Source: a virus. From it: a stretch of 64,000 nt of DNA. The position numbers were made by a program, and so were the translations under genes. Positions 1-64,000 of the stretch are shown here, one piece after another. The stretch lies in the IMG/VR virus record IMGVR_UViG_3300035034_003774; one strand, given 5' to 3'. The notes beneath the pieces are model-generated. The model ran no database searches and was not told the DNA's origin. It saw only the letters and a list, made by a program, of their open reading frames with translations. How positions within the stretch are numbered: position 1 is the first letter of the stretch; each line of letters starts with the position of its first letter.

Positions 1-263
1 ATATTCTCGCATTCATGTTAATTGCAAAAGCACCACCAGAATAGGTGTTGTGTCTAATGATCTTGTTAAACTTTGGAACATCGTCCCAAGACTTTGGGTC
101 ATTAGTATCTTCTATTACTGCTCCGAATTCTAAAATCTGCAAGTCCTCAATAGGTCCATCTTTTCCTGGTACCCCTGTGGTCTCAATGTCAATCACTACA
201 TATTTCATATTGTTGTCTGTTTGTTTAACAACAAATTTATATCATATTATTGAATTGTGCAAA

Positions 264-291
264 TAAAAAAGGCCCGACTCACGTCAGGCCT
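264..291 (-). terminator. rho-independent terminator after GHKL ATPase gene
   Basis: hairpin GGCCCGAC-TCAC-GTCAGGCC (271-290); on minus strand followed by TTTTTTATTT. Confidence 0.5.
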
Positions 292-312
292 AATAAACTT
301 ATATGCTAAATA

Positions 313-1953
313 TTAGCAGAGCTTAGTAAATATTCTCGACATTCTTTCGAATCTCTGCTCGAACATTTCACTCATTTCCTCTTTTCTCATTTCATCAACT
401 TCTTCCTTAAGCATCTCTTCTTGAGATCGTCCAAGTGAAAATAGAAGCTTCATAAGATTGCTCTTCACTTCATCGTTTGATGGTAAAAACACATCATAGT
501 AGAACTCATGATCAGTGTTAAGCATTACAGAGATAACGCCATTACCTTGGTTGACAAATCTACATATGTCACCCTTGATTCCCTGGCTTTCAAATCCATA
601 GTCAAATATTTCTATAGACCTTCTCTTTACACCTTCTGGATACTCCCTCTTCTTTGTATCCTTTTTATCTTTTGGCGTATCATTAGTTTTCGACTTCTCT
701 ATTTTCTTTCTTTTTTGACGATCAGTCATAACAGCTTCTGGTATTATTTTTCGACCTCTGCTATTAATCTCTTTCTTTGTGCTATCACAAGCTCTCTTAA
801 CATCACCTTCTGGGTCTGTAGCATCACCTTTCTTATCCGCCTTATTGTTAGCCTCGATAGACCTTATAATAGGGCTAAAAAGAGCTTGCAACTTATCTCT
901 AAGACCTTGTGGGATTATGATTTCATTCTTTTGTAGAGAAACCTGGAAGAATTTATCCTGATCTCCTGATAAGAAAATCTCAGCTCTAAAACCATTCTTC
1001 TCATTATGCTTTGTAAACAAGTCGAGGCTCTTAGCTTTTATGATTTGTCTATTGTTTCTTAGAATATAGAAACCTTGATTGGCTATATTTCTATTGGTAA
1101 GTTTTGATCTTTCCTTAGAAATATTCTTTATGTAATAAACACGAATCTTAAGGTCAAGATCAATATCTTCTCCTTCGTGCTTAAACTTAAAGTTGTACAT
1201 CTGATTTGGAACTGATGCATTAAATAAAGAAGAATCTCCAGTACTTAACGCCATTGTATCAGCTGGCTCCAGTTTCTTGTCATTTATTGAAATGATCATT
1301 TCATCATCATCCTTAATGATGTATCTGTAAACTTCAGATAAATGCTTCCCAAGAATGTTGCAAAATTGATGGTGGCTGCTGTTGGTGATTCTATCAATCT
1401 TATCCATATAGATGATCGTTCCAGTTTCAGCTCCTTTAGTCATTTGCTTGAATAACTCCACCTCTTCGTCATTACAAATTGCAATAGGCGCCACTGATTT
1501 ACCAACCTCTCTAAACTTATCAAGATCATAAACACCAATATAGTATTCATCATCCTCATGTTTAGTGATTACTGTAAATCTTCTGGAGATTGAATTGGCT
1601 GCTAATTTAAGCCCACACCCAAAAAGACCAAGGTCTTGGTTTGTGATCTCCCTACCCGAAGAACCTGGGTGCAAAGCATCTACAAGTTCATTATACTGCA
1701 TACCACTTCCATCATCTGAAATAGATATGTACTTATAATCCTTGTCAATCTCTATTAACACTCTGGTTGCACCTACATCTGCATCCATTGAATTATCCAC
1801 AATATCAGCAATGGCCTCATAATTGGTGTAGCCAATGTTTCTTGTAGATTCGAAAAATTTTGGTTTTGGAGCTACCGAAACGTAGTCTCCCTCGTTGAAT
1901 CTGCTCGTAGCAGAATTTAATACAGCTCCTGCTGTCTTTCCATTATTACTCAT
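313..1953 (-). CDS. GHKL-family ATPase (HATPase_c_3 / MORC- or Hsp90-like ATP-binding fold) with lysine-rich C-terminal region
   Basis: N-box EAIADIVDNSMDA, G1 box ISISDDGSGM, G2 box GLFGCGLK in first 130 aa; long K/E-rich C-terminal tail. Confidence 0.6.
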   Translation of the reverse strand: MSNNGKTAGAVLNSATSRFNEGDYVSVAPKPKFFESTRNIGYTNYEAIADIVDNSMDADVGATRVLIEIDKDYKYISISDDGSGMQYNELVDALHPGSSGREITNQDLGLFGCGLKLAANSISRRFTVITKHEDDEYYIGVYDLDKFREVGKSVAPIAICNDEEVELFKQMTKGAETGTIIYMDKIDRITNSSHHQFCNILGKHLSEVYRYIIKDDDEMIISINDKKLEPADTMALSTGDSSLFNASVPNQMYNFKFKHEGEDIDLDLKIRVYYIKNISKERSKLTNRNIANQGFYILRNNRQIIKAKSLDLFTKHNEKNGFRAEIFLSGDQDKFFQVSLQKNEIIIPQGLRDKLQALFSPIIRSIEANNKADKKGDATDPEGDVKRACDSTKKEINSRGRKIIPEAVMTDRQKRKKIEKSKTNDTPKDKKDTKKREYPEGVKRRSIEIFDYGFESQGIKGDICRFVNQGNGVISVMLNTDHEFYYDVFLPSNDEVKSNLMKLLFSLGRSQEEMLKEEVDEMRKEEMSEMFEQRFERMSRIFTKLC

Positions 1954-1963
1954 AAAAAATTTA

Positions 1964-1986
1964 CTTTATGAATCGAAATTAATTAA
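1964..1986 (-). promoter_or_regulatory. conserved upstream motif B (core AATTAATTAATTCCAAT, plus-strand spelling) 20-40 nt upstream of GHKL ATPase start
   Basis: 17-nt core identical to 12470-12486; both flanked by CGA..TCG and both sit just upstream of minus-strand start codons. Confidence 0.4.
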
Positions 1987-2089
1987 TTCCAATTCGTGTT
2001 TAAAAAAATGTCCAAGTTAAAAAACTCAAACGATATTGCAAATATACTCCCTTTTTGGGAAACCTGCAAGAAAAAACTAATATTTCTTT

Positions 2090-2563
2090 TTATTTTTTGT
2101 AAAAAATATTTTTCTCTTTAATTTTTTTCGCAAAAAACATTGAGAGAAATGCTGCTATTACCATTCGTATAACTATACTTAATGGGTCTATTGTCTTGTC
2201 AAAGAACTCTACATCATCATTTAATAGCACTGTCAGACTTGTATTAACTAAACTAACTATAAGAAAAAATGCAACAAAAGGCATAGCGTAATCTTTAAAA
2301 GTTAGCTTTTTCTCATCACAAGATAAAACCTCATCTATATCTATATGAATTACATTTTTTGACTCCTTTTTACTTAAGTGATCATGGTCCTTAGCAGCTT
2401 CGTAACATTCAGGGTTATCGTTGCAATACCTCACGTTTTGCTCCATAATACCCTCTGGAAGTCCATGCTTATATCCAATATCTTTTGTATGTACAGATAT
2501 TTTATCGTCTGGCCTTCTGCTGCTACATATATGACAGGTCCATGTTAAATTACTAATTTCCAT
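2090..2563 (-). CDS. hypothetical membrane protein with N-terminal Cys/His cluster
   Basis: CHICSS...CNDNPEC motif then hydrophobic helix. Confidence 0.3.
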   Translation of the reverse strand: MEISNLTWTCHICSSRRPDDKISVHTKDIGYKHGLPEGIMEQNVRYCNDNPECYEAAKDHDHLSKKESKNVIHIDIDEVLSCDEKKLTFKDYAMPFVAFFLIVSLVNTSLTVLLNDDVEFFDKTIDPLSIVIRMVIAAFLSMFFAKKIKEKNIFYKK

Positions 2564-2855
2564 TTCTTTCCTTTACTTTTTTATATAAATCATGCTGTTG
2601 CTTTAAATACTTTGTAGTTTCAATTGTGTAATTTTTTCGTACACTTAGAAAGGGGAAGTCTTCATATAACACTTCTTCTCCCGAAACTATAAGGCGCACA
2701 TAACCCAGTTTACCAAGAGCTGTTTTATGAGTGTTTTCAGATTTGTAAACATCATATACATTCCCTTCATCATCATAAGCAATTTCTTCTTCATTAAAAA
2801 AGAATAGCTCTTTCTTATTAGCGACCTTACCTTCTATAAACTTTTCACTCATCAT
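2553..2855 (-). CDS. hypothetical protein
   Basis: ORF in co-directional block, start/stop overlap with neighbours. Confidence 0.3.
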   Translation of the reverse strand: MMSEKFIEGKVANKKELFFFNEEEIAYDDEGNVYDVYKSENTHKTALGKLGYVRLIVSGEEVLYEDFPFLSVRKNYTIETTKYLKQQHDLYKKVKERNGN

Positions 2856-3175
2856 TCCCCCTCTCTTTGAATTCCATCAATAGTGGTCAATCTGTGGTTG
2901 TAAAGAAGTTTCTCAGCAAGAATCTCAGTTTCCTGACCCCCAACCTGATGCTTTGATGTTTTAAAGATGTCGTTTTCATAACCAGGAGCATCTTCTGTTT
3001 GCTCAAGATAATAATAAAAAAGTCCTCTCCTGACTTTTACAAACCACCTTTCAAGACCATCTTCGTTTTTCTCTAATAGGATAATATACCTATCCATTGA
3101 TCTTAACTTAAATACAATGGCCAAGGCTACCGCAATGGTAATGCCTGTGATTATTAAATAAACTGCTAATTCCAT
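2852..3175 (-). CDS. hypothetical membrane-anchored protein
   Basis: N-terminal TM helix; ATGA overlap with upstream gene. Confidence 0.3.
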   Translation of the reverse strand: MELAVYLIITGITIAVALAIVFKLRSMDRYIILLEKNEDGLERWFVKVRRGLFYYYLEQTEDAPGYENDIFKTSKHQVGGQETEILAEKLLYNHRLTTIDGIQREGE

Positions 3176-3180
3176 AATTT

Positions 3181-5124
3181 TTATATTACAATTTTAAAAT
3201 CAATTTGTTTCTTCGTCATATTAACCTTCTGGACCTTTACAAGGACCTCATCTCCAAGTCGAAGAGTTCCTCCGTCATTGAAGTTGTTAATGCAGTAGTT
3301 CTCTTCATCAATAAATAGCTGACTATCAGAAAGAGTATCCTTTCCTACCATGCCTTCACATCCATTTTCGATAACTTCTACAAATACACCGAAGTCTTTA
3401 ACTCCAGATATAGTTCCTGGGAATACCTGACCAACCTTATCCTTCATATACTCACACTGCTTATACTTCACGGATTCTCTCTGAGCTTTCGCAGCTCTAT
3501 TCTCCATGTCACTACAATGATTACATTGGTCTCCAAGCTTAGATACGTTACCATCCTTTCCGTTTACATACTTCCATAGTAATCTATGAGCAATAACATC
3601 TGGGTAACGTCTAATAGGACTTGTAAAGTGACTGTAGTGCTTAAACCCAAGTCCATAGTGTCCAATAATTTGTGTAGAATAAACAGCCTTTGACATTGAC
3701 CTAATTGCAAGTATTGAGATCATTCCTTCTTCTCCTTTTCCTTGCGCCTCTTTCAATAGCTTGTTCAAAGAATCTTTAGTCTTTTCTATGTTATCAGAAA
3801 CTTTTAAGTTATATCCAAATACTGATGCAAGAGCGGCAAGCTCTTCAAGTCTTTCACGATCTGGCAAGTCATGAGTTCTGTATACAAATGGCTTACTTTT
3901 ACCATGAGCAAACTTAGCAACACTTCTATTAGCAAGAAGCATATACTCCTCGATTAATTGGTGAGCTTCATGTGACTCATGAAAAAATACATCTACTGGA
4001 GTTCCATCATCATCAAGTATGAACTGTGGCTCTCTTCTATTGAAGGATACCGCTCCATCTTTAAATCTCTTCTTTCTTATTTTTTTTGCAATTTCATTGA
4101 GAATGATTATACACTGCTCTTTTTTGGCATTTTCAATTTTATCAATCTTTGCATTTTCAGAGCCATCAATTATCTCCTGAGCCTCTTCATAAGTATATCT
4201 ATGATCAGAGTTGATCACAGTCTTCTTGAAATTGCTTTTTACAACCTTTCCCTCTGGAGTTATCTCAAAAATAACAGAGAAACAAAGCTTATCCTCATTA
4301 GGTCTTAATGAACATATTCCATTAGAAAGCCTCTCTGGAAGCATTGGTATGGTCCTGTCAACAAGATAAATTGATGTAGCTCTCTTAAAAGCTTCCTTAT
4401 CCAGTTCGCTTCCTGGCTTTATATAATGAGCAACATCTGCAATGTGAACACCTATTTCATAATTACCATTATCCAAATCTTTGAATGATATGGCATCATC
4501 GAAGTCTTTTGCAGAGTCTGGGTCAATAGTTACTGTAAGCGTATCACGCATATCCCTTCTACTTAGAATCTCCTTTTCTGTGATCTCCATAGGAATTTCC
4601 TCCGCCTCAACCTGCACATTCTGAGGAAAGTCATATTCAATATTGTTTTTGAACATGATATTCTCCATCTCGGCCTCATGAGACTCTGGTTTTCCAAATA
4701 CTTTGGTAACTATACCAACTGGACTGTTGTCATCTTCTTTCCAGTCTTTAATTCTTACGCCAACCATATCGCCATCTTTGGCTCCATTAAGATTTCTTGT
4801 TGGAACAAATATGTCGACACGCATCTTACCTCCAGCAGTTCTGACAAATGCAAAATTCTTTTTCTTGTTAATCTCTATCACTCCAGAAAAGTCTGTGCTT
4901 GCTCTTTCACGAATTCCTTTGACAACACCTTGTCGTCCATCTCCTTTTCCACTATTATCTGAAATAATGTCAATGTGAACTACATCTTTATGTAGGGCGT
5001 TTCCAAGGTTATCTTTGTGAATGAAAATATCATCCTTTGCACCTTTGGTTTCTGTCACTATTAAATAGGCGTGACCGTTTCTTAGTAAATCAATTGTACC
5101 TACGGCCTGTTTTTTATCTGCCAT
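3181..5124 (-). CDS. rnr: RNase R / RNase II family 3'-5' exoribonuclease
   Basis: N-terminal cold-shock-like region, RNB catalytic region (DFDDAISF, HYGLGF..YSHFTSPIRRYPD), C-terminal S1-like domain. Confidence 0.8.
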   Translation of the reverse strand: MADKKQAVGTIDLLRNGHAYLIVTETKGAKDDIFIHKDNLGNALHKDVVHIDIISDNSGKGDGRQGVVKGIRERASTDFSGVIEINKKKNFAFVRTAGGKMRVDIFVPTRNLNGAKDGDMVGVRIKDWKEDDNSPVGIVTKVFGKPESHEAEMENIMFKNNIEYDFPQNVQVEAEEIPMEITEKEILSRRDMRDTLTVTIDPDSAKDFDDAISFKDLDNGNYEIGVHIADVAHYIKPGSELDKEAFKRATSIYLVDRTIPMLPERLSNGICSLRPNEDKLCFSVIFEITPEGKVVKSNFKKTVINSDHRYTYEEAQEIIDGSENAKIDKIENAKKEQCIIILNEIAKKIRKKRFKDGAVSFNRREPQFILDDDGTPVDVFFHESHEAHQLIEEYMLLANRSVAKFAHGKSKPFVYRTHDLPDRERLEELAALASVFGYNLKVSDNIEKTKDSLNKLLKEAQGKGEEGMISILAIRSMSKAVYSTQIIGHYGLGFKHYSHFTSPIRRYPDVIAHRLLWKYVNGKDGNVSKLGDQCNHCSDMENRAAKAQRESVKYKQCEYMKDKVGQVFPGTISGVKDFGVFVEVIENGCEGMVGKDTLSDSQLFIDEENYCINNFNDGGTLRLGDEVLVKVQKVNMTKKQIDFKIVI

Positions 5125-5144
5125 GTTTATTTTAATCTTTTTTA

Positions 5145-5173
5145 GTTATACGCATATTGCGAAAAAATGTTTC
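5145..5173 (-). promoter_or_regulatory. sigma70-like promoter GAAACA-N17-TATAAC upstream of rnr
   Basis: minus-strand reading GAAACATTTTTTCGCAATATGCGTATAAC; member of a repeated promoter family in this window. Confidence 0.5.
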
Positions 5174-5562
5174 TAATTTGGGACTGTGGTGTAATCAATA
5201 CTTCCAATCTCCTTTCCATTGACGATCACTTTATCTTGGTGATCATCATTGACAATCCAGCCTCTATCTTTTAATGTTCTAATCTCTAAATCAAAGCAAG
5301 CAAGAGGCCTGTACTTAAGAATCTCACCATCGAACTTCTTGTCTATAGAGAGTTTTATTAATCCCTTTGTCATATCATCATACCAACCTGGATTTACTAA
5401 ATGAGTCCAGTAATAAACATTAGATAAATGCTGATGAGTCATTCCTTCGAAATTATTAAATCTCTGTCCAGTAAAACTCTGCCAAACAATAGGGTTTTTA
5501 ACACTATATTTTACTAATCTTTCTTTATGCATTTTCTTTCTCTTTTTCTGATTCAACAACAT
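5173..5562 (-). CDS. hypothetical protein
   Basis: ORF, K-rich N-terminus. Confidence 0.3.
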   Translation of the reverse strand: MLLNQKKRKKMHKERLVKYSVKNPIVWQSFTGQRFNNFEGMTHQHLSNVYYWTHLVNPGWYDDMTKGLIKLSIDKKFDGEILKYRPLACFDLEIRTLKDRGWIVNDDHQDKVIVNGKEIGSIDYTTVPN

Positions 5563-7099
5563 TTTCTGCTCTCATCTGAGGGAAAAATAAAACATCCTGA
5601 ATAGAGTCTTGATTAGTTAAAATCATCACAAGACGATCAATTCCGATTCCCAGGCCAGCTGTAGGTGGCATTCCGTACTCAAGGGCTCTTAAGAAATCTT
5701 CATCCAGAGCCATAGCTTCATCATCACCAGCTCCAGCAAGCTTAATTTGTTCCTCAAACCTTTCTCTTTGATCAATTGGGTCATTAAGCTCTGAATAAGC
5801 ATTAGCGATCTCCTTGCCATTGATGATGAGTTCAAATCGTTCAACAAGACCCTCTTCTGTTCTATGCTTCTTAGCCAATGGAGACATCTCAATTGGGTAG
5901 TCATATACAAATGTAGGTTCAATTAACTCAGGCTCCACAAACTCCCCGAAAATTTCATCAAGAAGCTTACCTCTACCCATTGTCTTATCAACATTAAGTC
6001 CTTTTTCTTTACACAAATCAAATAGACCCTGTTCTGTCAAGTTCTTAACATTAACTTGGGCGTATTTTTCAATAGCCTCAAAGAAAGTAATTCTTTCATA
6101 TCTATAAACCATACTGACATCACTTCCATCTTTAGCCTTAAAAGTTCCATGATTTAAAGCCATTGAAGCCACTGACTGAATCAATCTCTCACATACGTCC
6201 ATCATCCACATATAATCTTTATATGCAGCATACATTTCAACTTGAGTAAACTCTGGGTTATGGTATCTGCTCATTCCCTCATTTCTGAAGTCCTTAGCAA
6301 ATTCAAATACTCTTGGGAAACCACCAACTATCAACTTCTTTAGATAAAGCTCATTTGCAATCCTCAAATACAACTCCATATCTAGTTTGTTGTGGTGTGT
6401 CTTAAATGGCTTAGCTGATGCTCCACCATGAACTGATTGAAGTATTGGAGTCTCAACTTCAAGAAAACTACTTGATAAAAGGGAGTCTCTAATTGCTTGA
6501 ACAATCTTTGATCTCTTTATAAAAGTTTTTCTGACTTCTGGATTTACCACAAGATCAACGTACCTCTGACGGTATCTTGCCTCCTTCTTTGTAAAGGCGC
6601 CATGCTCATTTCCATCTTCATCTCTTTTTACCACTGGCAGTGGCTTAACAGACTTTGATAACAGAATCATTTTACTTGCCTTAAGAGTAACTTCTCCAGT
6701 CTTTGTCCTGAACATCTCACCCTCAAAACCAACGTGATCACCAAGATCAAGAAGTTTCTTAAATACCGTATTATACATTGCTTTATCCTCTTCGGGGCAA
6801 ATTTCATCACGCATAACATATACTTGAAGCTGGCCAAAATCATCTTGTATTTTACAAAAAGAAGCCTTACCCATTATGTTTCTCATCATCAATCTACCAG
6901 CAATAATGACTTTCATTGGTACATTTTGTCCAACCTTCTCAACTTTCTCGAAATGACGAATAACTTGAGTTGTTTTCAAATCTTTTTCACGACCCTCAAG
7001 GTACATTTTAAACTCCTCTGCTGGATATGGATTAATACCAAGTTCTCTTAGCTTGTTAAGAGACTCACGTCTAATTACTTCTTGTTCTGATAAACTCAT
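5525..7099 (-). CDS. lysS: lysyl-tRNA synthetase, class II
   Basis: full-length similarity to bacterial LysRS: N-terminal OB anticodon-binding region, class II motifs (FEVETP, HNPEFT, GLGIGIDRLVM). Confidence 0.9.
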   Translation of the reverse strand: MSLSEQEVIRRESLNKLRELGINPYPAEEFKMYLEGREKDLKTTQVIRHFEKVEKVGQNVPMKVIIAGRLMMRNIMGKASFCKIQDDFGQLQVYVMRDEICPEEDKAMYNTVFKKLLDLGDHVGFEGEMFRTKTGEVTLKASKMILLSKSVKPLPVVKRDEDGNEHGAFTKKEARYRQRYVDLVVNPEVRKTFIKRSKIVQAIRDSLLSSSFLEVETPILQSVHGGASAKPFKTHHNKLDMELYLRIANELYLKKLIVGGFPRVFEFAKDFRNEGMSRYHNPEFTQVEMYAAYKDYMWMMDVCERLIQSVASMALNHGTFKAKDGSDVSMVYRYERITFFEAIEKYAQVNVKNLTEQGLFDLCKEKGLNVDKTMGRGKLLDEIFGEFVEPELIEPTFVYDYPIEMSPLAKKHRTEEGLVERFELIINGKEIANAYSELNDPIDQRERFEEQIKLAGAGDDEAMALDEDFLRALEYGMPPTAGLGIGIDRLVMILTNQDSIQDVLFFPQMRAENVVESEKEKENA

Positions 7100-7329
7100 C
7101 TTTTCAATAATTTTTTTAGTCTACTATTTTCTGTTTGCAATTTTTCATTTTCATCTAACACCCTCTTCAACTGATCTTCAGCTGTATCAAGAGCTCGGTA
7201 AATAGCTTTGGTAGTTTGAAAGAGCTTTCTTACATCTGGGTGAAACTCAACTTGAGAGTTCATTCTAATGTCGGCCTTAATGACCTCTCCCTTTCTCTTC
7301 TTATTCTTTTTGTTAATCCTTTGTCTCAT
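7096..7329 (-). CDS. small coiled-coil protein
   Basis: 77 aa, charged heptad-like sequence. Confidence 0.3.
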   Translation of the reverse strand: MRQRINKKNKKRKGEVIKADIRMNSQVEFHPDVRKLFQTTKAIYRALDTAEDQLKRVLDENEKLQTENSRLKKLLKR

Positions 7330-8204
7330 TATTCTTTAAGTTCAATTTTCATCCCAGTCATAAACTCAAGGCTATTTTGGTTTGGAGTCAATCCAGAAAC
7401 CTGACCATCGCCAGTCTCTATGATCATCCAATCACCATCTTCCTTTTCTGCTACATCAATAGTAAAGAAATTACTATCTATCTGGAAGGCTATTCCATTA
7501 ACAACCGAATGAACAAAGTCATTTGGAGTGTTGAATTTACCTTTTTGATTTGAATTAGGGGTGCAGGATATTAAACGATTATCATAATAAAACAATCTCC
7601 ACTCGTTCACATTATCATCATCTCCCTTTTTGAGGTCAATAAACTCTTTGAATACGAGACCCTCACTAAATAAGATACCTCTGTGTTCAACAAAAGCCTC
7701 TACCCTCTTTAATAGCTCATCTCCAGCTATTCCAGCTGGCATTCTAAATAGATTGGGCACATTCTTTGCAGACTTAACAAAATCCTTCATCAAGAAATCT
7801 TTGTCTCCAAAAAAATCAGATATATTATTGAGTATGTCTGCATCCCAATCATTTTTGATAAATATAGCTTTTGAAGTGTAATCCTTGGTATAGTCATAAG
7901 ACTCTGGGAAGTGATGGCAATTTTTATATTGCTCTGGAGAATTGACCAAGCTATAACCCATTCCTTTTAATAGATTATACAGGTCTGTGTATTCAGACAT
8001 GTTCAACATCCAACTTCTTAGCACCAAAGATACATCACCCTCTGTCTGAGAAGGAATGTCTGTACTGAGCGAACCTCTAACAAACTTATCATGATCGAAA
8101 AGGTAACAATCAAATCCAAGTAGCTTTGCAGCCCTATGCTCTTCCATAAAGTCGCTATCGACCTTACTTCCTTCAAGGGGATTACATGGGAAAAGTATCT
8201 TCAT
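7329..8204 (-). CDS. putative ATP-grasp fold enzyme
   Basis: C-terminal FFTIDVAEKEDGDWMIIETGDGQVSGL resembles ATP-grasp C-terminal strand; weak overall. Confidence 0.35.
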   Translation of the reverse strand: MKILFPCNPLEGSKVDSDFMEEHRAAKLLGFDCYLFDHDKFVRGSLSTDIPSQTEGDVSLVLRSWMLNMSEYTDLYNLLKGMGYSLVNSPEQYKNCHHFPESYDYTKDYTSKAIFIKNDWDADILNNISDFFGDKDFLMKDFVKSAKNVPNLFRMPAGIAGDELLKRVEAFVEHRGILFSEGLVFKEFIDLKKGDDDNVNEWRLFYYDNRLISCTPNSNQKGKFNTPNDFVHSVVNGIAFQIDSNFFTIDVAEKEDGDWMIIETGDGQVSGLTPNQNSLEFMTGMKIELKE

Positions 8205-8222
8205 AATTTCTATTTATCTTAT

Positions 8223-8251
8223 GTTATACGCAAATTTACGAAAATTGTTTC
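8223..8251 (-). promoter_or_regulatory. sigma70-like promoter GAAACA-N17-TATAAC
   Basis: minus strand GAAACAATTTTCGTAAATTTGCGTATAAC, 20 nt before ATG at 8204. Confidence 0.5.
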
Positions 8252-8277
8252 AAAAAAAAAACAGGTCCGAAGACCTG
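8252..8277 (-). terminator. rho-independent terminator after MORN-repeat gene
   Basis: hairpin CAGGTC-CGAA-GACCTG (8262-8277) followed on minus strand by 10 T. Confidence 0.6.
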
Positions 8278-8302
8278 TTTATTAAAATATTTAGTTTTTT
8301 CC

Positions 8303-8857
8303 TTATTGATGGCGTGCTACAAGACCCTTATCATCGTTCCATGTCCAGCCTTCTATTAGCTCACCTCTTTTATATTCTTCAGACACAAGAAGTCGCCCTT
8401 CATCATCGTATTTAAAGCATTCACCATGCTTATCACCCCTCTTGTACTCTCTTTGAATTAGCAGATCACCATCTTCGTTGTATTGAGTCCACGTTCCATG
8501 TTTTCCTCCATTCTTAAATTCATACTCAGAAATAACAGAGCCATCCTCATTGTAAACAAACCAGTTACCATGCTTTTTTCCATTGTTATAAAAGCTGTAG
8601 CTAAGTTCTTGTCCATTCTGATAATATCTCACCCAGTCTCCAGACTTTCGTAAATATTCATCGTATGTACCACTTAGGCTTTTCTCGCCATCTTCATAAT
8701 ATTCGTTATACTCATAAGTATCACCATCAATTCCAGGAATAGCAATGAGCTCGTGTTTTGTGTTGCCATTTTCGTAAGTAGCTTTCTCAATGATGTCGTT
8801 AGAAAAAGCAAAAGCAGAAGTAAGACAAACAAATAATGTTATAATAAATTTTCTCAT
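8303..8857 (-). CDS. secreted MORN-repeat (MORN_2-like) protein
   Basis: signal peptide MRKFIITLFVCLTSAFAFS; repeated G-KHG-W-Y-EDG units. Confidence 0.55.
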   Translation of the reverse strand: MRKFIITLFVCLTSAFAFSNDIIEKATYENGNTKHELIAIPGIDGDTYEYNEYYEDGEKSLSGTYDEYLRKSGDWVRYYQNGQELSYSFYNNGKKHGNWFVYNEDGSVISEYEFKNGGKHGTWTQYNEDGDLLIQREYKRGDKHGECFKYDDEGRLLVSEEYKRGELIEGWTWNDDKGLVARHQ

Positions 8858-8992
8858 AATCTCTTATTTTTAGTTTTGTAATATTAACTCAATGTTAAGA
8901 GTTCTATACATAAATATACTCAAAATTAAGTAATTATTAAATAAAAAACAAGAAAACCAATGAATTATTTAAAATTTAGGCAAAAAACAATG

Positions 8993-9898
8993 TTAAGAAA
9001 TTGTTTCTAACTCACCTGGATGTACTGGAGTTCTCTTTAGTTTTTCGAAGAATTCTCCTCTAAATTTTCCTTTTGAAGCAAGATCACTTATCTTGAGATA
9101 CATATCTCCGTTTTGCAGACTTCCTTTAGGGTTAAAAGCCGCATACTTTCTTCTTCTTAATACTTCTGGAACTTCTTGCTTGAAGTGTACCTCTTTTATC
9201 GTATCACCCTCAAGACCTGAATGCTCTGTCATAAGAGTGTGGTCCAGCTTTACTGATTCATTCAAGTCTGGAGCTCCTCCAGTATGAGAGTCCATTGTTG
9301 GAAAATAAACCCAATCAGAATCAAAAGGTTCATATTCAAACATGATTGGTTGAGAGTCCATTTTTTTGTCTCCATCAAATATACAACACACAAAGCTCCA
9401 ACCTTTATAGTGATTTTTGAAGAAATCAAGTAGCTCATCAGAAATGTCTGGGCCATAAACTCCTAACCTATCTATAAGAGCATCAATATCATTAGTTGAT
9501 ATTACCTTGTATATGCCAAGACTAAACTCTTCAATACTCTTACTTTTAAAACCTCTTTCTATACCAAGACTTCTGGTTAAATTTACCTTTGTTCTCCTTT
9601 CTATTTCATCCATAAAGTCATTATACTCTGTTGTATCATAAAACCAATCCTTACTTAGTTTGCCAGGTATTGGAAGAATCATTGAGTTTACTTTACCAGA
9701 TTTATTCTCTGCCTTGTTTTTGTAAGAAATTAAATGCCTACCATTGTCAAGAGGCATTGATAAAATCTTTGTTTTTGTTAATTCTGCTTTTGCTGATACT
9801 ATACACATATTTTCTAATTTTAGATTAATGATTATAAAGGTCTTCACTATATAGCTTGCTACTACTGTATCCAAGCTTCTTAATTTGACCACATTCAA
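8993..9898 (-). CDS. hypothetical protein
   Basis: 301-aa ORF. Confidence 0.3.
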   Translation of the reverse strand: MNVVKLRSLDTVVASYIVKTFIIINLKLENMCIVSAKAELTKTKILSMPLDNGRHLISYKNKAENKSGKVNSMILPIPGKLSKDWFYDTTEYNDFMDEIERRTKVNLTRSLGIERGFKSKSIEEFSLGIYKVISTNDIDALIDRLGVYGPDISDELLDFFKNHYKGWSFVCCIFDGDKKMDSQPIMFEYEPFDSDWVYFPTMDSHTGGAPDLNESVKLDHTLMTEHSGLEGDTIKEVHFKQEVPEVLRRRKYAAFNPKGSLQNGDMYLKISDLASKGKFRGEFFEKLKRTPVHPGELETIS

Positions 9899-10178
9899 GG
9901 GCTATTTTAGCACCTTCTTTTCTTTTTACGAATCGGTTTTTACTTGTCAAAAACCCATCAACTCTTGTTCTGTTAAAATGAATCCTCATCTTATCATGAT
10001 CTCCATTGTTTTGATAATCAGGATAAAATGCTGCCGATGCCTGACTAATACAGTGAGCATGGCCGAGGCCAGAGAATACTATGCCATATTCAATATTTCT
10101 TGGCTTGTGGGCCACATTTACTTCTTTCTCTGGGAACCAGATTGAAGCGCACAATATTCTTTCCTTGGTTAAATCCAT
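9825..10178 (-). CDS. hypothetical protein
   Basis: ORF overlapping the 3' end of upstream gene in another frame. Confidence 0.3.
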   Translation of the reverse strand: MDLTKERILCASIWFPEKEVNVAHKPRNIEYGIVFSGLGHAHCISQASAAFYPDYQNNGDHDKMRIHFNRTRVDGFLTSKNRFVKRKEGAKIALECGQIKKLGYSSSKLYSEDLYNH

Positions 10179-10184
10179 TATTAC

Positions 10185-10610
10185 TTAAACTATAATTTCT
10201 CCTTCCTTTTTGAACTTATCTCTTAATCTTATTTTCTTTCTTAGAACCTCGATCTCTTTATTAATTCTCTCTCTCTCATCAAGCTTTAGCTGTAGATTGA
10301 TGTCGAGATTCTTGATGCCTATTATGAAATTGACTTCCATTTTAATGAATTTGCTTTTAAACTCATTATCAGTATCCATCAAGTTTTGATGAGTATTCTT
10401 ATAGTGACATATTGTTGAGTGATCTACGTCCAATATCTTACCTATTCTATATGGTCCTTTGTCAGTGTTCCTTTCAAGCACCAAAGATACCATTCTCTTT
10501 GCATCTACATACTCAGGCTTTCTGGACTTCTTTAAGACATCTTCTTTGCTAAATCCAAGAACCTCCTCCGCAATATTAAAAACTATATCAGCATCTCTAT
10601 CCATTATCAA
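10185..10610 (-). CDS. DnaA domain-IV-like helix-turn-helix protein
   Basis: KEDVLKKSRKPEYVDAKRMVSLVLERNTDKGPYRIGKILDVDHSTICHYKN matches the Bac_DnaA_C signature (SRKRE..AR..MYL.R..T......IG..FGGRDHTTVIHA). Confidence 0.5.
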   Translation of the reverse strand: MIMDRDADIVFNIAEEVLGFSKEDVLKKSRKPEYVDAKRMVSLVLERNTDKGPYRIGKILDVDHSTICHYKNTHQNLMDTDNEFKSKFIKMEVNFIIGIKNLDINLQLKLDERERINKEIEVLRKKIRLRDKFKKEGEIIV

Positions 10611-10858
10611 AATCCTATTACTTTAATGTAACCTTTATTGTTATAATCTCCCACCTTGTATTGAAACCCGTGTCTATCAAGAACAGCTCTAGTAAGTTTA
10701 TGCATCTCAGCTGAATTACCAGTTATTATGTCATGAGGACACGGTGTAAGAAATATATGATTCTCAACAATCCTATCTATGTCTGCATGTTTCTCTCCAT
10801 GCAGGTCCAGAGTTGTTTTTTCCGATTGTCTTACCTTATTCTTTTTCCTTCTAGCCAT
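10607..10858 (-). CDS. Smr (small MutS-related) domain protein
   Basis: TLDLHGEKHADI motif characteristic of Smr nickase domain. Confidence 0.5.
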   Translation of the reverse strand: MARRKKNKVRQSEKTTLDLHGEKHADIDRIVENHIFLTPCPHDIITGNSAEMHKLTRAVLDRHGFQYKVGDYNNKGYIKVIGF

Positions 10859-10861
10859 CTC

Positions 10862-11368
10862 CTACTCCGTGAATATGTGAGATACTTTATGCTTAATCTC
10901 TATAATTGCAGTGATTACTTGTTTCATTAAAAAATCTTCATCAACGCAAAACATTTTTGCGGCCTCATTGACAGGTAATGCATCAATTGCAACCGCATTA
11001 TAAAATACCCTGGTCTTAGAAGGTAGTTCCCTGATCATCTCAATCACAACTTCTGTTTGAATATCTTTGTTATGAAGATCAATATTTTCCTTTTTATTGG
11101 ATATAATCCCTGGCCTTACAATGATTTCGTTACAACAGTAATTAACCGCTATAGACCTTGACCACTCTTCAAAATTAGAAGGTATATCACCAGACTTAAG
11201 CTTATTAAATATAGTTATGAATATATTTTCCGTAAACTCCTTAGCTTCTTCCTCGCTTTCGGCGTATCGCATAGATATAGCATGAATCCTTCCATATTTA
11301 GATTTAAACACCTCCTTTTGATAAACTTTATCTCCAGAAGCAGCTTTTTCTAATGTAGAACGATTCAT
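10862..11368 (-). CDS. ECF-type sigma-70 family factor (regions 2 and 4)
   Basis: region-2-like KEVFKSKYGRIHAISMRYAESEEEAKEFTENIFITIFNKL and region-4-like LPSKTRVFYNAVAIDALPVNEAAKMFCVDEDFLMKQVITA. Confidence 0.45.
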   Translation of the reverse strand: MNRSTLEKAASGDKVYQKEVFKSKYGRIHAISMRYAESEEEAKEFTENIFITIFNKLKSGDIPSNFEEWSRSIAVNYCCNEIIVRPGIISNKKENIDLHNKDIQTEVVIEMIRELPSKTRVFYNAVAIDALPVNEAAKMFCVDEDFLMKQVITAIIEIKHKVSHIFTE

Positions 11369-11589
11369 TACTTATCCATTTTTTTTCTACCCTTAATTCT
11401 TGATCTAATAATCTCTGTTACAAGAAATATAACTACACCCCATGCAAAAAAGAAGAAGTGAAGAGCGAAAATTAATAAAATGACAAGCAGATGAGACATC
11501 CACGTCTTTTTATATCTAACGTAGTATACTGCAGTGATTATTACTGCTATTAGCGATACTATCCAAATTGGTAATCCTGATACAACCAT
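11368..11589 (-). CDS. small membrane protein
   Basis: two predicted TM helices. Confidence 0.35.
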   Translation of the reverse strand: MVVSGLPIWIVSLIAVIITAVYYVRYKKTWMSHLLVILLIFALHFFFFAWGVVIFLVTEIIRSRIKGRKKMDK

Positions 11590-11612
11590 GTTTTAAATTT
11601 TTTGATTCTTTA

Positions 11613-11641
11613 ATTATACGAAATATAAAAGTTTTTGTTTC
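11613..11641 (-). promoter_or_regulatory. sigma70-like promoter GAAACA-N17-TATAAT
   Basis: minus strand GAAACAAAAACTTTTATATTTCGTATAAT, 23 nt before ATG at 11589. Confidence 0.5.
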
Positions 11642-11686
11642 AAAAAAACTGATTTTATAGATCAGCTTTCAATGTGATTTTTATTC

Positions 11687-12436
11687 TTACCCAGCCATTA
11701 CGTCATCACCGCCTGGATTTGCCGAAGGAGAACCTTTAATATGGCCAGGGCTAATAGATTCAGATTTAGAAGGGCTTGAATCTATTCTTCCTTTGCTGAT
11801 TTTTTCCAATAGAACTCCAAGCTTTTCCTGCCTTTGCATTAATTCCTTAAGTTCCTTTAGAAATTCTTCCTCTTCTGATGTAGCATCACGAAACCCTTCA
11901 TCATAATCTTTGTTATTAGACTTCTCTTCAGCAGATTGATTAATCTTCTTAATCCTTCCATTAATTATAGAGAAAACTTCTTTGAACTCTTTTACAATTT
12001 CTTCTTCTTCATCCTCATTCTCTTCGAGCATGTTTATCTCATTAATATCAACTGGCTGGCTGAAATCGTATTCATTTACAGTTTTCTTGAAGTTCTTCAT
12101 AACGTTCATTCTGACTACGTTATTTTCAGCCCAAACATCATTAGAAGCAGCTTCAAGAACTTTTTCTTTAAGACCATCTACAGATGAGATGTCAAACCCA
12201 GAGTGCATCATTATAGCCCCTAAAACTTGAATGCCTACATTTCTATCCTCTTCATTTGTATCTGCCTTTGAGATCATGTTATTAATATCAACGATCTTAT
12301 CTTTTAAAACTTCTCTTGGTATGGGTTGTATTTTTTTGTCATCACCATACTCCTTAACTCCACAGAAGCTGTAAATATTTTCTTTCCACTCAAGAGCAGG
12401 GTCACCCCCGTATATTTGTTCATTCCACCAACCCAT
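11687..12436 (-). CDS. hypothetical acidic protein
   Basis: 249 aa, E/D-rich centre. Confidence 0.35.
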   Translation of the reverse strand: MGWWNEQIYGGDPALEWKENIYSFCGVKEYGDDKKIQPIPREVLKDKIVDINNMISKADTNEEDRNVGIQVLGAIMMHSGFDISSVDGLKEKVLEAASNDVWAENNVVRMNVMKNFKKTVNEYDFSQPVDINEINMLEENEDEEEEIVKEFKEVFSIINGRIKKINQSAEEKSNNKDYDEGFRDATSEEEEFLKELKELMQRQEKLGVLLEKISKGRIDSSPSKSESISPGHIKGSPSANPGGDDVMAG

Positions 12437-12462
12437 TATTATATGTTTTTAAATATTCATTG

Positions 12463-12488
12463 CGAATTTAATTAATTAATTCCAATCG
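12463..12488 (-). promoter_or_regulatory. conserved upstream motif B (AATTAATTAATTCCAAT) plus ATTCGCAAT element upstream of 11687-12436 gene
   Basis: identical 17-nt core to 1967-1983; adjacent ATTGCGAAT (12459-12467) also seen at 5153-5161 and 52903-52911. Confidence 0.4.
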
Positions 12489-12500
12489 AGCAAAATAAAG

Positions 12501-13700
12501 TTAGAATTTATACCTATCCGATCTGGTTCTATTTCTAAATTTTGGCTTTTTTTTCATTAACTCATCGTCAAAATCATTGGCCACAAACCACCAGACAAGT
12601 CCAGTAGTTATGATAACAATAATTACCATAGACCATATAATGCTCGAAACTGGAGGGTCTACCGTTAAGTAATTGAATTCTGAAAACTCTTTCCTTACAA
12701 ATTTCTTATCCAGACTTCCATACAAGAATTCGCTTATATCTTCAAGATTCAACTTATCCTGATTTAACACAAACTTCCTAGCTTCTACTTTTACAATAGA
12801 ATGTTCAGCCCAAGTAAATGGATGGACCCAGTTAACATTATTATCTTTGTCTACTCCTATTGCGAGCACAAATTCATTTTTATTTCCACCTTTCCAATAA
12901 GCTTCCTGAAGTATCCCCGATCTCTTGGGCTTATTCTTGAATATCAATATAAATGCCTTCAACTGTTTTTTAGGACCAAGCTTTGCATTTAGTATTTGCA
13001 TATTTTTCTCAGCTACTTCTTGAGTCTTATCTCCATCTCCCAGGATGCTAATCTGCTTAAAACCTTTATATATCTTGGGATAATCATAAAGGCCATGCTT
13101 CTCTTTTTGCTCTTCAGTTACATCTTCAAAATCAAACACGGTGTGCGCAGCTTGCACTCTATTCTCATAAGTATGCTCAGTTACTATGCACTCAATCAAA
13201 TCTCTTTTCTTAGTCCAAAAGGAGCTGTATATGCCATTATCATAAGTGTGGTAATTTGAGTGCTTACCAGTCTTTTTTTCATTTCCCCACTTACTCTTAA
13301 TTCTATTATACTCACTTTTGCTAATTCTTACAGAGCTTCCATGTTTATTTATTATTCTCCAGCGTGGAGGATGATTTTCAATGTAAGAGCAGTCATAAGT
13401 TCTGGTGCAATATTTAGTGCCTCCATTTGAGTTTGTTCCACATGGATAGCTTTCTGTACAAGTTCTATGTATGTATTCATCATATGCGCCTTCATACTGA
13501 ACCTTATAAGCAACGTCTCCCCAATACTCCGTATCAGACGTCATTGATGTTTCTATGATCAGCTTAGCTATCAGAATAGTTAAAACAGAAACGCCAAACA
13601 ACATTAAATACTCCCACCAAGCTATTTTACGCTTATCAAAAAAGATAAACATAACAATAGTAGCTAACACTGGTATCAACATTAAAAACCAAATATTCAT
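12501..13700 (-). CDS. membrane protein with Cys-rich ectodomain
   Basis: N-terminal 2 TM, C-terminal TM, cysteine-rich middle. Confidence 0.35.
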   Translation of the reverse strand: MNIWFLMLIPVLATIVMFIFFDKRKIAWWEYLMLFGVSVLTILIAKLIIETSMTSDTEYWGDVAYKVQYEGAYDEYIHRTCTESYPCGTNSNGGTKYCTRTYDCSYIENHPPRWRIINKHGSSVRISKSEYNRIKSKWGNEKKTGKHSNYHTYDNGIYSSFWTKKRDLIECIVTEHTYENRVQAAHTVFDFEDVTEEQKEKHGLYDYPKIYKGFKQISILGDGDKTQEVAEKNMQILNAKLGPKKQLKAFILIFKNKPKRSGILQEAYWKGGNKNEFVLAIGVDKDNNVNWVHPFTWAEHSIVKVEARKFVLNQDKLNLEDISEFLYGSLDKKFVRKEFSEFNYLTVDPPVSSIIWSMVIIVIITTGLVWWFVANDFDDELMKKKPKFRNRTRSDRYKF

Positions 13701-13707
13701 AATATTA

Positions 13708-13992
13708 CTATTTTATTTTCTTCTTAAGATCAGAAATCTCTTTATCACTGAATTTACTTTGATGCTCAATTAATATTCTCATCTTGATTTCTTTTTCAGA
13801 ATAATCACCCCCAATCCATCCAGCTGAATTAATAATAAGAGAATTATTGGCTGCATCCACTTCTTTTTCCGTCATAGGAGTAGTCAATCTATTGATTATT
13901 CTATCCTTTTCTTCCTTTCGTTTTTTTTCCGCTTCAGCTCTTGACTCTGCAATCTTTCTTTTTATGTAATTGATTATTTTCATCATAAGCAC
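13708..13992 (-). CDS. hypothetical protein
   Basis: 94-aa ORF, possible GTG start or ATG at 13986. Confidence 0.3.
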   Translation of the reverse strand: MLMMKIINYIKRKIAESRAEAEKKRKEEKDRIINRLTTPMTEKEVDAANNSLIINSAGWIGGDYSEKEIKMRILIEHQSKFSDKEISDLKKKIK

Positions 13993-13995
13993 ATT

Positions 13996-14020
13996 AAAAA
14001 AGGGGCATAAAGCCCCTTTT
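13996..14020 (-). terminator. rho-independent terminator
   Basis: GGGGC-ATAAA-GCCCC hairpin flanked by A-run and TTTT (symmetrical); on minus strand followed by TTTTTT. Confidence 0.55.
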
Positions 14021-14026
14021 GATTAA

Positions 14027-14581
14027 TTAAAATATCTCTATATCATCTTCCTTTCCAGACTTAAATGTCTCTTCGGTTTTTGTGCTTGTGACTATGACAT
14101 TATCCATAGGTTCTCGATCTCCTACAAAGAAACTTCCAGGAAATGTTACGAGCATCTTGTTATACTCCTCCTCTACGGCAACCATCTCTTTTTGCCTTGT
14201 AGCAAAATCTGTCCTTTGAGCCTCAATTGTATTCATGAGGTTATTGAACATTGTTGCGTCGAAATTAGGGCTATGCTCCTGAACCCAGGACATCATTTGA
14301 CCTTGGCCGTCTGAATATCTATTATCCATAAGCCCAGTGTATATTTCTTTAAAAGACTCCTGATACTTATCAACCACTCCTGCTTGCTGACTAATAATTT
14401 TCCATACAGCATCAAAATCTGCTTTATTAGATTTTATCTTCTTATCAACCTGAACTTCAAGTTGATTTGCGTGGTTGTTGTAAGAAATTGACATAGAAAC
14501 ATATATTGTTCCCAGTATCAACGCTATCGCTCCAAATATGACATAAGACTTATTCTTTTGCCAAAAACTTTTATTTTCCAT
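14027..14581 (-). CDS. membrane-anchored protein (LemA-like architecture)
   Basis: single N-terminal TM then soluble helical domain. Confidence 0.3.
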   Translation of the reverse strand: MENKSFWQKNKSYVIFGAIALILGTIYVSMSISYNNHANQLEVQVDKKIKSNKADFDAVWKIISQQAGVVDKYQESFKEIYTGLMDNRYSDGQGQMMSWVQEHSPNFDATMFNNLMNTIEAQRTDFATRQKEMVAVEEEYNKMLVTFPGSFFVGDREPMDNVIVTSTKTEETFKSGKEDDIEIF

Positions 14582-14608
14582 TTTGCTATAAATTTATGAT
14601 TTCTCAAT

Positions 14609-14637
14609 GTTATACGCAAAAATAAATAAAATGTTTC
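14609..14637 (-). promoter_or_regulatory. sigma70-like promoter GAAACA-N17-TATAAC
   Basis: minus strand GAAACATTTTATTTATTTTTGCGTATAAC, 27 nt before ATG at 14581. Confidence 0.5.
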
Positions 14638-15023
14638 TATTTAACTATTTTAACATGAAATAAATCTTTATCAAAGTCAAAATCTGGAACAGACTTTTCA
14701 AATGCTGACTTAAGACTTGATATAGGGTCCTTATATAATAACCGAACCCCACCCATAGGAAGTCCAAAGGGAGCGCCTTTGTAATTGGTGTATAGATTAT
14801 GTGAATTCTTCTTGCCCTTTTTCACTTCAAGGCCTGTAAGTTCAATAGCCTCTTTCTTTGATATTGAGTAATCTGAATCCGTATTGAATGACTTTATAGA
14901 CTCCATGAACAAAGCGCATCCACTTAAGTCTTTTTTCTTATCGTATTTAGCAATTGCTTTATCAAGCTCTGCTTGTGTGTAGGTAGTTAAGAACACTCCT
15001 ACTTTTGTATTAATTTTTTTCAT
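14637..15023 (-). CDS. hypothetical protein
   Basis: 128-aa ORF. Confidence 0.3.
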   Translation of the reverse strand: MKKINTKVGVFLTTYTQAELDKAIAKYDKKKDLSGCALFMESIKSFNTDSDYSISKKEAIELTGLEVKKGKKNSHNLYTNYKGAPFGLPMGGVRLLYKDPISSLKSAFEKSVPDFDFDKDLFHVKIVK

Positions 15024-15035
15024 AGCTCCTATTTT

Positions 15036-15449
15036 TTATAGAAGCTCTTCAAAATCTTTTCTCCAGGAGGTGTTGTTTTTGACGTTAACAGAGCTTCCAT
15101 TACTATATTTTAGGATTAAATCATGTTCTACGGAATCGTCATCTATATGTATATCAATGCCGATATTATTAACCCATGAGAACTTGTACTTCCTATTAGT
15201 AAATAGAATTTTTTCTTCTGGAAGTTCTATTTTTAGAGATTTTAGCATATTATATACAGCGATATGTTCATTGCCAAGACCCTTGTCAAAATCTATTGGC
15301 CCATACCTTCTTGTTATAATATAAACATCGTATTCACCAGAATTTAATAGTTCAATGAATAGTTTTATAACTGAATCTTTCTCTGGATTAACATCTCCAA
15401 AAAAGTGATCACTAAGTGTACCGTCAAAATCGAAAGAAATCTTCTTCAT
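15036..15449 (-). CDS. HAD-superfamily hydrolase (small phosphatase/nucleotidase-like)
   Basis: motif I FDFDGTL (DxDGT) at N-terminus; first gene of the minus-strand block. Confidence 0.55.
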   Translation of the reverse strand: MKKISFDFDGTLSDHFFGDVNPEKDSVIKLFIELLNSGEYDVYIITRRYGPIDFDKGLGNEHIAVYNMLKSLKIELPEEKILFTNRKYKFSWVNNIGIDIHIDDDSVEHDLILKYSNGSSVNVKNNTSWRKDFEELL

Positions 15450-15482
15450 AGTCTTTAAATATACAAAAAATAAGCATTATTT

Positions 15483-15511
15483 GCAACATAAATCATTAAT
15501 TTGCGTACAAC
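15483..15511 (+). promoter_or_regulatory. plus-strand promoter GCAACA-N17-TACAAC in divergent region
   Basis: TTTGCAACATAAATCATTAATTTGCGTACAAC keeps the conserved CG before the -10. Confidence 0.4.
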
Positions 15512-15546
15512 AGAGTATGAATAATTTCAAATTACAATAAATAACA

Positions 15547-16047
15547 ATGGTAGAGACAGAGTGTTTTTGTGTTAATGAAAAGTGTAGAGAATACGGCAAC
15601 ACAGTTGTGGTAAAGGATTATGACTACACAGAAGGTATGCAAAACTTTTGCTCAAGCTGTGGAGTAAGGTTAAAGGCGAGGCCTAATAAAAGTAATGGCC
15701 TAAACATAGAAGATGTTAAGAAAATACTAAATAATATAAATTTCGCAGAATACTCATGCATAGACATGGGCTGGGAATTCCAGATTAAAATTGAAGGTGA
15801 TCTATATCTAATTAGAACATCCTTTAAAAGAAAGGATATTAATAGCGGGAAACTCGGCAAAGGTTGGGGCCGTTGGCACACAACTCCAGTTAAAGGAGCA
15901 AGTGAAACATCTATAGTAATGACTGCGTGGGTTTGTGTTAAAATGATAATCGAACACGAGTTGCTTGAAGGGTTTGAATACAAAGGCAAAAAAGTATTCA
16001 ATCCTCACAAGACTATTGATCAACTCGTATATCCAAATAAATTATGA
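15547..16047 (+). CDS. zinc-ribbon containing protein
   Basis: CFCVNEKC...CSSCG N-terminal Cys4. Confidence 0.35.
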   Translation: MVETECFCVNEKCREYGNTVVVKDYDYTEGMQNFCSSCGVRLKARPNKSNGLNIEDVKKILNNINFAEYSCIDMGWEFQIKIEGDLYLIRTSFKRKDINSGKLGKGWGRWHTTPVKGASETSIVMTAWVCVKMIIEHELLEGFEYKGKKVFNPHKTIDQLVYPNKL

Positions 16048-16442
16048 GTGAATCTGTAGTGTACAAACTAAGTAAAGAGGCGATCTCTATTGTTGATGAT
16101 AAAATTGACATGATGGACCAGTGGCTCATGCAAATGAGTGACGAGGAACTAAGTAAGTGGCATATAATATGCGATAAAGTACATGATCAAAGAACTGAAG
16201 AAGAAATTGACATTATTGATAAATATGCTATTGTTCTTTACTACAGAGAGCTTGATGTTGAGGAGTTGTCAATAAACTCAGAGTTAATAGCCGACATAAC
16301 CTCCAGATTTTGTGTAAATATTATAGTTGCATCCCTAAGAAGAAGAGGTATCGTCAAGACTGAGGAACCACTTTTACTGTATAAATCAAGAAAGATGGAG
16401 CTTACTGAAAAAGGAAAAAAAATTAACGAAGAAAATAAATAA
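16044..16442 (+). CDS. hypothetical protein
   Basis: ATGA overlap with upstream gene. Confidence 0.35.
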   Translation: MSESVVYKLSKEAISIVDDKIDMMDQWLMQMSDEELSKWHIICDKVHDQRTEEEIDIIDKYAIVLYYRELDVEELSINSELIADITSRFCVNIIVASLRRRGIVKTEEPLLLYKSRKMELTEKGKKINEENK

Positions 16443-16443
16443 T

Positions 16444-16472
16444 GAAACATTTTCATTTTATTTTCGTATAAT
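16444..16472 (+). promoter_or_regulatory. plus-strand promoter GAAACA-N17-TATAAT
   Basis: TGAAACATTTTCATTTTATTTTCGTATAAT, 21 nt before ATG at 16493. Confidence 0.5.
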
Positions 16473-16492
16473 AACAGCTAAATTTATTTAAC

Positions 16493-16792
16493 ATGACAAA
16501 TAAAGAATCAAAAATATCAAACAGAGCAAAGATGCAAACACTAATCAGTCAAAACACTTCGATGGCTGCTGGAGACTTTCATGCTGATCAGCTTGATGTT
16601 AATTCCCTTGTCATGGACATTAAAAAGCATTTCAACATTTCTACCAAAGACAATAGAAGTGATGGGGTGGTAATTAGTAAATTAGTTAAATCAAGCACCA
16701 GGAGACTGCGTGGGCGAACCAGTGCAAAAGAATTTAATCAAAAAAAGTTTTTAAAACTATTTTTTGAATCATTTGAAATAGAAAGAGTATGA
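16493..16792 (+). CDS. hypothetical protein
   Basis: 99-aa ORF. Confidence 0.3.
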   Translation: MTNKESKISNRAKMQTLISQNTSMAAGDFHADQLDVNSLVMDIKKHFNISTKDNRSDGVVISKLVKSSTRRLRGRTSAKEFNQKKFLKLFFESFEIERV

Positions 16793-17085
16793 CACCAAAA
16801 ACTGAACAAATAGATCACAATCTATCTCTACTTAATTTTGATAAAATTGAGAAGGCTATGAGAGCTGTTGACTGGAAGTGGAAAGACCCAAAGACCAATG
16901 AGGTAAGGATTCCAGAAAAAGACGAACTCAAGAGCATGGCAGAGTATTGTATGAATATGGCCTGGGAATCTCCAAAAAACTTCTTTTCCACTGGAGGGTT
17001 TGAGGCTGAGTTGATAAATGGAACTATGGAAATTAGATTCATCCTTGACAGGGCGAACTTTCTATCTAAATTATTCGAAAAATAA
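16789..17085 (+). CDS. hypothetical protein
   Basis: 98-aa ORF, overlaps upstream stop. Confidence 0.3.
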   Translation: MTPKTEQIDHNLSLLNFDKIEKAMRAVDWKWKDPKTNEVRIPEKDELKSMAEYCMNMAWESPKNFFSTGGFEAELINGTMEIRFILDRANFLSKLFEK

Positions 17086-17436
17086 ATGAGCTTTTCAAAA
17101 AATAAGGAAACTGAAATACAGGCTTTGTTTGATGTAATCAAGGAAAAAACTAAAGATAAGTTTGACCTTGATGTCGAAAGCATTGATGATGTGAAAACAA
17201 AATCAAGGAAGAGGCCTCTTGTTTACTTCAGGAAAATGATGATGATCATTCTTGGAGAAACGTATTGCAGTAGCCCTCACAATTATAGCCAGGAAGATAT
17301 AGCAAAAGTCGTCGGAAGAGACAGAACATCGCTAATACATCATAGTAAAATTCACCTTAATGAATACAGTAGGTATAAAGACTATAAGGACGAATATGAC
17401 CAAATCAGAGCGGACTGGGAAAATAAAATTAAATAA
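17086..17436 (+). CDS. DnaA domain-IV-like helix-turn-helix protein
   Basis: KTKSRKRPLVYFRKMMMIILGETYCSSPHNYSQEDIAKVVGRDRTSLIHHSKIH matches the Bac_DnaA_C pattern. Confidence 0.5.
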   Translation: MSFSKNKETEIQALFDVIKEKTKDKFDLDVESIDDVKTKSRKRPLVYFRKMMMIILGETYCSSPHNYSQEDIAKVVGRDRTSLIHHSKIHLNEYSRYKDYKDEYDQIRADWENKIK

Positions 17437-17499
17437 TATTTGGTTTTATATTGAAACTTTTATAATTTTGTAACGTATTTATATACACAAGCATTAATT

Positions 17500-17794
17500 T
17501 GAGAATAACAAATTGTTGTAATGTTAGCACAGGGGTTCGACTCCCCTCAGTTCCACAAAGCAAATAAAAAATGGGGCTGTACTTGGCAATTAGACTGCAT
17601 TAGACCACGGTTTGTTTAGAATTTTATGCTTATCCATAATAAATGGAAATGATTTAACAAAATCTCTTGCCCTTGAGGCAGTCCTCAACAGCGAGAGAGC
17701 TGAAACTACAGCAGTAGCCCCAGTGGCTATGGCAGCGTAGTCAGTACGTGATTTAGAAAGCTCTGGCAAATAATAGTAGCCAGAGCTTTTTTTA
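17500..17794 (+). ncRNA. ssrA: candidate circularly permuted (two-piece) tmRNA (ssrA-like)
   Basis: T-arm AGGGG-TTCGACT-CCCCT (17531-17547) and acceptor 3' strand CAGTTCC + A73 (17548-17555). 18 nt downstream GGGGCTG (17573-17579) pairs with it to give G1-C72, G2-C71, G3:U70, G4:U69, C5-G68, U6-A67, G7-C66 (AlaRS identity G3:U70/A73). GGCAATTAGAC resembles tmRNA GGATTCGAC. GC-richer island with Ala-rich ORF ...AETTAVAPVAMAA-TAG (17699-17740). Terminates in strong hairpin 17761-17794. Start boundary uncertain. Confidence 0.4.
17761..17794 (+). terminator. rho-independent terminator at end of tmRNA-like locus
   Basis: GCTCTGGC-AAATAATAGTA-GCCAGAGC followed by TTTTTTT. Confidence 0.6.
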
Positions 17795-17835
17795 TTTAAA
17801 GTTATTAACATGTTAATAACTTTTTAAAATTTGAT

Positions 17836-17864
17836 TAAACATTTTTCATTTCTCTACGTATCAC
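17836..17864 (+). promoter_or_regulatory. possible promoter TAAACA-N17-TATCAC upstream of sigma factor gene
   Basis: keeps conserved CG before the -10 but the -10 is weak. Confidence 0.3.
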
Positions 17865-17899
17865 ATATAATTAAAATAATAATATAAGAACAGGACAAA

Positions 17900-18781
17900 A
17901 TGAGGCAATTAAAAATTACAAAACAAATCACCAATCGTGAGACACAATCTTTTAGTAAATATCTAACGGAGGTAAACAGTATAGGTGATGTAATTTCTCC
18001 CGAAGAAGAGATAGAGCTAACCAGGAGAATAAAGGAAGGAGATGAGAAGGCTCTTGAGAAACTTGTTACAGCAAATTTAAGATTTGTTATTAGTGTTGCA
18101 AAACAATATGGAAATATGGCACCTCTTCCCGATCTTGTAAATGAAGGGAACTTAGGACTTATCAAAGCTGCTAACAGATTTGATGAGACCAGAGGGTTTA
18201 AGTTTATATCATATGCGGTGTGGTGGATTAGACAATCAATAATGCAATACTTATCAGATCATGGCAAAATGATCAGGCTCCCATCTAATAGAGTAAACAT
18301 GATTCAAAACGTCAGAAAGGCGGATAACTATTTAGAACAATTACTCCAGAGAAAGCCTACTTACTTAGAAATTTCAGAACTATTATCTGAGAAAGACACT
18401 AAGTACACAGAGAAAATGGTGAAGAGTTTAATGAAGAATGATCAAAAAGTTTCTTCAGTAGATGCTCCAATAACAACAAGTGATGAATCTGGAAGCATGC
18501 TAGACCTAATGGAAGGTGATGGAGGTCAGGATGCAGATAAAGTAACCAATAAAAGCGATCTTATGATAGAGGTTGAGAGAACGCTTGATTTATTACCAGC
18601 GAGACAAAAGGAGGTTCTGGTAATGTATTTTGGACTTCTTGGAACTCGTCAATGTAGCCTAGAAGAAATAGGAATTAAATACGATCTCACAAGAGAACGT
18701 GTTAGACAGATAAAAGAAAAAGCTTTAAGAAGAATTAAAGTAATCTCCAGAAATAGCAGCCTTAAAGAATTTATACAATAA
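17900..18781 (+). CDS. rpoD: RNA polymerase sigma factor, short Bacteroidota-type sigma-A (RpoD-like)
   Basis: MRQLKITKQITNRETQSFSKYL N-terminus typical of Bacteroidota sigma-A; regions 2 (YAVWWIRQSI), 3 and 4 (EEIGIKYDLTRERVRQIKEKALRRI). Confidence 0.85.
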   Translation: MRQLKITKQITNRETQSFSKYLTEVNSIGDVISPEEEIELTRRIKEGDEKALEKLVTANLRFVISVAKQYGNMAPLPDLVNEGNLGLIKAANRFDETRGFKFISYAVWWIRQSIMQYLSDHGKMIRLPSNRVNMIQNVRKADNYLEQLLQRKPTYLEISELLSEKDTKYTEKMVKSLMKNDQKVSSVDAPITTSDESGSMLDLMEGDGGQDADKVTNKSDLMIEVERTLDLLPARQKEVLVMYFGLLGTRQCSLEEIGIKYDLTRERVRQIKEKALRRIKVISRNSSLKEFIQ

Positions 18782-18794
18782 TAAAATTACCCAT

Positions 18795-19400
18795 ATGAAA
18801 AAGCCTATACCTTTAAGAGGGAAAATATTTATGTGGATACTGGGACTTTCGGTTTTAGGGACCCTAATCTGGTATTTATGGAATGGACAGGTATTATCAT
18901 GGATAGGAATATTGATATTTGTTATTATAACATTTATTTTTGATAAAAGAGCGCAAAATAAAAAAAGAGGTAAAAATCTAAAGCTTGCTCTTGATGTTCA
19001 TGGAGTTTGTGATGAAAATCCAGAATTCTTTTCTAAGATGACCCAACTATTCGTTGAAAACGGACATGAAGTTCACGTACTAACTGGAAGGCGAATGTCA
19101 GATGGAGCTCTTGAGGAGATAGATGATCTTAATATACACTATACACATTTTATGTCAATAGCTGACTATCATACCGAAAAGGGTACAAAAATGTGGGAAG
19201 ACGAAAATGGAAACCCATGGCTTGACGATGTGGACTGGGACCGAACAAAGGGAGATTACTGCAGAGACAATAATATTGACTTCTGCATTGATGATACTGA
19301 AAGGTATGTACAATATTTTGAAACACCTTTTGCTCACATAAAAATTCAGAAGAACGAAAAGGTTGCTAAAAAATCTGAACCTAAACGCAGAAAAAATTAA
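18795..19400 (+). CDS. membrane protein with cytoplasmic domain
   Basis: two N-terminal TM helices. Confidence 0.35.
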   Translation: MKKPIPLRGKIFMWILGLSVLGTLIWYLWNGQVLSWIGILIFVIITFIFDKRAQNKKRGKNLKLALDVHGVCDENPEFFSKMTQLFVENGHEVHVLTGRRMSDGALEEIDDLNIHYTHFMSIADYHTEKGTKMWEDENGNPWLDDVDWDRTKGDYCRDNNIDFCIDDTERYVQYFETPFAHIKIQKNEKVAKKSEPKRRKN

Positions 19401-19403
19401 GTC

Positions 19404-19577
19404 ATGATATTACTAAAAATACTAACAATATATTCTGTTTTATGCATTGTCTGGCTATTTATTTTAGTCTTCCTTCCAAATGGATGGATAATTAAAAAGT
19501 ACCCCAAAGAATGGGAGGAAGAGGAAAATAATGAACTTGATAGGAAGTTCAAAGAATACGATGAAAACCAGGAATAA
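19404..19577 (+). CDS. small membrane protein (57 aa, below ORF-track cutoff)
   Basis: ATG 19404, MILLKILTIYSVLCIVWLFILVFL hydrophobic helix, stop TAA inside loop of the following terminator. Confidence 0.3.
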   Translation: MILLKILTIYSVLCIVWLFILVFLPNGWIIKKYPKEWEEEENNELDRKFKEYDENQE

Positions 19578-19590
19578 TCCTGGTTTTTTT
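19568..19590 (+). terminator. rho-independent terminator
   Basis: CCAGGA-ATAA-TCCTGG followed by TTTTTTT. Confidence 0.6.
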
Positions 19591-19603
19591 ATTTAATTTA
19601 AGA

Positions 19604-20338
19604 GTGTTTTTTACTACCTTTTATAAAATTAAAGGAATGAAAAAAGAACACTTCAAAGAGCTGCTTACTGACTTGTATACTGCATACAATCCAGACTTTG
19701 TTAAATACGTACCTCAGCTTGTTGAAAAATATCATAGACTTGAATTCGATGCAATTCAAAATGCTCTCATAAAGTATAACCATGAATCTTACGCTCACTA
19801 TGACCCAGAAAAGGCTACAGATGAATACATTCACCAACTAATAAAAGATTATAGTGAAGAGAACCGATCTCTTAAGAATTTCACAGTTGAAATGGAGATT
19901 ATAAGACGGGAGAAAGATAAGGCAAATAAGTCTGAGGAAGAAAAAGCTCTTGAGGAAGCTGCTAGAAAGAAGACTGAAGAAGAGCTTACTGGAGTTAAGG
20001 CAAAGCTTTCTGAGACAGAGAAAAAAATACAAGATGCTCAAGAAAGGCTAAACGAAAGGCTTGCCAAAATAAACAGTCAGCTTGAGGATACAGAACCTGT
20101 AGTTCAGAACACATCTCTATATGATGGTGTAGAAATATCAATAAAATCAAATTATACAGATTCAGAACTTGATCTTCCTAACAAAGAAGTTCTTGCTGGA
20201 CTTGGTAAAGGGACCAGGCTTATTGTTAAAGATAATAACGGTAAGATGATCGGAGTGGTGATTGAGGAGATACTATATGATTGCATTTCTCATCCAGCGG
20301 GTATTCCTATTGTAGAAATTATAATCAGCAAGGGTTAA
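19604..20338 (+). CDS. coiled-coil protein
   Basis: central charged coiled-coil (EEKALEEAARKKTEEELTGVKAKLSETEKKIQDAQERL). Confidence 0.35.
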   Translation: MFFTTFYKIKGMKKEHFKELLTDLYTAYNPDFVKYVPQLVEKYHRLEFDAIQNALIKYNHESYAHYDPEKATDEYIHQLIKDYSEENRSLKNFTVEMEIIRREKDKANKSEEEKALEEAARKKTEEELTGVKAKLSETEKKIQDAQERLNERLAKINSQLEDTEPVVQNTSLYDGVEISIKSNYTDSELDLPNKEVLAGLGKGTRLIVKDNNGKMIGVVIEEILYDCISHPAGIPIVEIIISKG

Positions 20339-21036
20339 TGGCTAGTAAAAAATACATAGAAATAGAGGGGGTTAAATGCGAAATTAAAAACCCAGACAAA
20401 GAGGCTGTTACTTTGTATTACCAGGATAGTTTAAGGGAAGCTATATCAGATTATGAAAGATCAGTATCCAGATGGACTGAATCAAGAAGAGCTTATAGAG
20501 ACGGGCTAAAGATAAATGTGATCACAGCTCCATTTACTCTGGGATGGCTAAAAAAGCCAGAAGACCCAGACGAATACCTCGTTATCACAGGTCGTATAAC
20601 AATGGATGAGCTGAAAAAGAAAAGGGCGAAAGAATCTGCTAAAAACAAAAATAAAACCAGGAAAAAGTCAACCAGAAAAAAAACGGCCACTAAATCAAGC
20701 AACACAAAACCCTCAAAATCAGCATCTAATAAAAAAACGGCCACTAAATCGGCCATTTCCCCAAAAACGGCCAAAAGTTCCCCAAAGAAACCTGAAACAA
20801 AGGGCTCATCAACTACTTCTAAAAAGACTTCTAAGACTACTACAGCTAAGAAAACGGCAACGAAATCGGCAACCACAAAAGCTTCTAAATCAAAGGCTAC
20901 AAAGAAAACGGCAAAGAAATCGGCAACGAAAAAGAAGACTGCAGCAAAGGGCTCACAAAGGGCTCAGTCTAATTCCACAAAAAAGAAAAAAGCTGCCCCA
21001 AAAAAGGCAGCTTCTAAAAAAGGTTCTAAGAAATAA
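20338..21036 (+). CDS. histone H1-like lysine/alanine-rich DNA-binding protein
   Basis: C-terminal ~140 aa of KKTATKSA / TKKSATKKK repeats; internal ATG at 20338 preferred over the 20281 overlap start. Confidence 0.5.
   Translation: MASKKYIEIEGVKCEIKNPDKEAVTLYYQDSLREAISDYERSVSRWTESRRAYRDGLKINVITAPFTLGWLKKPEDPDEYLVITGRITMDELKKKRAKESAKNKNKTRKKSTRKKTATKSSNTKPSKSASNKKTATKSAISPKTAKSSPKKPETKGSSTTSKKTSKTTTAKKTATKSATTKASKSKATKKTAKKSATKKKTAAKGSQRAQSNSTKKKKAAPKKAASKKGSKK
20640..21030 (+). repeat. intragenic imperfect tandem repeats (AAAACGGCNACNAAATCGGC) encoding the K/T/A repeats
   Basis: recurring aaaacggccactaaatc / aaaacggcaacgaaatcggc units. Confidence 0.5.
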
Positions 21037-21237
21037 TTAACTTTCCTTCTTGGCAGCTCTCTCCATCATCTTTGCATTGAGAAGACTTACTGCAGAGCTA
21101 TCATTACCAGCTTCGCATGTCCAAGTAGGTTGTTTGTTTTTAAATGGCTCCAGAAGATTCTTATTCTCCTTAACATGACTTTCTTTTGTGAAAAGCATGT
21201 TACCATTCTCTCCTTCATATAATACGTATTTTGCCAT
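21037..21237 (-). CDS. hypothetical small protein
   Basis: 66-aa ORF at the convergence point of the plus and minus blocks. Confidence 0.3.
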   Translation of the reverse strand: MAKYVLYEGENGNMLFTKESHVKENKNLLEPFKNKQPTWTCEAGNDSSAVSLLNAKMMERAAKKES

Positions 21238-21267
21238 AACTATTTTTCTATAAATAGTTATGAAAAT

Positions 21268-22386
21268 TTACCTCAAAAATAACTTCTGAGTGTAGCCATG
21301 AATCTTGAGTAAATATATTCCAGGATTAAGCCCTGATACATCTATTTGATTGGATTCTCCACTATCAACCTTTTGCCCCATCATATTATAAAGCTCAAAA
21401 TATTGCTTATCTGAAAAGTAAAAGTGATCATTATCGCCCTCTTTTGTATAGACGTAAAATATCTGTGACTCATTTTCTATAGATATTATATCAAAATATT
21501 CATATTTTCCGTCATAATCAGTCTGCTTAAGTCTATAATAAGAAGTTGAAACAAGGGGCTCTTGATCTATGAATTCGTACTTAATTTCAACACTGCTATT
21601 GCCAGCTCCATCAATTTTTCCAATCTCTTGCCACTTCATTCCAAACTCACTCCTCTCAATAGTGAAGTAGTCATTGTTTCTTTCTGAAGCAGTACTCCAA
21701 TTTAACACATTTACCTCTCCATCGGCGTATCCATCAAAACTAATCAATTCAATTGGCAATGGTGAACAAGTTACCTCACCAATGACTAGATTATCAAAAA
21801 ATGTTTCATCATTCCCTGTTCCGTCCATTCCATCTCCTACAACCACGTCATCTCCAGTATTCCAAAATAAACCTACATTATCAGGGCCATCATTTGACCA
21901 AACAATACTATTATCAACCATCAACATCCCAATTCCGTCACATGGTGTATAAACGAATCTATAACGCCTGTAAGTATCATCATTTGGAATTGAGTAAACA
22001 TTTCCTGAATTGATAGTGTCATTATCCGTTATGTAAGTTACTCTTAATTGACTGAACCCAATAATTTTCAAACTCTCTCCTCTTTCAAAAAAATTACCAG
22101 AGTTTTCTTCTCTACGATAATCAAAAGAAACATCAATCCCACCTACATCGAATGTTGGACTTCCAGGTATAACCATATCTAAATCAGCTTTGGGTAGACC
22201 TGCATTCAATCCATTTGTTCCTCCAGTTCCTCCAGGGCTAGATGTAGCACTAGCAGAGATAGAAGTTGCATTAGGACCAACCGTAGCTACAGTCACAGGA
22301 TTACTATCAAAATCAAACTGACTAATAATTTGTGCGTAATTAAAGGTGGTCATCAATATAAATAATAAACTCAATAATATTTTCAT
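21268..22386 (-). CDS. secreted protein with type IX secretion (Por) C-terminal sorting domain
   Basis: signal peptide MKILLSLLFILMTTFNYAQ; C-terminal ~80 aa ...YRLKQTDYDGKYEYFDIISIE...LYNMMGQKVDS...LNPGIYLLKIHGYTQKLFLR typical of T9SS CTD. Confidence 0.55.
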   Translation of the reverse strand: MKILLSLLFILMTTFNYAQIISQFDFDSNPVTVATVGPNATSISASATSSPGGTGGTNGLNAGLPKADLDMVIPGSPTFDVGGIDVSFDYRREENSGNFFERGESLKIIGFSQLRVTYITDNDTINSGNVYSIPNDDTYRRYRFVYTPCDGIGMLMVDNSIVWSNDGPDNVGLFWNTGDDVVVGDGMDGTGNDETFFDNLVIGEVTCSPLPIELISFDGYADGEVNVLNWSTASERNNDYFTIERSEFGMKWQEIGKIDGAGNSSVEIKYEFIDQEPLVSTSYYRLKQTDYDGKYEYFDIISIENESQIFYVYTKEGDNDHFYFSDKQYFELYNMMGQKVDSGESNQIDVSGLNPGIYLLKIHGYTQKLFLR

Positions 22387-22452
22387 TGTTAATTGTTTTT
22401 AATTATAAATAGAATGTTAAAATCTAAATATAGTACAAATAAACCATAACTA

Positions 22453-22481
22453 ATTATACGTTATAAAACAAATTATGTTAC
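22453..22481 (-). promoter_or_regulatory. sigma70-like promoter GTAACA-N17-TATAAT
   Basis: minus strand TGTAACATAATTTGTTTTATAACGTATAAT; placed immediately after the terminator T-tract. Confidence 0.5.
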
Positions 22482-22506
22482 AAAAAAAGGTGAGCAATAG
22501 CCCACC
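22482..22506 (-). terminator. rho-independent terminator
   Basis: GGTGGGC-TATT-GCTCACC hairpin then TTTTTTT on minus strand. Confidence 0.5.
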
Positions 22507-22538
22507 CTCTCTTAATTCTTAACAATGTTATAAAATAT

Positions 22539-23933
22539 TTAGCAAACACTTTCTTCAGCAGACTCTTGATCTATTTCTCTGATCAAACCACCTTCTTTAT
22601 CGCTTAGGTCCCAATATCTTTCGATGTAATCAATAACTCTCTGCGGGTCTACATCTTTGTGAAATGCTATGTTAGGCCCATGGTTATCAAGATGAACAGA
22701 ATATATCCCATCCCACTCACTATTCTCAATTCCAGTTGCAGTATTTACACCGCACTCATTTGAACCGCACTCAAAGTTTTTCTGACTTCTTATAGTAAAA
22801 GGAGGTCTGGTCCCATCCATTTTCCTGGGACAATGAAAATGCACAATTGAATGGGCTTTATCACCAAGTTCATCGTAAATCATTTGCTGAGTATGCTCAC
22901 CAACTGAAGGCTTTCCTCCCATGGCAATTATCTCACCACCTTCTCTGAATATCTTTGCCATCCCATTTTCAAACACATCATTGTGATCTACTTTTCTAAT
23001 AGATGATATACGATCAAAGTCTTCTCCCTCAACCTTACATCCGAAGTGACCAGAAGTCTTTCCTCTAAATGGCTTATATGCACCATTATTAATTAAGTGC
23101 CTTAGCACTGGAGCAAAGTTATGTGGTATTTTCTTAAGAGAAGAAAGCTTCATTATCTCAGCAGGCTCACCCTCTGTTAATCCAGTTCTATTAAACGTAA
23201 GCTGAATTCTTGAGACGATCATCTCAGAAAATGTCTTTAAAGCTTCATCTCTTGTATTTTCTTTGTAAGGATATTCTTCTGGAGTGATCACCAAATTAAT
23301 CTTATCCTTGATGTCATTTGCGAAAACAAGATTTGAACTATTTTTCTTTAAAGACTCAAGACCTCTTCTATATGTCTCGTCATGACCAACTCCAGCCGTT
23401 GTCTTAAATGATGCAAGGAAAATATCCTTTCGATTCTTTCTAATTTTAGAAAGAATCTTATCATCAGCCTCCATATTTACTGTTATTTTATCCTTAGAGG
23501 ATAATCTTTCTTGATCTTTTCCAAAACTGGTAATACTTCTGTAACTAACGTCTAATTCATCTGTCCTAACAAGACTGGTTGGCTTGAAATCACATACGGC
23601 TGCAGCCATTACAATACATCTTGTGTCTGCCTGATAAATTAGGTAGTCTACAAGTTTTGATAGGTCTTCGTTGGTTTCTAATTTGGACAAACCAGCTTTA
23701 TGATAAATATCATGGTATTCATAATAGCAGGAGTAATCTCCAACACAACCTTCTGCCATTTTTGTAGGCAACACATGAACTTCGTAATCATCAATAGCTC
23801 CTGCGTCAACAATAGCTCCTGCAATGTACTCAGATAAAGTATCTCCCACCTTTCCATAAGCTGGTGCACAAACTGAAAAATGAGGTGCTATATGCACCAT
23901 TGTACCGCCTGTAATAATATAAATCTTCTTCAT
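22539..23933 (-). CDS. protein with N-terminal phosphopantothenate-cysteine ligase (CoaB/DFP)-like Rossmann domain and uncharacterised C-terminal domain
   Basis: IYIITGGT...APAYGKVG and ...CIVMAAAVCDFKP parallel the CoaB motifs ITAGPT..SSGKMG and ..IGCAAVADYRP. Confidence 0.4.
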   Translation of the reverse strand: MKKIYIITGGTMVHIAPHFSVCAPAYGKVGDTLSEYIAGAIVDAGAIDDYEVHVLPTKMAEGCVGDYSCYYEYHDIYHKAGLSKLETNEDLSKLVDYLIYQADTRCIVMAAAVCDFKPTSLVRTDELDVSYRSITSFGKDQERLSSKDKITVNMEADDKILSKIRKNRKDIFLASFKTTAGVGHDETYRRGLESLKKNSSNLVFANDIKDKINLVITPEEYPYKENTRDEALKTFSEMIVSRIQLTFNRTGLTEGEPAEIMKLSSLKKIPHNFAPVLRHLINNGAYKPFRGKTSGHFGCKVEGEDFDRISSIRKVDHNDVFENGMAKIFREGGEIIAMGGKPSVGEHTQQMIYDELGDKAHSIVHFHCPRKMDGTRPPFTIRSQKNFECGSNECGVNTATGIENSEWDGIYSVHLDNHGPNIAFHKDVDPQRVIDYIERYWDLSDKEGGLIREIDQESAEESVC

Positions 23934-23935
23934 AA

Positions 23936-24202
23936 TTAATGTTTATGTTCGTGATTGCATTTTCTATGATGTCTATAGTCTTTAATACCTATGACAAGTG
24001 TGATAAATCCTATTATAGCCCAGAATATAGCGAAAATAGGATTGTGCATTATTGAATCAATCCAACTAACTTCCTCAGTTCCGTGAGAATGATTGGTAGA
24101 ATATGTTACCAACAGCATTGACTGTATGAACTGCAGTACATGAAACATTCCATGAACCAGATTCAATGCACCAACTGAAATTATTATTAAAGACTTTTTC
24201 AT
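23936..24202 (-). CDS. small membrane protein with His-rich C-terminus
   Basis: two TM helices, HHRKCNHEHKH tail. Confidence 0.3.
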   Translation of the reverse strand: MKKSLIIISVGALNLVHGMFHVLQFIQSMLLVTYSTNHSHGTEEVSWIDSIMHNPIFAIFWAIIGFITLVIGIKDYRHHRKCNHEHKH

Positions 24203-24639
24203 TTATCAGCTTTGCTTTTTTCTATTTCACTTGGAATAACTCTATCCTCAAAAAATTGAAGCATTAGATCATATTGAAACTTCATCGTAACATTAACCTC
24301 CTTTAAGGAATCATTTTTATCCTTAAGTCTTTCGATCTCGTTTTTCATTCCAGCACGCTCTTCAACCTCCTGCTTTATAAACATCCCTGATGTCAAAAGA
24401 GTATCACCAACCTCATGCTTATAGTTCGTATAATAATATGTGGTTCCAGAATAACTTCTTATCTTAACCTCATACTTATACTTATCACTCGTGGAGCATT
24501 GGCCACAATCCTCCTCCTTGACGTCATCGTTAGCATTTACCTGCTCAACTACAAGTGTCTTCTCTATCATGGATACACTATCTTCGCAGGAAGATAAAAC
24601 CACGGCTAATGCACATAAAAATAAAAATTTAAACTTCAT
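24199..24639 (-). CDS. putative lipoprotein
   Basis: signal peptide with LSSC lipobox-like cysteine. Confidence 0.35.
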   Translation of the reverse strand: MKFKFLFLCALAVVLSSCEDSVSMIEKTLVVEQVNANDDVKEEDCGQCSTSDKYKYEVKIRSYSGTTYYYTNYKHEVGDTLLTSGMFIKQEVEERAGMKNEIERLKDKNDSLKEVNVTMKFQYDLMLQFFEDRVIPSEIEKSKADK

Positions 24640-25465
24640 CGTTTTCTGTATTTAATATAGGTTCAGCATCCTCAAAGATAACCTCTGCCTTGTTAGTAAT
24701 TTTGTTAAATATTGGGTATTCTACAACCTTAATCGAACTTCTCTCCTTAACAAGATCAGGATTAGTTCTAGCATGATGTTTTTCAGGAAGGCTATCAAGC
24801 TCTTCAGTTGTAAATGGCTCTGATGTCTTAATTCTTTTCACATAAACACCACGCTTATATTTAACTGGAAGGTCGTTCCAATTAACACCCTCCTCAAGCA
24901 TTAGCTTATCTTGCATCTGAGACCCATTCAACCCATGCAACTGACTGGTAGGGTTACCATGAGAAAAATAACTTTGAGCAAGCATTGAAATACTATTCTT
25001 TACAGCGTCATTCTCACGCCACAATAACTGAACAACTGCATCATGAAGAGTTGGTGTCTGATAGATTCTTGCATCAAATACAGCGTTCTTATTATGATCT
25101 GGAAGAAGCTCTCTCCTTCTGTCATTAAAGAAGTTTACCAACTTACCTGGTAGCTTAGATAAAATCTTCTGCTTCCTACCATCGTGATATATTGAACTCT
25201 TTCTGTCAGGTGAGTACAGAATTAGAGTGATCTCATCGCTCTGTGTGTATCCTACAACCGCATTAGTCTCCTCAACCAAGAATTGAGTGGTTTCAGTCAT
25301 TAATTGATTTAAACCCTCATCAAACGGCTTATCCAAGCCTCTAGTCCATTTACTGAAATTGTTTCCATCCAGTCTAATAATAACTGGTAAGGTGGGAATC
25401 ATTATTTCTGGAGAAAAGTTTTTTTCCAGCCACTTACACCAGTCACCCATTGTTTCGAAATCCAT
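24629..25465 (-). CDS. Thg1-like protein (tRNA-His guanylyltransferase family, 3'-5' nucleotide addition)
   Basis: VIIRLDGNNFSKWTRGL, GYTQSDEITLIL, conserved Thg1 core over ~250 aa. Confidence 0.6.
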   Translation of the reverse strand: MDFETMGDWCKWLEKNFSPEIMIPTLPVIIRLDGNNFSKWTRGLDKPFDEGLNQLMTETTQFLVEETNAVVGYTQSDEITLILYSPDRKSSIYHDGRKQKILSKLPGKLVNFFNDRRRELLPDHNKNAVFDARIYQTPTLHDAVVQLLWRENDAVKNSISMLAQSYFSHGNPTSQLHGLNGSQMQDKLMLEEGVNWNDLPVKYKRGVYVKRIKTSEPFTTEELDSLPEKHHARTNPDLVKERSSIKVVEYPIFNKITNKAEVIFEDAEPILNTENDEV

Positions 25466-25467
25466 AT

Positions 25468-25851
25468 TTATTTCTTTTTTAATATATTTACACTCTTCAT
25501 CACATTAAAAGGAGTATAAGAATGAGCGACAAAATTAATGAAATACTCTTTATCTTCTATTCTAATCGAACAGGATAAATTGGCATGATACATCTTTGAA
25601 TCTGATACATCATTACTACCTTCACTCATTTTTATAGTTAAATTATAGCCCTCTTCTGGTATTAGCAATCCTTCCTGTAGAGACGCATAATTATCAGTCT
25701 CAAATATAAAAGTTGATTGTGAAAACTGACTCCTCTTTACATCTGAAAAATTTTTTACAAAACTTTCATCTAATAAGTCGAGGAATGACTCTACTTTCTT
25801 AAACCCCTCCAAGGTCTTTGCAGATATTACGATATTTCTTTTTTCTGACAT
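25468..25851 (-). CDS. hypothetical protein
   Basis: 127-aa ORF. Confidence 0.3.
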   Translation of the reverse strand: MSEKRNIVISAKTLEGFKKVESFLDLLDESFVKNFSDVKRSQFSQSTFIFETDNYASLQEGLLIPEEGYNLTIKMSEGSNDVSDSKMYHANLSCSIRIEDKEYFINFVAHSYTPFNVMKSVNILKKK

Positions 25852-25875
25852 ATTTCTATTTATTCTTCAAGATCA

Positions 25876-26415
25876 TCAAATAAAAACCAGATCATCAAAT
25901 AAAAACCAGTGATCTTTATTTTTACTCAAATTATAAGGAACTTCTTCTTCTTTTTCCTCACTCCAATCAAACCATGGATTAGAGTTAACGCTTGTTTGGT
26001 TCCAGGCTACAGCATCAATATCTTCATCCTGGATGAATGACTCAATAATATCAGCTTGTTCAAGTATTGATGACTTTCCTTCATAAGTCTTGTCAAAACT
26101 TCTCATTGCCTTGATAATTTTGTCAAAATTCTCTCTTTTAACAACAACTCTATCAAAAGTAGTTGCCATAACAATCCTCTCATCAATAGGGACATCTTTG
26201 TTATTAGCAAGTTCCCAAATCTCTTTAACACCATTTGGGTCCATTAAAGAGGTTCTTGATAATTTCTGAGTCGGGTCCCATGGAGCACTTTTTAATGCTA
26301 AGTGTTTCTCCTCCATTAATCCCCAAACTGCCATAGCACTTCTAAATGCATTCTTAACATCTTTTGTGTGATTTGACTCTTGATTTTTAAAAGCAACTAT
26401 TTCTGTATAACTCAT
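25876..26415 (-). CDS. hypothetical protein
   Basis: 179-aa ORF. Confidence 0.3.
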   Translation of the reverse strand: MSYTEIVAFKNQESNHTKDVKNAFRSAMAVWGLMEEKHLALKSAPWDPTQKLSRTSLMDPNGVKEIWELANNKDVPIDERIVMATTFDRVVVKRENFDKIIKAMRSFDKTYEGKSSILEQADIIESFIQDEDIDAVAWNQTSVNSNPWFDWSEEKEEEVPYNLSKNKDHWFLFDDLVFI

Positions 26416-26879
26416 TGAGCGTATTTTATTAGTGTAATTAATTCTTCAAATTCTTCTACTTGTGGCACATCATATTTATCGCACACAACATCTATATTAC
26501 CTTTTCTCCAGAATCCATCTGGACAATACACAACAAGCTTACCACTCCTTGCATACATACCAAACTCAAGTAATGATATGGGAGATATTGTATCTGGGGC
26601 CAAATATAAGATAATTAAATCAGAAGCTTCAAGCCCATCAAGTTCCCACTCTACCTGCTCCTTAAACTTAACATTATCAATTGATTGTTCCCAAGATGAA
26701 TCCCAGTCTTCTCTTCTTGGGTTTATGATAATCTTCTTAGTATCTTTTACGGCATCTATTATTTTAGCTTGCCAATCCTCAGCCTTACCCATCTCAATTG
26801 AACCTGCAAGAAAAATCTTCTTATAGTGCTTTGGCTTATCAAATAGCTTTGCTGGAGGTGTTAATACTATCGCTTCCAT
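26412..26879 (-). CDS. nucleoside 2-deoxyribosyltransferase-like (NDT/DNPH1-Rcl fold) protein
   Basis: KIFLAGSIEMGKAEDWQ N-terminal motif and ...LLEFGMYARSGKLVVYCPDG catalytic Glu region. Confidence 0.5.
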   Translation of the reverse strand: MEAIVLTPPAKLFDKPKHYKKIFLAGSIEMGKAEDWQAKIIDAVKDTKKIIINPRREDWDSSWEQSIDNVKFKEQVEWELDGLEASDLIILYLAPDTISPISLLEFGMYARSGKLVVYCPDGFWRKGNIDVVCDKYDVPQVEEFEELITLIKYAQ

Positions 26880-26919
26880 GTTTATCTTTATATGGTTATA
26901 ATATTTTATTCATACTTCT

Positions 26920-26948
26920 ATTATACGCTACAAATATAATAATGTTAC
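26920..26948 (-). promoter_or_regulatory. sigma70-like promoter GTAACA-N17-TATAAT
   Basis: minus strand TGTAACATTATTATATTTGTAGCGTATAAT, immediately after the terminator T-tract. Confidence 0.5.
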
Positions 26949-26975
26949 AAAAAAAGGCGCCAAATATATGGCACC
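26949..26975 (-). terminator. rho-independent terminator after SPFH gene
   Basis: GGTGCC-ATATATTT-GGCGCC then TTTTTTT on minus strand. Confidence 0.55.
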
Positions 26976-26998
26976 TTTTCACTACTGAACAGAGTAAG

Positions 26999-27940
26999 TT
27001 ATGATTCAGTAAGCAATTCCTTTCCCTTACCTTTATTATCATCAACTTTATCAGAAGCAATTGAAGCAGCTGTATACTGATCAATAACACCTTCTCCTTT
27101 AGCTGAATGAGGCATGAATATAACATTATTATTATCTCTGGCAATATCTCTCATAGTATCAAAGTACTGTGTAATCTCAACAAATCTCATTACATCTTCC
27201 TGCTTGATTCCAGTGTCCTTAGAGAATGTTCCAATTGAGTCCTTGAATCCTTCGATTATTGCATCTCTTTGTTGAGCAATACCCTTACCTTGAAGCGCTT
27301 TTGATTCAGCCTCAGCCTCTGCTGCTTTAACCTTTCTAATCTTTGCAGCATCACCCTCTTCTTCTGCAGCTCTCTTATCACGAGTTGCAGCATTAATTCT
27401 ATTCATTGCCTCCTTAACACTCTGATCTGGGTCAATATCAACCACAAGAGCATTTTTAATGACATAACCATAGGCTTCAATTGCATGAGAAAGCTGCTTC
27501 ATTACAGCGCTTTCAATATCTTCCTTATTCTCATAAACCTGGTCCAATTCTTTTCTTGGAACTTCTGCACGAATTTCATTAAATACATATGATCTAATCT
27601 GACGCTCGAAATCTGATAATTCATATACAGAATTAATAATAGACTCATCATTGTCCCTTACATAATACTGGACCGCCACTTTAATGTGAACAGAAACCTT
27701 ATCCTTTGTGATAGTTTCAACATCTACACCTATTTCATCAATTCTAAGGCTTTGTCTATAAGCCACTCTTTCTATGAAAGGTATTTTTAGTGTAAGCCCA
27801 GACCTTCTCAAACCCTTAAACTTACCAAACCTCTCAATTACCGCAACTTCTTTCTGTTTTGTGATTACTATAGAAGAAATCAACGCAATAAACGAAATGA
27901 ATCCTAATATACTAAGTGTAACAATACTTCCAACTCCCAT
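26999..27940 (-). CDS. SPFH/band-7 (stomatin/prohibitin-like) membrane protein
   Basis: N-terminal TM then SPFH domain (VAVIERFGKFKGLRRSGLTLKIPFIERV...), C-terminal coiled coil. Confidence 0.7.
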   Translation of the reverse strand: MGVGSIVTLSILGFISFIALISSIVITKQKEVAVIERFGKFKGLRRSGLTLKIPFIERVAYRQSLRIDEIGVDVETITKDKVSVHIKVAVQYYVRDNDESIINSVYELSDFERQIRSYVFNEIRAEVPRKELDQVYENKEDIESAVMKQLSHAIEAYGYVIKNALVVDIDPDQSVKEAMNRINAATRDKRAAEEEGDAAKIRKVKAAEAEAESKALQGKGIAQQRDAIIEGFKDSIGTFSKDTGIKQEDVMRFVEITQYFDTMRDIARDNNNVIFMPHSAKGEGVIDQYTAASIASDKVDDNKGKGKELLTES

Positions 27941-28051
27941 TTTCTATTTTTTTTGATTAATAATGACAAATGTAACTAATTATTATTTACGAAAGAAAAT
28001 TTTTGTCATAATTATTCTTTCTCTGCATTAAAAATGCTAATTTATGCTGCG

Positions 28052-29023
28052 CTATGTTAATGGCAGATTTCTCCTTTCTCTTAATACGTGGTTCTTAATG
28101 ATTGGAACACCTTTCTGAATCATTTCAAAAAATGTTTCTAAATCTTCTATCTCTGGAATTATTACATTATTATGTATTGCCGCCTCTGCATTAAAGAAAA
28201 AGTACATACTCATAAGTGGTGATACAAAAACATCCGCAGACTTTTCTTCTGGATACATATGAAAGTCTCCGAACATTCCTTCTGCAGCAGGTATTACTCT
28301 TGTCTGAACGTGGCTCTTTCTATGTCCGTTTTGACTAAAAGAATGAAGACAAGCGTCTTTATATTCTTTGAAAGAATCCATATAGTCAACAAGGCTGCAG
28401 CTTCCATAGAAACCACCTTGCCTACTAATTTTAGCCATATTCTCAAGCGCAAGATAGTGAGAAAGGTTTTCTTCTATCTCGGTTCCAAACCCAATGCATG
28501 CCAACATCTTTATTGGAACACCTACACCCTTTACTGCCGCAAGAGTAATAGTATCCTCCATCATTGTGCCACTTCCATCTTCGTCTCCAACCATTATAGA
28601 GTCAACGCCCCCATCCACAAGAAGTATAGCTCCAATGTCAAGATGCCTTACAAGTGTGTTTAGTGAATTTGTATATTCCTTAAGTGTTTGATCTCTTTTG
28701 AATGTCCATACATTTACATCCAACCCTTTTGCTTCCTTAAAGTAAGATGATAAATACATCTCTGGGAAGTTCTCTGAGGCGGAATGAATATTGCCAGTAA
28801 CTCCAACACAAGTATTTGTCATCGGAACTACTTCAGTAAAATTAGACATGGTATCCCAGGGACTATGAGTATAGTTCCCCAAATGAACATTAACTCCCAT
28901 TTTCTGCAAACTGGAGTGAATGGGTATTCCTGCAAATACATCATATCCCCCACCCATTCCAAGGATTAGGACATTTTTTGCCTGCCTCAATTTAAAGGCT
29001 ACTGATACTGGTAAATTAAGCAT
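28052..29023 (-). CDS. hypothetical protein (conserved-looking, glycine-rich Rossmann-like N-terminus)
   Basis: NVLILGMGGGYDVFAGIP...LLVDGGVDS. Confidence 0.3.
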   Translation of the reverse strand: MLNLPVSVAFKLRQAKNVLILGMGGGYDVFAGIPIHSSLQKMGVNVHLGNYTHSPWDTMSNFTEVVPMTNTCVGVTGNIHSASENFPEMYLSSYFKEAKGLDVNVWTFKRDQTLKEYTNSLNTLVRHLDIGAILLVDGGVDSIMVGDEDGSGTMMEDTITLAAVKGVGVPIKMLACIGFGTEIEENLSHYLALENMAKISRQGGFYGSCSLVDYMDSFKEYKDACLHSFSQNGHRKSHVQTRVIPAAEGMFGDFHMYPEEKSADVFVSPLMSMYFFFNAEAAIHNNVIIPEIEDLETFFEMIQKGVPIIKNHVLRERRNLPLT

Positions 29024-29025
29024 AA

Positions 29026-29283
29026 TTAAATAATTTTTATAGACATTATTACATATCCCTTCTTGAGTCCGAAATCTCCATCTTCAGCCCTGAGTATATT
29101 AGTTACTTTAACCGCAACTTCACTACCAGTGTATTCGCTTTTTTTTGGCTCATATTCTCTCAATCCAAGAGTATCTCCAGTCTTGAAGTCTCTGTCATCC
29201 TTTCTAATCTCAAATGTCTTGAAACCATAAACTATAGAGTTATAATGATCTGGATGAATCTTTAAGTTGTGATAATTACTCAT
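29026..29283 (-). CDS. ASCH / PUA-like (DUF3850-type) small RNA-binding fold protein
   Basis: HPDHYNSIVYGFKTFEIRKDDRDFKTGDTLGLREYEP matches the ASCH pattern. Confidence 0.45.
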   Translation of the reverse strand: MSNYHNLKIHPDHYNSIVYGFKTFEIRKDDRDFKTGDTLGLREYEPKKSEYTGSEVAVKVTNILRAEDGDFGLKKGYVIMSIKII

Positions 29284-29893
29284 TGAGTATAACCTTTCTA
29301 TTTTTCAACTCAAAAAATGATCTTGCACAAGCCTTAACATCATCAAGAGCATCGTGAGCTCCTTCAAACTCTTCATCAAATAACTTAACGTGAAGTTCAG
29401 TTAAGGTTGGCCATTTATATGTACCATATCTAAATGGAGGCATCTTGCAAAATCCTGTAGTCTCCTGCATTGTGCAAACTTTTCTTGGCTGATTTTCTGG
29501 AGCGACATCAACTCTTATAAATTCAGCACCAATAACATTAATATCAAAATTCATGTTATGAGCAATTAAATAATCAGCTTTTTTCATGTCTTCTAAAAAC
29601 TCTTCAATCGCTTCTAATAATGGTATACCAAATTCTTCACATCTCTCAGTTGACATATTGTTCTCAACGAAAAAGTTAGGATTTCTATTACCTTGCTTGG
29701 TCAGTTCCTCAACCGTTGGTATTGTCCAACCATCTGGCTTTATAAGGTGGCTCTTTTCATTGATGAGATTCTCATTCTCATCATATAATTGCCATCCTAA
29801 TTGTGTAACTCTTGGCCAATTATCCAAGTCGTAAACGGGTGCTTTAAAGTTTTTAGCCATCCCGTTTGTCTCTGTGTCAAAAAATAAATACAT
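29276..29893 (-). CDS. DEDDh 3'-5' exonuclease (DnaQ/epsilon-like)
   Basis: Exo I FFDTETNG, Exo II LIAHNMNFD, Exo III GAHDALDD. Confidence 0.65.
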   Translation of the reverse strand: MYLFFDTETNGMAKNFKAPVYDLDNWPRVTQLGWQLYDENENLINEKSHLIKPDGWTIPTVEELTKQGNRNPNFFVENNMSTERCEEFGIPLLEAIEEFLEDMKKADYLIAHNMNFDINVIGAEFIRVDVAPENQPRKVCTMQETTGFCKMPPFRYGTYKWPTLTELHVKLFDEEFEGAHDALDDVKACARSFFELKNRKVILNE

Positions 29894-29943
29894 AATTATA
29901 GTTTTGTTGTCTATGGTGACAAATGTAAGGAAAATTTAGATAA

Positions 29944-30618
29944 CTAAGAACTTTTGGATAACTTTTTAATTTTATCTCTTAATATTGAGGCTTTTTCAAA
30001 GTCTTCTTCTCTAATAGCCTTTTCAATACTCAATTCTAAAGACGAAATATCATCTTCTTGTGGCATAAATAAATCAAAACCAGTAGGAGATTTGAAGGTC
30101 GATCTTTTTTCCAAATACTCTTTTAATTCTTCCGCAGCTTCATTAAATGCCTCAACACTACTTTCCTTACTGGATACGTATTCGTTAAGATACTCCTTAT
30201 TCATTAGTATCCAATTGTTAATGCCCTCATTTATCGTCGATTCAATTTCAGACTTTTGCCACCATTCTTCAAAATCCCAGGAGTTTATACCCTTATCTGA
30301 TTTTACTTTTTTAGAATATTTTGATGAAAAGTGTTTAACCTTTTTTTCGAATGTGTTTATAAAATTAGAAATAATTACATCTCCACTTAATGTTCTGTAT
30401 CTATCTACACTTCTAAACTCTGGATAGTAAATGTGTTCAAAATCATCAATCAAAAAATCAGCAACATACTTTTTCCCATCAATAGTTATATTAAGCTTTA
30501 ATAAAGACTGTTTATTAAAATACTTATACTTAAAATCTAAAATATCAAATTCAAGCGGTATTAACCTAACTTCGTTTTCTGATTCTTGCTTTCTTACCCT
30601 CTTTGTATACTCCCCCAT
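29944..30618 (-). CDS. hypothetical protein with C-terminal UVR domain
   Basis: EKAIREEDFEKASILRDKIKKL matches UvrB/UvrC UVR motif. Confidence 0.4.
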   Translation of the reverse strand: MGEYTKRVRKQESENEVRLIPLEFDILDFKYKYFNKQSLLKLNITIDGKKYVADFLIDDFEHIYYPEFRSVDRYRTLSGDVIISNFINTFEKKVKHFSSKYSKKVKSDKGINSWDFEEWWQKSEIESTINEGINNWILMNKEYLNEYVSSKESSVEAFNEAAEELKEYLEKRSTFKSPTGFDLFMPQEDDISSLELSIEKAIREEDFEKASILRDKIKKLSKSS

Positions 30619-30700
30619 TGTCTCTTAAATTAATCTCTTTGATAAAATTAATGAAAAAAAATGTCAGTAACAAATTTTTACTTTTATATAAAACAAATAA

Positions 30701-31483
30701 TCACCCCCTTTTAACTATCAAGCTAACAAATTGATTAAACACCTCTGAAAACTCTGGCACCTCATTTATAATAGGCATAACACCATCAATTATTTCCTTT
30801 GGAATATCTTTATAATAAGCTTCCGCTATAGAACCTGCCATTGCAGCTATTGTGTCTGAATCTCCCCCTATTGAGATAGCCTTCCTGATACAGTCTTCAT
30901 AATTATCTGATTCCAGAAAAGCAATTATTGACTCTGGGACAGAACCCTTGCAGCTTACATCAAACTCATATGTAGGACGAATCTCATCAATAGTTCTATC
31001 AAGATCATACTTGAACTCATTTTCAATCATCTGCTTGATGACTTCCTTGCTCGAACCAGTTCTGGCCATATAAATAGACGCAGCAATTGCTTGAGCACCT
31101 TTAATACCTTCTGGATGGTTGTGAGTAACCTCTGCTGATAGCTTCGCCTGTTCCATAACCTCATTGAGGGTGTCAAAAAGCCACCCAACTGAAGACACCC
31201 TCATAGCAGAACCATTGCCCCAGCTATCGTAAGGACCAGCGTTGTCATCATCAAGCCAAGCAATAAATGACGAGCCATATCCAGCAAGTGGATGAGCTCT
31301 ACCGTACTCCCTGATCGTATCAGCATAATCCTTACCATTCATTATAGCATCAGCTACAGCAATTGTAAGCGTTGTATCATCTGTATATCTACAGTCATCT
31401 CTAAACAAAGGGAATTCAGTGTGCTTCACGTTTATCCCTTCATACACAGACCCTATTACGTCTCCACAAATCGCTCCTAACAT
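30701..31483 (-). CDS. ADP-ribosylglycohydrolase (ARH/DraG family)
   Basis: MLGAICGDVIGSVYEG N-terminal motif, later DSDTIAAMAGSIAEAYY. Confidence 0.6.
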   Translation of the reverse strand: MLGAICGDVIGSVYEGINVKHTEFPLFRDDCRYTDDTTLTIAVADAIMNGKDYADTIREYGRAHPLAGYGSSFIAWLDDDNAGPYDSWGNGSAMRVSSVGWLFDTLNEVMEQAKLSAEVTHNHPEGIKGAQAIAASIYMARTGSSKEVIKQMIENEFKYDLDRTIDEIRPTYEFDVSCKGSVPESIIAFLESDNYEDCIRKAISIGGDSDTIAAMAGSIAEAYYKDIPKEIIDGVMPIINEVPEFSEVFNQFVSLIVKRG

Positions 31484-31845
31484 TATAGTAATTTTGAACC
31501 GTAAATATAATCACTTGGGTTAACAAATAATCCACCGTCATGATGTTCCGCAACCATTATCATAACTTCACTTTTCACCCCTTTAATAACCGATGGCTTA
31601 AGGTTCATAACAAATGGACACTGTATACCAATCAAATCATTTGGCTCATGTGTCTTCCCTAAGTTTGTAAAAGCAGTTTTTTCGAAATTTATTTCCTCAC
31701 CATTTTCATCAATATCATCAAACTGAACTCTCAATTCAAGTCCGTAGCTATTAGGAACTTTCTTGGCCTCATTTATAATTCCAATTCTTATATCAAGTTT
31801 CTTCTCTATTTCAAGGAACTCACTAAATTCAATTTCTTCTTTCAT
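31483..31845 (-). CDS. hypothetical protein
   Basis: 120-aa ORF, ATGA overlap. Confidence 0.3.
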   Translation of the reverse strand: MKEEIEFSEFLEIEKKLDIRIGIINEAKKVPNSYGLELRVQFDDIDENGEEINFEKTAFTNLGKTHEPNDLIGIQCPFVMNLKPSVIKGVKSEVMIMVAEHHDGGLFVNPSDYIYGSKLL

Positions 31846-31856
31846 TTCGTATATTT

Positions 31857-32057
31857 TTAATCTTCAACACCAATTTCTCTAAGATAATTATGAAGGTTAT
31901 CCATAGCATCTTTTGCCTTTAAACAAAGCTCTTTCAATTTTTGATCACTGCCATCCATTGAATCTTCTCTGTATCCATAGTTTTGAACCCAATATCCAAA
32001 ACCTTCATTTTCAAGCTCCCCATACAACTGGTCTTTATCCTCGTCTGTTAATGGCAT
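31857..32057 (-). CDS. hypothetical small protein
   Basis: 66-aa ORF. Confidence 0.25.
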   Translation of the reverse strand: MPLTDEDKDQLYGELENEGFGYWVQNYGYREDSMDGSDQKLKELCLKAKDAMDNLHNYLREIGVED

Positions 32058-32061
32058 AATT

Positions 32062-32379
32062 TTAATTTTTATCTGATTTATATTCTATTATCCTAAACCT
32101 AAGGCTGTATTCATCAACCTCAACTTTATAGCTATCTTTCATCTTGTCATTTACACAACTGAGAACATACGATAAATAAGTAGGGTCTCCATTGATTATT
32201 CTAAAATGCTTTTCATCTTCAGTCATAAGCTCCCACTCTTCATTAACAGATTTTTTAAGCTCTTTTAGAGTGAATTCATAAGTATAATCATCAGGGTCAT
32301 GAAATTCTCCCCCAACTCTCTTTGGTTTTGTGTTAAACCAGTTGCTATCATCTATCACTTTCATGTCAAAATTGTCCAA
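32062..32379 (-). CDS. hypothetical protein
   Basis: 105-aa ORF. Confidence 0.3.
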   Translation of the reverse strand: MDNFDMKVIDDSNWFNTKPKRVGGEFHDPDDYTYEFTLKELKKSVNEEWELMTEDEKHFRIINGDPTYLSYVLSCVNDKMKDSYKVEVDEYSLRFRIIEYKSDKN

Positions 32380-33355
32380 TTAAATTCTCTTTAACATAAC
32401 CACCATCAATACCAGTTACTTCTGAAAAATCTATATCACCATATCTTTCTCTATCTTTCAAGCAGCTGTGTAAAACCTTTTCCTTAGCTTCCTCTAAAGT
32501 CTTAACTCCAGAGCCCAGTGAAATAGAATATGTTCCGCCCATTCCGCAATTATAACTCATGGTTCCTTTTCCCCAGTGAGGAATAGGAGTGACTATAAAT
32601 TCACCGTTCTCATCTTCATAACCAAATTCAAGCTGAAATCTGTGCCAAACTTTTGACCACCACCTTGAATACCTCTTGGTATATTTAGTGTAATCAATTC
32701 TGCACTTATATTTTCCTTCAGGCATTTCAATTTCATCATTACCCTTAAAAACAACTTCACGCTCAACCTTGTCCTTTCCTTTTAGAAATCTTACAAAATC
32801 AAAATTACCATGCCTCCATTTTGGGATTCCATTATGCCACTCGTCTGGGTCAGTCCAAAATCTCCACCACATTTGATAATGATGAAAACTTAAGTCGATT
32901 TCTCTGCTTGCTGTTCTAATCCATCCCTTATCTTTAGTTCTCGATCTACCCTTGAGCTTTTTGTTTTTATTCATTTTGGCGTAGTACTCTGCTGTCGCTC
33001 CAGATGGTTTGTCAGTTACATATTCACCATATTCACCAGCTTCTCTTGTTTCTTTTTGCATTGCCTCTCTAATAGCACTTGCTTCTTTGTCAGAAAACTG
33101 ATTATATTCCTTTGTATAAATCCACTCAGGAAACAATCCTTCAAATGATATATAAAAAGTAAATAATAGCCAAAATGTAAAAGTAACCTCACCTTCACTG
33201 CCATTTACATTAACTCCCCAATGAAAACTTGGATTTGAACATACTTGAGCTCTTAAGCTCTTATTTCCATCTCCAATGAACCATACCCATCTTGAGTTAA
33301 CCCAGGATTTTTCGTTTTCTTCTTTTGCGTAATTTTTATAACTTATCCAACCCAT
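32366..33355 (-). CDS. hypothetical Trp-rich protein
   Basis: 329-aa ORF. Confidence 0.3.
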   Translation of the reverse strand: MGWISYKNYAKEENEKSWVNSRWVWFIGDGNKSLRAQVCSNPSFHWGVNVNGSEGEVTFTFWLLFTFYISFEGLFPEWIYTKEYNQFSDKEASAIREAMQKETREAGEYGEYVTDKPSGATAEYYAKMNKNKKLKGRSRTKDKGWIRTASREIDLSFHHYQMWWRFWTDPDEWHNGIPKWRHGNFDFVRFLKGKDKVEREVVFKGNDEIEMPEGKYKCRIDYTKYTKRYSRWWSKVWHRFQLEFGYEDENGEFIVTPIPHWGKGTMSYNCGMGGTYSISLGSGVKTLEEAKEKVLHSCLKDRERYGDIDFSEVTGIDGGYVKENLIGQF

Positions 33356-33358
33356 TTT

Positions 33359-33592
33359 TTAAATATTAATTTTATAACCTAATGATTCTTGTGTATTTGG
33401 ATTAATTTCACAATAAATTTCAAAACAAACACTACTGTACTCACTTGATACCTTTATAGGATTCATAATCTCTTCATTTTCTTTTAGTTCAGATAACTTA
33501 GATTTATGATTATCAACAGCATTTAATAATTCTCTCAAAGTTTGTTCTGTAATAACTATTTTTCCTCCAGATATTTCTTCAATTCTTGACAT
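33359..33592 (-). CDS. hypothetical small protein
   Basis: 77-aa ORF. Confidence 0.25.
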   Translation of the reverse strand: MSRIEEISGGKIVITEQTLRELLNAVDNHKSKLSELKENEEIMNPIKVSSEYSSVCFEIYCEINPNTQESLGYKINI

Positions 33593-33602
33593 ATAATTAT
33601 TT

Positions 33603-33974
33603 TTATTTTTCTATATAAACTGTAAACTTCACATGATCTGTACATGTTTGGTGATATACAGAATCAAACCTATCTCCAAACTTCTGCTTTATAGCTTCAA
33701 AAACAAAAAACCAATGCTCAGGGTCAGATTCATCAATACCGATTTCAGAATAACAATGAACACCATCTTCTCTTGGCTCACAAGTATAATGACTTGGGAG
33801 GAGTTTTTCCATATATTTAGTTTCTTCAATCATCATGAAACATTTCTTTTTGATGTGCTTCAACCTCAATTTTACCAGACCTAATGTCTTCCCTAACTCT
33901 TTCAATAGCTTCACCAAGCCAGTTAGTTCCTTTCCATTTTGATCTATCCTTAGCACGAGGGTCATCAGCTGCAA
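33603..33974 (-). CDS. hypothetical protein (5' end overlaps NADAR gene; true start may be internal)
   Basis: 123-aa ORF overlapping 33826-33974. Confidence 0.25.
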   Translation of the reverse strand: MQLMTLVLRIDQNGKELTGLVKLLKELGKTLGLVKLRLKHIKKKCFMMIEETKYMEKLLPSHYTCEPREDGVHCYSEIGIDESDPEHWFFVFEAIKQKFGDRFDSVYHQTCTDHVKFTVYIEK

Positions 33975-34359
33975 GACCTATGCCCCAAATAAAATCTTTT
34001 GGACTTGCCTCTACAATTGTTCTGTCTCCAGTAAACAATAGCTCTTCAAGCATATCTTTATTCTGAGTAAACTTAGCAACATTACCATCGTATACAATAT
34101 CACGACAATAGGCTTCCCAAATCTTCTTATCAAAATTTTTCACCTTTCTGCCAAGAGCCTTTTGATCTCTTGGATTTTTTGAATTCATTACTTGCTCCGC
34201 AATGTCATAATCATGGAACATTAGAGCTTTCTTATACATCATGTATTGCTCGCAAGTATTGAAGGTAACTCCATCAATTATGAATGTTGACCTAGCCCAT
34301 TGGCTGAAACTACCACCCCAAAAGAAAGCAAACTCTTCTTTATTTTCTACTTCCTCCAT
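33826..34359 (-). CDS. NADAR / YbiA-like (DUF1768) N-glycosidase family protein
   Basis: FFWGGSFSQW...FNTCEQYMMYKKALMF...GDRTIVEASPKDFIWGIG matches the NADAR signature. Confidence 0.6.
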   Translation of the reverse strand: MEEVENKEEFAFFWGGSFSQWARSTFIIDGVTFNTCEQYMMYKKALMFHDYDIAEQVMNSKNPRDQKALGRKVKNFDKKIWEAYCRDIVYDGNVAKFTQNKDMLEELLFTGDRTIVEASPKDFIWGIGLAADDPRAKDRSKWKGTNWLGEAIERVREDIRSGKIEVEAHQKEMFHDD

Positions 34360-34376
34360 TTTTTAATTTTTATAAT

Positions 34377-34916
34377 TTAATCCCACCTTGAATTTGTGGT
34401 TTTTGTATTTTTGATTTCACTCTCAGTTGTTTCTCTTATAACAAAACCAGAGCCATCACACAATTCACATTGGTCTTCATCACCAGAATATTTCCAATGA
34501 ATTTCATCCCCATCAATTGTAAAGTGATTCATAAAATTTCTTGAATCCCATATGTTATCAGTAAGTTGAAGGGTTTCTATTTCTAAAATTTTGTGATATA
34601 AAATGTCATCATTGTCTTCCTCATTCTCGATGAACTTCTCAACAATTTCTTTAACCTTTTTAAATTCTTCCTCGGTGATTTCACTAACTCCAGATTCATA
34701 AAAATAAATTGGGTCACTCATGTGACCATCAAAATGACTATAAAATGTGGTGTTATAAAACCCACCATATGTCTTGTTGTTCTTTTTAAAAGTTTTACCA
34801 AAAAGGGCAAATCCGTTTTCATTCGCTTTATTTAAGATGTCTTTCTTCTTTTTCTTAAGCTCTTTGATTTCTTTTTCTACTGAGTCATACTCAGCTTGTA
34901 ATTCTGATTTTTTCAT
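34377..34916 (-). CDS. hypothetical protein
   Basis: 179-aa ORF. Confidence 0.3.
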   Translation of the reverse strand: MKKSELQAEYDSVEKEIKELKKKKKDILNKANENGFALFGKTFKKNNKTYGGFYNTTFYSHFDGHMSDPIYFYESGVSEITEEEFKKVKEIVEKFIENEEDNDDILYHKILEIETLQLTDNIWDSRNFMNHFTIDGDEIHWKYSGDEDQCELCDGSGFVIRETTESEIKNTKTTNSRWD

Positions 34917-34930
34917 TTGTTTTTCTAATT

Positions 34931-35323
34931 TTATAAATCGTAAAATATTTTTGCATCACAATAATCTTCATCTCCATCATCTGGCATATTTAATACGCAA
35001 AACCTCCCGTATATTATATGAAATTCATATCCGTTAGTACAGGTAATGGAAATAGACTTTCTGTCCTTTTTTTTCTTGAATATGGCCATAAACCTATAAT
35101 GATATTTATAGCTATCTATCTCAAACTTTTTGTATTCGCCAAAAACATTAGCTTTTACAAAGCCAAATTTGGTATTAACCTTTATCTTGCCTGACGTATC
35201 ATTATCAATAGGCTCACAATCATCAGAGTTCTCTATCATTTCGTATGTAGAGTAACTTGAAAAATGCCTTACGTCTGTGCAGCTTGACAGGGCCAAGATC
35301 AATATTATAGCAATTCTAATCAT
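34931..35323 (-). CDS. putative lipoprotein
   Basis: signal peptide ...LALSSC. Confidence 0.3.
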   Translation of the reverse strand: MIRIAIILILALSSCTDVRHFSSYSTYEMIENSDDCEPIDNDTSGKIKVNTKFGFVKANVFGEYKKFEIDSYKYHYRFMAIFKKKKDRKSISITCTNGYEFHIIYGRFCVLNMPDDGDEDYCDAKIFYDL

Positions 35324-35817
35324 ACTATTTTTTCTTTTAAAGCACTCATGTCTTCACGAAGTTCATCTTCAGCATCCTCATATCCAGCTTCTTTATGGAA
35401 TTTCTTAAAAATATCATCATCCTCCTGTATAACACTAATCATAGAGTATATAATATCCATTTCTTCTTCTTTTAAAGAAACTTGGTTTAATTCACTTTCG
35501 TCTATTTCAACGAACTCAAGTTCATGATTAAAGGAATGCTGTCCCTGGATAAAATAACCCCCTTTTGCGAATCCATAAAAATCCTTTGTTTCAAGATATA
35601 CATCGTAATCAACCATAGCGCTCTTACCAGAGTCAAAACTTCCAGTATCAGGGTCTGCCATTATATACATTCCCTCATAACCTTCTAACTCAGGCTCTCT
35701 CTCTGCTTCGTTAGCATCGGAAAGATACTGTATTGTATTTGCATCTAATTTAATCTTTCTCTTTTTCATTTTCGTGTAATTTACATATTTCACCCCAATC
35801 AACCACAACTGGCTCAT
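35320..35817 (-). CDS. hypothetical acidic protein
   Basis: 165-aa ORF. Confidence 0.3.
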   Translation of the reverse strand: MSQLWLIGVKYVNYTKMKKRKIKLDANTIQYLSDANEAEREPELEGYEGMYIMADPDTGSFDSGKSAMVDYDVYLETKDFYGFAKGGYFIQGQHSFNHELEFVEIDESELNQVSLKEEEMDIIYSMISVIQEDDDIFKKFHKEAGYEDAEDELREDMSALKEKIV

Positions 35818-36544
35818 TAGTTGTATAATACTGAAGGTTTAACACACTGCAGTTTATCAATCTAGTCACCTTTCCGTCCTCATGAGGAATGTCATCAATT
35901 CCATACGCCTCATGAATATGTCCAAAAGAACAAATCTTAGGCTTAATTTCTTTAATCCTGTTTGTTAGATCAACACAACCAACCATGTCGCCATTTCTAC
36001 ACCTTTCAAGAAATGTTCCTGATGGAGGGCCATGAACTACAACAATATCAGTACCCTCTTCTATGAGGTCCCAGTGCTGTTTAATTCCATTGGCAACATC
36101 CTCCTGCCCATTACACCTAACAGCGTTAAATGCCCAGTTATGAAACCAAGGTGTCCATGGACTACCGAAAATCTTAATACCCTCAATCTCTATTGTTTCA
36201 TTCTCAAGATACACAATGCCTTCTGGTATAATATCTCTTGGGTTTTCACCTGGAGTAAGACTTCTATTTCTCTTATGAGTTGGCTCAAACCAAAAATCGT
36301 GATTTCCAGCAATAAAAATCTTATGTTTATGAGGTAGTTTTTCATACCAATCTAAAAACTCCTTTATCTCACTTCTTTGTCCTCGCAATGAAATATCACC
36401 GCAACAAATGATCATATCTCCATCTGGTATTTCAGATTCATAGTGAAGTCCATGAGGGTCACTGAAAAAAACTATTTTAAAATCTTTATCTTCCATTGTC
36501 CTAGTTTCCATACTCAGCACTAACTGCTCCATGAAGAGATTCAA
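35750..36544 (-). CDS. calcineurin-like metallophosphoesterase
   Basis: FFSDPHG, ICCGDIS, FIAGNHDF, VVVHGPP motifs. Confidence 0.6.
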   Translation of the reverse strand: MNLFMEQLVLSMETRTMEDKDFKIVFFSDPHGLHYESEIPDGDMIICCGDISLRGQRSEIKEFLDWYEKLPHKHKIFIAGNHDFWFEPTHKRNRSLTPGENPRDIIPEGIVYLENETIEIEGIKIFGSPWTPWFHNWAFNAVRCNGQEDVANGIKQHWDLIEEGTDIVVVHGPPSGTFLERCRNGDMVGCVDLTNRIKEIKPKICSFGHIHEAYGIDDIPHEDGKVTRLINCSVLNLQYYTTNEPVVVDWGEICKLHENEKEKD

Positions 36545-36689
36545 GCGTATCCTTTACATCTTCTATCTCCATCCCCGCATTGATCATCTTATCAGCACAC
36601 TCTATAAATGTTTCATAACCAGTGCTCCACCACCCCTTATATCCAGGTAGATCATTTTCTATCCAACTAATTAATTCTTCTCTATTCAT
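36501..36689 (-). CDS. hypothetical small protein
   Basis: 62-aa ORF. Confidence 0.25.
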   Translation of the reverse strand: MNREELISWIENDLPGYKGWWSTGYETFIECADKMINAGMEIEDVKDTLESLHGAVSAEYGN

Positions 36690-37243
36690 ATTCTTATGTC
36701 TTCATCTTCATCAATAGCATCAACTTCTCTTAAATGCTTATTTACTCTATCAACAGCAAGCATATGATGTCCAGCACCACCTCTAACTGATTCAAGCTGC
36801 CTATAAGCACTTGACGATACGTGAGCATATACTGGGTCACAAAACATGGTGATAATATTCATATTTGGAAACTGGTCCCACATATGACGAGTCTGGTTAT
36901 ACTCATAATCATAATCATGACCATTCCTCAAACCTCTTATCACAACTACCTCGTCGTAACCCTCCTCTTCCTTTTTTCTAACAAAATCTGTAAGAAAACC
37001 AATATATCCCTCCACTCTCTTAGATGGAAGTTGTTGTCTTAGAACAGATAGTTTCCCCTCTAAAATATCCTGCATCGCACTTTGGGCTGATTCAGAATTA
37101 CGAATATCAGATGGTACTTTCGATCTATTTACGCCAACAGCTACAATAACTTCATCAAACAACCTTTCAGTCTTCTCAAGAATATTTTGATGACCGACTG
37201 TGAATGGGTTAAAACTTCCAGGGTATATTGCTAATCTTTTCAT
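36686..37243 (-). CDS. H-x-G-H cytidylyltransferase-superfamily nucleotidyltransferase (phosphopantetheine adenylyltransferase CoaD-like or NadM-type NMN adenylyltransferase)
   Basis: LAIYPGSFNPFTVGHQNILEK..FDEVIVAVGVN and later VSSS.YR motif. Confidence 0.55.
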   Translation of the reverse strand: MKRLAIYPGSFNPFTVGHQNILEKTERLFDEVIVAVGVNRSKVPSDIRNSESAQSAMQDILEGKLSVLRQQLPSKRVEGYIGFLTDFVRKKEEEGYDEVVVIRGLRNGHDYDYEYNQTRHMWDQFPNMNIITMFCDPVYAHVSSSAYRQLESVRGGAGHHMLAVDRVNKHLREVDAIDEDEDIRI

Positions 37244-37830
37244 TTATATTCGCTTAAAACAACTATTGTTATCGAAAAAATATCTTTAAAGGACTCTGGG
37301 TTAATAAACTTCCCAGTCATTGGATGAACGCATTCATTTGATTCAAATAGGTCCTTAATTTCTTCATCCTCTAACATACATCCATGCATATCAAATTCAT
37401 CAATACCAAACTCTATTTTAACCTTTCCCTCCTTACTGAGCTTGTGGTTAAATATCTTTTTAGCCATTTCCATTTGATCTTCAAACGTACTAATATTAAA
37501 GAGCTTTCCATACCTTGATGCTGTCAAGTAGGTATTGTTTTTATTATGCTTATTGTCATCATAAATGTACTGAAGAGTGTGTTCAAAATCCATTTTAGAA
37601 ACCTCTTCTACACTTAGTTTTTTATTCCAAGAAAGCCAGTCTTTACCAAATTTGTTTTCCATGAATTTTCTTATCTCCTCCTGAGCTCCTCGCATCTTAA
37701 GGCACAGTTCTCTGAGTTCATCATCCTGTATGCCCTCCAATTCCATGTAATCCAAAACGGCATAGTCAGGACCCTCATTTCTCATGATGTTCCTGACCTG
37801 CTCGTTTGTATATGTAATATCTTTAGACAT
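37240..37830 (-). CDS. hypothetical protein
   Basis: 196-aa ORF. Confidence 0.3.
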   Translation of the reverse strand: MSKDITYTNEQVRNIMRNEGPDYAVLDYMELEGIQDDELRELCLKMRGAQEEIRKFMENKFGKDWLSWNKKLSVEEVSKMDFEHTLQYIYDDNKHNKNNTYLTASRYGKLFNISTFEDQMEMAKKIFNHKLSKEGKVKIEFGIDEFDMHGCMLEDEEIKDLFESNECVHPMTGKFINPESFKDIFSITIVVLSEYK

Positions 37831-38558
37831 TACCTTTTCTTAGCTCTGGTAAGTATTCTGTCAACACAACCATAGTCTTTCGCCTCTCTTGCGGTCATCC
37901 AATAGTCACGATCACAATCCTCCTCAATCTTATCATACTTTTGACCTGTGTGCTTAGCAATAAGCTCATATAACTCCTTCTTAAGTTTCATGATCTCACG
38001 AGCAGTAATCTCTATATCAGATGCCTGACCTTGAGCTCCACCAAGTGGTTGATGCTGCATAAACCTTGCATGAGGAAGAGAACATCTCTTACCATCAGTT
38101 CCAGCACAAGCAAGAACGTAAGCCATTGATGCTGCTATTCCTGTATTTACAGTTGCAATGTCAGAGCTAACATACTGCATTACATCATATATACCAAGAC
38201 CAGCGTATACACTACCTCCTGGTGAATTAATATAGAATGTGATGTCACTACTTGTGTCTATAGACTCAAGGTATAGCATCTGTGCATTTACAATGTTAGC
38301 CACCATATCATCAATCCCTGTACCAAGGAAGATGATTCTATCCATCATTAGCCTTGAGAAGACATCCATCGCTACGGCATGCATTTGTCTTTCTTCAATA
38401 ATATTTGGTGTCATAGCAAAAGGTGTTTGCGCTATTGATTGTGGCATAAACACATTGTTGTTTATGATTTTTGAATATCTATCAAGTGTTAAACTTGAGA
38501 TTCCTTTGTCTTTCGCAAATAGCTGAAAGTCTTTTGACATACTCTTAGTATCCTTCAT
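37830..38558 (-). CDS. clpP: ATP-dependent Clp protease proteolytic subunit
   Basis: FYINSPGGSVYAGLGIYDVM...GIAASMAYVLAC...FMQHQPLGG (Ser-His-Asp triad context); ~45-aa N-terminal extension. Confidence 0.85.
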   Translation of the reverse strand: MKDTKSMSKDFQLFAKDKGISSLTLDRYSKIINNNVFMPQSIAQTPFAMTPNIIEERQMHAVAMDVFSRLMMDRIIFLGTGIDDMVANIVNAQMLYLESIDTSSDITFYINSPGGSVYAGLGIYDVMQYVSSDIATVNTGIAASMAYVLACAGTDGKRCSLPHARFMQHQPLGGAQGQASDIEITAREIMKLKKELYELIAKHTGQKYDKIEEDCDRDYWMTAREAKDYGCVDRILTRAKKR

Positions 38559-38582
38559 TGTTGTCTCTTTTTTATTTGTTTA

Positions 38583-39017
38583 TTATTTCTGTCCAGTGGA
38601 ACCAAATCCGCCTTCCCCTCTTTCTGTTTCTTCAAGCTCTTCTGAAGCTTCAAACTCTGCTCTTTCATACTTAGCAAAAACTATTTGAGCAATTCTATCT
38701 CCTGGCTCCACCACAAATGGCTCGTTTCCATTATTAATTAAAATAACGCCAACATCACCCCTATAGTCTGCGTCAATAGTTCCTGGAGAATTGAGAACTG
38801 TTACACCCTTCTTGTATGCAAGTCCTGATCTTGGACGAACCTGACATTCATACCCTGAAGGTATCTCAAGCTTTAGGCCCGTCTTTATTAATTTTCTCTC
38901 CCCTGTAAGTATAGTAACATTCTCTTCAATATTAGCTCTTACATCCATCCCAGCAGAGTTCTCTGTCTCGTACTTTGGCAAGTCATTTTTTGACTCATTG
39001 ATTACTTTTACCTTCAT
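38583..39017 (-). CDS. dut: dUTP diphosphatase
   Basis: [41 protein letters not shown]-terminal GGFGSTG. Confidence 0.85.
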
Positions 39018-39256
39018 CGTCTCTCTGTATTTAATTTATTGTGTTTTACATAAAATTTTGCAGCCTCAAACTTCTTTGATTCTAGCCAATCATCAAAAGA
39101 CATATTAAGTGTCTTTATTTTATTTTTGTCACTCTTATACTCCTCAAAGTATTTTTTTTGAGCTTCTCTGGTATCTATTAGAAACTCGATGTTGACAAAA
39201 CCAAAATCTTCGGATGCTTGTTCTGACTTTTGCATATACTTCTCCATATCACTCAT
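39014..39256 (-). CDS. hypothetical small protein
   Basis: 80-aa ORF. Confidence 0.3.
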
Positions 39257-39267
39257 AACAACTTACT

Positions 39268-40110
39268 TTATATCCCAAGGCCTTCTTCTATTACAAAACT
39301 TTTTTCTTGCAATATCATAGAAGTATATGCTATGTGAGGCATTTTGCTACTTATGTTAGAAATTTGGTTTTCGTTATGGTGATAAGTTAGCAGGTTTTTA
39401 AACTTTTGCTTAACTGGCTCCAGAAGCTCAAAATTACAATGAGGGTTCTGATCATGAACAAGATCAGTCATATCATGAAATATGAATACATTATCTGGCT
39501 TTTCATAAACAAATGAATAATCCTCTTCTGGCATAAGATCAGTTATAGGAACATTAATATCCCCACTATATATCACAACAGCATAGTCATCCTTAGTCTG
39601 AATATGAAATAACAACCCAGAATTAGGGAAATTATTAACTGGCCAATGGTGAGCTGATGTATCTATCTTTGTGATGCTTATGTTCTCATCTTCAAGAAAC
39701 ACATTCACTTCATTTATTACATACTGATCATGAGGGTGTCCGCAAATATCAAGATACTGCCTAACTCTATCAGACACATTCTTATGACACTCTATGACTG
39801 TTGTTTTATTATGAATAAAAAACCTGTCATATATCAAAGTGCTAAGTCCATTAATGTGATCTTCATGAGTATGAGTTATAAAAACCCTATCAATACTATC
39901 TAAGAGATTTGATTTTCTAAGTTTAGAATAAGCAGTATATCCACAATCAATTAAAAACCTCATTCCGCCATTTGTTGTAAAAAGAGCACTTGCTGTGCCT
40001 TCTTCTGTATCAAAAGCTCCTCCTATACCAAGAAATTCTACTTGTAAAATTTTGTTGCCACTTGGTTTTAAAGCTGCGTCAATACCTTTCCTAATACTAA
40101 TCTTAGACAT
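39268..40110 (-). CDS. metallo-beta-lactamase fold hydrolase (RNase Z / nuclease-like)
   Basis: FITHTHEDH (HxHxDH) zinc motif. Confidence 0.5.
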   Translation of the reverse strand: MSKISIRKGIDAALKPSGNKILQVEFLGIGGAFDTEEGTASALFTTNGGMRFLIDCGYTAYSKLRKSNLLDSIDRVFITHTHEDHINGLSTLIYDRFFIHNKTTVIECHKNVSDRVRQYLDICGHPHDQYVINEVNVFLEDENISITKIDTSAHHWPVNNFPNSGLLFHIQTKDDYAVVIYSGDINVPITDLMPEEDYSFVYEKPDNVFIFHDMTDLVHDQNPHCNFELLEPVKQKFKNLLTYHHNENQISNISSKMPHIAYTSMILQEKSFVIEEGLGI

Positions 40111-40167
40111 ATCTCTCTTTGTTTGTTAGTTCAAAATTACTTATAAAAAAACAACCGACCAAATGTT

Positions 40168-41376
40168 TTATACTTTATCTACAAGGAAAAGTCCAAGTGT
40201 TTTCATACCAAGTTCTAAATCCTCCTTCAATGTACTGAACATCACTTCATTTTCTGGATTTCCCTTGATCTGATGAGTTTCATAAAGCTTGTTAATCTTC
40301 TTGCAATAATCTATGAGCGCATTAAACAATATATTTGGCTGAAGGTTATATAAAGACTTCATATATGCATATTGAAGCTCTGTACTATTGAATTTATCAA
40401 CCTTCATTGCTCGAACTCCAGCGGAAGTTAATCGTGCAAGCGTGTAAGAAACATATAAGCCTGGAGAATTTTTGGCATTATCAATTAACTCTACATTAAC
40501 CTTCTTATCTTTAGATGGGTCCACCTTAAGTATAAAACCAGCTAGAACATTATAAGAAAGATCATAATCGTTATCAAACTTATCAAGACAATCCTTTAAT
40601 ATATCATCAAAATAAATAACATTTCCATCACGACTTGACATTTTAAGCTCTTTAACTTCTCCGTCTTCTGGGTCTTTCTTCATCACCTTAACAAGACCAA
40701 GCCCAATGTGGTTTGTCAATGGACAAATCTTTTTAAGCATATTAAAATGACCATTCTGTTCGTTTCCAGTTAAATATAATGTTGGAGCATTTAGCTTGTC
40801 TGCAAGTGCTACATCTTGATACAAATAACTACTTGAGCCATCACTCTTAACTCCAACTACTTTCTCATCCCCTATGTGAAACACTTGAGTGCCTTCATAG
40901 CTACCTTCTCCTGGCTTTAACAAACTTCCTTTGTACTCCATAGAAGAAGCATAATAAACATCACTTACATGCAGATCGAATGTATCACAATAAGTTCTAT
41001 ACATATGATATGCTTCATGCTTTTCTACATCTCCTTCTAAAGTATCTCCAAGAATGGATATAAACTTATCAGCAACTCCCATTGACTGAAGTGTCTTGGC
41101 TATAATGAAATTGGACATATGCCCAATGTGTAAGTGCTTATTAAGATTTGGGCTAAAACCATCACAATACTTATATTGAGAGAATTTCTCAAAACACTCA
41201 GAAATATCAAAGTTTTTTGGAACCAATATGTTTGTGTACGGAGAACTGTCTTCAAGACGAAAACCCCAGGACTCAGCCCAGTCTTTAATTTCACTGTTGG
41301 GCTTACCATATACGCAGAATCCGAATTCACCATCTCCAGGTATAACTCGAATGTTATTTATGTTTATTTTCTTCAT
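40168..41376 (-). CDS. class I aminoacyl-tRNA synthetase, arginyl-tRNA synthetase-like (truncated N-terminus)
   Basis: HIGH motif (LHIGHMSNF), KMSSRDG (KMSKS-like), C-terminal NSPGLYVSYTLARL resembling the ArgRS DALR anticodon-binding domain. Confidence 0.5.
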   Translation of the reverse strand: MKKININNIRVIPGDGEFGFCVYGKPNSEIKDWAESWGFRLEDSSPYTNILVPKNFDISECFEKFSQYKYCDGFSPNLNKHLHIGHMSNFIIAKTLQSMGVADKFISILGDTLEGDVEKHEAYHMYRTYCDTFDLHVSDVYYASSMEYKGSLLKPGEGSYEGTQVFHIGDEKVVGVKSDGSSSYLYQDVALADKLNAPTLYLTGNEQNGHFNMLKKICPLTNHIGLGLVKVMKKDPEDGEVKELKMSSRDGNVIYFDDILKDCLDKFDNDYDLSYNVLAGFILKVDPSKDKKVNVELIDNAKNSPGLYVSYTLARLTSAGVRAMKVDKFNSTELQYAYMKSLYNLQPNILFNALIDYCKKINKLYETHQIKGNPENEVMFSTLKEDLELGMKTLGLFLVDKV

Positions 41377-41959
41377 CTATTATTTTTTTTATAGCTTTTT
41401 TCTTATTCATTTTTAGTACGTACTCTGAATGCTCTTCAAACATACCTTTTGCCTTAGCTGCATTAACTCCCTTTTCAAGTCTTGGATAAAAGTTAACAGC
41501 AGTTCCAATAGTCATGTGAAAACCAAAATAAGGCTTCTTGCTCAACCCCAACTCTTGCCTTATTGAATGGAGTTGGTCTCTAAATTGATATGGTACGGTT
41601 AACCACCAATCCTCGAAATTACCTTGCCTATTCTGAATCCCCAAGAAAGGGTCAACATGCACAGTTACCTCGATCTCTTTACCATTCCATTTTTTCTTAA
41701 CCTCTTCCCACTTTCCATTTGTTTCTGAAGCTCTATCATTTACAAGAGTAACGTGAGCTCCCCTAATTGGTTTTTGCAAAATTAGATTATACCTCTTCTT
41801 TATGAACCAAGCATAATAATCTGTAATACCCTTGTGATGATTATCTGACTCAAATAATATCAAAGCAGATTTCTTCCACTCAGAGTGACGCTCCTGCTTT
41901 GAGGTTATTACTTCTGGGTCAAAAACTATCTTTCCCTTAAATTTTACGCAATTATCCAT
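41354..41959 (-). CDS. 2H phosphoesterase (LigT / 2'-5' RNA ligase-like)
   Basis: two H-x-T-x motifs (AHVTLV and FHMTIG). Confidence 0.5.
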   Translation of the reverse strand: MDNCVKFKGKIVFDPEVITSKQERHSEWKKSALILFESDNHHKGITDYYAWFIKKRYNLILQKPIRGAHVTLVNDRASETNGKWEEVKKKWNGKEIEVTVHVDPFLGIQNRQGNFEDWWLTVPYQFRDQLHSIRQELGLSKKPYFGFHMTIGTAVNFYPRLEKGVNAAKAKGMFEEHSEYVLKMNKKKAIKKIIDEENKHK

Positions 41960-42015
41960 TTTTACTCAAAAAAAAAGACCCACTTAAAGTGAGCCTTATA
42001 TAAATTTTAATTGGC

Positions 42016-42483
42016 TTACTTCTTCTCTATTTTCCAAACACCCAGCCCCTTTGTATTAAATACAGAGTACCTATCTTCATAAGCGAGTATAGCTCCGTTA
42101 CTAAGTGTAAATCCTACACTAAAATCTTCACCCTCCACACTGAACTTTGCACCATCATTACCAATTGGTTCTACAGACATTCCCACTATAGTTGTGGTAT
42201 CTTGGTTAAATGTCAACAGACCACCTTTATAAAATTCAGCCTCACTAATTATGCAATTAAGACCAGCTATCTTCCTTCCATTTGGTAGGTTGACGCTATC
42301 ATCTAATTGACAACTCCTGATTTCAAGACCATATCCAGGAATTTCCTTAGAACCCACAAGATATGGAATATTGTCACCTATGGCCTGATCTGTCTCTGGC
42401 TTATAAAAAGCGACATAAGTACTATCTTGCGAAAAACTGCAAAAAGATGTAAGTGTAATCAAAAGTAGTAGTAAAGTTTTCAT
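42016..42483 (-). CDS. secreted hypothetical protein
   Basis: signal peptide MKTLLLLLITLTSFCSFSQ. Confidence 0.3.
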   Translation of the reverse strand: MKTLLLLLITLTSFCSFSQDSTYVAFYKPETDQAIGDNIPYLVGSKEIPGYGLEIRSCQLDDSVNLPNGRKIAGLNCIISEAEFYKGGLLTFNQDTTTIVGMSVEPIGNDGAKFSVEGEDFSVGFTLSNGAILAYEDRYSVFNTKGLGVWKIEKK

Positions 42484-42486
42484 GTT

Positions 42487-43056
42487 TTATTTTTTTAATA
42501 GTTCATCAGCCTTTTCTTTAACGACTTTCATATCAACTTCAAGACCCTTAAATCCTCCCATGATCTTACCAATGTGGTTCGCACCCCCATCAACTAACTC
42601 CTGTAACTTAGCATCAATTTCCTGCTCAGTCATTTGCTTTGGAAGATAAGATTGAACCACTTCAAGCTCCATTTCTTCATTCCAGTCTTGTGGTGGAAAA
42701 TCCTTTGAAGCATTTGCATCAATAACACTCATAAGAGATTTCTCAAACTTCTTTAAAACTTTAATAACCTCTTCATCAGAAGGTTCTTTAGAATCTTTTG
42801 TAGCATCCCCCTTAACAAGTCCAAGGAAGTTCTTCTTTTCCATTTTCTTCGCTTTGAAAGCGTCGATGAAATCTTTGTTTATTTTTTCAATTAAAGTTGA
42901 CATATGTTTTTTATTTAAAGCGAATTTAATACAAAATTTGGTATCTGCAAAATTATTTATTTGAAATGTTTTTGCCATCAATACGTCTTTGAATGGTGAA
43001 CTCTCTCTTTCCACCGCAGAACTTACTCCACTGCTTACTTCCAATAAGTTCTTCAA
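42487..43056 (-). CDS. GatB/YqeY-domain protein
   Basis: C-terminal ...VQSYLPKQMTEQEIDAKLQELVDGGANHIGKIMGGFKG resembles the YqeY/GatB C-terminal domain. Confidence 0.45.
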   Translation of the reverse strand: MKNLLEVSSGVSSAVERESSPFKDVLMAKTFQINNFADTKFCIKFALNKKHMSTLIEKINKDFIDAFKAKKMEKKNFLGLVKGDATKDSKEPSDEEVIKVLKKFEKSLMSVIDANASKDFPPQDWNEEMELEVVQSYLPKQMTEQEIDAKLQELVDGGANHIGKIMGGFKGLEVDMKVVKEKADELLKK

Positions 43057-43288
43057 GGAAATCTGGAGTTATAAATCCATGCCAAAAAAAAGAATCTCCT
43101 TTATTTATGTTCTTCTCATAACCCCAACTAAGGACAAGGTATCCTTCATCTTTGAATCTGTACTTATCCATTTTCTCTAGGTTGTCTTCACTCTTATTTT
43201 TAAGTTGAGACACATCTACCTTATAGATAATATTTTGAAGAGGCTTTTTATTACGCTCTACACCTTTATTTGCATGTTCTTTTCCCAT
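42953..43288 (-). CDS. hypothetical protein (overlaps upstream gene 3' end)
   Basis: 111-aa ORF. Confidence 0.25.
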   Translation of the reverse strand: MGKEHANKGVERNKKPLQNIIYKVDVSQLKNKSEDNLEKMDKYRFKDEGYLVLSWGYEKNINKGDSFFWHGFITPDFLEELIGSKQWSKFCGGKREFTIQRRIDGKNISNK

Positions 43289-43322
43289 AGTAAGTTTTAC
43301 GCAAAAAAATAATTATGTTACA

Positions 43323-44456
43323 TTATTCATCATTCCAGCAATGACATCCATGATCTGCGTTATGACATGAACTACACACTCCAATAGATACGTTAATTAT
43401 TTTCCTTCTTTGAGAATCGTTAAGTCCTGGTACGTTTTCTTTTAATTGATCATAGAAGTATCTATAATCAGAAAACATTTCATCCATTGTTATTTCTCCC
43501 TCTGGGATGTATTGCTCAGCAATAGAATCATCTTCTTCTGCCCATACAGCAACTTCCCCATCATTCATAAACATAAGGTCCCTTCGATCAATAGGTTCTT
43601 TTAAAACAAGTTTTTTAAAGTACTTAAAGAACTTACTTCCTGGAACCTTAAATAGAGTGTCATGCTTTTCAGATAATCCACCCATTTTAGTCTGGTAGAT
43701 AGTCTGTACGCACATACCCCTTCCAAAGCCTTCATTCTTAAATACTTTGTAATGAGTAGGCATACCTATCATTTCATTTTTAATAATGTTTCCAATGGCG
43801 CTATTAATTATTTGAATTCTATTTACAGCAATCTTATGATCTGGTCTTAGCTTCAAAATTAATTCATCATGAGAAATAAAAACAAAATCATCCTCCTCAA
43901 AATCATAATCATCAATAAGAGCGTTAACAATTTTGATAATATTGCTATGCTGCCTTCTCTGGAGTCTCTTTGGATTTGTATTACCAAATACATACTGCCT
44001 AAATGACTTAGACTTAGAGAGAGTGTGATGAATATCAAGGTCCCTACACAGTCCCTCCCAAGAATCTCCAAGAGCATCAGAAGAATCAAATGTCTTTAAT
44101 GCATTATAATTAGCAGACTTAAAGTCAATAGAAATAAGATAGGTATTATCGTTATTTCTAAGATCATCCTTAGTCCTAAGTTTATCTGGCAAACTCCAGT
44201 CCATAAGATTCTTATATGCTTCAGAATTTACAAGGTAATCCTTCATTCTTGGAAGTGCATACTCAAGCTTGTATGACTTAGCGCTCTTATAGCCAAGTTC
44301 TTCACAATCCCTCTCGTATTGCTCATATTCTTTTACGAGATTTGGAAGGCCTGCATAAAAAGAGTCTCTAGCCAAGGTATCAATATAATACTGGGCATGC
44401 TCCTTTACAGGTATGTTTACCTTAAATAATTTTTGAAATTCTGTTAAATCTTTCAT
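43323..44456 (-). CDS. hypothetical protein with C-terminal Cys/His cluster
   Basis: CSSCHNADHGCHCWNDE tail. Confidence 0.3.
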   Translation of the reverse strand: MKDLTEFQKLFKVNIPVKEHAQYYIDTLARDSFYAGLPNLVKEYEQYERDCEELGYKSAKSYKLEYALPRMKDYLVNSEAYKNLMDWSLPDKLRTKDDLRNNDNTYLISIDFKSANYNALKTFDSSDALGDSWEGLCRDLDIHHTLSKSKSFRQYVFGNTNPKRLQRRQHSNIIKIVNALIDDYDFEEDDFVFISHDELILKLRPDHKIAVNRIQIINSAIGNIIKNEMIGMPTHYKVFKNEGFGRGMCVQTIYQTKMGGLSEKHDTLFKVPGSKFFKYFKKLVLKEPIDRRDLMFMNDGEVAVWAEEDDSIAEQYIPEGEITMDEMFSDYRYFYDQLKENVPGLNDSQRRKIINVSIGVCSSCHNADHGCHCWNDE

Positions 44457-45724
44457 TTATATTTTTTTCTAATGCTTTGATCTAAATAAAAATCTTTCCT
44501 AATCTTAACAAGAGTGTCATTGATGAGTTCTCTTGGAACTTGGTCTGGTAAATCTGAATTATCAAACAAAGTGTCAAGTTCGTTCATTTCTTTTTCAGCC
44601 CAATCAAGTAATTCCTCAAGATCAACCTTACCCTTCCTTACATCAAGAAGCTCCTCACGATTAGGCCTACGAATGGTCATCGTTCCAGTCTCAGCAATTT
44701 CTCTCGCAATCTGTAGCAACCTCTTACAATGCATAAGGTTTTTTCCATCATAACTTTGTCCATGCTCCTTATTATCAACATAGCGCTGCTCATTACGATT
44801 TTCCAACCACGTTTGATAGTTGGAGTAATCCTTACAAGACTTTGTATAAGAATCCTTGTTGTAAATAAGTTGAGTCACTGGCTGCTGACCCTTGGGTATA
44901 GAACTAAGTCTAAGTTGATTTGACTCGGAAGTGCTTTTTCCAACCCCAGTCTTAGAAACTCCTTTATAACCAAGACCCATTGACTTTTTAGCTTCTTTAA
45001 ATATTTTCTTGTTATGCTCTCTATTCTCTTCCGTCTCAAGTTCAGAAAAGCATATATGAGCATCCCAATCATAAAATAAAGCATAAACATCCCTTGCATT
45101 TGGTATTTTTGTGACTCCACAAAACTTCTGCTCCATCCCACAATTGTCAAGATACTTTTTAAGAGACTGTGTGCCGTAACCAGTTTCATCAATTACATAA
45201 CAAAAATCAATCGGCTCCTTTCGGGTAACACGATCACGTTCCCAATTCTGCATCTTATCAAGACCCTTAGCCTTCTGAATTTGCTTTTTAGCATATCCAG
45301 CAAAACTATATCTACATATCTTTGTTAAAAGCTGATCTCTTATATCAACAGCATGCTGATAAGCTTTGTGCTGTGTTATAATACAATCTTCTGGACTATA
45401 AAAAAGCTCAAGAACTGTTGGATTATTGCTATGAGCTAGTTCAAGAAATCTCTTGATTTCAAAACCAGTATAATCAGCATGAACCCTCACTTGATCAGAG
45501 TACTCAAAATCAAGACCATAAATTTTATCTTGCGGAAGGATATAAATAAAGGCTTTATCTACATCTGACTCTGGAGTCGATGTTCCATGAGCCTGAGAGC
45601 CTGTAATGGCTTCAAATAAAATGCAGTCATTATCTTTTAATAAATTATAAAACTCAAGGGCTTTACGCTCCTTGAGTTTCATTTTTTTATTATTATCCTC
45701 CAAATCTTTATTAATTCCTGTCAT
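44453..45724 (-). CDS. Pol-beta superfamily nucleotidyltransferase
   Basis: GSQAHGTSTPESDVDKAFIY = GS-x9-12-DxD NTase signature. Confidence 0.45.
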   Translation of the reverse strand: MTGINKDLEDNNKKMKLKERKALEFYNLLKDNDCILFEAITGSQAHGTSTPESDVDKAFIYILPQDKIYGLDFEYSDQVRVHADYTGFEIKRFLELAHSNNPTVLELFYSPEDCIITQHKAYQHAVDIRDQLLTKICRYSFAGYAKKQIQKAKGLDKMQNWERDRVTRKEPIDFCYVIDETGYGTQSLKKYLDNCGMEQKFCGVTKIPNARDVYALFYDWDAHICFSELETEENREHNKKIFKEAKKSMGLGYKGVSKTGVGKSTSESNQLRLSSIPKGQQPVTQLIYNKDSYTKSCKDYSNYQTWLENRNEQRYVDNKEHGQSYDGKNLMHCKRLLQIAREIAETGTMTIRRPNREELLDVRKGKVDLEELLDWAEKEMNELDTLFDNSDLPDQVPRELINDTLVKIRKDFYLDQSIRKKYK

Positions 45725-45732
45725 AATATTTT

Positions 45733-45761
45733 TTTATACGAAATAATTATTTGGATGTTTC
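45733..45761 (-). promoter_or_regulatory. sigma70-like promoter GAAACA-N17-TATAAA
   Basis: minus strand TGAAACATCCAAATAATTATTTCGTATAAA; -10 lies only 8 nt from the annotated ATG 45724. Confidence 0.45.
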
Positions 45762-45775
45762 AATATATCGAAGAT

Positions 45776-47242
45776 TTAGTTGGTGCTATCCATATCACCC
45801 TTCATAGAGTCTTCATCTGGTCCTCCGACCATTCCGTCTCCATACTCTTCTGAAGGAGCGATTGACTGCTCTGAAGATTTATTCATGTAATCATCTTCAC
45901 ATACTTCCAAATCTTCGTCAACATCTTCTTCCTCCCACAAATCTTCGTCAACATCTTCTTGCTCCGAAAGATCAAAACCAGTTGACTTCTTAACCTCTCC
46001 TTTCAGATTTCCATCCTTAAGGTAATGAGCATTTCTTATTGAGTCTATTGTTTTAAGCTCACTCTTTATCTCACTAATAATCCAATTAACATCGTATTCC
46101 TCGATACCAAGGGTATCAACCTTACGCATTATCTGTCTTACTGCGCTATATACATGCGAACCAGTTAGTTTAGAATTGTAAAATAAATCCACAATCTTAC
46201 TATTAGTAAACATCTCTGCAGATGGGTGATTTTTACCAAACTTAAAGTTATACTTAAGTGACTTCAAGATAATGTTTTTAATATTACCTTTTGTAATAGA
46301 ATCAAAGCTCATGATCTTATCAAAACGCCCTGGTCTCTGAGCTGCAAGGTCAAGCAATTGTATAGAGTTTGTTGTAGCAATAATTCCAACTCCATTAGAA
46401 ATCTTATCAGTACCATCAAGAGCGTCTAAGAATGTTCCAAGTGATCTTGATACTGCTCCCTTGTTTCTTGAACCTAATGATAAATCAATATCATCAAATA
46501 TAATCAAACACGGAGAAAGTAATTCAGCTAACTCAATCTTCTCCTTAAGAGCATCACAAACTACTGTCTTAATAATTGTAACTCCCTGCTTCTTAAGAAT
46601 GTTTGAAATTGCAAGAGTAGACTCTGTTTTACCTGTACCAGGAGTACCGCAGAAAAGGTATCTCATAATATCACCCTTCTTTTCATACAAACCTGTAAAT
46701 AACTGCAGGTCTTGCATGATAGTCTCTGGAAGGTAGATGTCTCCGTAATCTCTTCTCTCAAGCGCTCTAACATCCCAAGCTAACTCATTATAAGGCATTG
46801 TAAAATAAGAACCCTTAAGGTTAGACTGAGCAATTGCACTATAGATGATCTTCTTATAAAGAAACTCAGAGTTAACGTAAGTTGATTTATTTGAAGTAAA
46901 AGATACCTCACTAACCCATTTTCCATCAACCATATATCTTGATAAAACTACAAAAAGAGTAAACTCATCTTTATAGTCCAAAATAATCTTTACGTTGATG
47001 CTTCCACTTGCTCGCTCTGGAAGGTTCTCATCAAATACATTTCTTGAAGAAACGAAGCCTACAACATGCAGGCCTTGCTCTTTTTGTTTTTTCTTGTTGT
47101 CATTTAGAATGTTAAAGTAATCAAACAAGATTTTTAACATTGGGGTATTAATTTTCTGACCCATGCTAACTCTTGACATGTACTCATTCTTTTGCTCAAT
47201 AATCGCTTCTTTTTTGAGCTGATCAAAATTCATGTTTTCCAT
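45776..47242 (-). CDS. AAA+ ATPase with acidic C-terminal repeat tail
   Basis: Walker A GTPGTGKT, Walker B IIFDDID, second region of homology (PGRFD); C-terminal EDVDEDL repeats. Confidence 0.75.
   Translation of the reverse strand: MENMNFDQLKKEAIIEQKNEYMSRVSMGQKINTPMLKILFDYFNILNDNKKKQKEQGLHVVGFVSSRNVFDENLPERASGSINVKIILDYKDEFTLFVVLSRYMVDGKWVSEVSFTSNKSTYVNSEFLYKKIIYSAIAQSNLKGSYFTMPYNELAWDVRALERRDYGDIYLPETIMQDLQLFTGLYEKKGDIMRYLFCGTPGTGKTESTLAISNILKKQGVTIIKTVVCDALKEKIELAELLSPCLIIFDDIDLSLGSRNKGAVSRSLGTFLDALDGTDKISNGVGIIATTNSIQLLDLAAQRPGRFDKIMSFDSITKGNIKNIILKSLKYNFKFGKNHPSAEMFTNSKIVDLFYNSKLTGSHVYSAVRQIMRKVDTLGIEEYDVNWIISEIKSELKTIDSIRNAHYLKDGNLKGEVKKSTGFDLSEQEDVDEDLWEEEDVDEDLEVCEDDYMNKSSEQSIAPSEEYGDGMVGGPDEDSMKGDMDSTN
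45908..45960 (-). repeat. intragenic direct repeat (23-nt unit x2, period 30) encoding duplicated EEDVDEDL
   Basis: caaatcttcgtcaacatcttctt at 45908-45930 and 45938-45960. Confidence 0.6.
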
Positions 47243-47285
47243 TTTATCTTTTTTTGTTGTCTCCTAATTGTTAGAAATTCTAATT

Positions 47286-48065
47286 TTATAAAATCTCTGA
47301 TTTAAAATTGTCCATATCCAAGTTCATCCTGTAGGATTTTTTACCTCCATACCTGTTTTTGATGATCTTGAGTGTAAAATTACTTCTTTTTCTCCAGAAC
47401 AGCAAAGAATCTACAATCTTTTTCAAAAGTTTTTTCCAAAAACCTGGCTTAGGCTCTCTGTTAATGCTTATTACGCAATCACTTTGTTGAAGTATTTTTT
47501 TAGAATTTGATAAACTCTTTAACAAATCCTTAGACATAAACTCATCCATCAACTCATTTACCTCTTCTGGCTTTTGATGGGCAGTAAAAACTGGCATATT
47601 AATACACTTCATTAAAATTGACGTAACCCCCTTTGTTTGAGATATTAAACTAATTTTAGAAATAACCGAATCCTCACTTGAGATGTCTGAGCTATCATTA
47701 ACATATGGAAGGATGTCAAAGAATACATACTTCAAATCCATCTGACTCTTAACCTCATCAATACTTTTATTAACCACAGACATCCAATCTGAATCATTCG
47801 GTATTTGGTGTGCATCAATAATTCCAAGATTTCCCGTTATTGATTCTGGTTTCTCCTCGTTATTTAAAAACTCTTTAAAGAAATCATTTATCTTAACTGA
47901 GTCATGGTTAAAACTAAAATACAATACGTTTTCACCTTGCTTCATAAGATCAATGGCTTGAGAAACTGGGACCATTATACTTTCTTCCATCGGAAGAGAT
48001 AGTATTGTTACAACAGAATTCATACCCAACGTCTTTGATGTGTAAATTTTACTATAATCACTCAT
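47286..48065 (-). CDS. hypothetical protein
   Basis: 259-aa ORF between the AAA+ and kinase genes. Confidence 0.3.
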   Translation of the reverse strand: MSDYSKIYTSKTLGMNSVVTILSLPMEESIMVPVSQAIDLMKQGENVLYFSFNHDSVKINDFFKEFLNNEEKPESITGNLGIIDAHQIPNDSDWMSVVNKSIDEVKSQMDLKYVFFDILPYVNDSSDISSEDSVISKISLISQTKGVTSILMKCINMPVFTAHQKPEEVNELMDEFMSKDLLKSLSNSKKILQQSDCVISINREPKPGFWKKLLKKIVDSLLFWRKRSNFTLKIIKNRYGGKKSYRMNLDMDNFKSEIL

Positions 48066-48255
48066 GATCTAATTTTTCATTAACTAATTCAACTAACTCC
48101 TCAAGTATCTCAAGTTGAATATCTCTATCAACTTGATCGAATCCAGATAGACCTCTTCTACCATCCATGCTATTCAACATTGAAAATACTATGTCTTCAG
48201 ACTTTGTTAAGTCAATTTTTTCATCTGTATTTTCAAACTTTTCTAATAAATCCAT
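48058..48255 (-). CDS. hypothetical small acidic protein
   Basis: 65-aa ORF. Confidence 0.25.
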   Translation of the reverse strand: MDLLEKFENTDEKIDLTKSEDIVFSMLNSMDGRRGLSGFDQVDRDIQLEILEELVELVNEKLDHE

Positions 48256-48258
48256 TTT

Positions 48259-49971
48259 CTATTTTTTATTTAAAAGTGCAACTGTATTTCCTTCCCAGAC
48301 AATTATTCCAGAATTGGACTTATTTAAAACGCTCTGAGAAGTGATAATATCACAAGTCATCTCCCCAACCTTTTCAAAGTCCTGAGTTCTGTATAACTCA
48401 ATTCTATCATCCATTGGCATAAACAATATCCCATCCTTATCCTTTCTTCCAGAGCTATCAACATTAGGAATAAAAGCAAAGTGACTAATAATATCGAAGT
48501 CTCTCTGAGATACTTTTAACTTGAGGTTATCAATCTTAAACATCTTATATCTTAACTTCTTCTTTTCCTCATATTGAAGCATGCCTACATTTCCAACTTG
48601 CTGTATGCTATGTATATTTCCTATTGAGGATGATACAAGTGAAATATTCCTACCTGAATTATACATTATATTCTGCTTACCTCCAGAATTATGTATAAGA
48701 CCATTATGTGTATTAAACGCCTTTCCAAACACTCCGACCCTCTCTGTATGAACATTATCTGCACCAACCTGATCAATGTATACTTTATACATTACATCAT
48801 CACCGATAACAATTAATATGTTCTCCATTTGTATAGTCTGGCAATTGTGTGGAAACGTGAAGTTTGTTAGTTTCTGCGTCTTATTTTTGTTATAATGATA
48901 AAGTGAATCACCCTTCTTTAGTAATACATTTTCCTCACCAATATATGCCTCATCCCACCCACTCTTAGTAATTGAGTGTTTAAGATTTACGTATCCTTTG
49001 TTTTTAGAATTATAAATATGAAATTCTTTACCTGTCTCAACAATACCTTGATCATTTAAGAAAAAGACATTAACTATGTCAGAGTCTTGCGTGATCATAG
49101 AAATTATTAGATCATTTTGCTCATACTTCTTAACCATCTTAGGTTTATTAAGAGGGCTCGTAGCAATCACTGAATCATCAACCCCAGTGAGCGAAAGAAG
49201 AAATCTTTCTCCATTCAAATACATCTTTTTAAATTGGCTCATGAAGTTCTTGTCCTGTATTGGCTCATAACACTTAGGAATCTTTATATCTGAGCTATTA
49301 ACAAATACTGGTAGCTTATTAATCATTCTATCTCCAAGCTTCTTATAATCCTTATGCATTCCCTTGAAAGGGTGCAAGAAAGCAAGCATATTAAAAGATA
49401 ATATAGATAAGGCAAAAAAGTCACTATCCTCACTTACACGACCTTGATATAAATAATCTCTTACCTCTTCGAGCAATATATGAGAATGAGGAAATCCAGT
49501 AGTCTGATAAGAGTCTGTATCAATTAGCTTTATCACCCCTTGGTTGTTAACCAATATGTTAAATGGGTTAAAGTCTCCAATTACCACATTTTCTTTGTGA
49601 GCATATTTTACAGCAGCAATCAACTTCTCAATTACCTTCATTTTTACCTTCTTAGTAATTCCATTGTTCTTGCAGAACTTTTTATTATAAAAATTAGAAA
49701 GAGAGAAAAATGTTTGATCAATATACTTCATCGTATACCCAATAACAACTCCCTTATTGTCATAGATTAAATCAATTGGAGCAACGAAGTAATTAGGGTC
49801 CAATCTCTTTAGGAATTGAAACTTCTTCTGACTTATTGGTGTAATACCATCGTGGTAAATCTTGGCAACTGTATTTGAATCAATTTCATATACAACCCCT
49901 TCACCGCCCTGGTTAATTTCTTTTGAGGGGTCAATGTTTATTTTCCCCTTATTTGCTACTGCTGTTATCAT
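48259..49971 (-). CDS. protein kinase-like (Ser/Thr kinase fold) protein
   Basis: glycine-loop-like QGGEGVVYE, VAKIY lysine, catalytic-loop-like IGDFNPFNIL, DFG-equivalent IDTDS. Confidence 0.5.
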   Translation of the reverse strand: MITAVANKGKINIDPSKEINQGGEGVVYEIDSNTVAKIYHDGITPISQKKFQFLKRLDPNYFVAPIDLIYDNKGVVIGYTMKYIDQTFFSLSNFYNKKFCKNNGITKKVKMKVIEKLIAAVKYAHKENVVIGDFNPFNILVNNQGVIKLIDTDSYQTTGFPHSHILLEEVRDYLYQGRVSEDSDFFALSILSFNMLAFLHPFKGMHKDYKKLGDRMINKLPVFVNSSDIKIPKCYEPIQDKNFMSQFKKMYLNGERFLLSLTGVDDSVIATSPLNKPKMVKKYEQNDLIISMITQDSDIVNVFFLNDQGIVETGKEFHIYNSKNKGYVNLKHSITKSGWDEAYIGEENVLLKKGDSLYHYNKNKTQKLTNFTFPHNCQTIQMENILIVIGDDVMYKVYIDQVGADNVHTERVGVFGKAFNTHNGLIHNSGGKQNIMYNSGRNISLVSSSIGNIHSIQQVGNVGMLQYEEKKKLRYKMFKIDNLKLKVSQRDFDIISHFAFIPNVDSSGRKDKDGILFMPMDDRIELYRTQDFEKVGEMTCDIITSQSVLNKSNSGIIVWEGNTVALLNKK

Positions 49972-50803
49972 CTTCTTGTTCTTTTATGACGAGTCTGATC
50001 ATGCTTAGATCATCTTTATGCACTGATTTGTGAACCTTTCTTATAATGTTTAATTTCTTAGAAAGCATTATCTTATTGTTCAAGAACTTATCATCCTCAA
50101 ATAGATATTCAATTACATCTAAATCCCCCTCAATATTTGTAAAGGTAAGAACTCCGTCAGTAGATATTACAATATTCTTCGGGTCAGTAAACTTGCGCTT
50201 GCCAACGTATTTTGCATACCACATGTCAAAATAAGACTTGTCCAAATATATATCATCCAGTTCATATGCAATGTAGTCTGGCATATCTTGATACTTATCT
50301 GGGCTTATTGATTGAAACTTGTCATTCTCTATAACTTCAAGCTCCTTATCACAATAAATAAGGCCATCTCCAACATTTGTCACAATTGCTTCTCCATGAA
50401 CCTTGTCATACATTAATAACATAAAAGTAGATAGCATATCTCCAGTACTTAATCGTAAAATACCTTTTACATCTATCAACTTTTCGACAAACTTCTTCAT
50501 CAAGTCCTTCGCCTTCTCTTCAATCGTATTTCCGTAGATAGCACCCTCCTCTGTGATCTGCCTAAAAACCTTGCCCTGCAAAGAAGATGCAAAGTGAGAC
50601 TCTCTACCACCACTACATCCATCAAACACAACTCCAAGAAAGAATCTTCCGTGATCTACGGTAGTGGTAAAGTCTTCACAAAATACTGGATGGTCTTCAC
50701 CCTTTCTGATGACTGACCGAACTACTAACTCTCTTTTTGTTTGTTTCTCCATCTCCGTAGACGACCCACTGGAGTGATTCGACTTTTGTTTTGATAAGCT
50801 CAT
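49949..50803 (-). CDS. PP2C-family Ser/Thr phosphatase-like protein
   Basis: GVVFDGCSGG (cf. GVFDGHGG), TNVGDG (cf. NVGDSR), VISTDGV (cf. TDG). Confidence 0.5.
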   Translation of the reverse strand: MSLSKQKSNHSSGSSTEMEKQTKRELVVRSVIRKGEDHPVFCEDFTTTVDHGRFFLGVVFDGCSGGRESHFASSLQGKVFRQITEEGAIYGNTIEEKAKDLMKKFVEKLIDVKGILRLSTGDMLSTFMLLMYDKVHGEAIVTNVGDGLIYCDKELEVIENDKFQSISPDKYQDMPDYIAYELDDIYLDKSYFDMWYAKYVGKRKFTDPKNIVISTDGVLTFTNIEGDLDVIEYLFEDDKFLNNKIMLSKKLNIIRKVHKSVHKDDLSMIRLVIKEQEDDNSSSK

Positions 50804-50951
50804 ATTCTGATTGTATTTTTAGGAAGTCAAAAGGATATATTTCTCCTCCGTTCTGCTTTTCTTCTATTGCAGAAAAATAAGCATCCTCAGCCAACTCAAG
50901 CTCTGGCTTAAGTTCAGCTATTTTCTTAATTATTTCAGTTCTACTTTTCAT
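50697..50951 (-). CDS. hypothetical small protein (overlaps PP2C start region)
   Basis: 84-aa ORF. Confidence 0.25.
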   Translation of the reverse strand: MKSRTEIIKKIAELKPELELAEDAYFSAIEEKQNGGEIYPFDFLKIQSEYELIKTKVESLQWVVYGDGETNKKRVSSSVSHQKG

Positions 50952-51205
50952 TTCTTTGGCCTAAGTCTCTTTTTATCTGGAAAGACTCTCTCTATAAAGT
51001 CATACCTATTCATTAAATCAAGAGCCTCTTCATCCGTCTTATACCACTTATAATCTTTTATAAACCCTCCATAAGATTTGACTATAGTGCCTAAATATTT
51101 TTTCTTACCCATAACAAACCTCATAAAAAGTGGATATAAAAATCTACTTAATATATAAAGTCCGCAGAGGAACAAAAAAAGCAATAAGACTAATTTAGTT
51201 ATCAT
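50948..51205 (-). CDS. small membrane protein
   Basis: N-terminal TM helix, basic C-terminus. Confidence 0.3.
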   Translation of the reverse strand: MITKLVLLLFLFLCGLYILSRFLYPLFMRFVMGKKKYLGTIVKSYGGFIKDYKWYKTDEEALDLMNRYDFIERVFPDKKRLRPKK

Positions 51206-51213
51206 AATATTAT

Positions 51214-51239
51214 AAAAAAGGGAGCCACGAAGGACTCCC
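51214..51239 (-). terminator. rho-independent terminator after vWA gene
   Basis: GGGAG-TCCTTCGTGG-CTCCC then TTTTTT on minus strand. Confidence 0.5.
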
Positions 51240-51269
51240 TTTCACCTTCTAATATATTAATATCAACTC

Positions 51270-51980
51270 TTAGAAATTAACAGTAGATATTGCATTACCT
51301 CCAGCACTTGCAGAAGAGACAGAGCTTGAAATGAAATTAATCATTTTCTTGATGTCGTCTGCAGAGTCAGAAATAGTAGCAACGTTTTTGATACCCATAT
51401 CATCAGCTGCTTGTCTAAAAGTATCTTCCATTCCTTGCTGACCTCCAATACCAAATAAAATTGATTCGAATGAAGCAAAGTTTCTTTCTTCAGAAAGAAG
51501 ATCAGTAATGATGTCCTTAACATCACTTGCGCTCCCTGGCTGATTGTTTTCACCATCTGTGATCACAAAAAGAAGAGTCTTACAGTTTACACCCGCATTT
51601 TCAAGACCCTCTCTATAATCAAGAGCATTTTTAAGAGCAACCTTAGTTCCTTCATACAAAGAAGTAAGCCCTCCTATTGAGTTAGTGAAATCAACTGGAG
51701 CCAATTGATTAATTGGTTGAAACCCTGTTTTCACATTAACTTTTGTTTCAAACTCTACGATTGAAACGAATAGCTTTTCAGCAACATGTGAGTTCTGCAT
51801 TCTTTGAGTAAACTCATTGATGCCTTTGTTTAGTTCATCAACGTATGAGCCAACAGACCCAGATACGTCAACAGCGAATACAGCGTTAATCGTATCTTCA
51901 ACTTCTACGTCATCTGGGTTAAAGTTCCCAAAATTGTAATCAAAATCAACGTTGTTTTCACTTTTTTCTGATGTTTCCAT
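51270..51980 (-). CDS. von Willebrand factor A (vWA, TerY-like) domain protein
   Basis: MIDAS motif AVDVSGSVGS (DxSxS) ... T ... ITDGENN. Confidence 0.6.
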   Translation of the reverse strand: METSEKSENNVDFDYNFGNFNPDDVEVEDTINAVFAVDVSGSVGSYVDELNKGINEFTQRMQNSHVAEKLFVSIVEFETKVNVKTGFQPINQLAPVDFTNSIGGLTSLYEGTKVALKNALDYREGLENAGVNCKTLLFVITDGENNQPGSASDVKDIITDLLSEERNFASFESILFGIGGQQGMEDTFRQAADDMGIKNVATISDSADDIKKMINFISSSVSSASAGGNAISTVNF

Positions 51981-52001
51981 TATTTTATGTTTTTATTATT
52001 T

Positions 52002-52030
52002 AAAAAAACTGAGAGGACTAAGCCTCTCAG
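52002..52030 (-). terminator. rho-independent terminator after pncA-like gene
   Basis: CTGAGAGG-CTTAGT-CCTCTCAG then TTTTTTT on minus strand. Confidence 0.65.
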
Positions 52031-52038
52031 TAAGTTGT

Positions 52039-52887
52039 TTATACTGCAGTAGTAGCTCCAGATCGTGAATTAATATTCTCAGCAGTTGTTGTTGAGAACT
52101 TTACTCCAAGATTTTTAGCCTCATCATAAATGGGTTGAGCTAATTCTCCAAAAGTAGGAGTTGTGCCTGGTCCATTTGGTCCGCCTGGTACGTCTGACAT
52201 ACAGTCCTCAAGAATTATAAACTTTTTAGCAAGAGTAGGAGCTTTTCTTACTACCTGCTTAAGCGTATTGGCAACACAGTGCGACTTAGCTTGGCCTGCA
52301 AGGTAAACTGTATCATACTTCTCAAGAATCTGCTGAAGCTTGAGGTTGTACTGAGTCTCTGGTATGTTTTGAATTGGTACCTGAGCTTCAAATGCACCGA
52401 AATGCTCTGTATCTGGATGCACTCCCTTTGCTACAAAGTGAACTGACTTTCCACGACCTCTCTGCCAATTTGTAATGGCACCATCAATTTTTTCATCAAG
52501 AGAATGACCCCATGAACCAATTCTACAGTGCTCTGGCCATATTACGTGAACATACTCACCTTCATCTTCAAGACTTTGTATGTAATCCATAGCATGCTGA
52601 GGTTTAACAGCATTCCACTTACCATCTTTAATATCCTGAAGTGAAATTGAAGTGAATGGCGCTGGATGATTACCATCCTTATCTTTCCAGTAACCTGGAT
52701 GAGCGATGTCATTTACTTGGTGAGAGTCAAGAGTACATCCAATGTATTCTATCTCATCACTATTATTCAAAATCCATTGAGACAATCTTTCGTTGTCATC
52801 TTCGGCTCCAGGTACATATAGCGACCCCTGAGGGTGGCAAAAGTCACGCTGAGCGTCAATTATTAAAATTGCTACTTTCTTTTTCAT
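52039..52887 (-). CDS. pncA: nicotinamidase/pyrazinamidase (isochorismatase-family cysteine hydrolase) with insertions
   Basis: IIDAQRDFC, WPEHC, K, SHCV (catalytic Cys) in PncA order. Confidence 0.6.
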   Translation of the reverse strand: MKKKVAILIIDAQRDFCHPQGSLYVPGAEDDNERLSQWILNNSDEIEYIGCTLDSHQVNDIAHPGYWKDKDGNHPAPFTSISLQDIKDGKWNAVKPQHAMDYIQSLEDEGEYVHVIWPEHCRIGSWGHSLDEKIDGAITNWQRGRGKSVHFVAKGVHPDTEHFGAFEAQVPIQNIPETQYNLKLQQILEKYDTVYLAGQAKSHCVANTLKQVVRKAPTLAKKFIILEDCMSDVPGGPNGPGTTPTFGELAQPIYDEAKNLGVKFSTTTAENINSRSGATTAV

Positions 52888-52902
52888 AACTTATTTATTT
52901 AT

Positions 52903-52911
52903 ATTGCGAAT
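52903..52911 (-). promoter_or_regulatory. ATTCGCAAT upstream element before pncA-like gene
   Basis: minus strand ATTCGCAATATAAATAAATAAGTT-ATG; same nonamer at 12459-12467 and 5153-5161. Confidence 0.3.
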
Positions 52912-52919
52912 TTATTTAC

Positions 52920-54017
52920 TTATTTTTCTTTTTCCAAATCTTTAGCCCTTAATTTTTTAAGTTTATTTAAAAGTTCCTTTTCTTCATCACTATAAGATTC
53001 TGGAATATCTATCTCAAGTTTTATGATAAAATTACCAAAAGAGCCTTCTGGGCATGATGAATGGTTAAAGTCATTTGGAAGGTTCAACATAGGCATTCCA
53101 TGTCCTTTCATTCTAAATACCTTTCCATTCTGAGAGCCTGGAGATACTTTTATCTTTGTGCTTTTCCCATGTATTGTAGGAATAGTTATCTCAGTTCCTA
53201 GAGCAAGGTCTTCATAGCTTACTTTTTGTCTATAAGATATATCCATGCCATGTCTTTCAAACTTCTTGTGATCAACCTCACTTATAACAAAGTGAACATG
53301 ACCTCTTGGGGCTCCCATCTCTCTTGAATAATGACCTTTGTGATGAACCGATACGTGCTGACCACCTTGAACTCCTCTTGGGAATGTTATGTGCGCAGTT
53401 TCGCTTTCTCTATTCAGACCTCCATTGCAATTTGAGCAAGCCTCGTCAATAATAATTCCTTTACCGCTACATGCACCACACTTCACTGTTTCTTGCATAT
53501 TAAATGCTCCAACCTGTCTAACTGCTATTCTTTCACCAGCACCTCCGCAGGTACTACAAGTATGATATGAATTTCCATCCTTAGCTCCAGTACCATTACA
53601 GCTTGCACAAGTTTTTTCTACAGAAAACTTAACATCCTTCTCACAACCATTATACATTTCCTCAAGAGTAAGAGATATTATAACCTTCATATCTCTTCCT
53701 TGAGCTCTATGCCTTCTTTGGCTACCCCCACGGCCATTCATCATGTCCTTCATGATGTCCTCCATGCTTCTTCCTCCAGTCATATGACTAGCCCTTTCCC
53801 AGTCATGGCCATACTGATCATATGCTTCTCTCTTTTTAGGGTTTCCAAGCACATCATAAGCTTCATTTATCTTCTTAAACTTTTCTTCAGCATTTTCATC
53901 ATCAGGGTTTTTATCTGGATGGTATTTGACTGCAAGTTTTCTGTAAGCTTTCTTTATACTCTTATCAGTAGCACCTCTGTTAACTTCTAATATTTTGTAA
54001 TAATCTTCTTTCATCAA
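52920..54017 (-). CDS. dnaJ: DnaJ (Hsp40) chaperone
   Basis: J domain DYYKILEV...[13 protein letters not shown], four CxxCxGxG zinc-finger repeats, C-terminal substrate-binding domain. Confidence 0.85.
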
Positions 54018-54037
54018 TCTAAAAACTTAAATTTTAA

Positions 54038-56758
54038 TTACAACCTTGGGTCAAGTTCATACTCCTTCTTCTCCTCAAGAACCATCTCTGCACAAGCCTG
54101 AACATAACTCTTGTTTTCTTTTCCTATCTTGTTGTAAGGAATTTCAAGAAGTCGCTTACCAATTTCCCACTCTTTAACAGAAACCTCCAACTTCTTAAAC
54201 GTTTTCTTACGACTAATAAGTTTTGAAAGTTTTTGTGGCATAAGGTAATCTGGTCCATAAATAATTGTTAGATACCTTGGGTTCCTAACTTTTATAGATG
54301 GAGCAACACCCTCGGTATACACATCCATAGGTTTAAGCATAATACCTTCCATTTCCTCTACATTAGTAGTGTTATCATAGAATTCTTTAAGCTTTTGAAT
54401 TTCTTCCTCCGAATTGATGTCGATGACAACAAATTCATCATCATTAACAGCGCTATAAACTTCCTCATTAGTAGAGTTGAAGAATAGCTTCTCAGAGCCA
54501 TCATCAAACACTTGCTTTAAGATAGAGAATGGCTTAAAATGAACATCTCCATCCGAACCATAAAGCTCTATCTGTTTTGAATATATTTCAGAAGCCTTCT
54601 TAAGATCATCCAGATTGGAGAACTCTCTATCAAAATCTCTAATACATCTGTAAGTCATAGCTCTATTTGAGCCGAACTTCTTGTCTAAACTTTTTCTTGA
54701 GGCCTTGTGCTGTACATTCTCATAATCAGACTCAGCATAAGGGCCATTAAAAATTTTATTGAACTCTTCTTCAAAACCAGTCTTCCTAAGAAAATCAATC
54801 TCACTATGAATAGCCTTATCTACAGTTACAAAATTCTTTTCAATCATGCCTCTACCCATTGCAGACCAAGGGAGAAGCTCAGCATCAAGAATTAATAACT
54901 CTGTCCCACTTTTGAATGCTTCCTTAACAAATGGAAGTTCATAAAGAGGTTTATACGCATCTGTTAGATCAAGTTTCTCTGGCTTAATTCTAAACCCACC
55001 TCTTGATGTAGAGTAGTTTTTATCTGGGTCAGAAAATAAGTATATATTAGCTCTTGAGCCCATGTACTTAGGCTGGGCCACCACTTTAGAAATACCTTTA
55101 CTTTTAAAGTAGTTTACCGCCTGATCTAAAGACTCAAGCTCACTATCCTCAAGAATGACTTCTTTATTTTCATCCTTTGAGATCACTTTATTCGCTGGAC
55201 AAATTGTTCCAGAAACAAAATTAACACCCCCCTCTGAAGCATAATAAATTCTTCCACGATCTCTACCTTCAAGATCATCTAAACTAACCTTTGGGGGTGG
55301 AGTGTAGAAAAAGTCATTAAGCTCTTTGCTATTAATCTTTTCATTGTACTTAGAGGAAACCTCCTTAATGAATGGTCGACCCCATGTATTAACAACAACA
55401 GAAGTTAGCTTACCTCCAGATACACATCCAGTATCAATATTTATCTTATTAGACTTAATCCCAACCCTATCAGTTGAAACATGCCCAAATACATGAGTTG
55501 GATATGATCGAGAAGATTGATTCCTGAAATAACTAAAGAACTTATACTTACTGTATAGGTACTCCGCCTTATCATCAAACTCCTGACGCTTTGGATAAAC
55601 TACAGTCATCTGGTTTCTTTCAGAGTTCTTGCCAAGCTTACCTAAATATTTCTGATCACAAGGAGCATGAGTAACAATGAAGTCATCTGACTTTAGAAAT
55701 GGCTTCATGACATCAAATATGTCATAAAACTTTTGCTTAAGCTCATCATCATCTCTAAAAAGCTCAATACTATCAAAATAAGTGTCAATAACGTCTTGAG
55801 GCGGAAGGTCTTTTACTCTTATTCCAGAATTATTATCTGAACCTTCAGATTCAAGATAATGAAGGTATTTGTAAACAAAGTTTTCATGATTACCCTTCAC
55901 CATGTGGAACCAGTCCATGTTATCATGCACAAACTCAATAACTGCACGAACATCATAACCTTTATCAACAAGATCGCCCACAAGAACTATTTTCTTCCCG
56001 CTTTCTTGACCAGTTATTTTACCGTTCTCAATTTCAAAATCATTCTTTTCAAGAAGTTTGATAAACTCATCGTAACAACCATGAATATCACCAATGATTA
56101 CATATTCTCCTTCTGGGAGCTGGCAATCTTGGTATCTATCATAGTTTGTTATGTTTATATCAACCTTATCAAGATTATGAGATTTGATTTTGTAAATATC
56201 TCTGAAATGTTTTTTACTAAGTTCAGACATAACTGTCTTTCTCATGTAATCAACTTGACGATGAGTTGTTCGCTTGTTCTCCTCACTATCTTTATCAATA
56301 AATTTCTCATAAGCTGACCTACCCTTATAATCAAACATAACAACAGCGATGTTATAATTATTCTTATAGGCTATATCCTTGATCTCATCTCTAAAGCTTT
56401 TCTTAAGCCCAGTTGAGTCAACTACAACAAAATCAGAATTTATTGGATACGATGTAAGAGCATCAACCTTTGATTTAAGTACATCAAAAGCTGGAACACT
56501 TGCGTGCATCATTCTTTTATCACTTTTAGAAAGCGAATCATCTCCAAGAAATTCCTTTCTAATGTCATCAGAAGAAATTCTATGTATTGAAACATCGCCC
56601 TGAGCCTTTAGCGAAGGGATTAGCTTGTTTTCTGTAAAATATGTCTTACCACACCCACTTGGACCAACGAGTAATACGATGGTGTGCATCCTCAAGTCGA
56701 TATTAACGACTTTGGACTCTCTGGGAGTATTCTTTACTTTGAATGTCTCTTCTTGCAT
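54038..56758 (-). CDS. polynucleotide kinase-phosphatase (Pnkp-like)
   Basis: N-terminal P-loop kinase (LLVGPSGCGKTY), central calcineurin-like phosphoesterase (GDIHGCYDEF, GDLVDKG, GNHE), and a ~400-aa C-terminal domain with a possible KYMGSR motif I. Probable true start at internal Met24 (MHTIVLLVG). Confidence 0.6.
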   Translation of the reverse strand: MQEETFKVKNTPRESKVVNIDLRMHTIVLLVGPSGCGKTYFTENKLIPSLKAQGDVSIHRISSDDIRKEFLGDDSLSKSDKRMMHASVPAFDVLKSKVDALTSYPINSDFVVVDSTGLKKSFRDEIKDIAYKNNYNIAVVMFDYKGRSAYEKFIDKDSEENKRTTHRQVDYMRKTVMSELSKKHFRDIYKIKSHNLDKVDINITNYDRYQDCQLPEGEYVIIGDIHGCYDEFIKLLEKNDFEIENGKITGQESGKKIVLVGDLVDKGYDVRAVIEFVHDNMDWFHMVKGNHENFVYKYLHYLESEGSDNNSGIRVKDLPPQDVIDTYFDSIELFRDDDELKQKFYDIFDVMKPFLKSDDFIVTHAPCDQKYLGKLGKNSERNQMTVVYPKRQEFDDKAEYLYSKYKFFSYFRNQSSRSYPTHVFGHVSTDRVGIKSNKINIDTGCVSGGKLTSVVVNTWGRPFIKEVSSKYNEKINSKELNDFFYTPPPKVSLDDLEGRDRGRIYYASEGGVNFVSGTICPANKVISKDENKEVILEDSELESLDQAVNYFKSKGISKVVAQPKYMGSRANIYLFSDPDKNYSTSRGGFRIKPEKLDLTDAYKPLYELPFVKEAFKSGTELLILDAELLPWSAMGRGMIEKNFVTVDKAIHSEIDFLRKTGFEEEFNKIFNGPYAESDYENVQHKASRKSLDKKFGSNRAMTYRCIRDFDREFSNLDDLKKASEIYSKQIELYGSDGDVHFKPFSILKQVFDDGSEKLFFNSTNEEVYSAVNDDEFVVIDINSEEEIQKLKEFYDNTTNVEEMEGIMLKPMDVYTEGVAPSIKVRNPRYLTIIYGPDYLMPQKLSKLISRKKTFKKLEVSVKEWEIGKRLLEIPYNKIGKENKSYVQACAEMVLEEKKEYELDPRL

Positions 56759-56763
56759 ATCTA

Positions 56764-56792
56764 TTTATACGTTAATTTTCTAAAATTGTTAC
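56764..56792 (-). promoter_or_regulatory. sigma70-like promoter GTAACA-N17-TATAAA
   Basis: minus strand GTAACAATTTTAGAAAATTAACGTATAAA; -10 only 6 nt from the annotated ATG 56758, supporting a downstream true start. Confidence 0.45.
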
Positions 56793-58093
56793 TTAAACTT
56801 GACAATAATTCCCTGACTCGGTGAAACACCTTCAACAACATCTCCAATTCCGAACCATTCAATAAGCTCAAGTTTGTCCTTAATTGGATATAAAACACCA
56901 TTCATGAAGTCCTTAAACTGCTTATCATCCCATTCAAAATCATGATCTTCATGACGCATCCCTTCCATAAAGTAATTGTCATTAAACCTTACGTCTGGAG
57001 TTGTTACAATTAGAGTTCCTATATTAGGAACATCAAGCATTTCTTTAAGCAGTTCTGTAGCTTTATGTGGCTCCATATGCTCAATAACTTCAGTGCATAT
57101 AATATCAATCTTTTGGTTGTTTCCATCTCCAGACTCAAGAAACTGATCTACTGTTTTATAGAACTCTACATTCTTAAGACCTTTTCTCTTGACTCTTTTC
57201 TCAGCCTTCTCTCTAACATCGTCATCAATATCAACAGCAAAATAATTAAGGTCCTTCATAAATCTGTTAAACCTACTTATATACTTACCTTCACCGCAAC
57301 CAACATCAAGAATGCTATTTCTAAAATCAAGTCTCTCTTGAATTGCCATCTGACGAGCTTGCCATGTATCTCCATACTTTATCTCAATGTCTTTCTGAGT
57401 ATTTTTTGACAAATCCTCTTGAACGCTTTTAAATGTCTTGAAGTTGATCAAGAATCTTTTCTTAAACAAGTATCTCACAAAATATGGAGCATCAATAATA
57501 TTCATGCATCTAACATACTTCATAGCATTTTCTTCATTGACATACATTGGCTCGTTATTAACGATTGCCTGGAATATTCCAAATAGACTGGCGAAATTTA
57601 AAAGCTCATATATAGACTTCTTTGTAGTAATTTTGATTTGATAATTCTTCCCACTAACCACCTCGTGTTCTACTTTATAGTCTGGGAAATAATCATTAAA
57701 TGCATCAATGTACCTTGAGTTCCATACATAAATCATATTAATAAAGAACACACTTTCGTTACCGCCTTCATCTTTTTTGGTGCCATCTACAATTGAATAC
57801 TCATTAGATTTAAAAGCACTCCTAAGCATATCATCAATAGCGCTTACTACAAAAGTAGCAGAGTTATATCTGGATGTGTTAAGGTATTCAAAAGTCTCCC
57901 CCTCATGAGATGGAAATGAAACTTCATCACTACCATCCTTGAAGAATAAATTATACTCCTGTTCACTACCTTTGGTGTAATAACCAAATATAGTACCCTG
58001 TCTCATAGTTTTGGCTTGAAGTCCTGTAGCAGGATTCTTACTAATAATAAATGAAAAGTCTTTATTATCACTCTTTAATTGTACAATACTCAT
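56789..58093 (-). CDS. Hen1-like RNA 3'-terminal 2'-O-methyltransferase (SAM-dependent MTase in C-terminal half)
   Basis: motif I ILDVGCGEGKY, post-I YFAVDIDDD, motif II DIICTEVIEHM; adjacency to Pnkp-like gene as in the bacterial Pnkp/Hen1 operon. Confidence 0.5.
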   Translation of the reverse strand: MSIVQLKSDNKDFSFIISKNPATGLQAKTMRQGTIFGYYTKGSEQEYNLFFKDGSDEVSFPSHEGETFEYLNTSRYNSATFVVSAIDDMLRSAFKSNEYSIVDGTKKDEGGNESVFFINMIYVWNSRYIDAFNDYFPDYKVEHEVVSGKNYQIKITTKKSIYELLNFASLFGIFQAIVNNEPMYVNEENAMKYVRCMNIIDAPYFVRYLFKKRFLINFKTFKSVQEDLSKNTQKDIEIKYGDTWQARQMAIQERLDFRNSILDVGCGEGKYISRFNRFMKDLNYFAVDIDDDVREKAEKRVKRKGLKNVEFYKTVDQFLESGDGNNQKIDIICTEVIEHMEPHKATELLKEMLDVPNIGTLIVTTPDVRFNDNYFMEGMRHEDHDFEWDDKQFKDFMNGVLYPIKDKLELIEWFGIGDVVEGVSPSQGIIVKFK

Positions 58094-58094
58094 T

Positions 58095-58343
58095 TTATGA
58101 CTTATTTATTTTTTTATTACCACCCTTATTAACCCCCAAAGTTTCATCATAATTTTTAAAAACGTCATTCGACTCTTTTTCTATGAATTCAACTAAATAT
58201 TTAAGAGCTTGTTCTGAATTCATTCCATTTTCCCCTACCTTACCTTTCTCTATAGCTCCTTTAACTGTTTTTGCAGCAACTGAAAAAGCTCCTACAGAAG
58301 CCATCGCTTGATCAAGTAAGTAATCCTTAGAATGTTCATCCAT
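58095..58343 (-). CDS. hypothetical small protein
   Basis: 82-aa ORF. Confidence 0.3.
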   Translation of the reverse strand: MDEHSKDYLLDQAMASVGAFSVAAKTVKGAIEKGKVGENGMNSEQALKYLVEFIEKESNDVFKNYDETLGVNKGGNKKINKS

Positions 58344-58351
58344 AACAATAT

Positions 58352-58380
58352 TTTATACGTTGATAAATTAAAAATGTTAC
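58352..58380 (-). promoter_or_regulatory. sigma70-like promoter GTAACA-N17-TATAAA
   Basis: minus strand GTAACATTTTTAATTTATCAACGTATAAA. Confidence 0.45.
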
Positions 58381-58381
58381 T

Positions 58382-59098
58382 TTATCTTCCAGTTTTATCT
58401 GGATTTGCTGGAGTAGTTTTCTTTATTAGCCTTTCAACGTTGTCTGATATGTTATTTTCATCATACTTGCTATTAAGGTGATCTAGTAACTTTTCGTGAT
58501 CTTTTCTTAGAGCTTCATCCTTGTTGTAATTCTTATCAGTCAGGAATGGATTGTACATCTTCTGAATTATCCTTGATACGTTATAAGCATCATCTCCACC
58601 TCTATGAGCAGTACCCTCAAATCCCATGTTCATAAAATTAAGTGCTTGAGAAACTCCAAGGTCAGTGTTTATACCATAAGTAAAACTAAATAAAGGTTTG
58701 ATATTGAAGTGGGTTCTATGAAACGGGTTTCTAATTTTTTTAAGATCACAATCTCTCTGAAACTGATGTTTATCGTACATCCCCCAACTAAACCAAATTC
58801 TATCTCTCGACTTATACTTCTTTTCAAGTATATCACAAGCCTCAGCAAATGAAACACCATGCTCATCAATATAGTCTTGAGTCAATGTTGTAAGCTCTGT
58901 ACAAAAATCGCTAATCTCAGAAAACTCTGGCTTAACAATTATTGTATCCTTAAGAACAATCTCCTTTGTGTTAAAATCAACTCCAGATATTCCTATCTCT
59001 ATTATCTCGTTGTACATACCCTTTGGCGGTCTACCTTTCCAGCAAGTTGCTTCAAGATCAATAACCAGAGCAATGTCTCTTTTCATTTTTCTTCCCAT
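58382..59098 (-). CDS. DEDDh 3'-5' exonuclease (ERI-1 / 3'hExo-like RNase)
   Basis: Exo I ALVIDLEATCW, Exo II WFSWGMYDKHQF, Exo III GTAHRGGDDAYN. Confidence 0.55.
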   Translation of the reverse strand: MGRKMKRDIALVIDLEATCWKGRPPKGMYNEIIEIGISGVDFNTKEIVLKDTIIVKPEFSEISDFCTELTTLTQDYIDEHGVSFAEACDILEKKYKSRDRIWFSWGMYDKHQFQRDCDLKKIRNPFHRTHFNIKPLFSFTYGINTDLGVSQALNFMNMGFEGTAHRGGDDAYNVSRIIQKMYNPFLTDKNYNKDEALRKDHEKLLDHLNSKYDENNISDNVERLIKKTTPANPDKTGR

Positions 59099-59373
59099 TT
59101 TATGTCTATTTCTTTTTTAAACTTATAATACCAATCACATGCTCTTTCATCATCAAAATCTTCAAAATCTATAGGCTTTAATTTTTTCCACAAATATCTT
59201 ACCTCAAGATTCCCGACCTTTTTGTCATAGGGTCCCCACCCATAGTCAATAGGGTCGTTAATAACATCTCCAAAATGAGCTCTATACCTTAATGAAGTGT
59301 TTGTTATGAAATAATGAAGCCATATCTTAAACCTATCCTCCCTACTCAATTTTATTTTAGACTTATAAATCAA
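59083..59373 (-). CDS. hypothetical protein
   Basis: 96-aa ORF. Confidence 0.25.
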   Translation of the reverse strand: MIYKSKIKLSREDRFKIWLHYFITNTSLRYRAHFGDVINDPIDYGWGPYDKKVGNLEVRYLWKKLKPIDFEDFDDERACDWYYKFKKEIDIKWEEK

Positions 59374-59376
59374 TTT

Positions 59377-59580
59377 TTATTCTTTTTCTTCGTCATTTTC
59401 ATCACCTTCTTTGTCCTCCAACATTACTTCAAGTATGGAGGCGTTATTAGCGATGGAATTACGCATTTTTTTGGCATATTCAGACCATTTATCTACATCA
59501 CCTCTATTCCAGTTTGTTCTTACAGATTCTCTTAAGTTTTCTATAGCCTTTTTAACAATTTTTTCTTCTAAACTATTCAT
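59377..59580 (-). CDS. hypothetical small acidic protein
   Basis: 67-aa ORF. Confidence 0.25.
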   Translation of the reverse strand: MNSLEEKIVKKAIENLRESVRTNWNRGDVDKWSEYAKKMRNSIANNASILEVMLEDKEGDENDEEKE

Positions 59581-60097
59581 TTATTACCTGTTTTCTCATG
59601 TTCTTAACCCATTTAGAATTTCCTATATCACCATCCTTAGCTTCAACTAACTCGCAGTGATTCTCTTTCTCGTTTATGATATATGCTGGAAAGCCTGTAG
59701 CAATTGATTCTGCCTTCATATCCATTCCATCTTTATGTGGAAGTTCATGCTTCCCACCTCTTATTAATTCTATGCTACCATTTCCCTTGGTCCACGAAAG
59801 AGGCATGAATAACAAATTTTTATCATCCAAAAAGCTATAGCGCATCATTACAATTCCGTAAGTCCATTTGTGTCCATATCTCATATCGTCATCAATATAT
59901 TCAAATATCATTTCAAGCCTTGGATACGGAAGCCCCTCTCTTATTCCTGAGTTTGGAATTGTAAAATGTCTCTGATACGCTGTATCAACAAGTGAATTAA
60001 AAATTTCAAGCCTTTCAACTTGACTCTCTAATTCCTCCACTCTTTCCTCTTTCTCATCTAATAGATCAGACAACCTTTCTTCTGCTGTTTTTTTCAT
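59573..60097 (-). CDS. hypothetical protein
   Basis: 174-aa ORF. Confidence 0.3.
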   Translation of the reverse strand: MKKTAEERLSDLLDEKEERVEELESQVERLEIFNSLVDTAYQRHFTIPNSGIREGLPYPRLEMIFEYIDDDMRYGHKWTYGIVMMRYSFLDDKNLLFMPLSWTKGNGSIELIRGGKHELPHKDGMDMKAESIATGFPAYIINEKENHCELVEAKDGDIGNSKWVKNMRKQVINE

Positions 60098-60639
60098 CTC
60101 TTTAGTTTTATGTATCCTGGTGGGACCTCATCAACAAGGTAAACGCCATTTTGTGAAATATATATTTTATGACCATCAGCCCTAAGTCTCATAGCCTCTA
60201 CTTCAAGTATTACAAACTTCCCTCTCCTGGCACCAACTTGTGATGCAACTTCAACACTCGGACTTAAATGAACATGATGTCTTTTCATTTTATTAAGACC
60301 ACTCTTCATTATAGCATCTACAGATTTCTCTGGAGCGCCATGGTAAAGAATTCGTGGAGGCTTAACTTCTTCAAATTCAATTTTAACATCAATTGAATGT
60401 CCTTGATTAGCTCTTATTTTTGTGAGGTCCTCACTGAAGGAGAACCTTTGCTTGTCACTATTATCGACAACACACTTTAGCTCATCAAGTGTAAATTCAA
60501 CCTTATGCTTTGCTTTTTCAATAAGTACTTTAACATCGGTCCAGCCATTGTCTTCAATGGTTATACCAATATCTTCTGGGCTATGTCTAAGCCAATATGA
60601 AATAGACTTACTTATCTTTTTTTCTTTTTTCTTTTCCAT
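60094..60639 (-). CDS. kptA: RNA 2'-phosphotransferase Tpt1/KptA
   Basis: ISKSISYWLRHSPEDIGI..DNGWTDV, RFSFSED..IRANQGHS, ILYHGAP, HHVHLS. Confidence 0.75.
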   Translation of the reverse strand: MEKKKEKKISKSISYWLRHSPEDIGITIEDNGWTDVKVLIEKAKHKVEFTLDELKCVVDNSDKQRFSFSEDLTKIRANQGHSIDVKIEFEEVKPPRILYHGAPEKSVDAIMKSGLNKMKRHHVHLSPSVEVASQVGARRGKFVILEVEAMRLRADGHKIYISQNGVYLVDEVPPGYIKLKR

Positions 60640-61174
60640 CTAATTTATCCATTATTTCCAAAATAATCTTTTCCTTAGCACCTGGACCTATACCTTTAAC
60701 ATTGGTATACTCTATGTTGTTGTCAGTAAGAAAATCTACAATAGCATTATCAACTTTCTTAGCACCCTCTGAATCCTGATACCTCCCTTCTTGTTCGTAT
60801 GGAACTGCGTCATCTCTTAAAATAAGATAATTCATATTATCATACTTACCATATTCCTTAAGTACCAAGTTCTTTAACTCTTTGCACTTGGTGGTGTCAT
60901 ATATACTTGAAAATATAAATGGAGAATCGGTGATGATCACGTCAACCTCATCCTTCATAGTAAAAAGCTGATACTGCTGCTTTCCAAAGATGTAGATTTG
61001 ACTCTGAACAGCTTTCTCAGATTTTTCCCTAAGTTTCTTCTTAATGTATTCTGGTGATATTTCTGCAGAAATATATCTTCTCTTAAGTTCAGAGAAAATC
61101 TCTGATGTTAGAATTGATTTTCCCACTCCTGGGCCTCCTATTAAATTTACAACTATTGCGTCTTTTTTGTACAT
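60608..61174 (-). CDS. P-loop NTPase, small kinase-like (start reassigned to Met at 61174)
   Basis: MYKKDAIVVNLIGGPGVGKS Walker A at N-terminus. ORF-track start 61273 would read through the upstream terminator hairpin. Confidence 0.45.
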   Translation of the reverse strand: MYKKDAIVVNLIGGPGVGKSILTSEIFSELKRRYISAEISPEYIKKKLREKSEKAVQSQIYIFGKQQYQLFTMKDEVDVIITDSPFIFSSIYDTTKCKELKNLVLKEYGKYDNMNYLILRDDAVPYEQEGRYQDSEGAKKVDNAIVDFLTDNNIEYTNVKGIGPGAKEKIILEIMDKLDGKEKRKKDK

Positions 61175-61182
61175 GTATATTA

Positions 61183-61213
61183 AAATAAAAAAGAGCCCCT
61201 TTTGGAGACTCTT
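61183..61213 (-). terminator. rho-independent terminator after UVR-domain gene
   Basis: AAGAGTCTCC-AAAA-GGGGCTCTT hairpin then TTTTATTTTA on minus strand. Confidence 0.45.
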
Positions 61214-61262
61214 GTGATTTCGCTCTCCTTGGAGCAAAAATAACGAAAATATTTTAATAGTA

Positions 61263-61673
61263 CTAATTAACATCGTTTAATTTATCCCTGATCTTTGCAG
61301 CCTTTTCGAAATCTTCACTATCAACAGCCTTTTCAAGCTCTTTATGTAACCAATCTGCACTATTTTTTATATTTTCTAAATTTAGACATCTTAGCTCTTC
61401 AATTTTAGTATCTGGGAAGAACCCGCTTATAGCATTTGCTGTTATGTTACCAGTAAGTTCAATTAACAAATACTTCTCCCCCTTCTTCATTTTAAGTTCA
61501 TCCCTAATTTCATCACTTGAAAGGTTTGTGGTGAATATTATTCCAAAACTCCCAATTCTCTCTGTAGTAACAGCTATATGCTTGTTTATATAAGCCGTCT
61601 TAACTGCGATGTAACTATCAGAAACACCCTCTTGATCAATTATGAATAAATATGTCTTCAACTCCTCTGGCAT
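61263..61673 (-). CDS. hypothetical protein with C-terminal UVR domain
   Basis: EKAVDSEDFEKAAKIRDKLNDV. Confidence 0.35.
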   Translation of the reverse strand: MPEELKTYLFIIDQEGVSDSYIAVKTAYINKHIAVTTERIGSFGIIFTTNLSSDEIRDELKMKKGEKYLLIELTGNITANAISGFFPDTKIEELRCLNLENIKNSADWLHKELEKAVDSEDFEKAAKIRDKLNDVN

Positions 61674-61675
61674 AA

Positions 61676-62197
61676 CTAAACTTTATCGTTTAAAGATAAT
61701 TTGTAATTACTAAACTCCTCCTGACCTGTAACTTCCACTATAATTTGATCTCTAATTACTTCTGGAATTTGTTTTATGTTGAAACTTTTGAAATCCTCTT
61801 CATTATCAAACTCAACCTCCATCACAACTAGCTTTATGTCGTGGTAGTCATCTATCTCCCAATTAAACCCTCCGCTACGATAAACATGGCGAGTCTTTAG
61901 TATTTCAGTATGAGGTTTCTGTAGCATTTTTCTAAAATCATCCTGACTTATGCGCTCTTCCATTTCCTCAAACACACCAGTTGATATTGGCTTTTTTATA
62001 CACTTAACATAACTCCTATCAACAATGGGAGATGAACCTTTCTTACTAAACTTTTCGTGCATTCTAAACCTTACAACCTGATCTTCAAGATCAATGTATA
62101 TCTGGTGAATTAAAAAGTTATCATGCTCACGATGCCCAAGTGTAGGAACCCTCTTAAGCAAGTACTTTCTTTCTATTTCTAAATTATCTTTATTCAT
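61676..62197 (-). CDS. CYTH-domain triphosphate tunnel metalloenzyme
   Basis: N-terminal LEIERKYLLKRVP (EIERKFLV signature). Confidence 0.5.
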   Translation of the reverse strand: MNKDNLEIERKYLLKRVPTLGHREHDNFLIHQIYIDLEDQVVRFRMHEKFSKKGSSPIVDRSYVKCIKKPISTGVFEEMEERISQDDFRKMLQKPHTEILKTRHVYRSGGFNWEIDDYHDIKLVVMEVEFDNEEDFKSFNIKQIPEVIRDQIIVEVTGQEEFSNYKLSLNDKV

Positions 62198-62198
62198 C

Positions 62199-63734
62199 TT
62201 ACTTTTTTCTATAGTCCATATTTAATTTTGTCGATCTTACGTAAGCTCTAATCATTTTAATTTCAGGAACTGTCTTTTCATAACCATAAAGCTCCTTCAT
62301 CGTCTTTCTCATCGAAGAGTCGCTTGTATTAAAAACGATGTCTTCCATTTTTATTTGAGATGGATGATCGTAACCGCAAGCATGTGAAACTTCCATAATA
62401 TCCTTTCTAAGAGTTTTTATAAATCGACCAACTCTCTCAGACTTATCCTCTACATTCACACCCTTTTCAAGCCACCAGTTATGAGTTGCAATTCCAGCAG
62501 GACATCTACCAGTGTGACAAACCTTTGCTTGTATACACCCAGCAGACATCATAACTTCTCTTGCAATATTAATTAGATCAGCACCCATAGCAAATGCAAC
62601 TGCAGCTCTCGTTGGATGCCCAAGCTTTCCAGATGCAATCCAAGTCACATCACTTTCAATTTTCTTGTCTTTAAAAATCTTGTACACCTTAGAAAATCCA
62701 TCCTTAAGCGGAAGCGACATGTTATCAGCAAAAGCTGAAGGCGCAGCTCCAGTTCCTCCTTCTCCACCATCTATTGTAATAAAATCTGGACCCTTTCCTG
62801 TTGATTTTATAATTTCCGACAACTCTTCCCAGAAGTCAGTTTTACCAACCGCCGACTTAATACCCACTGGAAGTCCAGTTAACTCAGCTATTTCTTCAAT
62901 AAGGTCAACAAGTTCTGATGTATTTTTAAATGCTGTGTGATAAGCTGGAGAATGAACCGTCTTACCCTCTTCAATGCCTCTTATTTTAGCGATCTCAGCA
63001 TTAACCTTCTTACCTGGTAGTATTCCGCCTTTTCCTGGCTTAGCACCTTGAGATAGCTTTATCTCAATCATTCTTATGTCTCTATTAGACTTTGTTAATG
63101 AGTGAAGTGCGTCGATGTCAAAAACACGCTTTCCATCCACTGTCTTACCACAGCCAAAATATCCTGTTCCAAAGTGAAATACAACATCAGCTCCATTTCC
63201 ATGATATTTTGTAGAGAAACCTCCTTCTCCAGTATTGTGATAAGCTCCAGCTATGTATGCCCCTCTGTTATTTGACTCTGTTGCCTTTTTCCCAAGTGAA
63301 CCATAACTCATTGCAGATATATTAACAATAGATAGAGGTAAGTAAGGTTTATCTCTTAATCTTCCTATAACCTTAGCGCAAGGAGCAAAATCTTCTGGCA
63401 TCGCTTCGTTTCTTTTAAATGGAAATGAACTTGTGTTTACAAAGAAGTGGCCATTTTCATAAAAGTTGGCGTCCGAGCCAAATCCAGTTAGATTATTCTC
63501 TCCTTTGGCGGAAGAGTATATGTAGCTTCTCCAAACACGATCAAAAGGTTTCTCCTCTCTATCGTGAGCAACCCAATACTGCCTTAGCTCTGGTCCAATC
63601 TTTTCCAAAAAATACCTTAACCTACCCACTAATGGGAAGTTACTTATAATTGTATGCTTCTTATTAAAGATGTCGTAAACTGCTACTAAAGCAATTACTG
63701 CAATTATCGAAAATACTACTGTCATTGTGCTCAT
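62199..63734 (-). CDS. FMN-binding glutamate synthase (GltS central domain) family protein, membrane anchored
   Basis: N-terminal TM; IEIKLSQGAKPGKGGILPGKKV; GADLINIAREVMMSAGCIQAKVCHTGRCPAGIATHN. Confidence 0.6.
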   Translation of the reverse strand: MSTMTVVFSIIAVIALVAVYDIFNKKHTIISNFPLVGRLRYFLEKIGPELRQYWVAHDREEKPFDRVWRSYIYSSAKGENNLTGFGSDANFYENGHFFVNTSSFPFKRNEAMPEDFAPCAKVIGRLRDKPYLPLSIVNISAMSYGSLGKKATESNNRGAYIAGAYHNTGEGGFSTKYHGNGADVVFHFGTGYFGCGKTVDGKRVFDIDALHSLTKSNRDIRMIEIKLSQGAKPGKGGILPGKKVNAEIAKIRGIEEGKTVHSPAYHTAFKNTSELVDLIEEIAELTGLPVGIKSAVGKTDFWEELSEIIKSTGKGPDFITIDGGEGGTGAAPSAFADNMSLPLKDGFSKVYKIFKDKKIESDVTWIASGKLGHPTRAAVAFAMGADLINIAREVMMSAGCIQAKVCHTGRCPAGIATHNWWLEKGVNVEDKSERVGRFIKTLRKDIMEVSHACGYDHPSQIKMEDIVFNTSDSSMRKTMKELYGYEKTVPEIKMIRAYVRSTKLNMDYRKK

Positions 63735-63782
63735 AAAAAAACCGCTTTCTTTGGTTATACGAAAGCGGTTGTAAAATGTTGC
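63735..63782 (-). promoter_or_regulatory. terminator hairpin with embedded promoter (GCAACA-N17-TATAAC) directly upstream of the gltS-family gene
   Basis: 9-bp stem ACCGCTTTC/GAAAGCGGT (63741-63769) with the -10 TATAAC inside the loop, A-run 63735-63740 abutting ATG 63734, -35 at 63777-63782. Confidence 0.45.
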
Positions 63783-64000
63783 AACAAAATCAAGCTAATT
63801 GCTTGATCTTATTGAGAAGTGACTTAATTCTAATTCTTGTTTCTTCATTACCAATAATATACATTATGTCTGGCAATTGAGGGCCTGGAACACCTCCAGT
63901 CAATGCAAGTCTAAGCATTGGCATAGCCTTTCCAAGCTTTATGTCTAAGCTTGAGGACGCTGAGTCAAGACTTTCTCTTATGTTTTCTTGAGTCCAGTCA

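Follow-up and report, generated by a model that had tools for sequence, protein, structure and literature searches.

The two motifs that an earlier note had read as candidate markers of a distinct promoter class or operator in this viral DNA, a 17-mer and a nonamer, are not one regulatory signal but a grouping of three unrelated things. In the reading that we consider probable, the nonamer belongs to a promoter, the first copy of the 17-mer to a leader hairpin, and the second copy is a coincidence. The ordinary reading holds for both motifs, and the conserved leader RNA of the GHKL ATPase gene is the sole modestly new item.

Occurrence of the motifs

The window analysed here is the whole stretch of 64,000 nt. 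The 17-mer AATTAATTAATTCCAAT (plus strand) occurred exactly at 1977-1993 (copy 1) and 12470-12486 (copy 2), in both cases upstream of a minus-strand gene, 23 nt from the ATG at 1953 and 33 nt from the ATG at 12436, respectively. The upstream regions of the GHKL ATPase and 249-aa genes do share it exactly, as had been claimed, but copy 1 had been placed 10 nt off, at 1967-1983. The CGA and TCG flanks described for both copies were present at copy 1 (CGA-17mer-TCG) but not at copy 2 (CGAATTT-17mer-CGAG); with small indels allowed, the similarity of the copies reached out to CGA...TCG on either side.

Two exact dispersed repeats of at least 17 nt were seen in the whole window against 0.95 ± 0.86 in dinucleotide shuffles, and 40 of the 60 shuffles contained at least one. 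When the count was restricted, post hoc, to intergenic DNA (3.9 kb), a shared word of at least 17 nt arose in 7 of 300 shuffles (P ~0.02). The nonamer (ATTCGCAAT on the minus strand, ATTGCGAAT on the plus strand) was exact only at 12459-12467 and 52903-52911, that is, 2 occurrences against 0.54 expected, a number reached in 9 of 100 shuffles; with at most one mismatch, 12 sites were observed against 18.9 expected. The count alone puts neither motif plainly beyond chance. The other dispersed repeat was an 18-mer at 6522 and 22773, within coding sequence.

The nonamer and its probable promoter class

Six features on the minus strand are relevant to the nonamer:

2039-2069, minus strand: predicted Bacteroidota-type promoter of the GHKL ATPase gene, with TTG (2069-2067), N20, TATATTTG (2046-2039), then CAAT; predicted start ~2034 (consensus from PMC6847099)
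12463-12493, minus strand: predicted promoter of the 249-aa gene, with TTG, N20, TAAATTCG; predicted start ~12458 (motif match)
12459-12467, minus strand: nonamer ATTCGCAAT, predicted promoter positions -9 to -1 of the 249-aa gene (exact)
52907-52937, minus strand: predicted promoter of the nicotinamidase-like (pncA-like) gene, with TTG, N20, TAAATTCG; its upstream part and the end of a dnaJ-like gene overlap (motif match)
52903-52911, minus strand: nonamer ATTCGCAAT, predicted promoter positions -9 to -1 of the pncA-like gene (exact)
5156-5164, minus strand: inexact nonamer TTTCGCAAT (1 mismatch) in the ECF-like promoter spacer of the RNase R gene, taken to be a chance match

Three nonamer sites had been proposed; those at the 249-aa and pncA-like genes are exact, and the 'rnr' site, at 5156-5164, carries one mismatch. 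This 'rnr' gene encodes RNase R (RNB domain), not ribonucleotide reductase.

Compared with known promoters, the nonamer appears to combine nothing more than the 3' half of TAnnTT[T/C]G, which is the -7 box of sigma-A-type promoters in Bacteroidota, and four unconserved bases. The full element would be a promoter of the sigma-70-family Bacteroidota type, with a -33 TTG, a 20-nt spacer and the -7 box TAnnTT[T/C]G; transcription is predicted to begin about 5 nt past the G of that box. Nonamer-bearing promoters would drive the 249-aa and nicotinamidase-like genes, and the GHKL ATPase gene would have the same architecture with TATATTTGCAAT. In all three promoters, TTG lay exactly 20 nt upstream of the -7 box. 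The GHKL box TATATTTG fits TAnnTTTG throughout (T-12, A-11, T-8, T-7, T-6, G-5), and the boxes of the other two genes match five of the six defining positions, with C at -6. The published Bacteroidetes consensus is TTTG/TANNTTTG, with G at -5, and F. johnsoniae promoters are reported to have a nearly invariant T at -6 (PMC6847099).

These promoters resemble the sigma-A promoters of Bacteroides and Flavobacterium (-33 TTTG, -7 TAnnTTTG; PMC6847099) in having the same two elements, there 19-21 nt apart and here exactly 20, as well as in their A/T-rich spacer, their location 20-90 nt upstream of start codons, their strand-specific intergenic enrichment and their conserved position in orthologues. 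They differ in that C replaces the near-invariant T at -6 in two of the three and in that the CAAT following the box is specific to this genome. The gene at 21268-22386 encodes a protein with a type IX secretion sorting domain, which also suggests a Bacteroidota host.

In the window, TAnnTTTG reached 2.82 per kb on the intergenic sense strand, compared with 0.65 per kb in coding sequence and 0.47 per kb on the intergenic antisense strand. The expression TTG-N18-21-TAnnTT[TC]G gave 20 matches, 7 of them in intergenic DNA, which makes up 6.7% of the window, and all three occurrences of TAnnTTyGCAAT were intergenic, in sense orientation and preceded by TTG exactly 20 nt upstream. Four other lineages kept the -7 box in place ahead of their 249-aa orthologue (TACATTCG in L004 and L007, TAGATTTG in L001, TAAATTTG in L339), and it was likewise kept upstream of pncA orthologues (TTTG-N20-TAAATTTG in L057 and L058), with TTG 19-21 nt away at the 249-aa gene in L004 and L007 and N20 at both pncA orthologues; the CAAT tail was not kept.

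The proposal that the motifs mark a distinct promoter class or an operator survives in part. The nonamer does mark a class apart from GAAACA-N16-CGTATAA but is no separate operator; TTG-N20-TAnnTT[T/C]G promoters would form a second class beside this dominant, ECF-like one. The dominant class (GAAACA/GTAACA-N16-CGTATAA) fits the ECF promoter pattern GGAAC-N16-17-CGT, and the phage encodes an ECF-like sigma. Neither the 17-mer nor the nonamer is part of this ECF-like class, although one such spacer happens to contain the inexact nonamer at 5156-5164. The readers suggested earlier were not borne out: neither motif could be linked to the DnaA-domain-IV-like HTH proteins, and the ECF-like sigma, judged by the ECF consensus, would better match the GAAACA-N16-CGTATAA promoters than these motifs. 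The presumed reader of the second class is either host sigma-A or the 293-aa sigma-70-like factor that the phage itself encodes.

C at -6 departs from a near-invariant T, and the promoters of the 249-aa and pncA-like genes could be weak or have a different sigma factor as their reader. In the stronger form of this idea, TA(A/C)ATTCGC boxes with C at -6 are a separate subclass, and a distinct temporal class, read by the phage 293-aa factor (17900-18781) and not by host sigma-A. The near-invariance of T at -6 in host promoters is in its favour. So is the presence of a complete sigma-70-family factor (regions 1.2-4) in this phage and in all its relatives, and C at -6 is found not only at two promoters in the window but also ahead of the 249-aa orthologues of L004 and L007 (TACATTCGC). 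However, the same genes carry canonical TTTG elsewhere (the 249-aa gene in L001 and L339, pncA in L057 and L058), just four such intergenic boxes were found in the ~150 kb surveyed, and most TAnnTTCG matches belong to CGTATAA boxes or to the leader hairpin H2 described below. We regard a separate subclass as unlikely.

A conserved leader RNA upstream of the GHKL ATPase gene

Structure prediction and conservation both place copy 1 of the 17-mer within a two-hairpin 5' leader RNA:

1977-1993, minus strand: 17-mer copy 1 (minus-strand ATTGGAATTAATTAATT), covering parts of the H2 5' arm and 3' arm and the loop
1970-1995, minus strand: predicted hairpin H2, GAAUUGGAAUU-AAUU-AAUUUCGAUUC, 11 bp with a 4-nt loop (fold and conservation)
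2010-2031, minus strand: predicted hairpin H1, GUUUGAGUU-UUUU-AACUUGGAC, 9 bp (fold and conservation)
1968-2033, minus strand: predicted whole two-hairpin leader RNA of the GHKL ATPase gene, ~66 nt (covariance model)
313-1953, minus strand: MORC-like (MzaB-like) GHKL ATPase gene, 546 aa (Pfam HATPase_c_3; PDB MORC2/3/4 N-terminal region; PADLOC MzaB, 5e-19)

H2, whose 5' arm, loop and 3' arm copy 1 supplies in part, folded at -9.0 kcal/mol (z = -4.45 against shuffles) and H1 at -7.0 kcal/mol (z = -3.9), and RNAalifold predicted the two hairpins. The leader was compared across nine related uncultured phage lineages, in which covariance-model scores ranged from 59 to 90 bits; in the window it was the only match (R1, 82.4 bits, E = 6e-14; runner-up 18 bits). 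It was retained in all nine lineages even though their ATPase proteins are just 55-82% identical, with nucleotide identity of 70-88% in the leader versus 68-81% in the coding sequence. It always lay directly upstream of the ATPase orthologue, across differing gene neighbourhoods, and L013 keeps it although the promoter there is ECF-like. Homologues at ≤34% identity did not have it, nor did 1.55 Mb of control loci. No Rfam family matched the window at the gathering score, the best E-value in 1800-2300 being 0.096, for an unrelated family. An intrinsic terminator was rejected as an identity for the hairpins: the stems are rich in A-U and G·U pairs, they are sited within the leader, past the promoter, and a U-rich tract follows H1 but not H2.

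Standard pairs occupied 98.9% of pair cells, compared with 24-54% when partners were slid, which, with nine sequences, is modest support for pairing. Compensatory double changes were found at two pairs (5 cells) and one-sided changes at four more, while five G·U pairs on the sense strand were invariant. The changes in H2 were from A-U to G-C and between G-C and G·U, and the closing pair of H1 changed from U-A to C-G in three lineages. Fourteen of the 20 pairs never vary and covariation is confined to the two double-change pairs, so selection would act on the sequence itself, and the data are explained equally well by an RNA or DNA element that a protein recognises and by one that is purely structural.

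The invariance of these stems is also what one would expect if H1 and H2 were palindromic operators of the ATPase gene, bound as DNA by dimeric regulators, and the site just downstream of the promoter is where repressors often bind. Against this, all five invariant mismatches of the palindromes are compatible with G·U pairing, but on the coding strand alone, and the one-sided changes were from U·G to U-A or C-G, from G-C to G·U and from A-U to G·U. The element also survives the swap of promoter class in L013, and the distance from H2 to the AUG is nearly constant whereas that to the -7 box varies between 7 and 12 nt. DNA operators are accordingly a doubtful explanation, and quite improbable in our estimate.

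The RNA reading therefore remains preferred, and on balance we lean towards the leader being a genuine new cis-regulatory RNA family. H2 ended 15-19 nt (usually 15-17) from the AUG in all nine lineages and was followed by an A/U-rich tract, and H1 began ~4-9 nt past the predicted transcription start. The leader may act after transcription: H1 would protect the mRNA from 5'-end-dependent decay by stabilising the 5' end, and H2 would either help to determine translation initiation or serve as an operator for a binding protein. Known counterparts are the 5'-terminal stem-loop of the E. coli ompA 5' UTR, which stabilises the mRNA, and the leader hairpins that serve as phage translational-repressor operators. 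By analogy, the putative leader would share with them an H1 a few nt from the predicted 5' end, an H2 at a fixed distance from the start codon, and gene-specific hairpins conserved with the gene. Unlike them, it has stems rich in G·U and A-U whose sequence is conserved along with their pairing, it belongs to no Rfam family, its function is putative, and, as one would expect with a Bacteroidota host, there is no Shine-Dalgarno sequence that it could sequester. RNA thermometers of the FourU/ROSE type also have weak A-U/G·U-rich 5' UTR hairpins, but here the hairpins exclude the start codon and ribosome-binding sequence, since H2 ends at about -16, and the downstream gene encodes a MORC-like ATPase and not a chaperone.

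Copy 2 and the 249-aa gene

The features at the second copy are as follows:

12470-12486, minus strand: 17-mer copy 2, in the predicted promoter spacer of the 249-aa gene at ~-28 to -12; neither conserved nor structured
11687-12436, minus strand: acidic 249-aa protein gene, without a Pfam family

Copy 2 consists of low-complexity (AATT)3 plus ATTGG in an A/T-rich spacer. Its region folded no better than shuffles (z = +0.17), the covariance model gave no sense-strand match at the site, and blastn of the region found no match in any relative. Copy 2 was absent upstream of the 249-aa orthologues in L001-3, L004, L007 and L339, the closest relative for this site having 64% protein identity. L002 and L010 proved to be one phage (914 nt overlap, 100% identity), which carries an identical 17-mer upstream of its ATPase gene and none upstream of its 249-aa gene.

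The 17-mer could still be an operator for a single phage regulator, for example a DnaA-domain-IV-like HTH protein, that occludes the spacer to repress the 249-aa promoter and acts as a roadblock to repress the ATPase gene. The exact 17-nt identity of two intergenic sites that are oriented alike relative to their genes would be explained in this way, as would the intergenic-only shuffles (P ~0.02), and the (AATT)3 core is a perfect palindrome, copy 1 lying within a 26-bp imperfect one. However, a 17-mer repeat is predicted by chance in the whole window, and the copies differ in position relative to the predicted promoters, copy 1 at ~+42 to +58 in the leader and copy 2 in the spacer. None of the four other lineages has copy 2, not even the one whose copy 1 is identical, and in lineages whose copy 1 has drifted to ATTGGAGTTTATTAACT, the region upstream of the 249-aa orthologues shows no matching change. 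In addition, every imperfection of the palindrome is G·T when read on the sense strand, and the changes in it preserve G-C/G·U, an RNA signature. A common operator is thus very unlikely. The differing promoter positions, the evolution of copy 1 as an RNA hairpin and the absence of copy 2 from orthologous upstream regions likewise remove the 17-mer half of the claimed promoter class or operator.

It is highly improbable that one factor, a phage or host protein controlling the MORC-like ATPase, reads the leader as a new regulatory RNA specific to phages and in this phage also reads copy 2, coupling both genes. Since the similarity of the copies extends with indels and the post hoc intergenic P is ~0.02, a real link between them in this phage, by duplication or function, may exist. 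In the reading that we prefer, copy 2 would have arisen by coincidence in this lineage, or at most through transfer of a short sequence, and would share no function with copy 1.

Positions of the two motifs and chance expectation

We located the 17-nt word shared by two upstream regions exactly at 1977-1993, 23 nt upstream of the ATG of the GHKL ATPase gene (313-1953; copy 1), and at 12470-12486, 33 nt upstream of the ATG of the gene for a 249-aa protein (11687-12436; copy 2). The second position agrees with the earlier note, while the first had been placed 10 nt off; the CGA and TCG flanks reported around the word are literally present at copy 1 and not at copy 2. The nonamer was exact at two of its three reported sites, 12459-12467 and 52903-52911, and the copy in the promoter spacer of the RNase R gene (5156-5164) reads TTTCGCAAT, with one mismatch.

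The window holds 2 dispersed exact repeats of at least 17 nt, against a mean of 0.95 in dinucleotide shuffles, and at least one arose in 40 of 60 shuffles. The other of the two, an exact 18-mer, AAAGTTTTTCTGACTTCT, joins two unrelated coding regions (6522-6539 and 22773-22790) and serves as a chance-level comparator for the 17-mer. When only intergenic regions were shuffled, a shared word of at least 17 nt appeared in 7 of 300 shuffles, a nominally unusual result from a post hoc test that ignores local A/T-rich tracts. For the exact nonamer, 0.54 occurrences were expected and 2 observed, a count that 9 of 100 shuffles reached. Motif counts alone are undecisive; the comparative data decide.

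Relatives and probable host

The window has a G+C content of 35% and is packed almost entirely with minus-strand genes, apart from a single plus-strand block at 15547-21036. Its genes include the following.

Selected genes of the window
3181-5124: RNase R
5525-7099: class II aminoacyl-tRNA synthetase
among window genes: DnaJ-like protein and nicotinamidase-like (pncA-like) protein
among window genes: sigma-70-family factor, ECF-like sigma, two DnaA-domain-IV-like HTH proteins

A PNKP/Hen1 RNA-repair pair is also encoded; the RNA-repair genes, at 54038-58093 and 44453-45724, comprise a PNKP-like kinase/ligase (906 aa), a Hen1 methyltransferase (434 aa) and an RlaP-family nucleotidyltransferase.

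A megablast of positions 1-14000 against a phage collection revealed no DNA-level likeness to cultured phages. By tblastn, the ATPase gave only matches of 24-26% identity and the 249-aa protein none; single-protein scans of IMG/VR found no relatives, and exact-protein look-ups for these two window proteins returned no match. Relatives were reached via a protein database: syntenic metagenomic contigs of up to 108 kb (designated L001, L004 and so on), part of them binned as 'Nanoarchaeota'. Contigs of related phages (L007, ERZ1292623, 99 kb; P0016; P0093) stand in NCBI within a 'Nanoarchaeota archaeon' MAG, a placement that is probably a binning error. The sole public contig found to be identical to the window across the ATPase leader (136/136 nt) was L027 (Ga0136558_1049253, 1172 nt), probably derived from this very phage population. 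Together with the 64-kb window, L027 made up the sequence of this phage that the analysis covered.

A 372-aa protein (21268-22386, minus strand) carries a Por_Secre_tail, the type IX secretion C-terminal sorting domain, with a score of 27.6 bits (cut-off, 27). Together with the promoter type, this sorting domain suggests that the phage probably infects Bacteroidota.

Copy 1 lies in a conserved leader RNA of the ATPase gene

Nine lineages whose ATPase proteins share only 55-82% identity (the window, L010, L011, L013, L021, L032, L045, L046 and L047) have conserved the entire stretch that separates the promoter from the ATPase start codon. RNAalifold predicted two hairpins in this leader.

Predicted hairpins of the ATPase leader
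2031-2010: H1, GUUUGAGUU-UUUU-AACUUGGAC
1995-1970: H2, GAAUUGGAAUU-AAUU-AAUUUCGAUUC

Copy 1 of the 17-mer is a piece of the 5' arm of H2 with the loop and half of the 3' arm. Both hairpins were far more stable than shuffled sequences (z = -4.45 for H2 and -3.9 for H1). MAFFT misaligns H2 of L013, which has a 3-nt loop. Pairs were counted on a model-based alignment (A3); there, 98.9% of pair cells were standard pairs, against 24-54% with the partners slid, in an alignment of a kind that leans towards structure. Five lineages close H1 with U-A and three with C-G, and pair 9 of H2 is G-C in seven and A-U in two; four more pairs show one-sided changes with pairing retained, and five invariant G·U pairs are present on the coding strand only. 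The leader is 70-88% identical to that of the window (coding sequence, 68-81%), accompanies the ATPase gene through different gene neighbourhoods, and is kept in L013 despite an ECF-like promoter there. What the comparison establishes is a predicted RNA fold of two hairpins that is conserved with this one gene.

A covariance model built on the nine leaders matched the window once, at 1968-2033 on the minus strand (82 bits, E = 6e-14), its second-best match being H2 antisense at 18 bits. Control loci selected by pattern (1.55 Mb) gave no match to the model, nor did the regions upstream of ATPase homologues of 34% identity or less, and no Rfam family matched the leader. A hairpin pattern scan of IMG/VR returned chance matches in coding DNA only; of 27 metagenomic loci, 5 were genuine, each upstream of an ATPase orthologue. 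With the looser pattern ACTTRGACA-N8-22-GARTTGGA in genome and viral collections, which gave at least 200 loci and was used as a specificity control only, 0 of 200 among the matches listed fitted the model.

Position and composition rule out intrinsic terminators. A chaperone RNA thermometer is likewise ruled out, since the AUG is unsequestered and the ATPase is not Hsp90-like but MORC-like; it also resembles MzaB, a defence-system component. H1 starts 7-12 nt past the -7 box, about 4-9 nt from the predicted 5' end, where it would protect the message against 5'-end-dependent decay. Between the end of H2 and the AUG lie 15-19 nt (usually 15-17), with an A/U-rich tract after the hairpin, and at this fixed distance H2 would set or regulate initiation. 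It may do so as a protein-binding site, because not only the pairing but also the sequence of the stems is conserved.

The conserved leader is a new example of a familiar kind of element and a modest addition to the many known gene-specific leader structures. At about 66 nt, absent from Rfam and conserved at least as well as protein-coding sequence, it is the one new item. Being attached to the gene of a MORC/MzaB-like GHKL ATPase, it offers a handle on the mode and timing of that gene's expression in infected cells.

Copy 2 is not shared by orthologues of the 249-aa gene

Copy 2 lies in the A/T-rich spacer of the promoter of the 249-aa gene, at about -28 to -12. Its region folded no better than shuffles (z = +0.17) and had no sense-strand match with the covariance model, which rules out a second copy of the hairpin at this site. 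By blastn it matched none of the relatives, whereas the intergenic region of copy 1 matched more than nine loci, and the upstream regions of the 249-aa orthologues in L001-3, L004, L007 and L339 contain neither (AATT)3 nor ATTGG. The sharpest test came from L002 and L010, whose 914-nt overlap is 100% identical and which are therefore one phage: it carries the identical 17-mer upstream of the ATPase gene and none upstream of the 249-aa gene. Lineages with a drifted H2 (ATTGGAGTTTATTAACT) likewise have nothing similar at the 249-aa gene.

The proposal that the 17-mer is a regulatory motif common to the two genes fails on these grounds, copy 2 being unstructured and absent from the orthologues compared, and a false regulon linking the two genes is removed. 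Overall, the observations in the earlier note were partly confirmed and their interpretation partly supported.

The nonamer belongs to one of two promoter classes

The dominant motif among the listed intergenic regions of the window is GAAACA/GTAACA-N16-CGTATAA, which follows the ECF-sigma pattern. Sites extended by C or T, on the sense strand of each gene, lie at 5145-5178, 8223-8256, 11609-11643, 14609-14642, 16443-16492, 22449-22483, 26880-26998, 45729-45763, 56759-56788, 58344-58381 and 63735-64000. Intergenic sense DNA contains 11 copies of CGTATAA, a density of 2.58 per kb; that of coding DNA is 0.03 per kb. This family is probably the motif that the earlier note had counted first. A G+C-rich hairpin with a T run, resembling a terminator, often precedes these promoters.

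The second class matches the Bacteroidetes promoter consensus, with -33 TTTG, -7 TANNTTTG and G at -5 (PMC6847099). TTG-N18-21-TAnnTT[TC]G has 20 matches in the window, 7 of them within the 6.7% that is intergenic, and TAnnTTTG is enriched 4.3-fold in intergenic sense DNA, with no enrichment in antisense DNA. Three promoters share TAnnTTyGCAAT, those of the GHKL ATPase gene (TATATTTGCAAT), the 249-aa gene and the pncA-like gene (both TAAATTCGCAAT). TTG lies exactly 20 nt upstream in each, and the nonamer therefore corresponds to their positions -9 to -1. Their predicted transcription starts are near 2034, 12458 and 52902. The nonamer does belong to a second promoter class, as had been suggested, but as just an ordinary -7 box.

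Predicted promoters of orthologues in related phages
L004, 249-aa orthologue: TTG-N21-TACATTCGCTT
L007, 249-aa orthologue: TTG-N19-TACATTCGCTT
L001-3, 249-aa orthologue: TAGATTTG
L339, 249-aa orthologue: TAAATTTG
L057 and L058, pncA orthologue: TTTG-N20-TAAATTTG
L059, about 1420-1500, pncA orthologue: ECF-like TTGAAAC-N16-CGTATAAC
L013, 9880-9925, ATPase leader: ECF-like GTAAC-N16-CGTATA, not sigma-A-like

The -7 boxes of the 249-aa orthologues lie 22-33 nt before the ATG. Across these orthologues, conservation extends to the -7 box, of which C at -6 is a variant form, and not to the CAAT tail. The predicted promoter class swaps between lineages in orthologous genes, namely those for the ATPase (L013) and the pncA-like protein (L059). 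The comparison establishes how the promoters are built and that their position is conserved. Host sigma-A or the phage 293-aa sigma-70-like factor would recognise TTG-N20-TAnnTTyG promoters, and the ECF-like sigma would recognise CGTATAA promoters. For annotating these large uncultured, probably Bacteroidota-infecting phages, two usable classes are gained, sigma-A-like TTG-N20-TAnnTTyG and ECF-like GAAACA-N16-CGTATAA, between which orthologues can swap.

Other features of the window

In-frame tandem repeats of 54-nt units were observed in the coding DNA of a Lys/Thr/Ala-rich protein (20640-20930, plus strand), as were in-frame tandem duplications, also within coding DNA, of 30 nt at 93% identity and of 19 nt (45908-45967 and 25870-25908). 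Within the 463-nt 'gap' at 17437-17899, ARAGORN called a permuted (two-piece) tmRNA at 17465-17831 on the plus strand, with tag peptide GNDLTKSLALEAVLNSERAETTAVAPVAMAA. This candidate scored 37.9 bits against the Rfam tmRNA_permuted family, under the gathering score of 47 (E = 3.8e-6), and its region is 72-78% identical across about 430-465 nt in L001-3 and L004/L006. A sigma-A-like promoter, TTG-N20-TAATTTTG, lies at 17440-17470.

What the first reader, a model, noticed from the sequence alone, without database searches (positions are those of the whole stretch)
5145..63782. Repeated promoter family T-[G/T]-[A/T]-AACA - N15 - CG - TATAA[T/C/A], atypical for Bacteroidota
At least ten minus-strand intergenic sites (5145, 8223, 11613, 14609, 22453, 26920, 45733, 56764, 58352, 63754) carry an almost invariant arrangement. 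So do two or three plus-strand sites (15483, 16444, possibly 17836).
The arrangement is a GAAACA/GTAACA/GCAACA hexamer, an exactly 17-nt spacer whose last two bases are always CG, then TATAAT, TATAAC or TATAAA. Each is oriented toward the downstream gene.
This resembles a canonical sigma70 -35/-10 pair. It does not resemble the Bacteroidota sigma-A consensus (TTTG ... TAnnTTTG).
The element encodes its own sigma-A homologue and an ECF-like sigma. The motif may therefore define the regulon of a virus-encoded sigma factor, or indicate that the host is not what the T9SS signal suggests.
Basis: seen in the sequence. Interest (0 to 1): 0.65.

Follow-up and report, generated by a model that had tools for sequence, protein, structure and literature searches.

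The report
ECF-sigma-type promoter family in a phage
A large uncultured phage of Flavobacteria-like hosts starts most of its operons in this window with one nearly invariant promoter that has the grammar of bacterial stress-type (ECF) sigma factors rather than the housekeeping sigma, and the phage carries its own ECF-like sigma gene behind one of these promoters.

Summary
G-N-AACA-N15-CGTATAA occurs 11 times exactly (0.03 expected). All 11 lie in the ~6% non-coding DNA and point at the next gene. Three weaker variants bring the total to 14.

Five of the 11 abut terminator hairpins. In related phage contigs the motif recurs at matching positions. In 21 of 102 sites an ATG lies exactly 6 nt downstream, which suggests leaderless mRNAs and fixes the start site.

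The interpretation needs correcting. This is not a sigma70-like pair. It is the classic ECF-sigma grammar (AAC-N16-CGT, as in B. subtilis SigW: TGAAAC-N16-CGTA). It matches experimentally mapped "SigECF" promoters of Flavobacterium psychrophilum (GTAAC-N16-CGTATAA), so it is typical for Bacteroidota.

Bacteroidota housekeeping promoters (TAnnTTTG) also occur in the window. The phage sigma-A homologue has DNA-reading regions identical to host sigma-A, so it should read those, not this motif.

The likely reader is an ECF sigma: the phage's own (10862-11368, in an operon behind one motif copy), the host's, or both. The window's version has a diverged DNA-reading helix and one relative lacks the gene at that spot, so a host ECF sigma remains a serious rival.

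Verdict: a new member of a known kind, of moderate interest.

The parts
5146..5173 (-). ECF-type promoter GAAACA-N15-CGTATAA, 21 nt before the ATG of the RNase R-like gene 3181-5124
   Evidence: Exact match. RNB/S1 domains in the downstream protein.
8224..8251 (-). ECF-type promoter, directly after a terminator hairpin plus T-run. Lies 19 nt before gene 7329-8204; the operon continues into the LysRS-like gene 5525-7099.
   Evidence: (terminator 8280-8259). An orthologous site exists in L189 at 2347.
11614..11641 (-). ECF-type promoter of the operon: 73-aa membrane protein (11368-11589), ECF-like sigma (10862-11368), 83-aa protein, DnaA_C-type HTH protein. This is the putative autoregulatory promoter.
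   Evidence: A motif lies at the same place in L189, L002, L004 and L005, and one gene further upstream in L001.
10862..11368 (-). Divergent ECF-family sigma factor gene (168 aa), the candidate reader of the motif
   Evidence: TIGR02937 sigma70-ECF: E 1e-8, 35 bits against a cut-off of 42.9, full-length match. Pfam Sigma70_r2: E 9e-4. AlphaFold model pLDDT 80; best PDB fold match is SigW 5wuq; sigma4 superposes on sigmaE region 4 (2h27) at about 1 A. Syntenic canonical ECF sigmas occur in L001, L002 and L004.
11368..11589 (-). Conserved 73-aa multi-pass membrane protein gene, co-transcribed just upstream of the ECF-like sigma. Role unknown.
   Evidence: 58-73% identical in L001-L005 and present even where the sigma gene is missing.
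14610..14637 (-). ECF-type promoter, 28 nt before gene 14027-14581
15483..15510 (+). Variant ECF-type promoter GCAACA-N15-CGTACAA, 36 nt before gene 15547-16047. Sits in the divergent region.
   Evidence: One mismatch. Orthologous exact sites exist in L189 (7565), L001 (6551), L004 (6822) and L005 (6840).
16444..16471 (+). ECF-type promoter, 21 nt before gene 16493-16792
   Evidence: Orthologous sites occur in L189, L001, L004 and L005.
17836..17863 (+). Weak variant TAAACA-N15-CGTATCA, 36 nt before the sigma-A homologue gene
   Evidence: Two mismatches. In the relatives L001 (9932), L002 (9851) and L033 (9947), a full or near-full motif precedes the orthologous sigma-A gene.
17900..18781 (+). 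Phage copy of the Bacteroidota primary sigma factor (293 aa). Predicted to read TTTG/TAnnTTTG promoters, not the motif.
   Evidence: Pfam regions 1.2, 2, 3 and 4. 53-55% identical to Flavobacteriales RpoD/SigA. Regions 2.3-2.4 and 4.2 invariant between phage and host proteins.
22454..22481 (-). ECF-type promoter after a terminator hairpin, 67 nt before the gene for a protein with a T9SS C-terminal sorting domain (21268-22386)
26921..26948 (-). ECF-type promoter after a terminator hairpin, 41 nt before the nucleoside 2-deoxyribosyltransferase-like gene 26412-26879
43295..43321 (-). Variant GTAACA-N14-CGTAAAA with an ATG exactly 6 nt downstream (gene 42953-43288).
   Evidence: The 6-nt offset is the leaderless signature of the family.
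45734..45761 (-). ECF-type promoter, 9 nt before the RlaP-like nucleotidyltransferase gene 44453-45724
56765..56792 (-). ECF-type promoter with an ATG 6 nt downstream, giving a predicted leaderless mRNA of the Pnkp-like RNA repair gene 54038-56758
58353..58380 (-). ECF-type promoter, 9 nt before the 82-aa gene 58095-58343, which is followed by the Hen1 gene 56789-58093
63755..63782 (-). ECF-type promoter GCAACA-N15-CGTATAA after a hairpin, 20 nt before the glutamate-synthase-domain gene 62199-63734
40132..40163 (-). Example of the second promoter class in the window: Bacteroidota sigma-A type TTTG-N20-TAATTTTG. Other -7 boxes in intergenic DNA lie at 232, 2039, 8921, 17463(+), 27967 and 29920.
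   Evidence: Consensus TAnnTTTG as in PMC9723704.

Best explanation
The repeats are a family of ECF-sigma-type (group 4) promoters of a large phage that infects Flavobacteriales-like Bacteroidota.

The consensus is T-G-n-A-A-C-A-TTTT ... C-G-T-A-T-A-A, with AAC and CGT always 16 nt apart. Transcription starts 6-7 nt after CGTATAA. In about a fifth of family members that position is the A of the start codon, so those mRNAs are leaderless.

Host core RNA polymerase carrying an ECF-family sigma reads them. The most likely main reader is the phage's own ECF-family sigma (10862-11368). Its gene lies in an operon behind one of these promoters, which gives a positive feedback loop. Because that gene has no other visible promoter, the loop is probably primed by a host ECF sigma of the same specificity or by read-through.

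The promoters drive accessory, RNA-repair, nucleotide and replication genes. In relatives they also drive the phage's own copy of sigma-A, which in turn should read the separate TAnnTTTG promoters.

Shown here: the motif, its statistics, placement and conservation; its identity with known ECF promoters; the sigma genes. Inferred: which sigma reads it, the timing, and the feedback loop.
For: **Promoter identity**
- 11 exact sites against 0.03 expected, all intergenic and correctly oriented.
- 13 of 50 family sites abut a terminator hairpin plus T-run, against 16 of 2000 random positions.
- The motif recurs 6-8 times per 20 kb at orthologous positions in the syntenic relatives L001-L005 and L189. 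Spacers and flanks differ between them.
- An ATG lies exactly 6 nt downstream in 21 of 102 sites, while neighbouring offsets have 0-5.

**ECF class**
- The invariant bases are AAC and CGT with a fixed 16-nt gap, followed by a T-tract after the -35 element.
- This matches B. subtilis SigW (TGAAAC / CGTA, tGAAACnTTTt) (PMC5758882).
- F. psychrophilum 5'-end-mapped SigECF promoters read GTAAC-N16-CGTATAA, with the TSS at the 6th nt downstream.
- ECF sigmas need near-consensus promoters and often autoregulate (PMC7776599).

**Phage ECF sigma**
- The gene is syntenic in the window and in L189, L001, L002/L003 and L004, always behind a motif.
- The relatives' proteins pass the TIGR02937 cut-off. They share the sigma2 and sigma4.2 reading helices with cellular Bacteroidota ECFs (44-47% identity) whose own upstream regions carry a conserved GGCAACC-N15-CGTC.
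- The family profile's best PDB hit is SigW. The window protein models as a two-domain ECF sigma.
- In the more distant phage contig L085, which has 4 motif sites, a bona fide ECF sigma gene sits behind a terminator plus a TATATTTG sigma-A-type box. That is the layout expected for a cascade.

**Sigma-A homologue excluded as reader**
- Its DNA-reading regions are identical to host sigma-A.
Against: - The window's ECF-like protein scores below the curated family cut-offs.
- Its sigma4.2 recognition helix (DEDFLMKQVITAI) and part of sigma2 (NYCCNEII) differ from the canonical SEGTSKSNLSKAR and NTAIDxIR.
- That helix is poorly conserved even against its 49%-identical orthologue in L189, yet the promoter motif is unchanged.
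- L005 has the motif but no ECF gene at the syntenic spot. Its contig is incomplete.
- The ECF operon in the window has only an ECF-type promoter, so something else must start the loop.
- No transcript data exist. No structural-gene region was available, so the temporal class is unknown.
Confidence: 0.55

Rival explanations
1. The promoters are read only by a host ECF sigma, of the type that reads F. psychrophilum SM6 promoters. The phage mimics a host stress or starvation regulon. The phage ECF-like protein is dispensable, degenerate, or does something else, such as titrating the host anti-sigma.
For: - The motif is identical to a mapped host SigECF promoter.
- The motif stays invariant across phages whose ECF gene is canonical (L001, L002, L004), strongly diverged in its DNA-reading helices (window, L189), or absent from the syntenic locus (L005).
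- The window's ECF operon has no other promoter, so a host factor must be able to fire it.
Against: - Host ECF sigmas are normally held by anti-sigmas and are scarce, yet these promoters head about half of the transcription units in 64 kb.
- An ECF gene is kept at the same position, behind the motif, in six of seven related genomes.
- The window protein still models as an intact two-domain sigma.
Confidence: 0.3
2. The phage-encoded sigma-A homologue (17900-18781) reads the motif as an unusual sigma70-like -35/-10 pair.
For: - The TATAA part looks like a -10 hexamer and the hexamers are 17 nt apart.
- The gene is phage-encoded and conserved in all relatives.
Against: - Regions 2.3-2.4 (FKFISYAVWWIRQSI) and 4.2 (LTRERVRQIKEKA) are invariant between the phage proteins and Flavobacteriales primary sigmas, which read TTTG/TAnnTTTG (PMC9723704).
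- The base at the T-7 position of the supposed hexamer is not conserved, while the CG before it is invariant.
- Many other viral contigs carry a sigma-A homologue without the motif.
Confidence: 0.04
3. The motif is read by something outside the sigma70 family, or is not a promoter at all. Candidates are a phage RNA polymerase, a repressor or activator operator, or a packaging or replication signal.
For: No transcript data exist. Only 64 kb of the genome was seen.
Against: - The bipartite form with rigid spacing, the strand orientation, the position after terminators, the fixed ATG offset and the match to mapped ECF promoters all point to a sigma-dependent promoter.
- No RNA polymerase gene was seen in the window.
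Confidence: 0.05

Closest known systems
Flavobacterium psychrophilum 'SM6 / SigECF' promoters (Guerin et al. 2021, PMC9723704)
   Same: - Same grammar and spacing. The best members read GTAAC-N16-CGTATAA (Band 7 gene) and GTAAC-N16-CGTCTTA.
- The TSS was mapped 6 nt after the -10 block.
- Same phylum as the inferred host.
   Different: - The host set is loose (ACAAC, ACAAT; CGTTT...), small (a few percent of TSSs) and tied to low-nutrient conditions.
- The phage set is nearly invariant over 12 positions and heads many operons.
- The responsible host sigma is itself not identified.
Bacillus subtilis SigW (ECF01-type) promoters, TGAAAC-N16-CGTA with a -35-proximal T-tract (PMC5758882)
   Same: - Same -35 and -10 core bases, the same 16-nt gap, and a T-tract right after the -35 element.
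- SigW is the best solved-structure match of the phage ECF family.
- Autoregulatory logic.
   Different: - Different phylum.
- SigW is a cellular envelope-stress sigma controlled by a membrane anti-sigma. No anti-sigma was identified here.
- The phage -10 block is longer (CGTATAA).
Phage-encoded sigma factors with their own promoter class: Salmonella phage 7-11 gp47 (GTAAtg-N16-aCTA) and phiEco32 gp36 (tAATGTAtA) (PMC8948821)
   Same: - A phage-encoded, highly diverged sigma directs host core RNAP to a dedicated, near-invariant phage promoter class.
- 7-11 has a bipartite motif with a 16-nt gap and a start 6-9 nt downstream.
   Different: - Those promoters differ from any host promoter class and serve middle or late genes.
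- Here the motif equals a host ECF promoter class, the genes served look early or middle (none structural seen), and the phage also carries a sigma-A copy.
- Nothing here has been tested biochemically.
Streptomyces ECF sigma ShbA transcribing the principal sigma gene hrdB (PMC12019637)
   Same: An ECF-type promoter sits in front of a principal-sigma-type gene. Here it precedes the phage sigma-A homologue in L001, L002 and L033, with a weak copy in the window.
   Different: That is a cellular system. The parallel is in wiring only.

Membership tests
ECF (group 4) sigma-dependent promoters | -35 element with an AAC core | tested here: met
   AAC is invariant in all 11 exact window sites. In the 50-site set it was required by the search pattern.
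ECF (group 4) sigma-dependent promoters | -10 element with a CGT core | tested here: met
   CGT is invariant, extended to CGTATAA. This matches CGTA of SigW and the CGT box of Flavobacterium SM6.
ECF (group 4) sigma-dependent promoters | Rigid spacing of about 16-17 nt between AAC and CGT | tested here: met
   The gap is 16 nt in every exact site. A scan with a spacer one base shorter or longer found only one intergenic variant, 43295.
ECF (group 4) sigma-dependent promoters | Near-consensus stringency across the regulon | tested here: met
   12 specified positions are invariant in 11 window sites. The property is described in PMC7776599.
ECF (group 4) sigma-dependent promoters | A copy upstream of the sigma gene's own operon (autoregulation) | tested here: met
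   Window site 11614, then the 73-aa gene, then the ECF-like gene. The same holds in L189, L002 and L004, and one gene further upstream in L001.
ECF (group 4) sigma-dependent promoters | Transcription start a few nt downstream of the -10 block | tested here: inconclusive
   Indirect only. There is a sharp peak of ATG at 6 nt after CGTATAA (21 of 102 sites), and the mapped host TSS is at the 6th nt. No RNA data exist for the phage.
ECF (group 4) sigma-dependent promoters | Initiation by RNAP holoenzyme carrying an ECF sigma | not testable with these tools
   Needs in vitro transcription or genetics.
Housekeeping sigma70-type promoter (TTGACA-N17-TATAAT) | Conserved final T of the -10 hexamer and TTG in the -35 hexamer | tested here: not met
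   The last base of TATAAN is T22/C16/A8/G4 of 50. The -35 hexamer is GnAACA.
Bacteroidota sigma-A promoter (TTTG ... TAnnTTTG) | TAnnTTTG box at -7 | tested here: not met
   The motif has CGTATAA instead. Separate TAnnTTTG boxes exist in other intergenic regions.
ECF sigma factor protein family (for 10862-11368) | Score above the curated family thresholds (TIGR02937; Pfam Sigma70_r2 and r4_2) | tested here: not met
   - TIGR02937: 35 bits against a cut-off of 42.9.
- Sigma70_r2: 19.4 bits against 24, and no r4 hit.
- Orthologue L189 r4_2: 19.8 bits against 25.7.
- Syntenic proteins of L001, L002 and L004 do pass.
ECF sigma factor protein family (for 10862-11368) | Two-domain sigma2 + sigma4 fold without regions 1.1 and 3 | tested here: met
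   - The protein is 168 aa. The AlphaFold model has pLDDT 80.
- Foldseek's top hit is SigW 5wuq (E 2e-5).
- sigma2 superposes on sigmaE region 2 at 1.7 A over 83 residues.
- sigma4 superposes on 2h27 at about 1 A over 58 residues.
- The model rests on an alignment of canonical ECFs.
ECF sigma factor protein family (for 10862-11368) | Conserved basic residues of the sigma4.2 recognition helix (RpoE R171/S172/F175/R176 equivalents) | tested here: not met
   The window has L-M-K-Q-V-I where the L001-type has K-S-N-L-S-R and SigW has K-T-R-I-H-R.
Phage sigma cascade (SPO1, 7-11, phiEco32 type) | Phage sigma gene plus a dedicated phage promoter class with a defined temporal class | tested here: inconclusive
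   The gene and the promoter class are present. The temporal class is unknown. Downstream genes sampled are all non-structural.

The most novel reading that the evidence does not exclude
The phage wires about half of its operons in this region to the host's ECF stress or starvation sigma, so infection is gated by the host's envelope or nutrient state.

In the window lineage, the phage ECF-like protein has lost the DNA-reading residues of sigma4. Instead it would act as a decoy that soaks up the host anti-sigma (or otherwise modulates the host ECF pathway) and so releases the host sigma onto phage promoters.
Probability: 0.1. Interest if true: 0.75.

Novelty: new member of a known kind. Interest (0 to 1): 0.45.

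Why it matters
- **Usable promoter model.** It gives a clean, testable promoter model for a widespread but uncultured group of large (roughly 140-360 kb) phages of aquatic Flavobacteriales. The model covers consensus, start site and leaderless transcripts. Transcription signals in this host group are poorly known and standard sigma70 scans fail.
- **Two-sigma layout.** The phage carries a copy of the host primary sigma plus an ECF-family sigma, and two matching promoter classes are interleaved along the genome.
- **A concrete open question.** The phage promoter equals a host ECF promoter class, which raises whether such phages ride on the host stress-sigma network.
- **Annotation.** The motif can be used at once to define transcription units in related metagenomic phage genomes.

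Tried and rejected
- **Isolated phages.** A megablast of 20 kb against INPHARED phages found nothing. A tblastn of the sigma-A homologue found only distant (<40%) hits in unrelated phages.
- **Close relatives of the window ECF-like protein.** Searching IMG/VR with the single sequence found none. The 5.8-billion-protein word search found only the protein itself. The orthologue was found by synteny instead.
- **Genome-contig scan for cellular ECF relatives.** It returned only two loci (Aquirufa, Saprospiraceae) with no clear upstream motif. Better cellular relatives came from the profile search plus contig look-ups.
- **Simple sigma70 scan.** It is uninformative in this AT-rich DNA: 91 hits against 72 expected.
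- **Structural genes behind the motif in relatives.** None were found among 30 proteins sampled. No structural module was available, so 'early/middle only' is not established.
- **Covariation between -35 variants and ECF sequence.** The variants considered were AGAACA in L002 and GnAACC in L033. The data were too few, and L033's ECF gene was not found.
- **Rejected readings.** sigma54, a T4-type MotA/AsiA mechanism, and AR9-type non-virion RNAP promoters (AACA-N6-TW, from memory). Spacing and context do not fit any of them.

Full report
**1. The observation**

The pattern AACA-N15-CGTATAA occurs 11 times in the 64-kb window, against 0.03 expected from dinucleotide-preserving shuffles. Aligning the sites shows a further invariant G two bases before AACA. 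The core is therefore G-n-A-A-C-A, 15 variable bases, then C-G-T-A-T-A-A.

- All 11 sites lie in the roughly 3,800 bases of non-coding DNA. That is about 6% of a window that is about 94% coding and mostly transcribed leftward.
- All 11 are on the strand of the next gene, 6 to 67 nt before its ATG.
- With one mismatch or fewer there is no site inside coding sequence.
- Its 15483 has one mismatch and its 17836 has two.
- I add 43295-43321 (spacer one base shorter, CGTAAAA, ATG 6 nt downstream).
- I also add a very weak copy at 17453-17480, which I read directly from the sequence.

**2. Evidence that these are promoters**

- *Terminators.* Five of the 11 window sites (8224, 11614, 22454, 26921, 63755) directly follow a stable hairpin plus T-run. 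Across the window and six related loci this holds for 13 of 50 sites, against 16 of 2000 random positions.
- *Conservation.* The window has no close DNA match among isolated phages. Syntenic relatives exist as IMG/VR contigs of 35-169 kb (L001-L005; sigma-A homologue 56-59% identical) and as a closer ENA contig (L189; 73%). They carry the same motif 6-8 times per 20 kb, at orthologous intergenic positions, with different spacers and flanks. A more distant pair (L007/L033, 49%) uses GnAACC-N15-CGTATAA.
- *Wider spread.* Many other large viral contigs of up to 291 kb have several copies within a few kb.
- *Start site.* Among 102 distinct sites in multi-copy loci, an ATG lies exactly 6 nt after CGTATAA in 21, while neighbouring offsets have 0-5. 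A second broad mode lies at 19-22 nt. The base before these ATGs is usually a pyrimidine. This is what leaderless mRNAs starting at the A of ATG would give. It places the start 6-7 nt after the -10 block. Window examples are 56765 (Pnkp-like gene) and 43295.

**3. Which class of promoter**

The data do not fit that.

- The last base of 'TATAAN' is T22/C16/A8/G4 in 50 sites, whereas the preceding CG is invariant.
- The -35 hexamer is GnAACA, not TTGACA.
- The invariant bases are AAC and CGT, 16 nt apart, with a T-tract right after the -35 element (AACATTTT). This is the grammar of ECF (group 4) sigma factors.
- B. subtilis SigW reads TGAAAC ... CGTA. A -35-proximal T-tract (tGAAACnTTTt) is a described feature of such promoters (PMC5758882).
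- ECF sigmas melt DNA poorly, need near-consensus promoters and often drive their own genes (PMC7776599). That explains the near-invariance.

The motif is also not foreign to Bacteroidota.

- The 5'-end map of Flavobacterium psychrophilum defines a 'SigECF' motif, SM6, with a CGT box (PMC9723704).
- Its Table S2 lists GTAAC-N16-CGTATAA before a Band 7 gene and GTAAC-N16-CGTCTTA before an ABC ATPase gene, plus looser members.
- The table's sequence column runs from -50 to +10. The mapped start is therefore the 6th nt after CGTATAA, within one base of the start inferred above.

**4. The host and the second promoter class**

- The 293-aa protein at 17900-18781 has sigma regions 1.2, 2, 3 and 4. 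It is 53-55% identical to the primary sigma of Flavobacteriales such as Crocinitomicaceae, Vicingaceae and Luteibaculaceae.
- In an alignment of eight phage and nine cellular proteins, regions 2.3-2.4 (FKFISYAVWWIRQSI) and 4.2 (LTRERVRQIKEKA) are invariant. This sigma should therefore read what host sigma-A reads: TTTG and TAnnTTTG.
- Such boxes are present in other intergenic regions of the window, at 232, 2039, 8921, 17463(+), 27967, 29920 and 40132. Two of them have a TTTG at the right distance upstream. TAnnTTTG is enriched about 2.4-fold in non-coding DNA.
- With the T9SS sorting domain at 21268-22386, everything points to a Bacteroidota host. The suggestion that the host might be something else is not supported.

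**5. The ECF sigma gene**

- *Position.* Behind the motif at 11614 lies an operon: a 73-aa membrane protein, a 168-aa protein (10862-11368), an 83-aa protein and a DnaA_C-type HTH protein.
- *Family scores for the 168-aa protein.* It matches TIGR02937 (sigma70-ECF) over its full length, but below the cut-off (E 1e-8, 35 against 42.9 bits). It matches Pfam Sigma70_r2 weakly.
- *Relatives.* At the same place L001 (209 aa), L002/L003 (211 aa) and L004 (367 aa, with an N-terminal extension) encode clear ECF sigmas that pass the cut-off. L189 encodes a 166-aa orthologue 49% identical to the window protein.
- *Structure.* A profile of the family finds SigW as the best solved structure (E 1e-21). An AlphaFold model of the window protein (pLDDT 80) matches SigW best. 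Its two halves superpose on sigmaE region 2 (1.7 A) and on region 4 bound to DNA (about 1 A).
- *Cellular homologues.* The L001-type proteins are 44-47% identical to cellular Bacteroidota ECFs from a conserved mdh-ECF-417-aa locus. They share the sigma2 motif NTAIDxIR and the sigma4.2 helix ISEGTSKSNLxKA[RK]. The upstream regions of those three cellular genes carry a conserved GGCAACC-N15-CGTC(A/T)A with varying spacers. That is the same grammar and spacing as the phage motif.
- *A cascade-like layout.* In contig L085 (4 motif copies in 12.9 kb) a bona fide ECF sigma gene sits behind a terminator and a TATATTTG box. There it would be made from a sigma-A-type promoter.

**6. Caveats on who reads the motif**

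- The window/L189 version differs from the canonical proteins in exactly the DNA-reading parts. It has NYCCNEII for NTAIDxIR and DEDFLMKQVITAI for SEGTSKSNLSKAR.
- That helix is one of the least conserved segments between the window and L189 proteins. Yet the promoter motif is the same in all lineages.
- L005 keeps the membrane-protein gene and the motif but has no sigma gene between it and the next conserved gene. No ECF relative was found elsewhere in the fetched part of that incomplete contig.
- The window's ECF operon has no visible sigma-A-type promoter, so something else must fire it first.

A host ECF sigma of the same specificity, which the F. psychrophilum data show exists in this group, is therefore at least a likely primer of the loop and possibly the main reader.

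My estimates are as follows.

| Proposition | Estimate |
|---|---|
| These are ECF-class promoters | ~0.85 |
| Phage ECF sigma is the main reader, primed by host sigma or read-through | 0.55 |
| Host ECF sigma alone reads them | 0.30 |
| Phage sigma-A homologue reads them | 0.04 |
| Some other reader, or not a promoter | 0.05 |

**7. What the promoters drive**

- *In the window:* an RNase R-like gene; an ATP-grasp/LysRS operon; the ECF operon; a T9SS-tailed protein; a nucleoside deoxyribosyltransferase-like gene; RlaP, Pnkp and Hen1 RNA-repair genes; and a glutamate-synthase-domain gene.
- *In relatives:* tRNA nucleotidyltransferase, NAMPT, peptide deformylase and a DnaB-like protein lie directly behind motif copies. 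DNA ligase and a polymerase lie in the same motif-rich loci.
- No structural gene was seen, but no structural module was available either.
- In L001, L002 and L033 a full or near-full motif precedes the sigma-A homologue. In the window only a weak copy does. An ECF-type promoter feeding a principal-type sigma gene has a cellular parallel in Streptomyces (PMC12019637).

**8. Comparison and novelty**

- Phage-encoded sigmas with dedicated promoter classes are well known. Phage 7-11 gp47 reads GTAAtg-N16-aCTA and phiEco32 gp36 reads tAATGTAtA (PMC8948821).
- Phage ECF-like sigmas are acknowledged but left out of the ECF classification (PMC7826278).
- I found no paper in the held library describing this motif or an ECF regulon in Bacteroidota phages.
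- The case is therefore a new member of a known kind. It has two points of interest: the promoter equals a host ECF promoter class, and the phage carries both a primary-type and an ECF-type sigma with two interleaved promoter classes.

Interest: 0.45.

Noticed in passing
window 17498-17740 (+); ARAGORN call 17465-17831: A phage-encoded permuted (two-piece) tmRNA.
- ARAGORN calls it with tag peptide ...TAVAPVAMAA.
- Rfam tmRNA_permuted RF04321 matches full-length at 37.9 bits (E 3.5e-6), below the gathering score of 47.
- ARAGORN finds the counterpart in L189 and L005.
- It is preceded by a full Bacteroidota sigma-A promoter (TTTG-N20-TAATTTTG, 17439-17470). In relatives it is preceded by GTAACA-N15-CGTATAT.
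   Followed up: partly
window 43323-45724 and 54038-58093 (-); also 3181-7099: An unusually rich RNA repair and translation-rescue set:
- Pnkp-like kinase/phosphatase/ligase (906 aa)
- Hen1 methyltransferase
- RlaP-like nucleotidyltransferase
- RNase R-like exonuclease
- a lysyl-tRNA synthetase-like gene
- the tmRNA

This looks like a counter-measure to host anticodon nucleases. Most of these genes sit behind ECF-type promoters.
   Followed up: partly
window 11368-11589 (-) and orthologues in L001-L005 and L189: A 72-74-aa multi-pass membrane protein always precedes the ECF sigma slot. It is far better conserved (58-73%) than the sigma (20-49%). It stays in L005, where the sigma gene is missing. 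It has no known family and a possible regulatory role.
   Followed up: partly
window 10185-10604 (-) and 17086-17436 (+): Two small proteins with a DnaA C-terminal-type helix-turn-helix (just below the Pfam cut-off). One lies in the ECF sigma operon and the other in the operon just upstream of the tmRNA and the sigma-A homologue. They are possible transcription regulators.
   Followed up: no
L004 1612-2715 (-); proteins P0131 and P0151: In one relative the ECF sigma is fused to a ~160-aa N-terminal extension. Database relatives of this form carry Pfam PF13392, which I recall from memory as an HNH-type nuclease domain. That would be an unusual sigma architecture.
   Followed up: no
window 39268-40110 (-): A metallo-beta-lactamase-fold protein with a sub-threshold match to the anti-Pycsar nuclease Apyc1 (33 bits against a cut-off of 50). 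It lies behind a sigma-A-type promoter and is a possible anti-defence gene.
   Followed up: no
window 26999-27940 (-): A phage-encoded SPFH/Band 7 protein behind a TACATTTG sigma-A-type box. In F. psychrophilum, Band 7 genes belong to the SigECF (SM6) regulon that has the same motif as the phage promoters.
   Followed up: no
window 21268-22386 (-): A phage gene for a protein with a signal peptide-like N-terminus and a T9SS C-terminal sorting domain, driven by an ECF-type promoter. This would be a secreted or surface protein made during infection.
   Followed up: no
window 48259-51980 (-): A Ser/Thr-kinase-like protein (weak PHROG hit) lies next to two proteins that, by eye only, look like a PP2C-type phosphatase and a von Willebrand A-type protein. 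This may be a signalling module. The last two were not run against any family library.
   Followed up: no
window 8231-8238, 14617-14624, 26931-26938 (-): In three ECF-type promoters the spacer itself contains a TAnnTTTG box ending 0-2 nt before CGTATAA. This could make them dual sigma-A/ECF promoters, or it could be chance in T-rich spacers.
   Followed up: no

Follow-up and report, generated by a model that had tools for sequence, protein, structure and literature searches.

The stretch of viral DNA analysed here (the window, 64 kb) encodes two sigma factors, a 293-aa protein of the primary sigma-A type and a 168-aa protein of the ECF type, which raises the question of whether the virus uses them to redirect the RNA polymerase of its host, and through which promoters. 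Taken as a single explanation, held with reasonable rather than high confidence, the window comes from the genome of a large T4-like phage that infects a member of the Bacteroidota and redirects the host core RNA polymerase by means of the two sigma factors it encodes. Both sigma ORFs are in place as the first-pass annotation gave them; features are listed in Table 1.

Viral origin of the region

The region is viral, as the first-pass annotation had supposed. Phage protein families give strong matches to window proteins, most ORFs are either orphans or members of phage-only families, nearly all of them lie on one strand, and the syntenic relatives are viral contigs (141–169 kb in IMG/VR, plus one of 364 kb). 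Conserved housekeeping synteny, named beforehand as the mark of a bacterial chromosome, was not found: the flanking genes of 80 cellular rpoD loci have no homologue in the window (0/80), whereas loci of the phage clade described below share 14–37 ORFs with it. A piece of bacterial chromosome, a symbiont genome or a megaplasmid, with the 293-aa protein as an ordinary housekeeping or alternative sigma factor, is therefore a highly improbable source, even though no capsid, portal or terminase gene was found within the 64-kb window itself and the cell-like genes for LysRS, DnaJ, RNase R and tmRNA are present. Such tRNA synthetases and tmRNAs are documented in huge phages (PMC7162821). In addition, a T4 gp17-like terminase ORF adjoins the sigma gene in the related loci L006 and L007 (E=1.5e-23), TerL and portal genes are present in more distant sigma-bearing phages, and a batch scan also recovered terminase and head protease. 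The best sigma match among species-representative cellular genomes reaches only 55% identity, and no named cellular genome falls within the sigma clade.

Table 1. Predicted genes, RNA features and promoter elements in the window
Feature	Coordinates	Strand	Basis or remark
HTH139, DnaA domain-IV-like HTH protein (139 aa), ECF operon	10185..10604	-	Pfam Bac_DnaA_C, 29.7 bits
p83, conserved 83-aa protein with LDLHG...TGNS motif, encoded after ECF	10607..10858	-	59-79% identical in L001, L004, L008, L151
Divergent ECF (group-4) sigma factor, 168 aa	10862..11368	-	profile, AlphaFold model
TM73, conserved 73-aa two-TM membrane protein, first gene of ECF operon	11368..11589	-	59-76% identity across clade
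HTH116, another DnaA domain-IV-like HTH protein (116 aa), 5' of tmRNA and sigma-A	17086..17436	+	Pfam Bac_DnaA_C, 30.5 bits
Permuted (two-piece) tmRNA gene, flanked by HTH116 and sigma-A genes	17465..17831	+	ARAGORN, Rfam
Intrinsic terminator-like hairpin and T-run after tmRNA	17757..17794	+	AAAGCTCTGGC...GCCAGAGCTTTTTTT in sequence
Sigma-A-like (group-1-type) phage sigma factor, 293 aa	17900..18781	+	Pfam, clade, conserved DNA-reading segments
ECF-type promoter, RNase R-like gene 3181-5124 (RNB domain)	5148..5171	-	motif search
ECF-type promoter, 7329-8204, abutting terminator T-run	8226..8249	-	motif search
ECF-type promoter, TM73-ECF-p83-HTH139 operon (putative autoregulation)	11616..11639	-	position conserved in L001, L004, L006, L008
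ECF-type promoter, 14027-14581	14612..14635	-	motif search
ECF-type promoter opening plus-strand island 15547-21036	15485..15508	+	motif search
ECF-type promoter, 16493-16792	16446..16469	+	motif search
ECF-type promoter before tmRNA	17455..17478	+	equivalents: L001 9564-9587, L004 8989-9012
ECF-type promoter, sigma-A gene (variant TAAACA-N-CGTATCA)	17838..17861	+	motif search
ECF-type promoter, 21268-22386	22456..22479	-	motif search
ECF-type promoter, 26412-26879	26923..26946	-	motif search
ECF-type promoter, RlaP-like gene 44453-45724	45736..45759	-	motif search; RlaP domain match
ECF-type promoter, Pnkp-like gene 54038-56758	56767..56790	-	motif search; PNKP_ligase match
ECF-type promoter, 58095-58343 / Hen1 gene	58355..58378	-	motif search; Hen1_N match
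ECF-type promoter, Glu_synthase-domain gene 62199-63734	63757..63780	-	motif search
TACATTTG, host-type sigma-A -7 element 26 nt before 26999-27940	27967..27974	-	TAnnTTTG match
Further host-type -7 elements	2039-2046, 8921-8928, 29920-29927, 40132-40139	all -	TAnnTTTG match

A divergent copy of the host primary sigma factor

The 293-aa ORF encodes a full, if short, sigma-A-like protein, in which Pfam Sigma70_r1_2, r2, r3 and r4 all score above cutoff. Its N-terminus, MRQLKITKQITNRE, agrees with the RpoD consensus from 80 cellular Bacteroidota sequences, bearing out the Bacteroidota signature noted in the first pass. Regions 2.3/2.4 and 4.2, the host's segments for reading the -10 and -35 elements, are virtually identical to the same group's RpoD consensus. 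The description of the protein as near-host does not hold, since phage and cellular copies share on average about 52% identity, compared with 67% among cellular copies. In the phylogeny proposed at the time, run here by neighbour joining only, the phage copies split off from host RpoD as a separate phage-only clade (n=34, 98% bootstrap). The window protein is 55–59% identical to its nearest clade-mates, with one relative at 73%, and 33–40% identical to the sigma factors of GenBank phages. Judged from these sequences, its clade is a distinct one without an earlier name, and the best explanation includes the protein's being an old, fast-evolving copy of the host primary sigma factor.

The gene stands downstream of a permuted tmRNA gene. 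The ARAGORN prediction carries the tag ...AVAPVAMAA*, and Rfam RF04321 (tmRNA_permuted) matches at 17498-17740 with 37.9 bits (E=5e-6). The L001 ortholog scores 47.4 bits, reaching the gathering score, and ARAGORN detects a tmRNA in L001 and L004 as well. The HTH116 protein encoded further upstream is found across the clade (53–78% identical in L001, L004, L005, L006 and L008).

A divergent ECF sigma factor and its operon

The assignment of the 168-aa protein to the ECF sigma factors agrees with the first-pass annotation, on the grounds of profile and structure and not of Pfam thresholds: alone, the protein scores 19.4 bits with Sigma70_r2, below the cutoff of 24. An exhaustive HMMER search retrieved 826 relatives, nearly all of them ECF sigma factors; among the top 47, Sigma70_r4_2 was detected in 46, r2 in 43 and Sigma70_ECF in 36. 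When the family profile was searched against the PDB, Bacillus subtilis SigW was the best solved match (E=3e-31). The AlphaFold (AF2) model (pLDDT 91) contains sigma2 and sigma4 alone, as had been predicted, superposes on Escherichia coli sigmaE at 1.8 Å for region 2 and 1.1 Å for region 4, and finds sigmaE, SigW and AlgU as fold matches. Orthologs are present in L001, L005–L008 and L151.

The ECF gene is the second of a four-gene operon. TM73 lies directly upstream of it wherever it occurs in the clade loci, and is retained in L004 and L150 despite the missing ECF gene. No anti-sigma domain was detected in TM73, and the search for an anti-sigma partner of the window ECF factor, suggested in the first pass, yielded no recognisable candidate. 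The downstream p83 had been called an Smr-domain protein, a label that found no support: Pfam gave no Smr match even at E<=1, the family profile found nothing in the PDB, and the likeness comes down to the LDLHG...TGNS motif. The DnaA-C-like character of HTH139 was upheld by Bac_DnaA_C, just under the Pfam cutoff of 31.5 (E=7e-7), and by NCBIfam DnaA C-terminal matches; among the relatives checked, only L001 has an ortholog, making HTH139 specific to the lineage of the window and L001.

An ECF-type promoter class

The unusual promoter consensus mentioned in the first pass fits an ECF sigma factor. The motif TGnAACA-N-CGTATAA (AAC-N16-CGTAY) occurs at 15 sites in the window against 0.76 expected, a number reached in none of 100 shuffles, and 14 of the 15 lie between genes, on the coding strand and 9–70 nt before gene starts, with a fixed N16 spacing. 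Its density is 5–8 per 20 kb in the clade loci and at most 2 in other loci. A T-tract follows the -35 element, giving the extended form TGnAACA(TTTT)-N-CGTATAA. With AAC at -35 and CGT at -10, 16 nt apart, the motif has, as read from the sequence, the architecture of a SigW-like ECF promoter; the SigW consensus is TGAAAC/CGTA with a T-tract after the -35 element (PMC5758882).

The placement of the motif is conserved. In the window, L001, L006 and L008, a site lies before the TM73-ECF operon, and an ECF-type promoter is the only type found for this operon; a site 30–60 nt 5' of the sigma-A-like gene is kept in L001–L009, L011 and L037. In an unrelated viral lineage (L184/L187), an ECF gene is flanked by the same promoter type. 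The cellular factors nearest to the phage ECF family, four from Bacteroidota, all have AAC-N16-CGT ahead of their genes as well, which likewise ties the family to the motif.

All lineages that bear the motif also have the sigma-A-like gene, even where no ECF gene is visible, and the gene product has diverged strongly from cellular RpoD, which would suit a primary sigma factor retargeted to the AAC/CGTATAA promoters in place of the ECF factor. We consider this quite unlikely, as its regions 2.3/2.4 and 4.2 have kept the cellular consensus and the fixed AAC-N16-CGT geometry is of the ECF and not the group-1 type.

A less improbable alternative, though still an unlikely one, is that the promoters are real and are read by a host ECF factor or another phage sigma factor, with the window ECF decaying or repurposed. 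In the window and L001, the canonical residues of the sigma4 recognition helix are lost (GT.K..RAR replaced by DFLMKQVITAI), and the -35 motif is unchanged from that of relatives whose ECF factor has the canonical helix. The ECF factor also evolves much faster than sigma-A, with identities of 49% and 73%, respectively, when window and L001 copies are compared. In the L004/L009/L150 lineage the promoters, TM73 and p83 remain, with the ECF gene absent from the operon and from about 10 kb around it, and no ECF gene was found within 10 kb in L011 and L037. The four closest cellular Bacteroidota ECF relatives (4/4) have a similar element, GGCAACC-N-CGTC or -CGTT (AAC-N16-CGT), at -37 to -41 relative to the start codon of each ECF gene. 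Against this stand the intact ECF ORF in the window and L001, with its confident sigma2 and sigma4 fold, the well-conserved sigma2 segment that reads the -10 element, and the persistence of the ECF gene behind a motif site in five lineages. Moreover, the phage -10 element reads CGTA where the cellular ones read CGTC (three) or CGTT (one), and the fourth base of the -10 element separates ECF regulons in B. subtilis (PMC5758882), which argues for a dedicated phage factor.

Host-type promoters and a proposed two-sigma programme

A second promoter class is of the host type. In Bacteroidota, the consensus segments for the primary sigma factor read TTTG/TAnnTTTG. The -7 element TAnnTTTG occurs 10 times on the coding strand of upstream non-coding DNA against 2.9 expected, and none of 500 shuffles reached 10; the reverse-complement control gave 2 against 2.5 expected.

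No phage RNA polymerase was seen within the window, and it is thus the host core enzyme that the phage sigma factors most likely redirect. The ECF factor would read the phage-specific class, whose promoters stand before many genes of early or middle type, namely those for RNase R, Pnkp/Hen1, RlaP, the permuted tmRNA and the sigma-A-like protein, and the ECF operon; RNA-repair genes are among them. The promoter before its own operon may create positive feedback, and the factor is probably active once made, because no recognisable anti-sigma gene lies alongside. The sigma-A-like protein may in turn drive the host-type promoters, which also stand before some phage genes, and, with the ECF programme under way, would work alongside host sigma-A or take its place. 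Of the staged redirection proposed in the first pass, the redirection is supported by two sigma factors and two enriched promoter classes; the order of events is inferred from promoter placement, and the pairing of each factor with its promoters is likewise inferred.

Comparison with known systems

In SPO1 (gp28, gp33/34) and T4 (gp55/gp33, AsiA/MotA), a series of sigma-type factors turns the host polymerase to one promoter class after another. The logic proposed here is the same, but the phage factors include a copy of the host primary sigma factor, and the T4-late-type TATAAATA is not enriched in the window.

Phage RpoD-like and ECF sigma factors are already known, and the window is a clear case of host RNA polymerase reprogramming, though not the first of its kind. 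RpoD-like factors occur in 'group 2' jumbo phages (T4-like, gp23-type capsid), including Bacteroidetes-infecting megaphages (Iyer et al., 2021, PMC7824862), and sigma-70 genes occur in huge phages (Al-Shayeb et al., 2020, PMC7162821). As far as the window and its relatives show, those phages share with the present one the lack of an own RNA polymerase, a near-complete cell-derived sigma-70, a large genome, T4-like packaging genes, and tRNA synthetase and tmRNA genes. The window sigma-A differs in its separate clade and its low identity to GenBank-phage sigma factors, and its location behind an ECF-type promoter beside a permuted tmRNA is an arrangement described in neither study.

The phage phiEco32 encodes an ECF-family sigma factor, gp36, with a partner, gp79 (PMC12276001). 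As proposed here, a small phage sigma factor steers the host core enzyme to phage-specific promoters; the present phage differs in host phylum, in its classic AAC/CGT ECF promoter and in also encoding a primary-type sigma factor, and no gp79-like displacer of the host sigma factor was identified. The window ECF factor resembles B. subtilis SigW as its best solved profile match and in promoter geometry, the T-tract after the -35 element and CGTA at -10, but is only 17–21% identical to it, has no RsiW-like anti-sigma factor and does not conserve the sigma4 recognition helix. The nearest cellular relatives of the phage family are Bacteroidota ECF factors of NCBIfam TIGR02985 ('Sig70_bacteroi1') and the GFO_1088 family, which have AAC-N16-CGT before their own genes as well; behind the cellular versions, but not the phage one, lies an overlapping anti-sigma-like gene, and the phage -10 element is CGTATAA in place of CGTC or CGTT. 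In crAss-like phages, which infect the same host phylum, ECF genes annotated as 'sigma-W factor' are 28–31% identical to the L005 ortholog.

The sigma-A copy belongs to a viral lineage

The complete short sigma-A reported in the first-pass annotation, with the ITNRE signature at its N-terminus, was recovered as a 293-aa protein (hereafter the sigma-A copy) in which Pfam detected regions 1.2, 2, 3, and 4 (PF00140, PF04542, PF04539, and PF04545), all above cutoff. It is the short form starting MRQLKItkqITNRE, without the long region 1.1, and in an alignment with 80 cellular RpoD proteins of Bacteroidota, which begins at residue 1, its N-terminus, MRQLKITKQITNRE, coincides with the consensus start; the cellular matches are 287 aa long. 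Its score against the RpoD equivalog model TIGR02393 was 198.7 (cutoff 354), and the NCBIfam RpoD cutoffs are uninformative here because genuine Bacteroidota RpoDs (233–261) fall short too. Regions 2.3/2.4 (FISYAVWWIRQSIMQ) and 4.2 (LTRERVRQIKEKA) are identical to the consensus of the 80 Bacteroidota RpoDs, and it is mainly in regions 1.2 and 3 that the protein diverges from this consensus. As the segments that read DNA are the same as in the cellular consensus, the sigma-A copy probably has a host-like promoter specificity.

In a neighbor-joining tree of 245 sequences and 286 columns, the sigma-A copy grouped with 33 others in a phage-only clade with 98% bootstrap; its 34 members came from metagenomic or viral contigs, and none from a named cellular genome. 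Mean identity was 67% among cellular proteins, 65% among phage proteins, and 52% between the two, which argues against a recent capture and for a viral lineage of the primary sigma of Bacteroidota that is either old or evolving fast. None of the species-representative genomes encoded a sigma factor more than 55% identical to the sigma-A copy, and GenBank phages held no close relative (identity of 40% or less).

The possibility that the region derives from a bacterial chromosome, with an ordinary housekeeping rpoD, was examined through gene neighborhoods. Within ±3 kb of the rpoD gene in 80 cellular Bacteroidota loci, the sigma gene was the sole window ORF with a homologue, and the housekeeping reading was rejected because no flanking gene is common to the two; loci of the phage clade have 14–37 ORFs in common with the window. 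Many of the approximately 90 window genes, which lie nearly all on the minus strand apart from one plus-strand island, matched phage-only PHROG families (phrog_13933, E = 4e-160; phrog_14336, 7e-81; phrog_2087, 7e-52). Lying outside the cellular clade and sharing no flanking genes with the 80 cellular loci, the sigma-A copy is a viral paralogue and not a housekeeping rpoD, and the viral assignment of the region is supported.

Coordinates of the features discussed, in the window and in related or compared loci on other contigs (L numbers)
Feature	Locus	Position (strand)	Remark
Sigma-A copy	window	17900-18781 (+)	293 aa
Sigma-A gene promoter	window	17838-17861	off-consensus
Sigma-A gene promoter	L001	9941-9964	off-consensus
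Sigma-A gene promoter	L004	9944-9967	off-consensus
Sigma-A gene promoter	L008	9944-9967	off-consensus
Permuted (two-piece) tmRNA	window	17465-17831 (+)	directly upstream of sigma-A gene
Permuted (two-piece) tmRNA	L001	9574-9937	directly upstream of sigma-A gene
Permuted (two-piece) tmRNA	L004	9001-9373	directly upstream of sigma-A gene
tmRNA promoter, ECF-type	window	17455-17478	
tmRNA terminator	window	17757-17794	
ECF sigma	window	10862-11368 (-)	168 aa
HTH139	window	10185-10604	
Zinc-ribbon/HNH_3-like ECF fusion	L008	1612-2715 (-)	
Terminator-promoter modules, ECF-type	window	8226-8290, 11616-11680, 22456-22520, 26923-26990 (-)	
Plus-strand island	window	15547-21036	
Gene with histone-H1-like tail	window	20338-21036 (+)	last gene of the island
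RNase R-like, LysRS, Thg1-like tRNA-His guanylyltransferase, RlaP, DnaJ, Pnkp and Hen1	window	3181-7099, 24629-25465, 44453-45724, 52920-58093	
GHKL/HATPase_c_3, ADP-ribosylglycohydrolase, Ser/Thr protein kinase-like, glutamate-synthase-domain	window	313-1953, 30701-31483, 48259-49971, 62199-63734	host-manipulation candidates
Terminase ORF	L006	8901-9812 (-)	
Terminase ORF	L011	19520-20434	
Sigma gene	L006	10001-10930	
Cluster of motif sites	L165	990-10630	

An ECF-type promoter class marks the clade

The unusual promoter consensus noticed earlier proved to be a recurrent intergenic motif, tttnttG(a/t/c)AACAtttt-N-CGTATAA. Its core, AAC-N16-CGTAY, occurs 15 times in the window against 0.76 expected, a count reached in none of 100 shuffles, and 14 of the 15 sites fall between genes on the coding strand, at a distance of 9–70 nt from the tmRNA or a start codon. 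The spacing is exactly 16 nt, and variants with a single mismatch contribute almost no further sites. This is the geometry of an ECF promoter. The motif resembles the SigW promoter of Bacillus subtilis, with AAC at -35 and CGTA at -10; the SigW consensus is TGAAAC/CGTA, in which a T-tract after the -35 element is optional (PMC5758882). A literature search with the motif string gave nothing relevant, and a stringent form of it had 45 matches in all of IMG/VR (2.9 million contigs), clustered on a few large contigs. Among the loci compared, eleven (L001–L009, L011, and L037) carry 5–8 sites per 20 kb and all others two or fewer, so that the motif is a marker of this clade.

In every motif-marked clade locus, a site lies 30–60 nt upstream of the sigma-A gene. 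This promoter departs from consensus in both elements, with TAAACA (AAAACA in L001) vs TGnAACA at -35 and CGTATCA vs CGTATAA at -10, and since the deviation is shared across lineages, a deliberately tuned and probably weaker expression is suggested. Other sites precede the tmRNA, the operon of the ECF sigma, and the genes of RNase R, RlaP, Pnkp, and Hen1 in the window and, in relatives, regions with DNA ligase, RtcB, and helicase genes. Four of 14 ECF-type promoters adjoin an upstream intrinsic-terminator hairpin, the T-run of which serves also as the T-rich stretch 5' of the -35 element, forming compact terminator-promoter modules. Twelve motif sites were also seen in an 11-kb stretch of an apparently unrelated large viral contig (L165, IMGVR_UViG_3300050014_000823, 299 kb).

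The tmRNA, which has its own ECF-type promoter and terminator, was detected by ARAGORN and by an Rfam E-value scan, in which it matched the covariance model over the full length with 37.9 bits (cutoff 47, E = 5e-6); Rfam at gathering thresholds gave no match in the window. The L001 ortholog passes the cutoff with 47.4. The tag predicted by ARAGORN is GNDLTKSLALEAVLNSERAETTAVAPVAMAA followed by a stop; the ending is ...VAMAA for the window and L001 and ...VVELA for L004. ARAGORN did not detect a tmRNA in L005, L006, or L008, though the promoter is at the same place.

The ECF sigma and its operon

The ECF-like sigma with regions 2 and 4 only, as first described, holds up, but not at the family thresholds. 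Taken alone, the protein scored 19.4 bits against Pfam Sigma70_r2 (cutoff 24) and 35 against TIGR02937 of NCBIfam (cutoff 42.9), Sigma70_r4_2 was undetected, and a word-indexed homology search returned only the protein itself. An exhaustive HMMER (phmmer) search found 826 relatives aligned over residues ~6–165. Sigma70_r4_2 was present in 46, Sigma70_r2 in 43, and Sigma70_ECF in 36 of the 47 top relatives aligned, and the orthologs in L005, L006, and L008 pass the sigma-70 family thresholds of Pfam and NCBIfam that the window protein fails. The best solved match of the family profile in the PDB was B. subtilis SigW (E = 3e-31). A single-sequence AlphaFold model was unusable (pLDDT 43), and the alignment-based AF2 model (pLDDT 91, pTM 0.78) has a two-domain sigma2 plus sigma4 fold without regions 1.1 or 3. 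All of its top Foldseek matches were ECF sigmas, and its sigma2 and sigma4 superpose on regions 2 (4lup) and 4 (2h27) of Escherichia coli sigmaE at 1.8 and 1.1 Å, respectively. Because the HMMER relatives, the family domains, the SigW profile match, and the AlphaFold model with its superpositions agree, the protein is a genuine ECF sigma, though a divergent one. The canonical residues of the sigma4 recognition helix are absent from it, with VDEDFLMKQVITAIIEIK vs I.EGT.KS.LS(R/K)AR in relatives, and the helix is also eroded in the L001 ECF. Apart from the stand-alone form, ECF proteins fused to an N-terminal zinc-ribbon/HNH_3-like domain (359–367 aa) were observed in L008 and in the proteins P0279 and P0281; one such fusion is deposited as a protein of a 'Nanoarchaeota' MAG, probably a mis-binned phage contig.

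The ECF gene lies between the gene for TM73, a 73-aa protein with two transmembrane segments, and that for p83 (83 aa), followed by HTH139. The Smr domain ascribed to p83 was rejected, as Pfam gave no Smr match at E ≤ 1 and nothing in the PDB matched the family profile at E ≤ 10. The DnaA-C-like helix-turn-helix assigned to HTH139 is plausible, but its Pfam score of 29.7 bits is slightly below the cutoff of 31.5. Among the relatives checked, HTH139 is restricted to the lineage of the window and L001, in which the sigma4 helix of the ECF is eroded, and this co-occurrence is at most suggestive. Anti-sigma factors are usual but not obligatory in ECF systems. A Pfam domain search of the operon detected no anti-sigma domain in TM73, p83, or HTH139, and no anti-sigma partner is recognizable; cellular ECF relatives have an overlapping downstream partner gene. 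TM73 was rejected as a classical anti-sigma, being too short, without an anti-sigma domain, and kept where the ECF gene is absent.

Candidate reader of the ECF-type promoters

The window ECF may itself be the factor that reads the motif promoters, judging from sequence comparisons. All four of its closest cellular Bacteroidota relatives carry GGCAACC-N-CGTC or -CGTT, i.e., AAC-N16-CGT, ahead of their own genes, -37 to -41 from the start codon, from which it follows that the family typically reads this geometry. In support of the phage ECF, the order promoter-TM73-ECF is kept in L001, L006, and L008 as in the window; L005 has the site one gene further up, upstream of the p249 gene, and the gene order is unchanged in L151. 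The -10 element of the motif, CGTA in the phages vs CGTC (three) or CGTT (one) in the cellular relatives, likewise favors a reader of the phages' own, the fourth base of this element being what tells ECF regulons apart in B. subtilis (PMC5758882). Similarly, a different ECF gene in an apparently unrelated viral lineage (L184 and L187) is flanked by motif promoters, none of them immediately upstream. Two observations weigh against the phage ECF: the -35 motif of the window and L001 is unchanged despite the eroded recognition helix, and L004 and L150 keep the p249-TM73-p83 genes and the promoters but have no ECF gene at that locus. No ECF gene was found within ±10 kb of the L004 locus, and no profile match could be assigned to its 199.7-kb contig.

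Host-type promoters and a proposed redirection of the host polymerase

The -7 element of Bacteroidota sigma-A promoters is TAnnTTTG. On the coding strand of upstream non-coding DNA, it occurs 10 times vs 2.9 expected (reached in none of 500 shuffles), and the reverse-complement control gave 2 vs 2.5; the enrichment is confined to this intergenic strand-specific test and is absent over the whole window. The full pattern TTTG-N19-TAnnTTTG occurs once in the window, within chance. A scan for E. coli-type sigma-70 promoters, a consensus inapplicable to Bacteroidota, returned 61 sites vs 45.9±7.8 expected (<2 sd), and the T4-late motif TATAAATA was not enriched in upstream regions. With TAnnTTTG enriched upstream of genes, the sigma-A copy may bind the core RNA polymerase and initiate at TTTG/TAnnTTTG promoters.

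From what the analysis showed of the genes, their folds and phylogeny, and the statistics of the motif, we infer a sigma-promoter pairing and an order of events in which the host polymerase would be re-aimed by two viral sigmas. The ECF, probably anti-sigma-free and positively autoregulated, would drive a broad early/middle regulon that takes in the sigma-A copy and the permuted tmRNA, and the sigma-A copy would then keep the host-type promoters of the phage genome active or take them over. It seems improbable to us that an autoactivating ECF leads on to complete replacement of host sigma-A by the primary-sigma copy, leaving the core polymerase wholly virus-directed, with HTH139 supplying -35 recognition in the lineage of the window and L001, where the function of sigma4 would thus be split or outsourced.

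Encoding sigma factors is a classic way for phages to take over a host, and to our knowledge the promoters and regulatory order of uncultured huge phages of Bacteroidota are almost wholly uncharacterized. T4-like jumbo phages of 'group 2', Bacteroidetes megaphages among them, have RpoD-like sigmas (PMC7824862), huge phages carry sigma-70 and tmRNA genes (PMC7162821), and gp36 of phiEco32 is a phage sigma of the ECF family (PMC12276001); ECF-family sigmas are also annotated in crAss-like phages. What appears to be new is the combination, in one uncharacterized clade, of an eroded sigma4 helix with an explicit promoter regulon of ECF type under which a copy of the primary sigma and the permuted tmRNA would fall. 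It offers an explicit wiring diagram drawn from sequence alone, with a sharply delimited promoter class that is very rare across IMG/VR, a candidate sigma, and a defined set of regulon members (genes for RNA repair and processing, the permuted tmRNA, and the primary-sigma copy). The motif can be used as a marker of related phages and to sort their genes into temporal classes, and the sigma/promoter pair is a possible orthogonal expression part for Bacteroidota. The question is raised of why a virus retains a diverged host primary sigma with its DNA-reading surfaces unaltered.

Gene content of the window and its relatives

Three PHROG scans of large ORFs found no structural or virion genes in the window, and hallmark genes were seen on relatives only; the window looks like an early or auxiliary region. 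The IMG/VR contigs that bear relatives are 141 and 169 kb long, and further relatives were placed on contigs of 199.7 and 364 kb. A T4 gp17-like terminase ORF (E = 1.5e-23) adjoins the sigma gene in L006 and L007, a batch scan detected terminase and head-protease families in the clade contigs, and more distant sigma-bearing IMG/VR phages have TerL and portal genes of the T4 type within a few kb of the sigma gene. In L006, the terminase ORF holds the position that the tmRNA has in the window. The terminase ORFs of L006 and L011 are ~300 aa, about half the usual length, and may represent a split gene or one interrupted by an intron or endonuclease.

The window also has a dense set of RNA-repair and translation genes, several of them downstream of ECF-type promoters; cell-like genes of this sort are known from huge phages (PMC7162821). 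The plus-strand island ends with a gene whose product has a long Lys/Ala/Thr/Ser-rich, histone-H1-like C-terminal tail with KKTATKS-type repeats and may coat DNA. Four further loci encode candidates for host manipulation (table).
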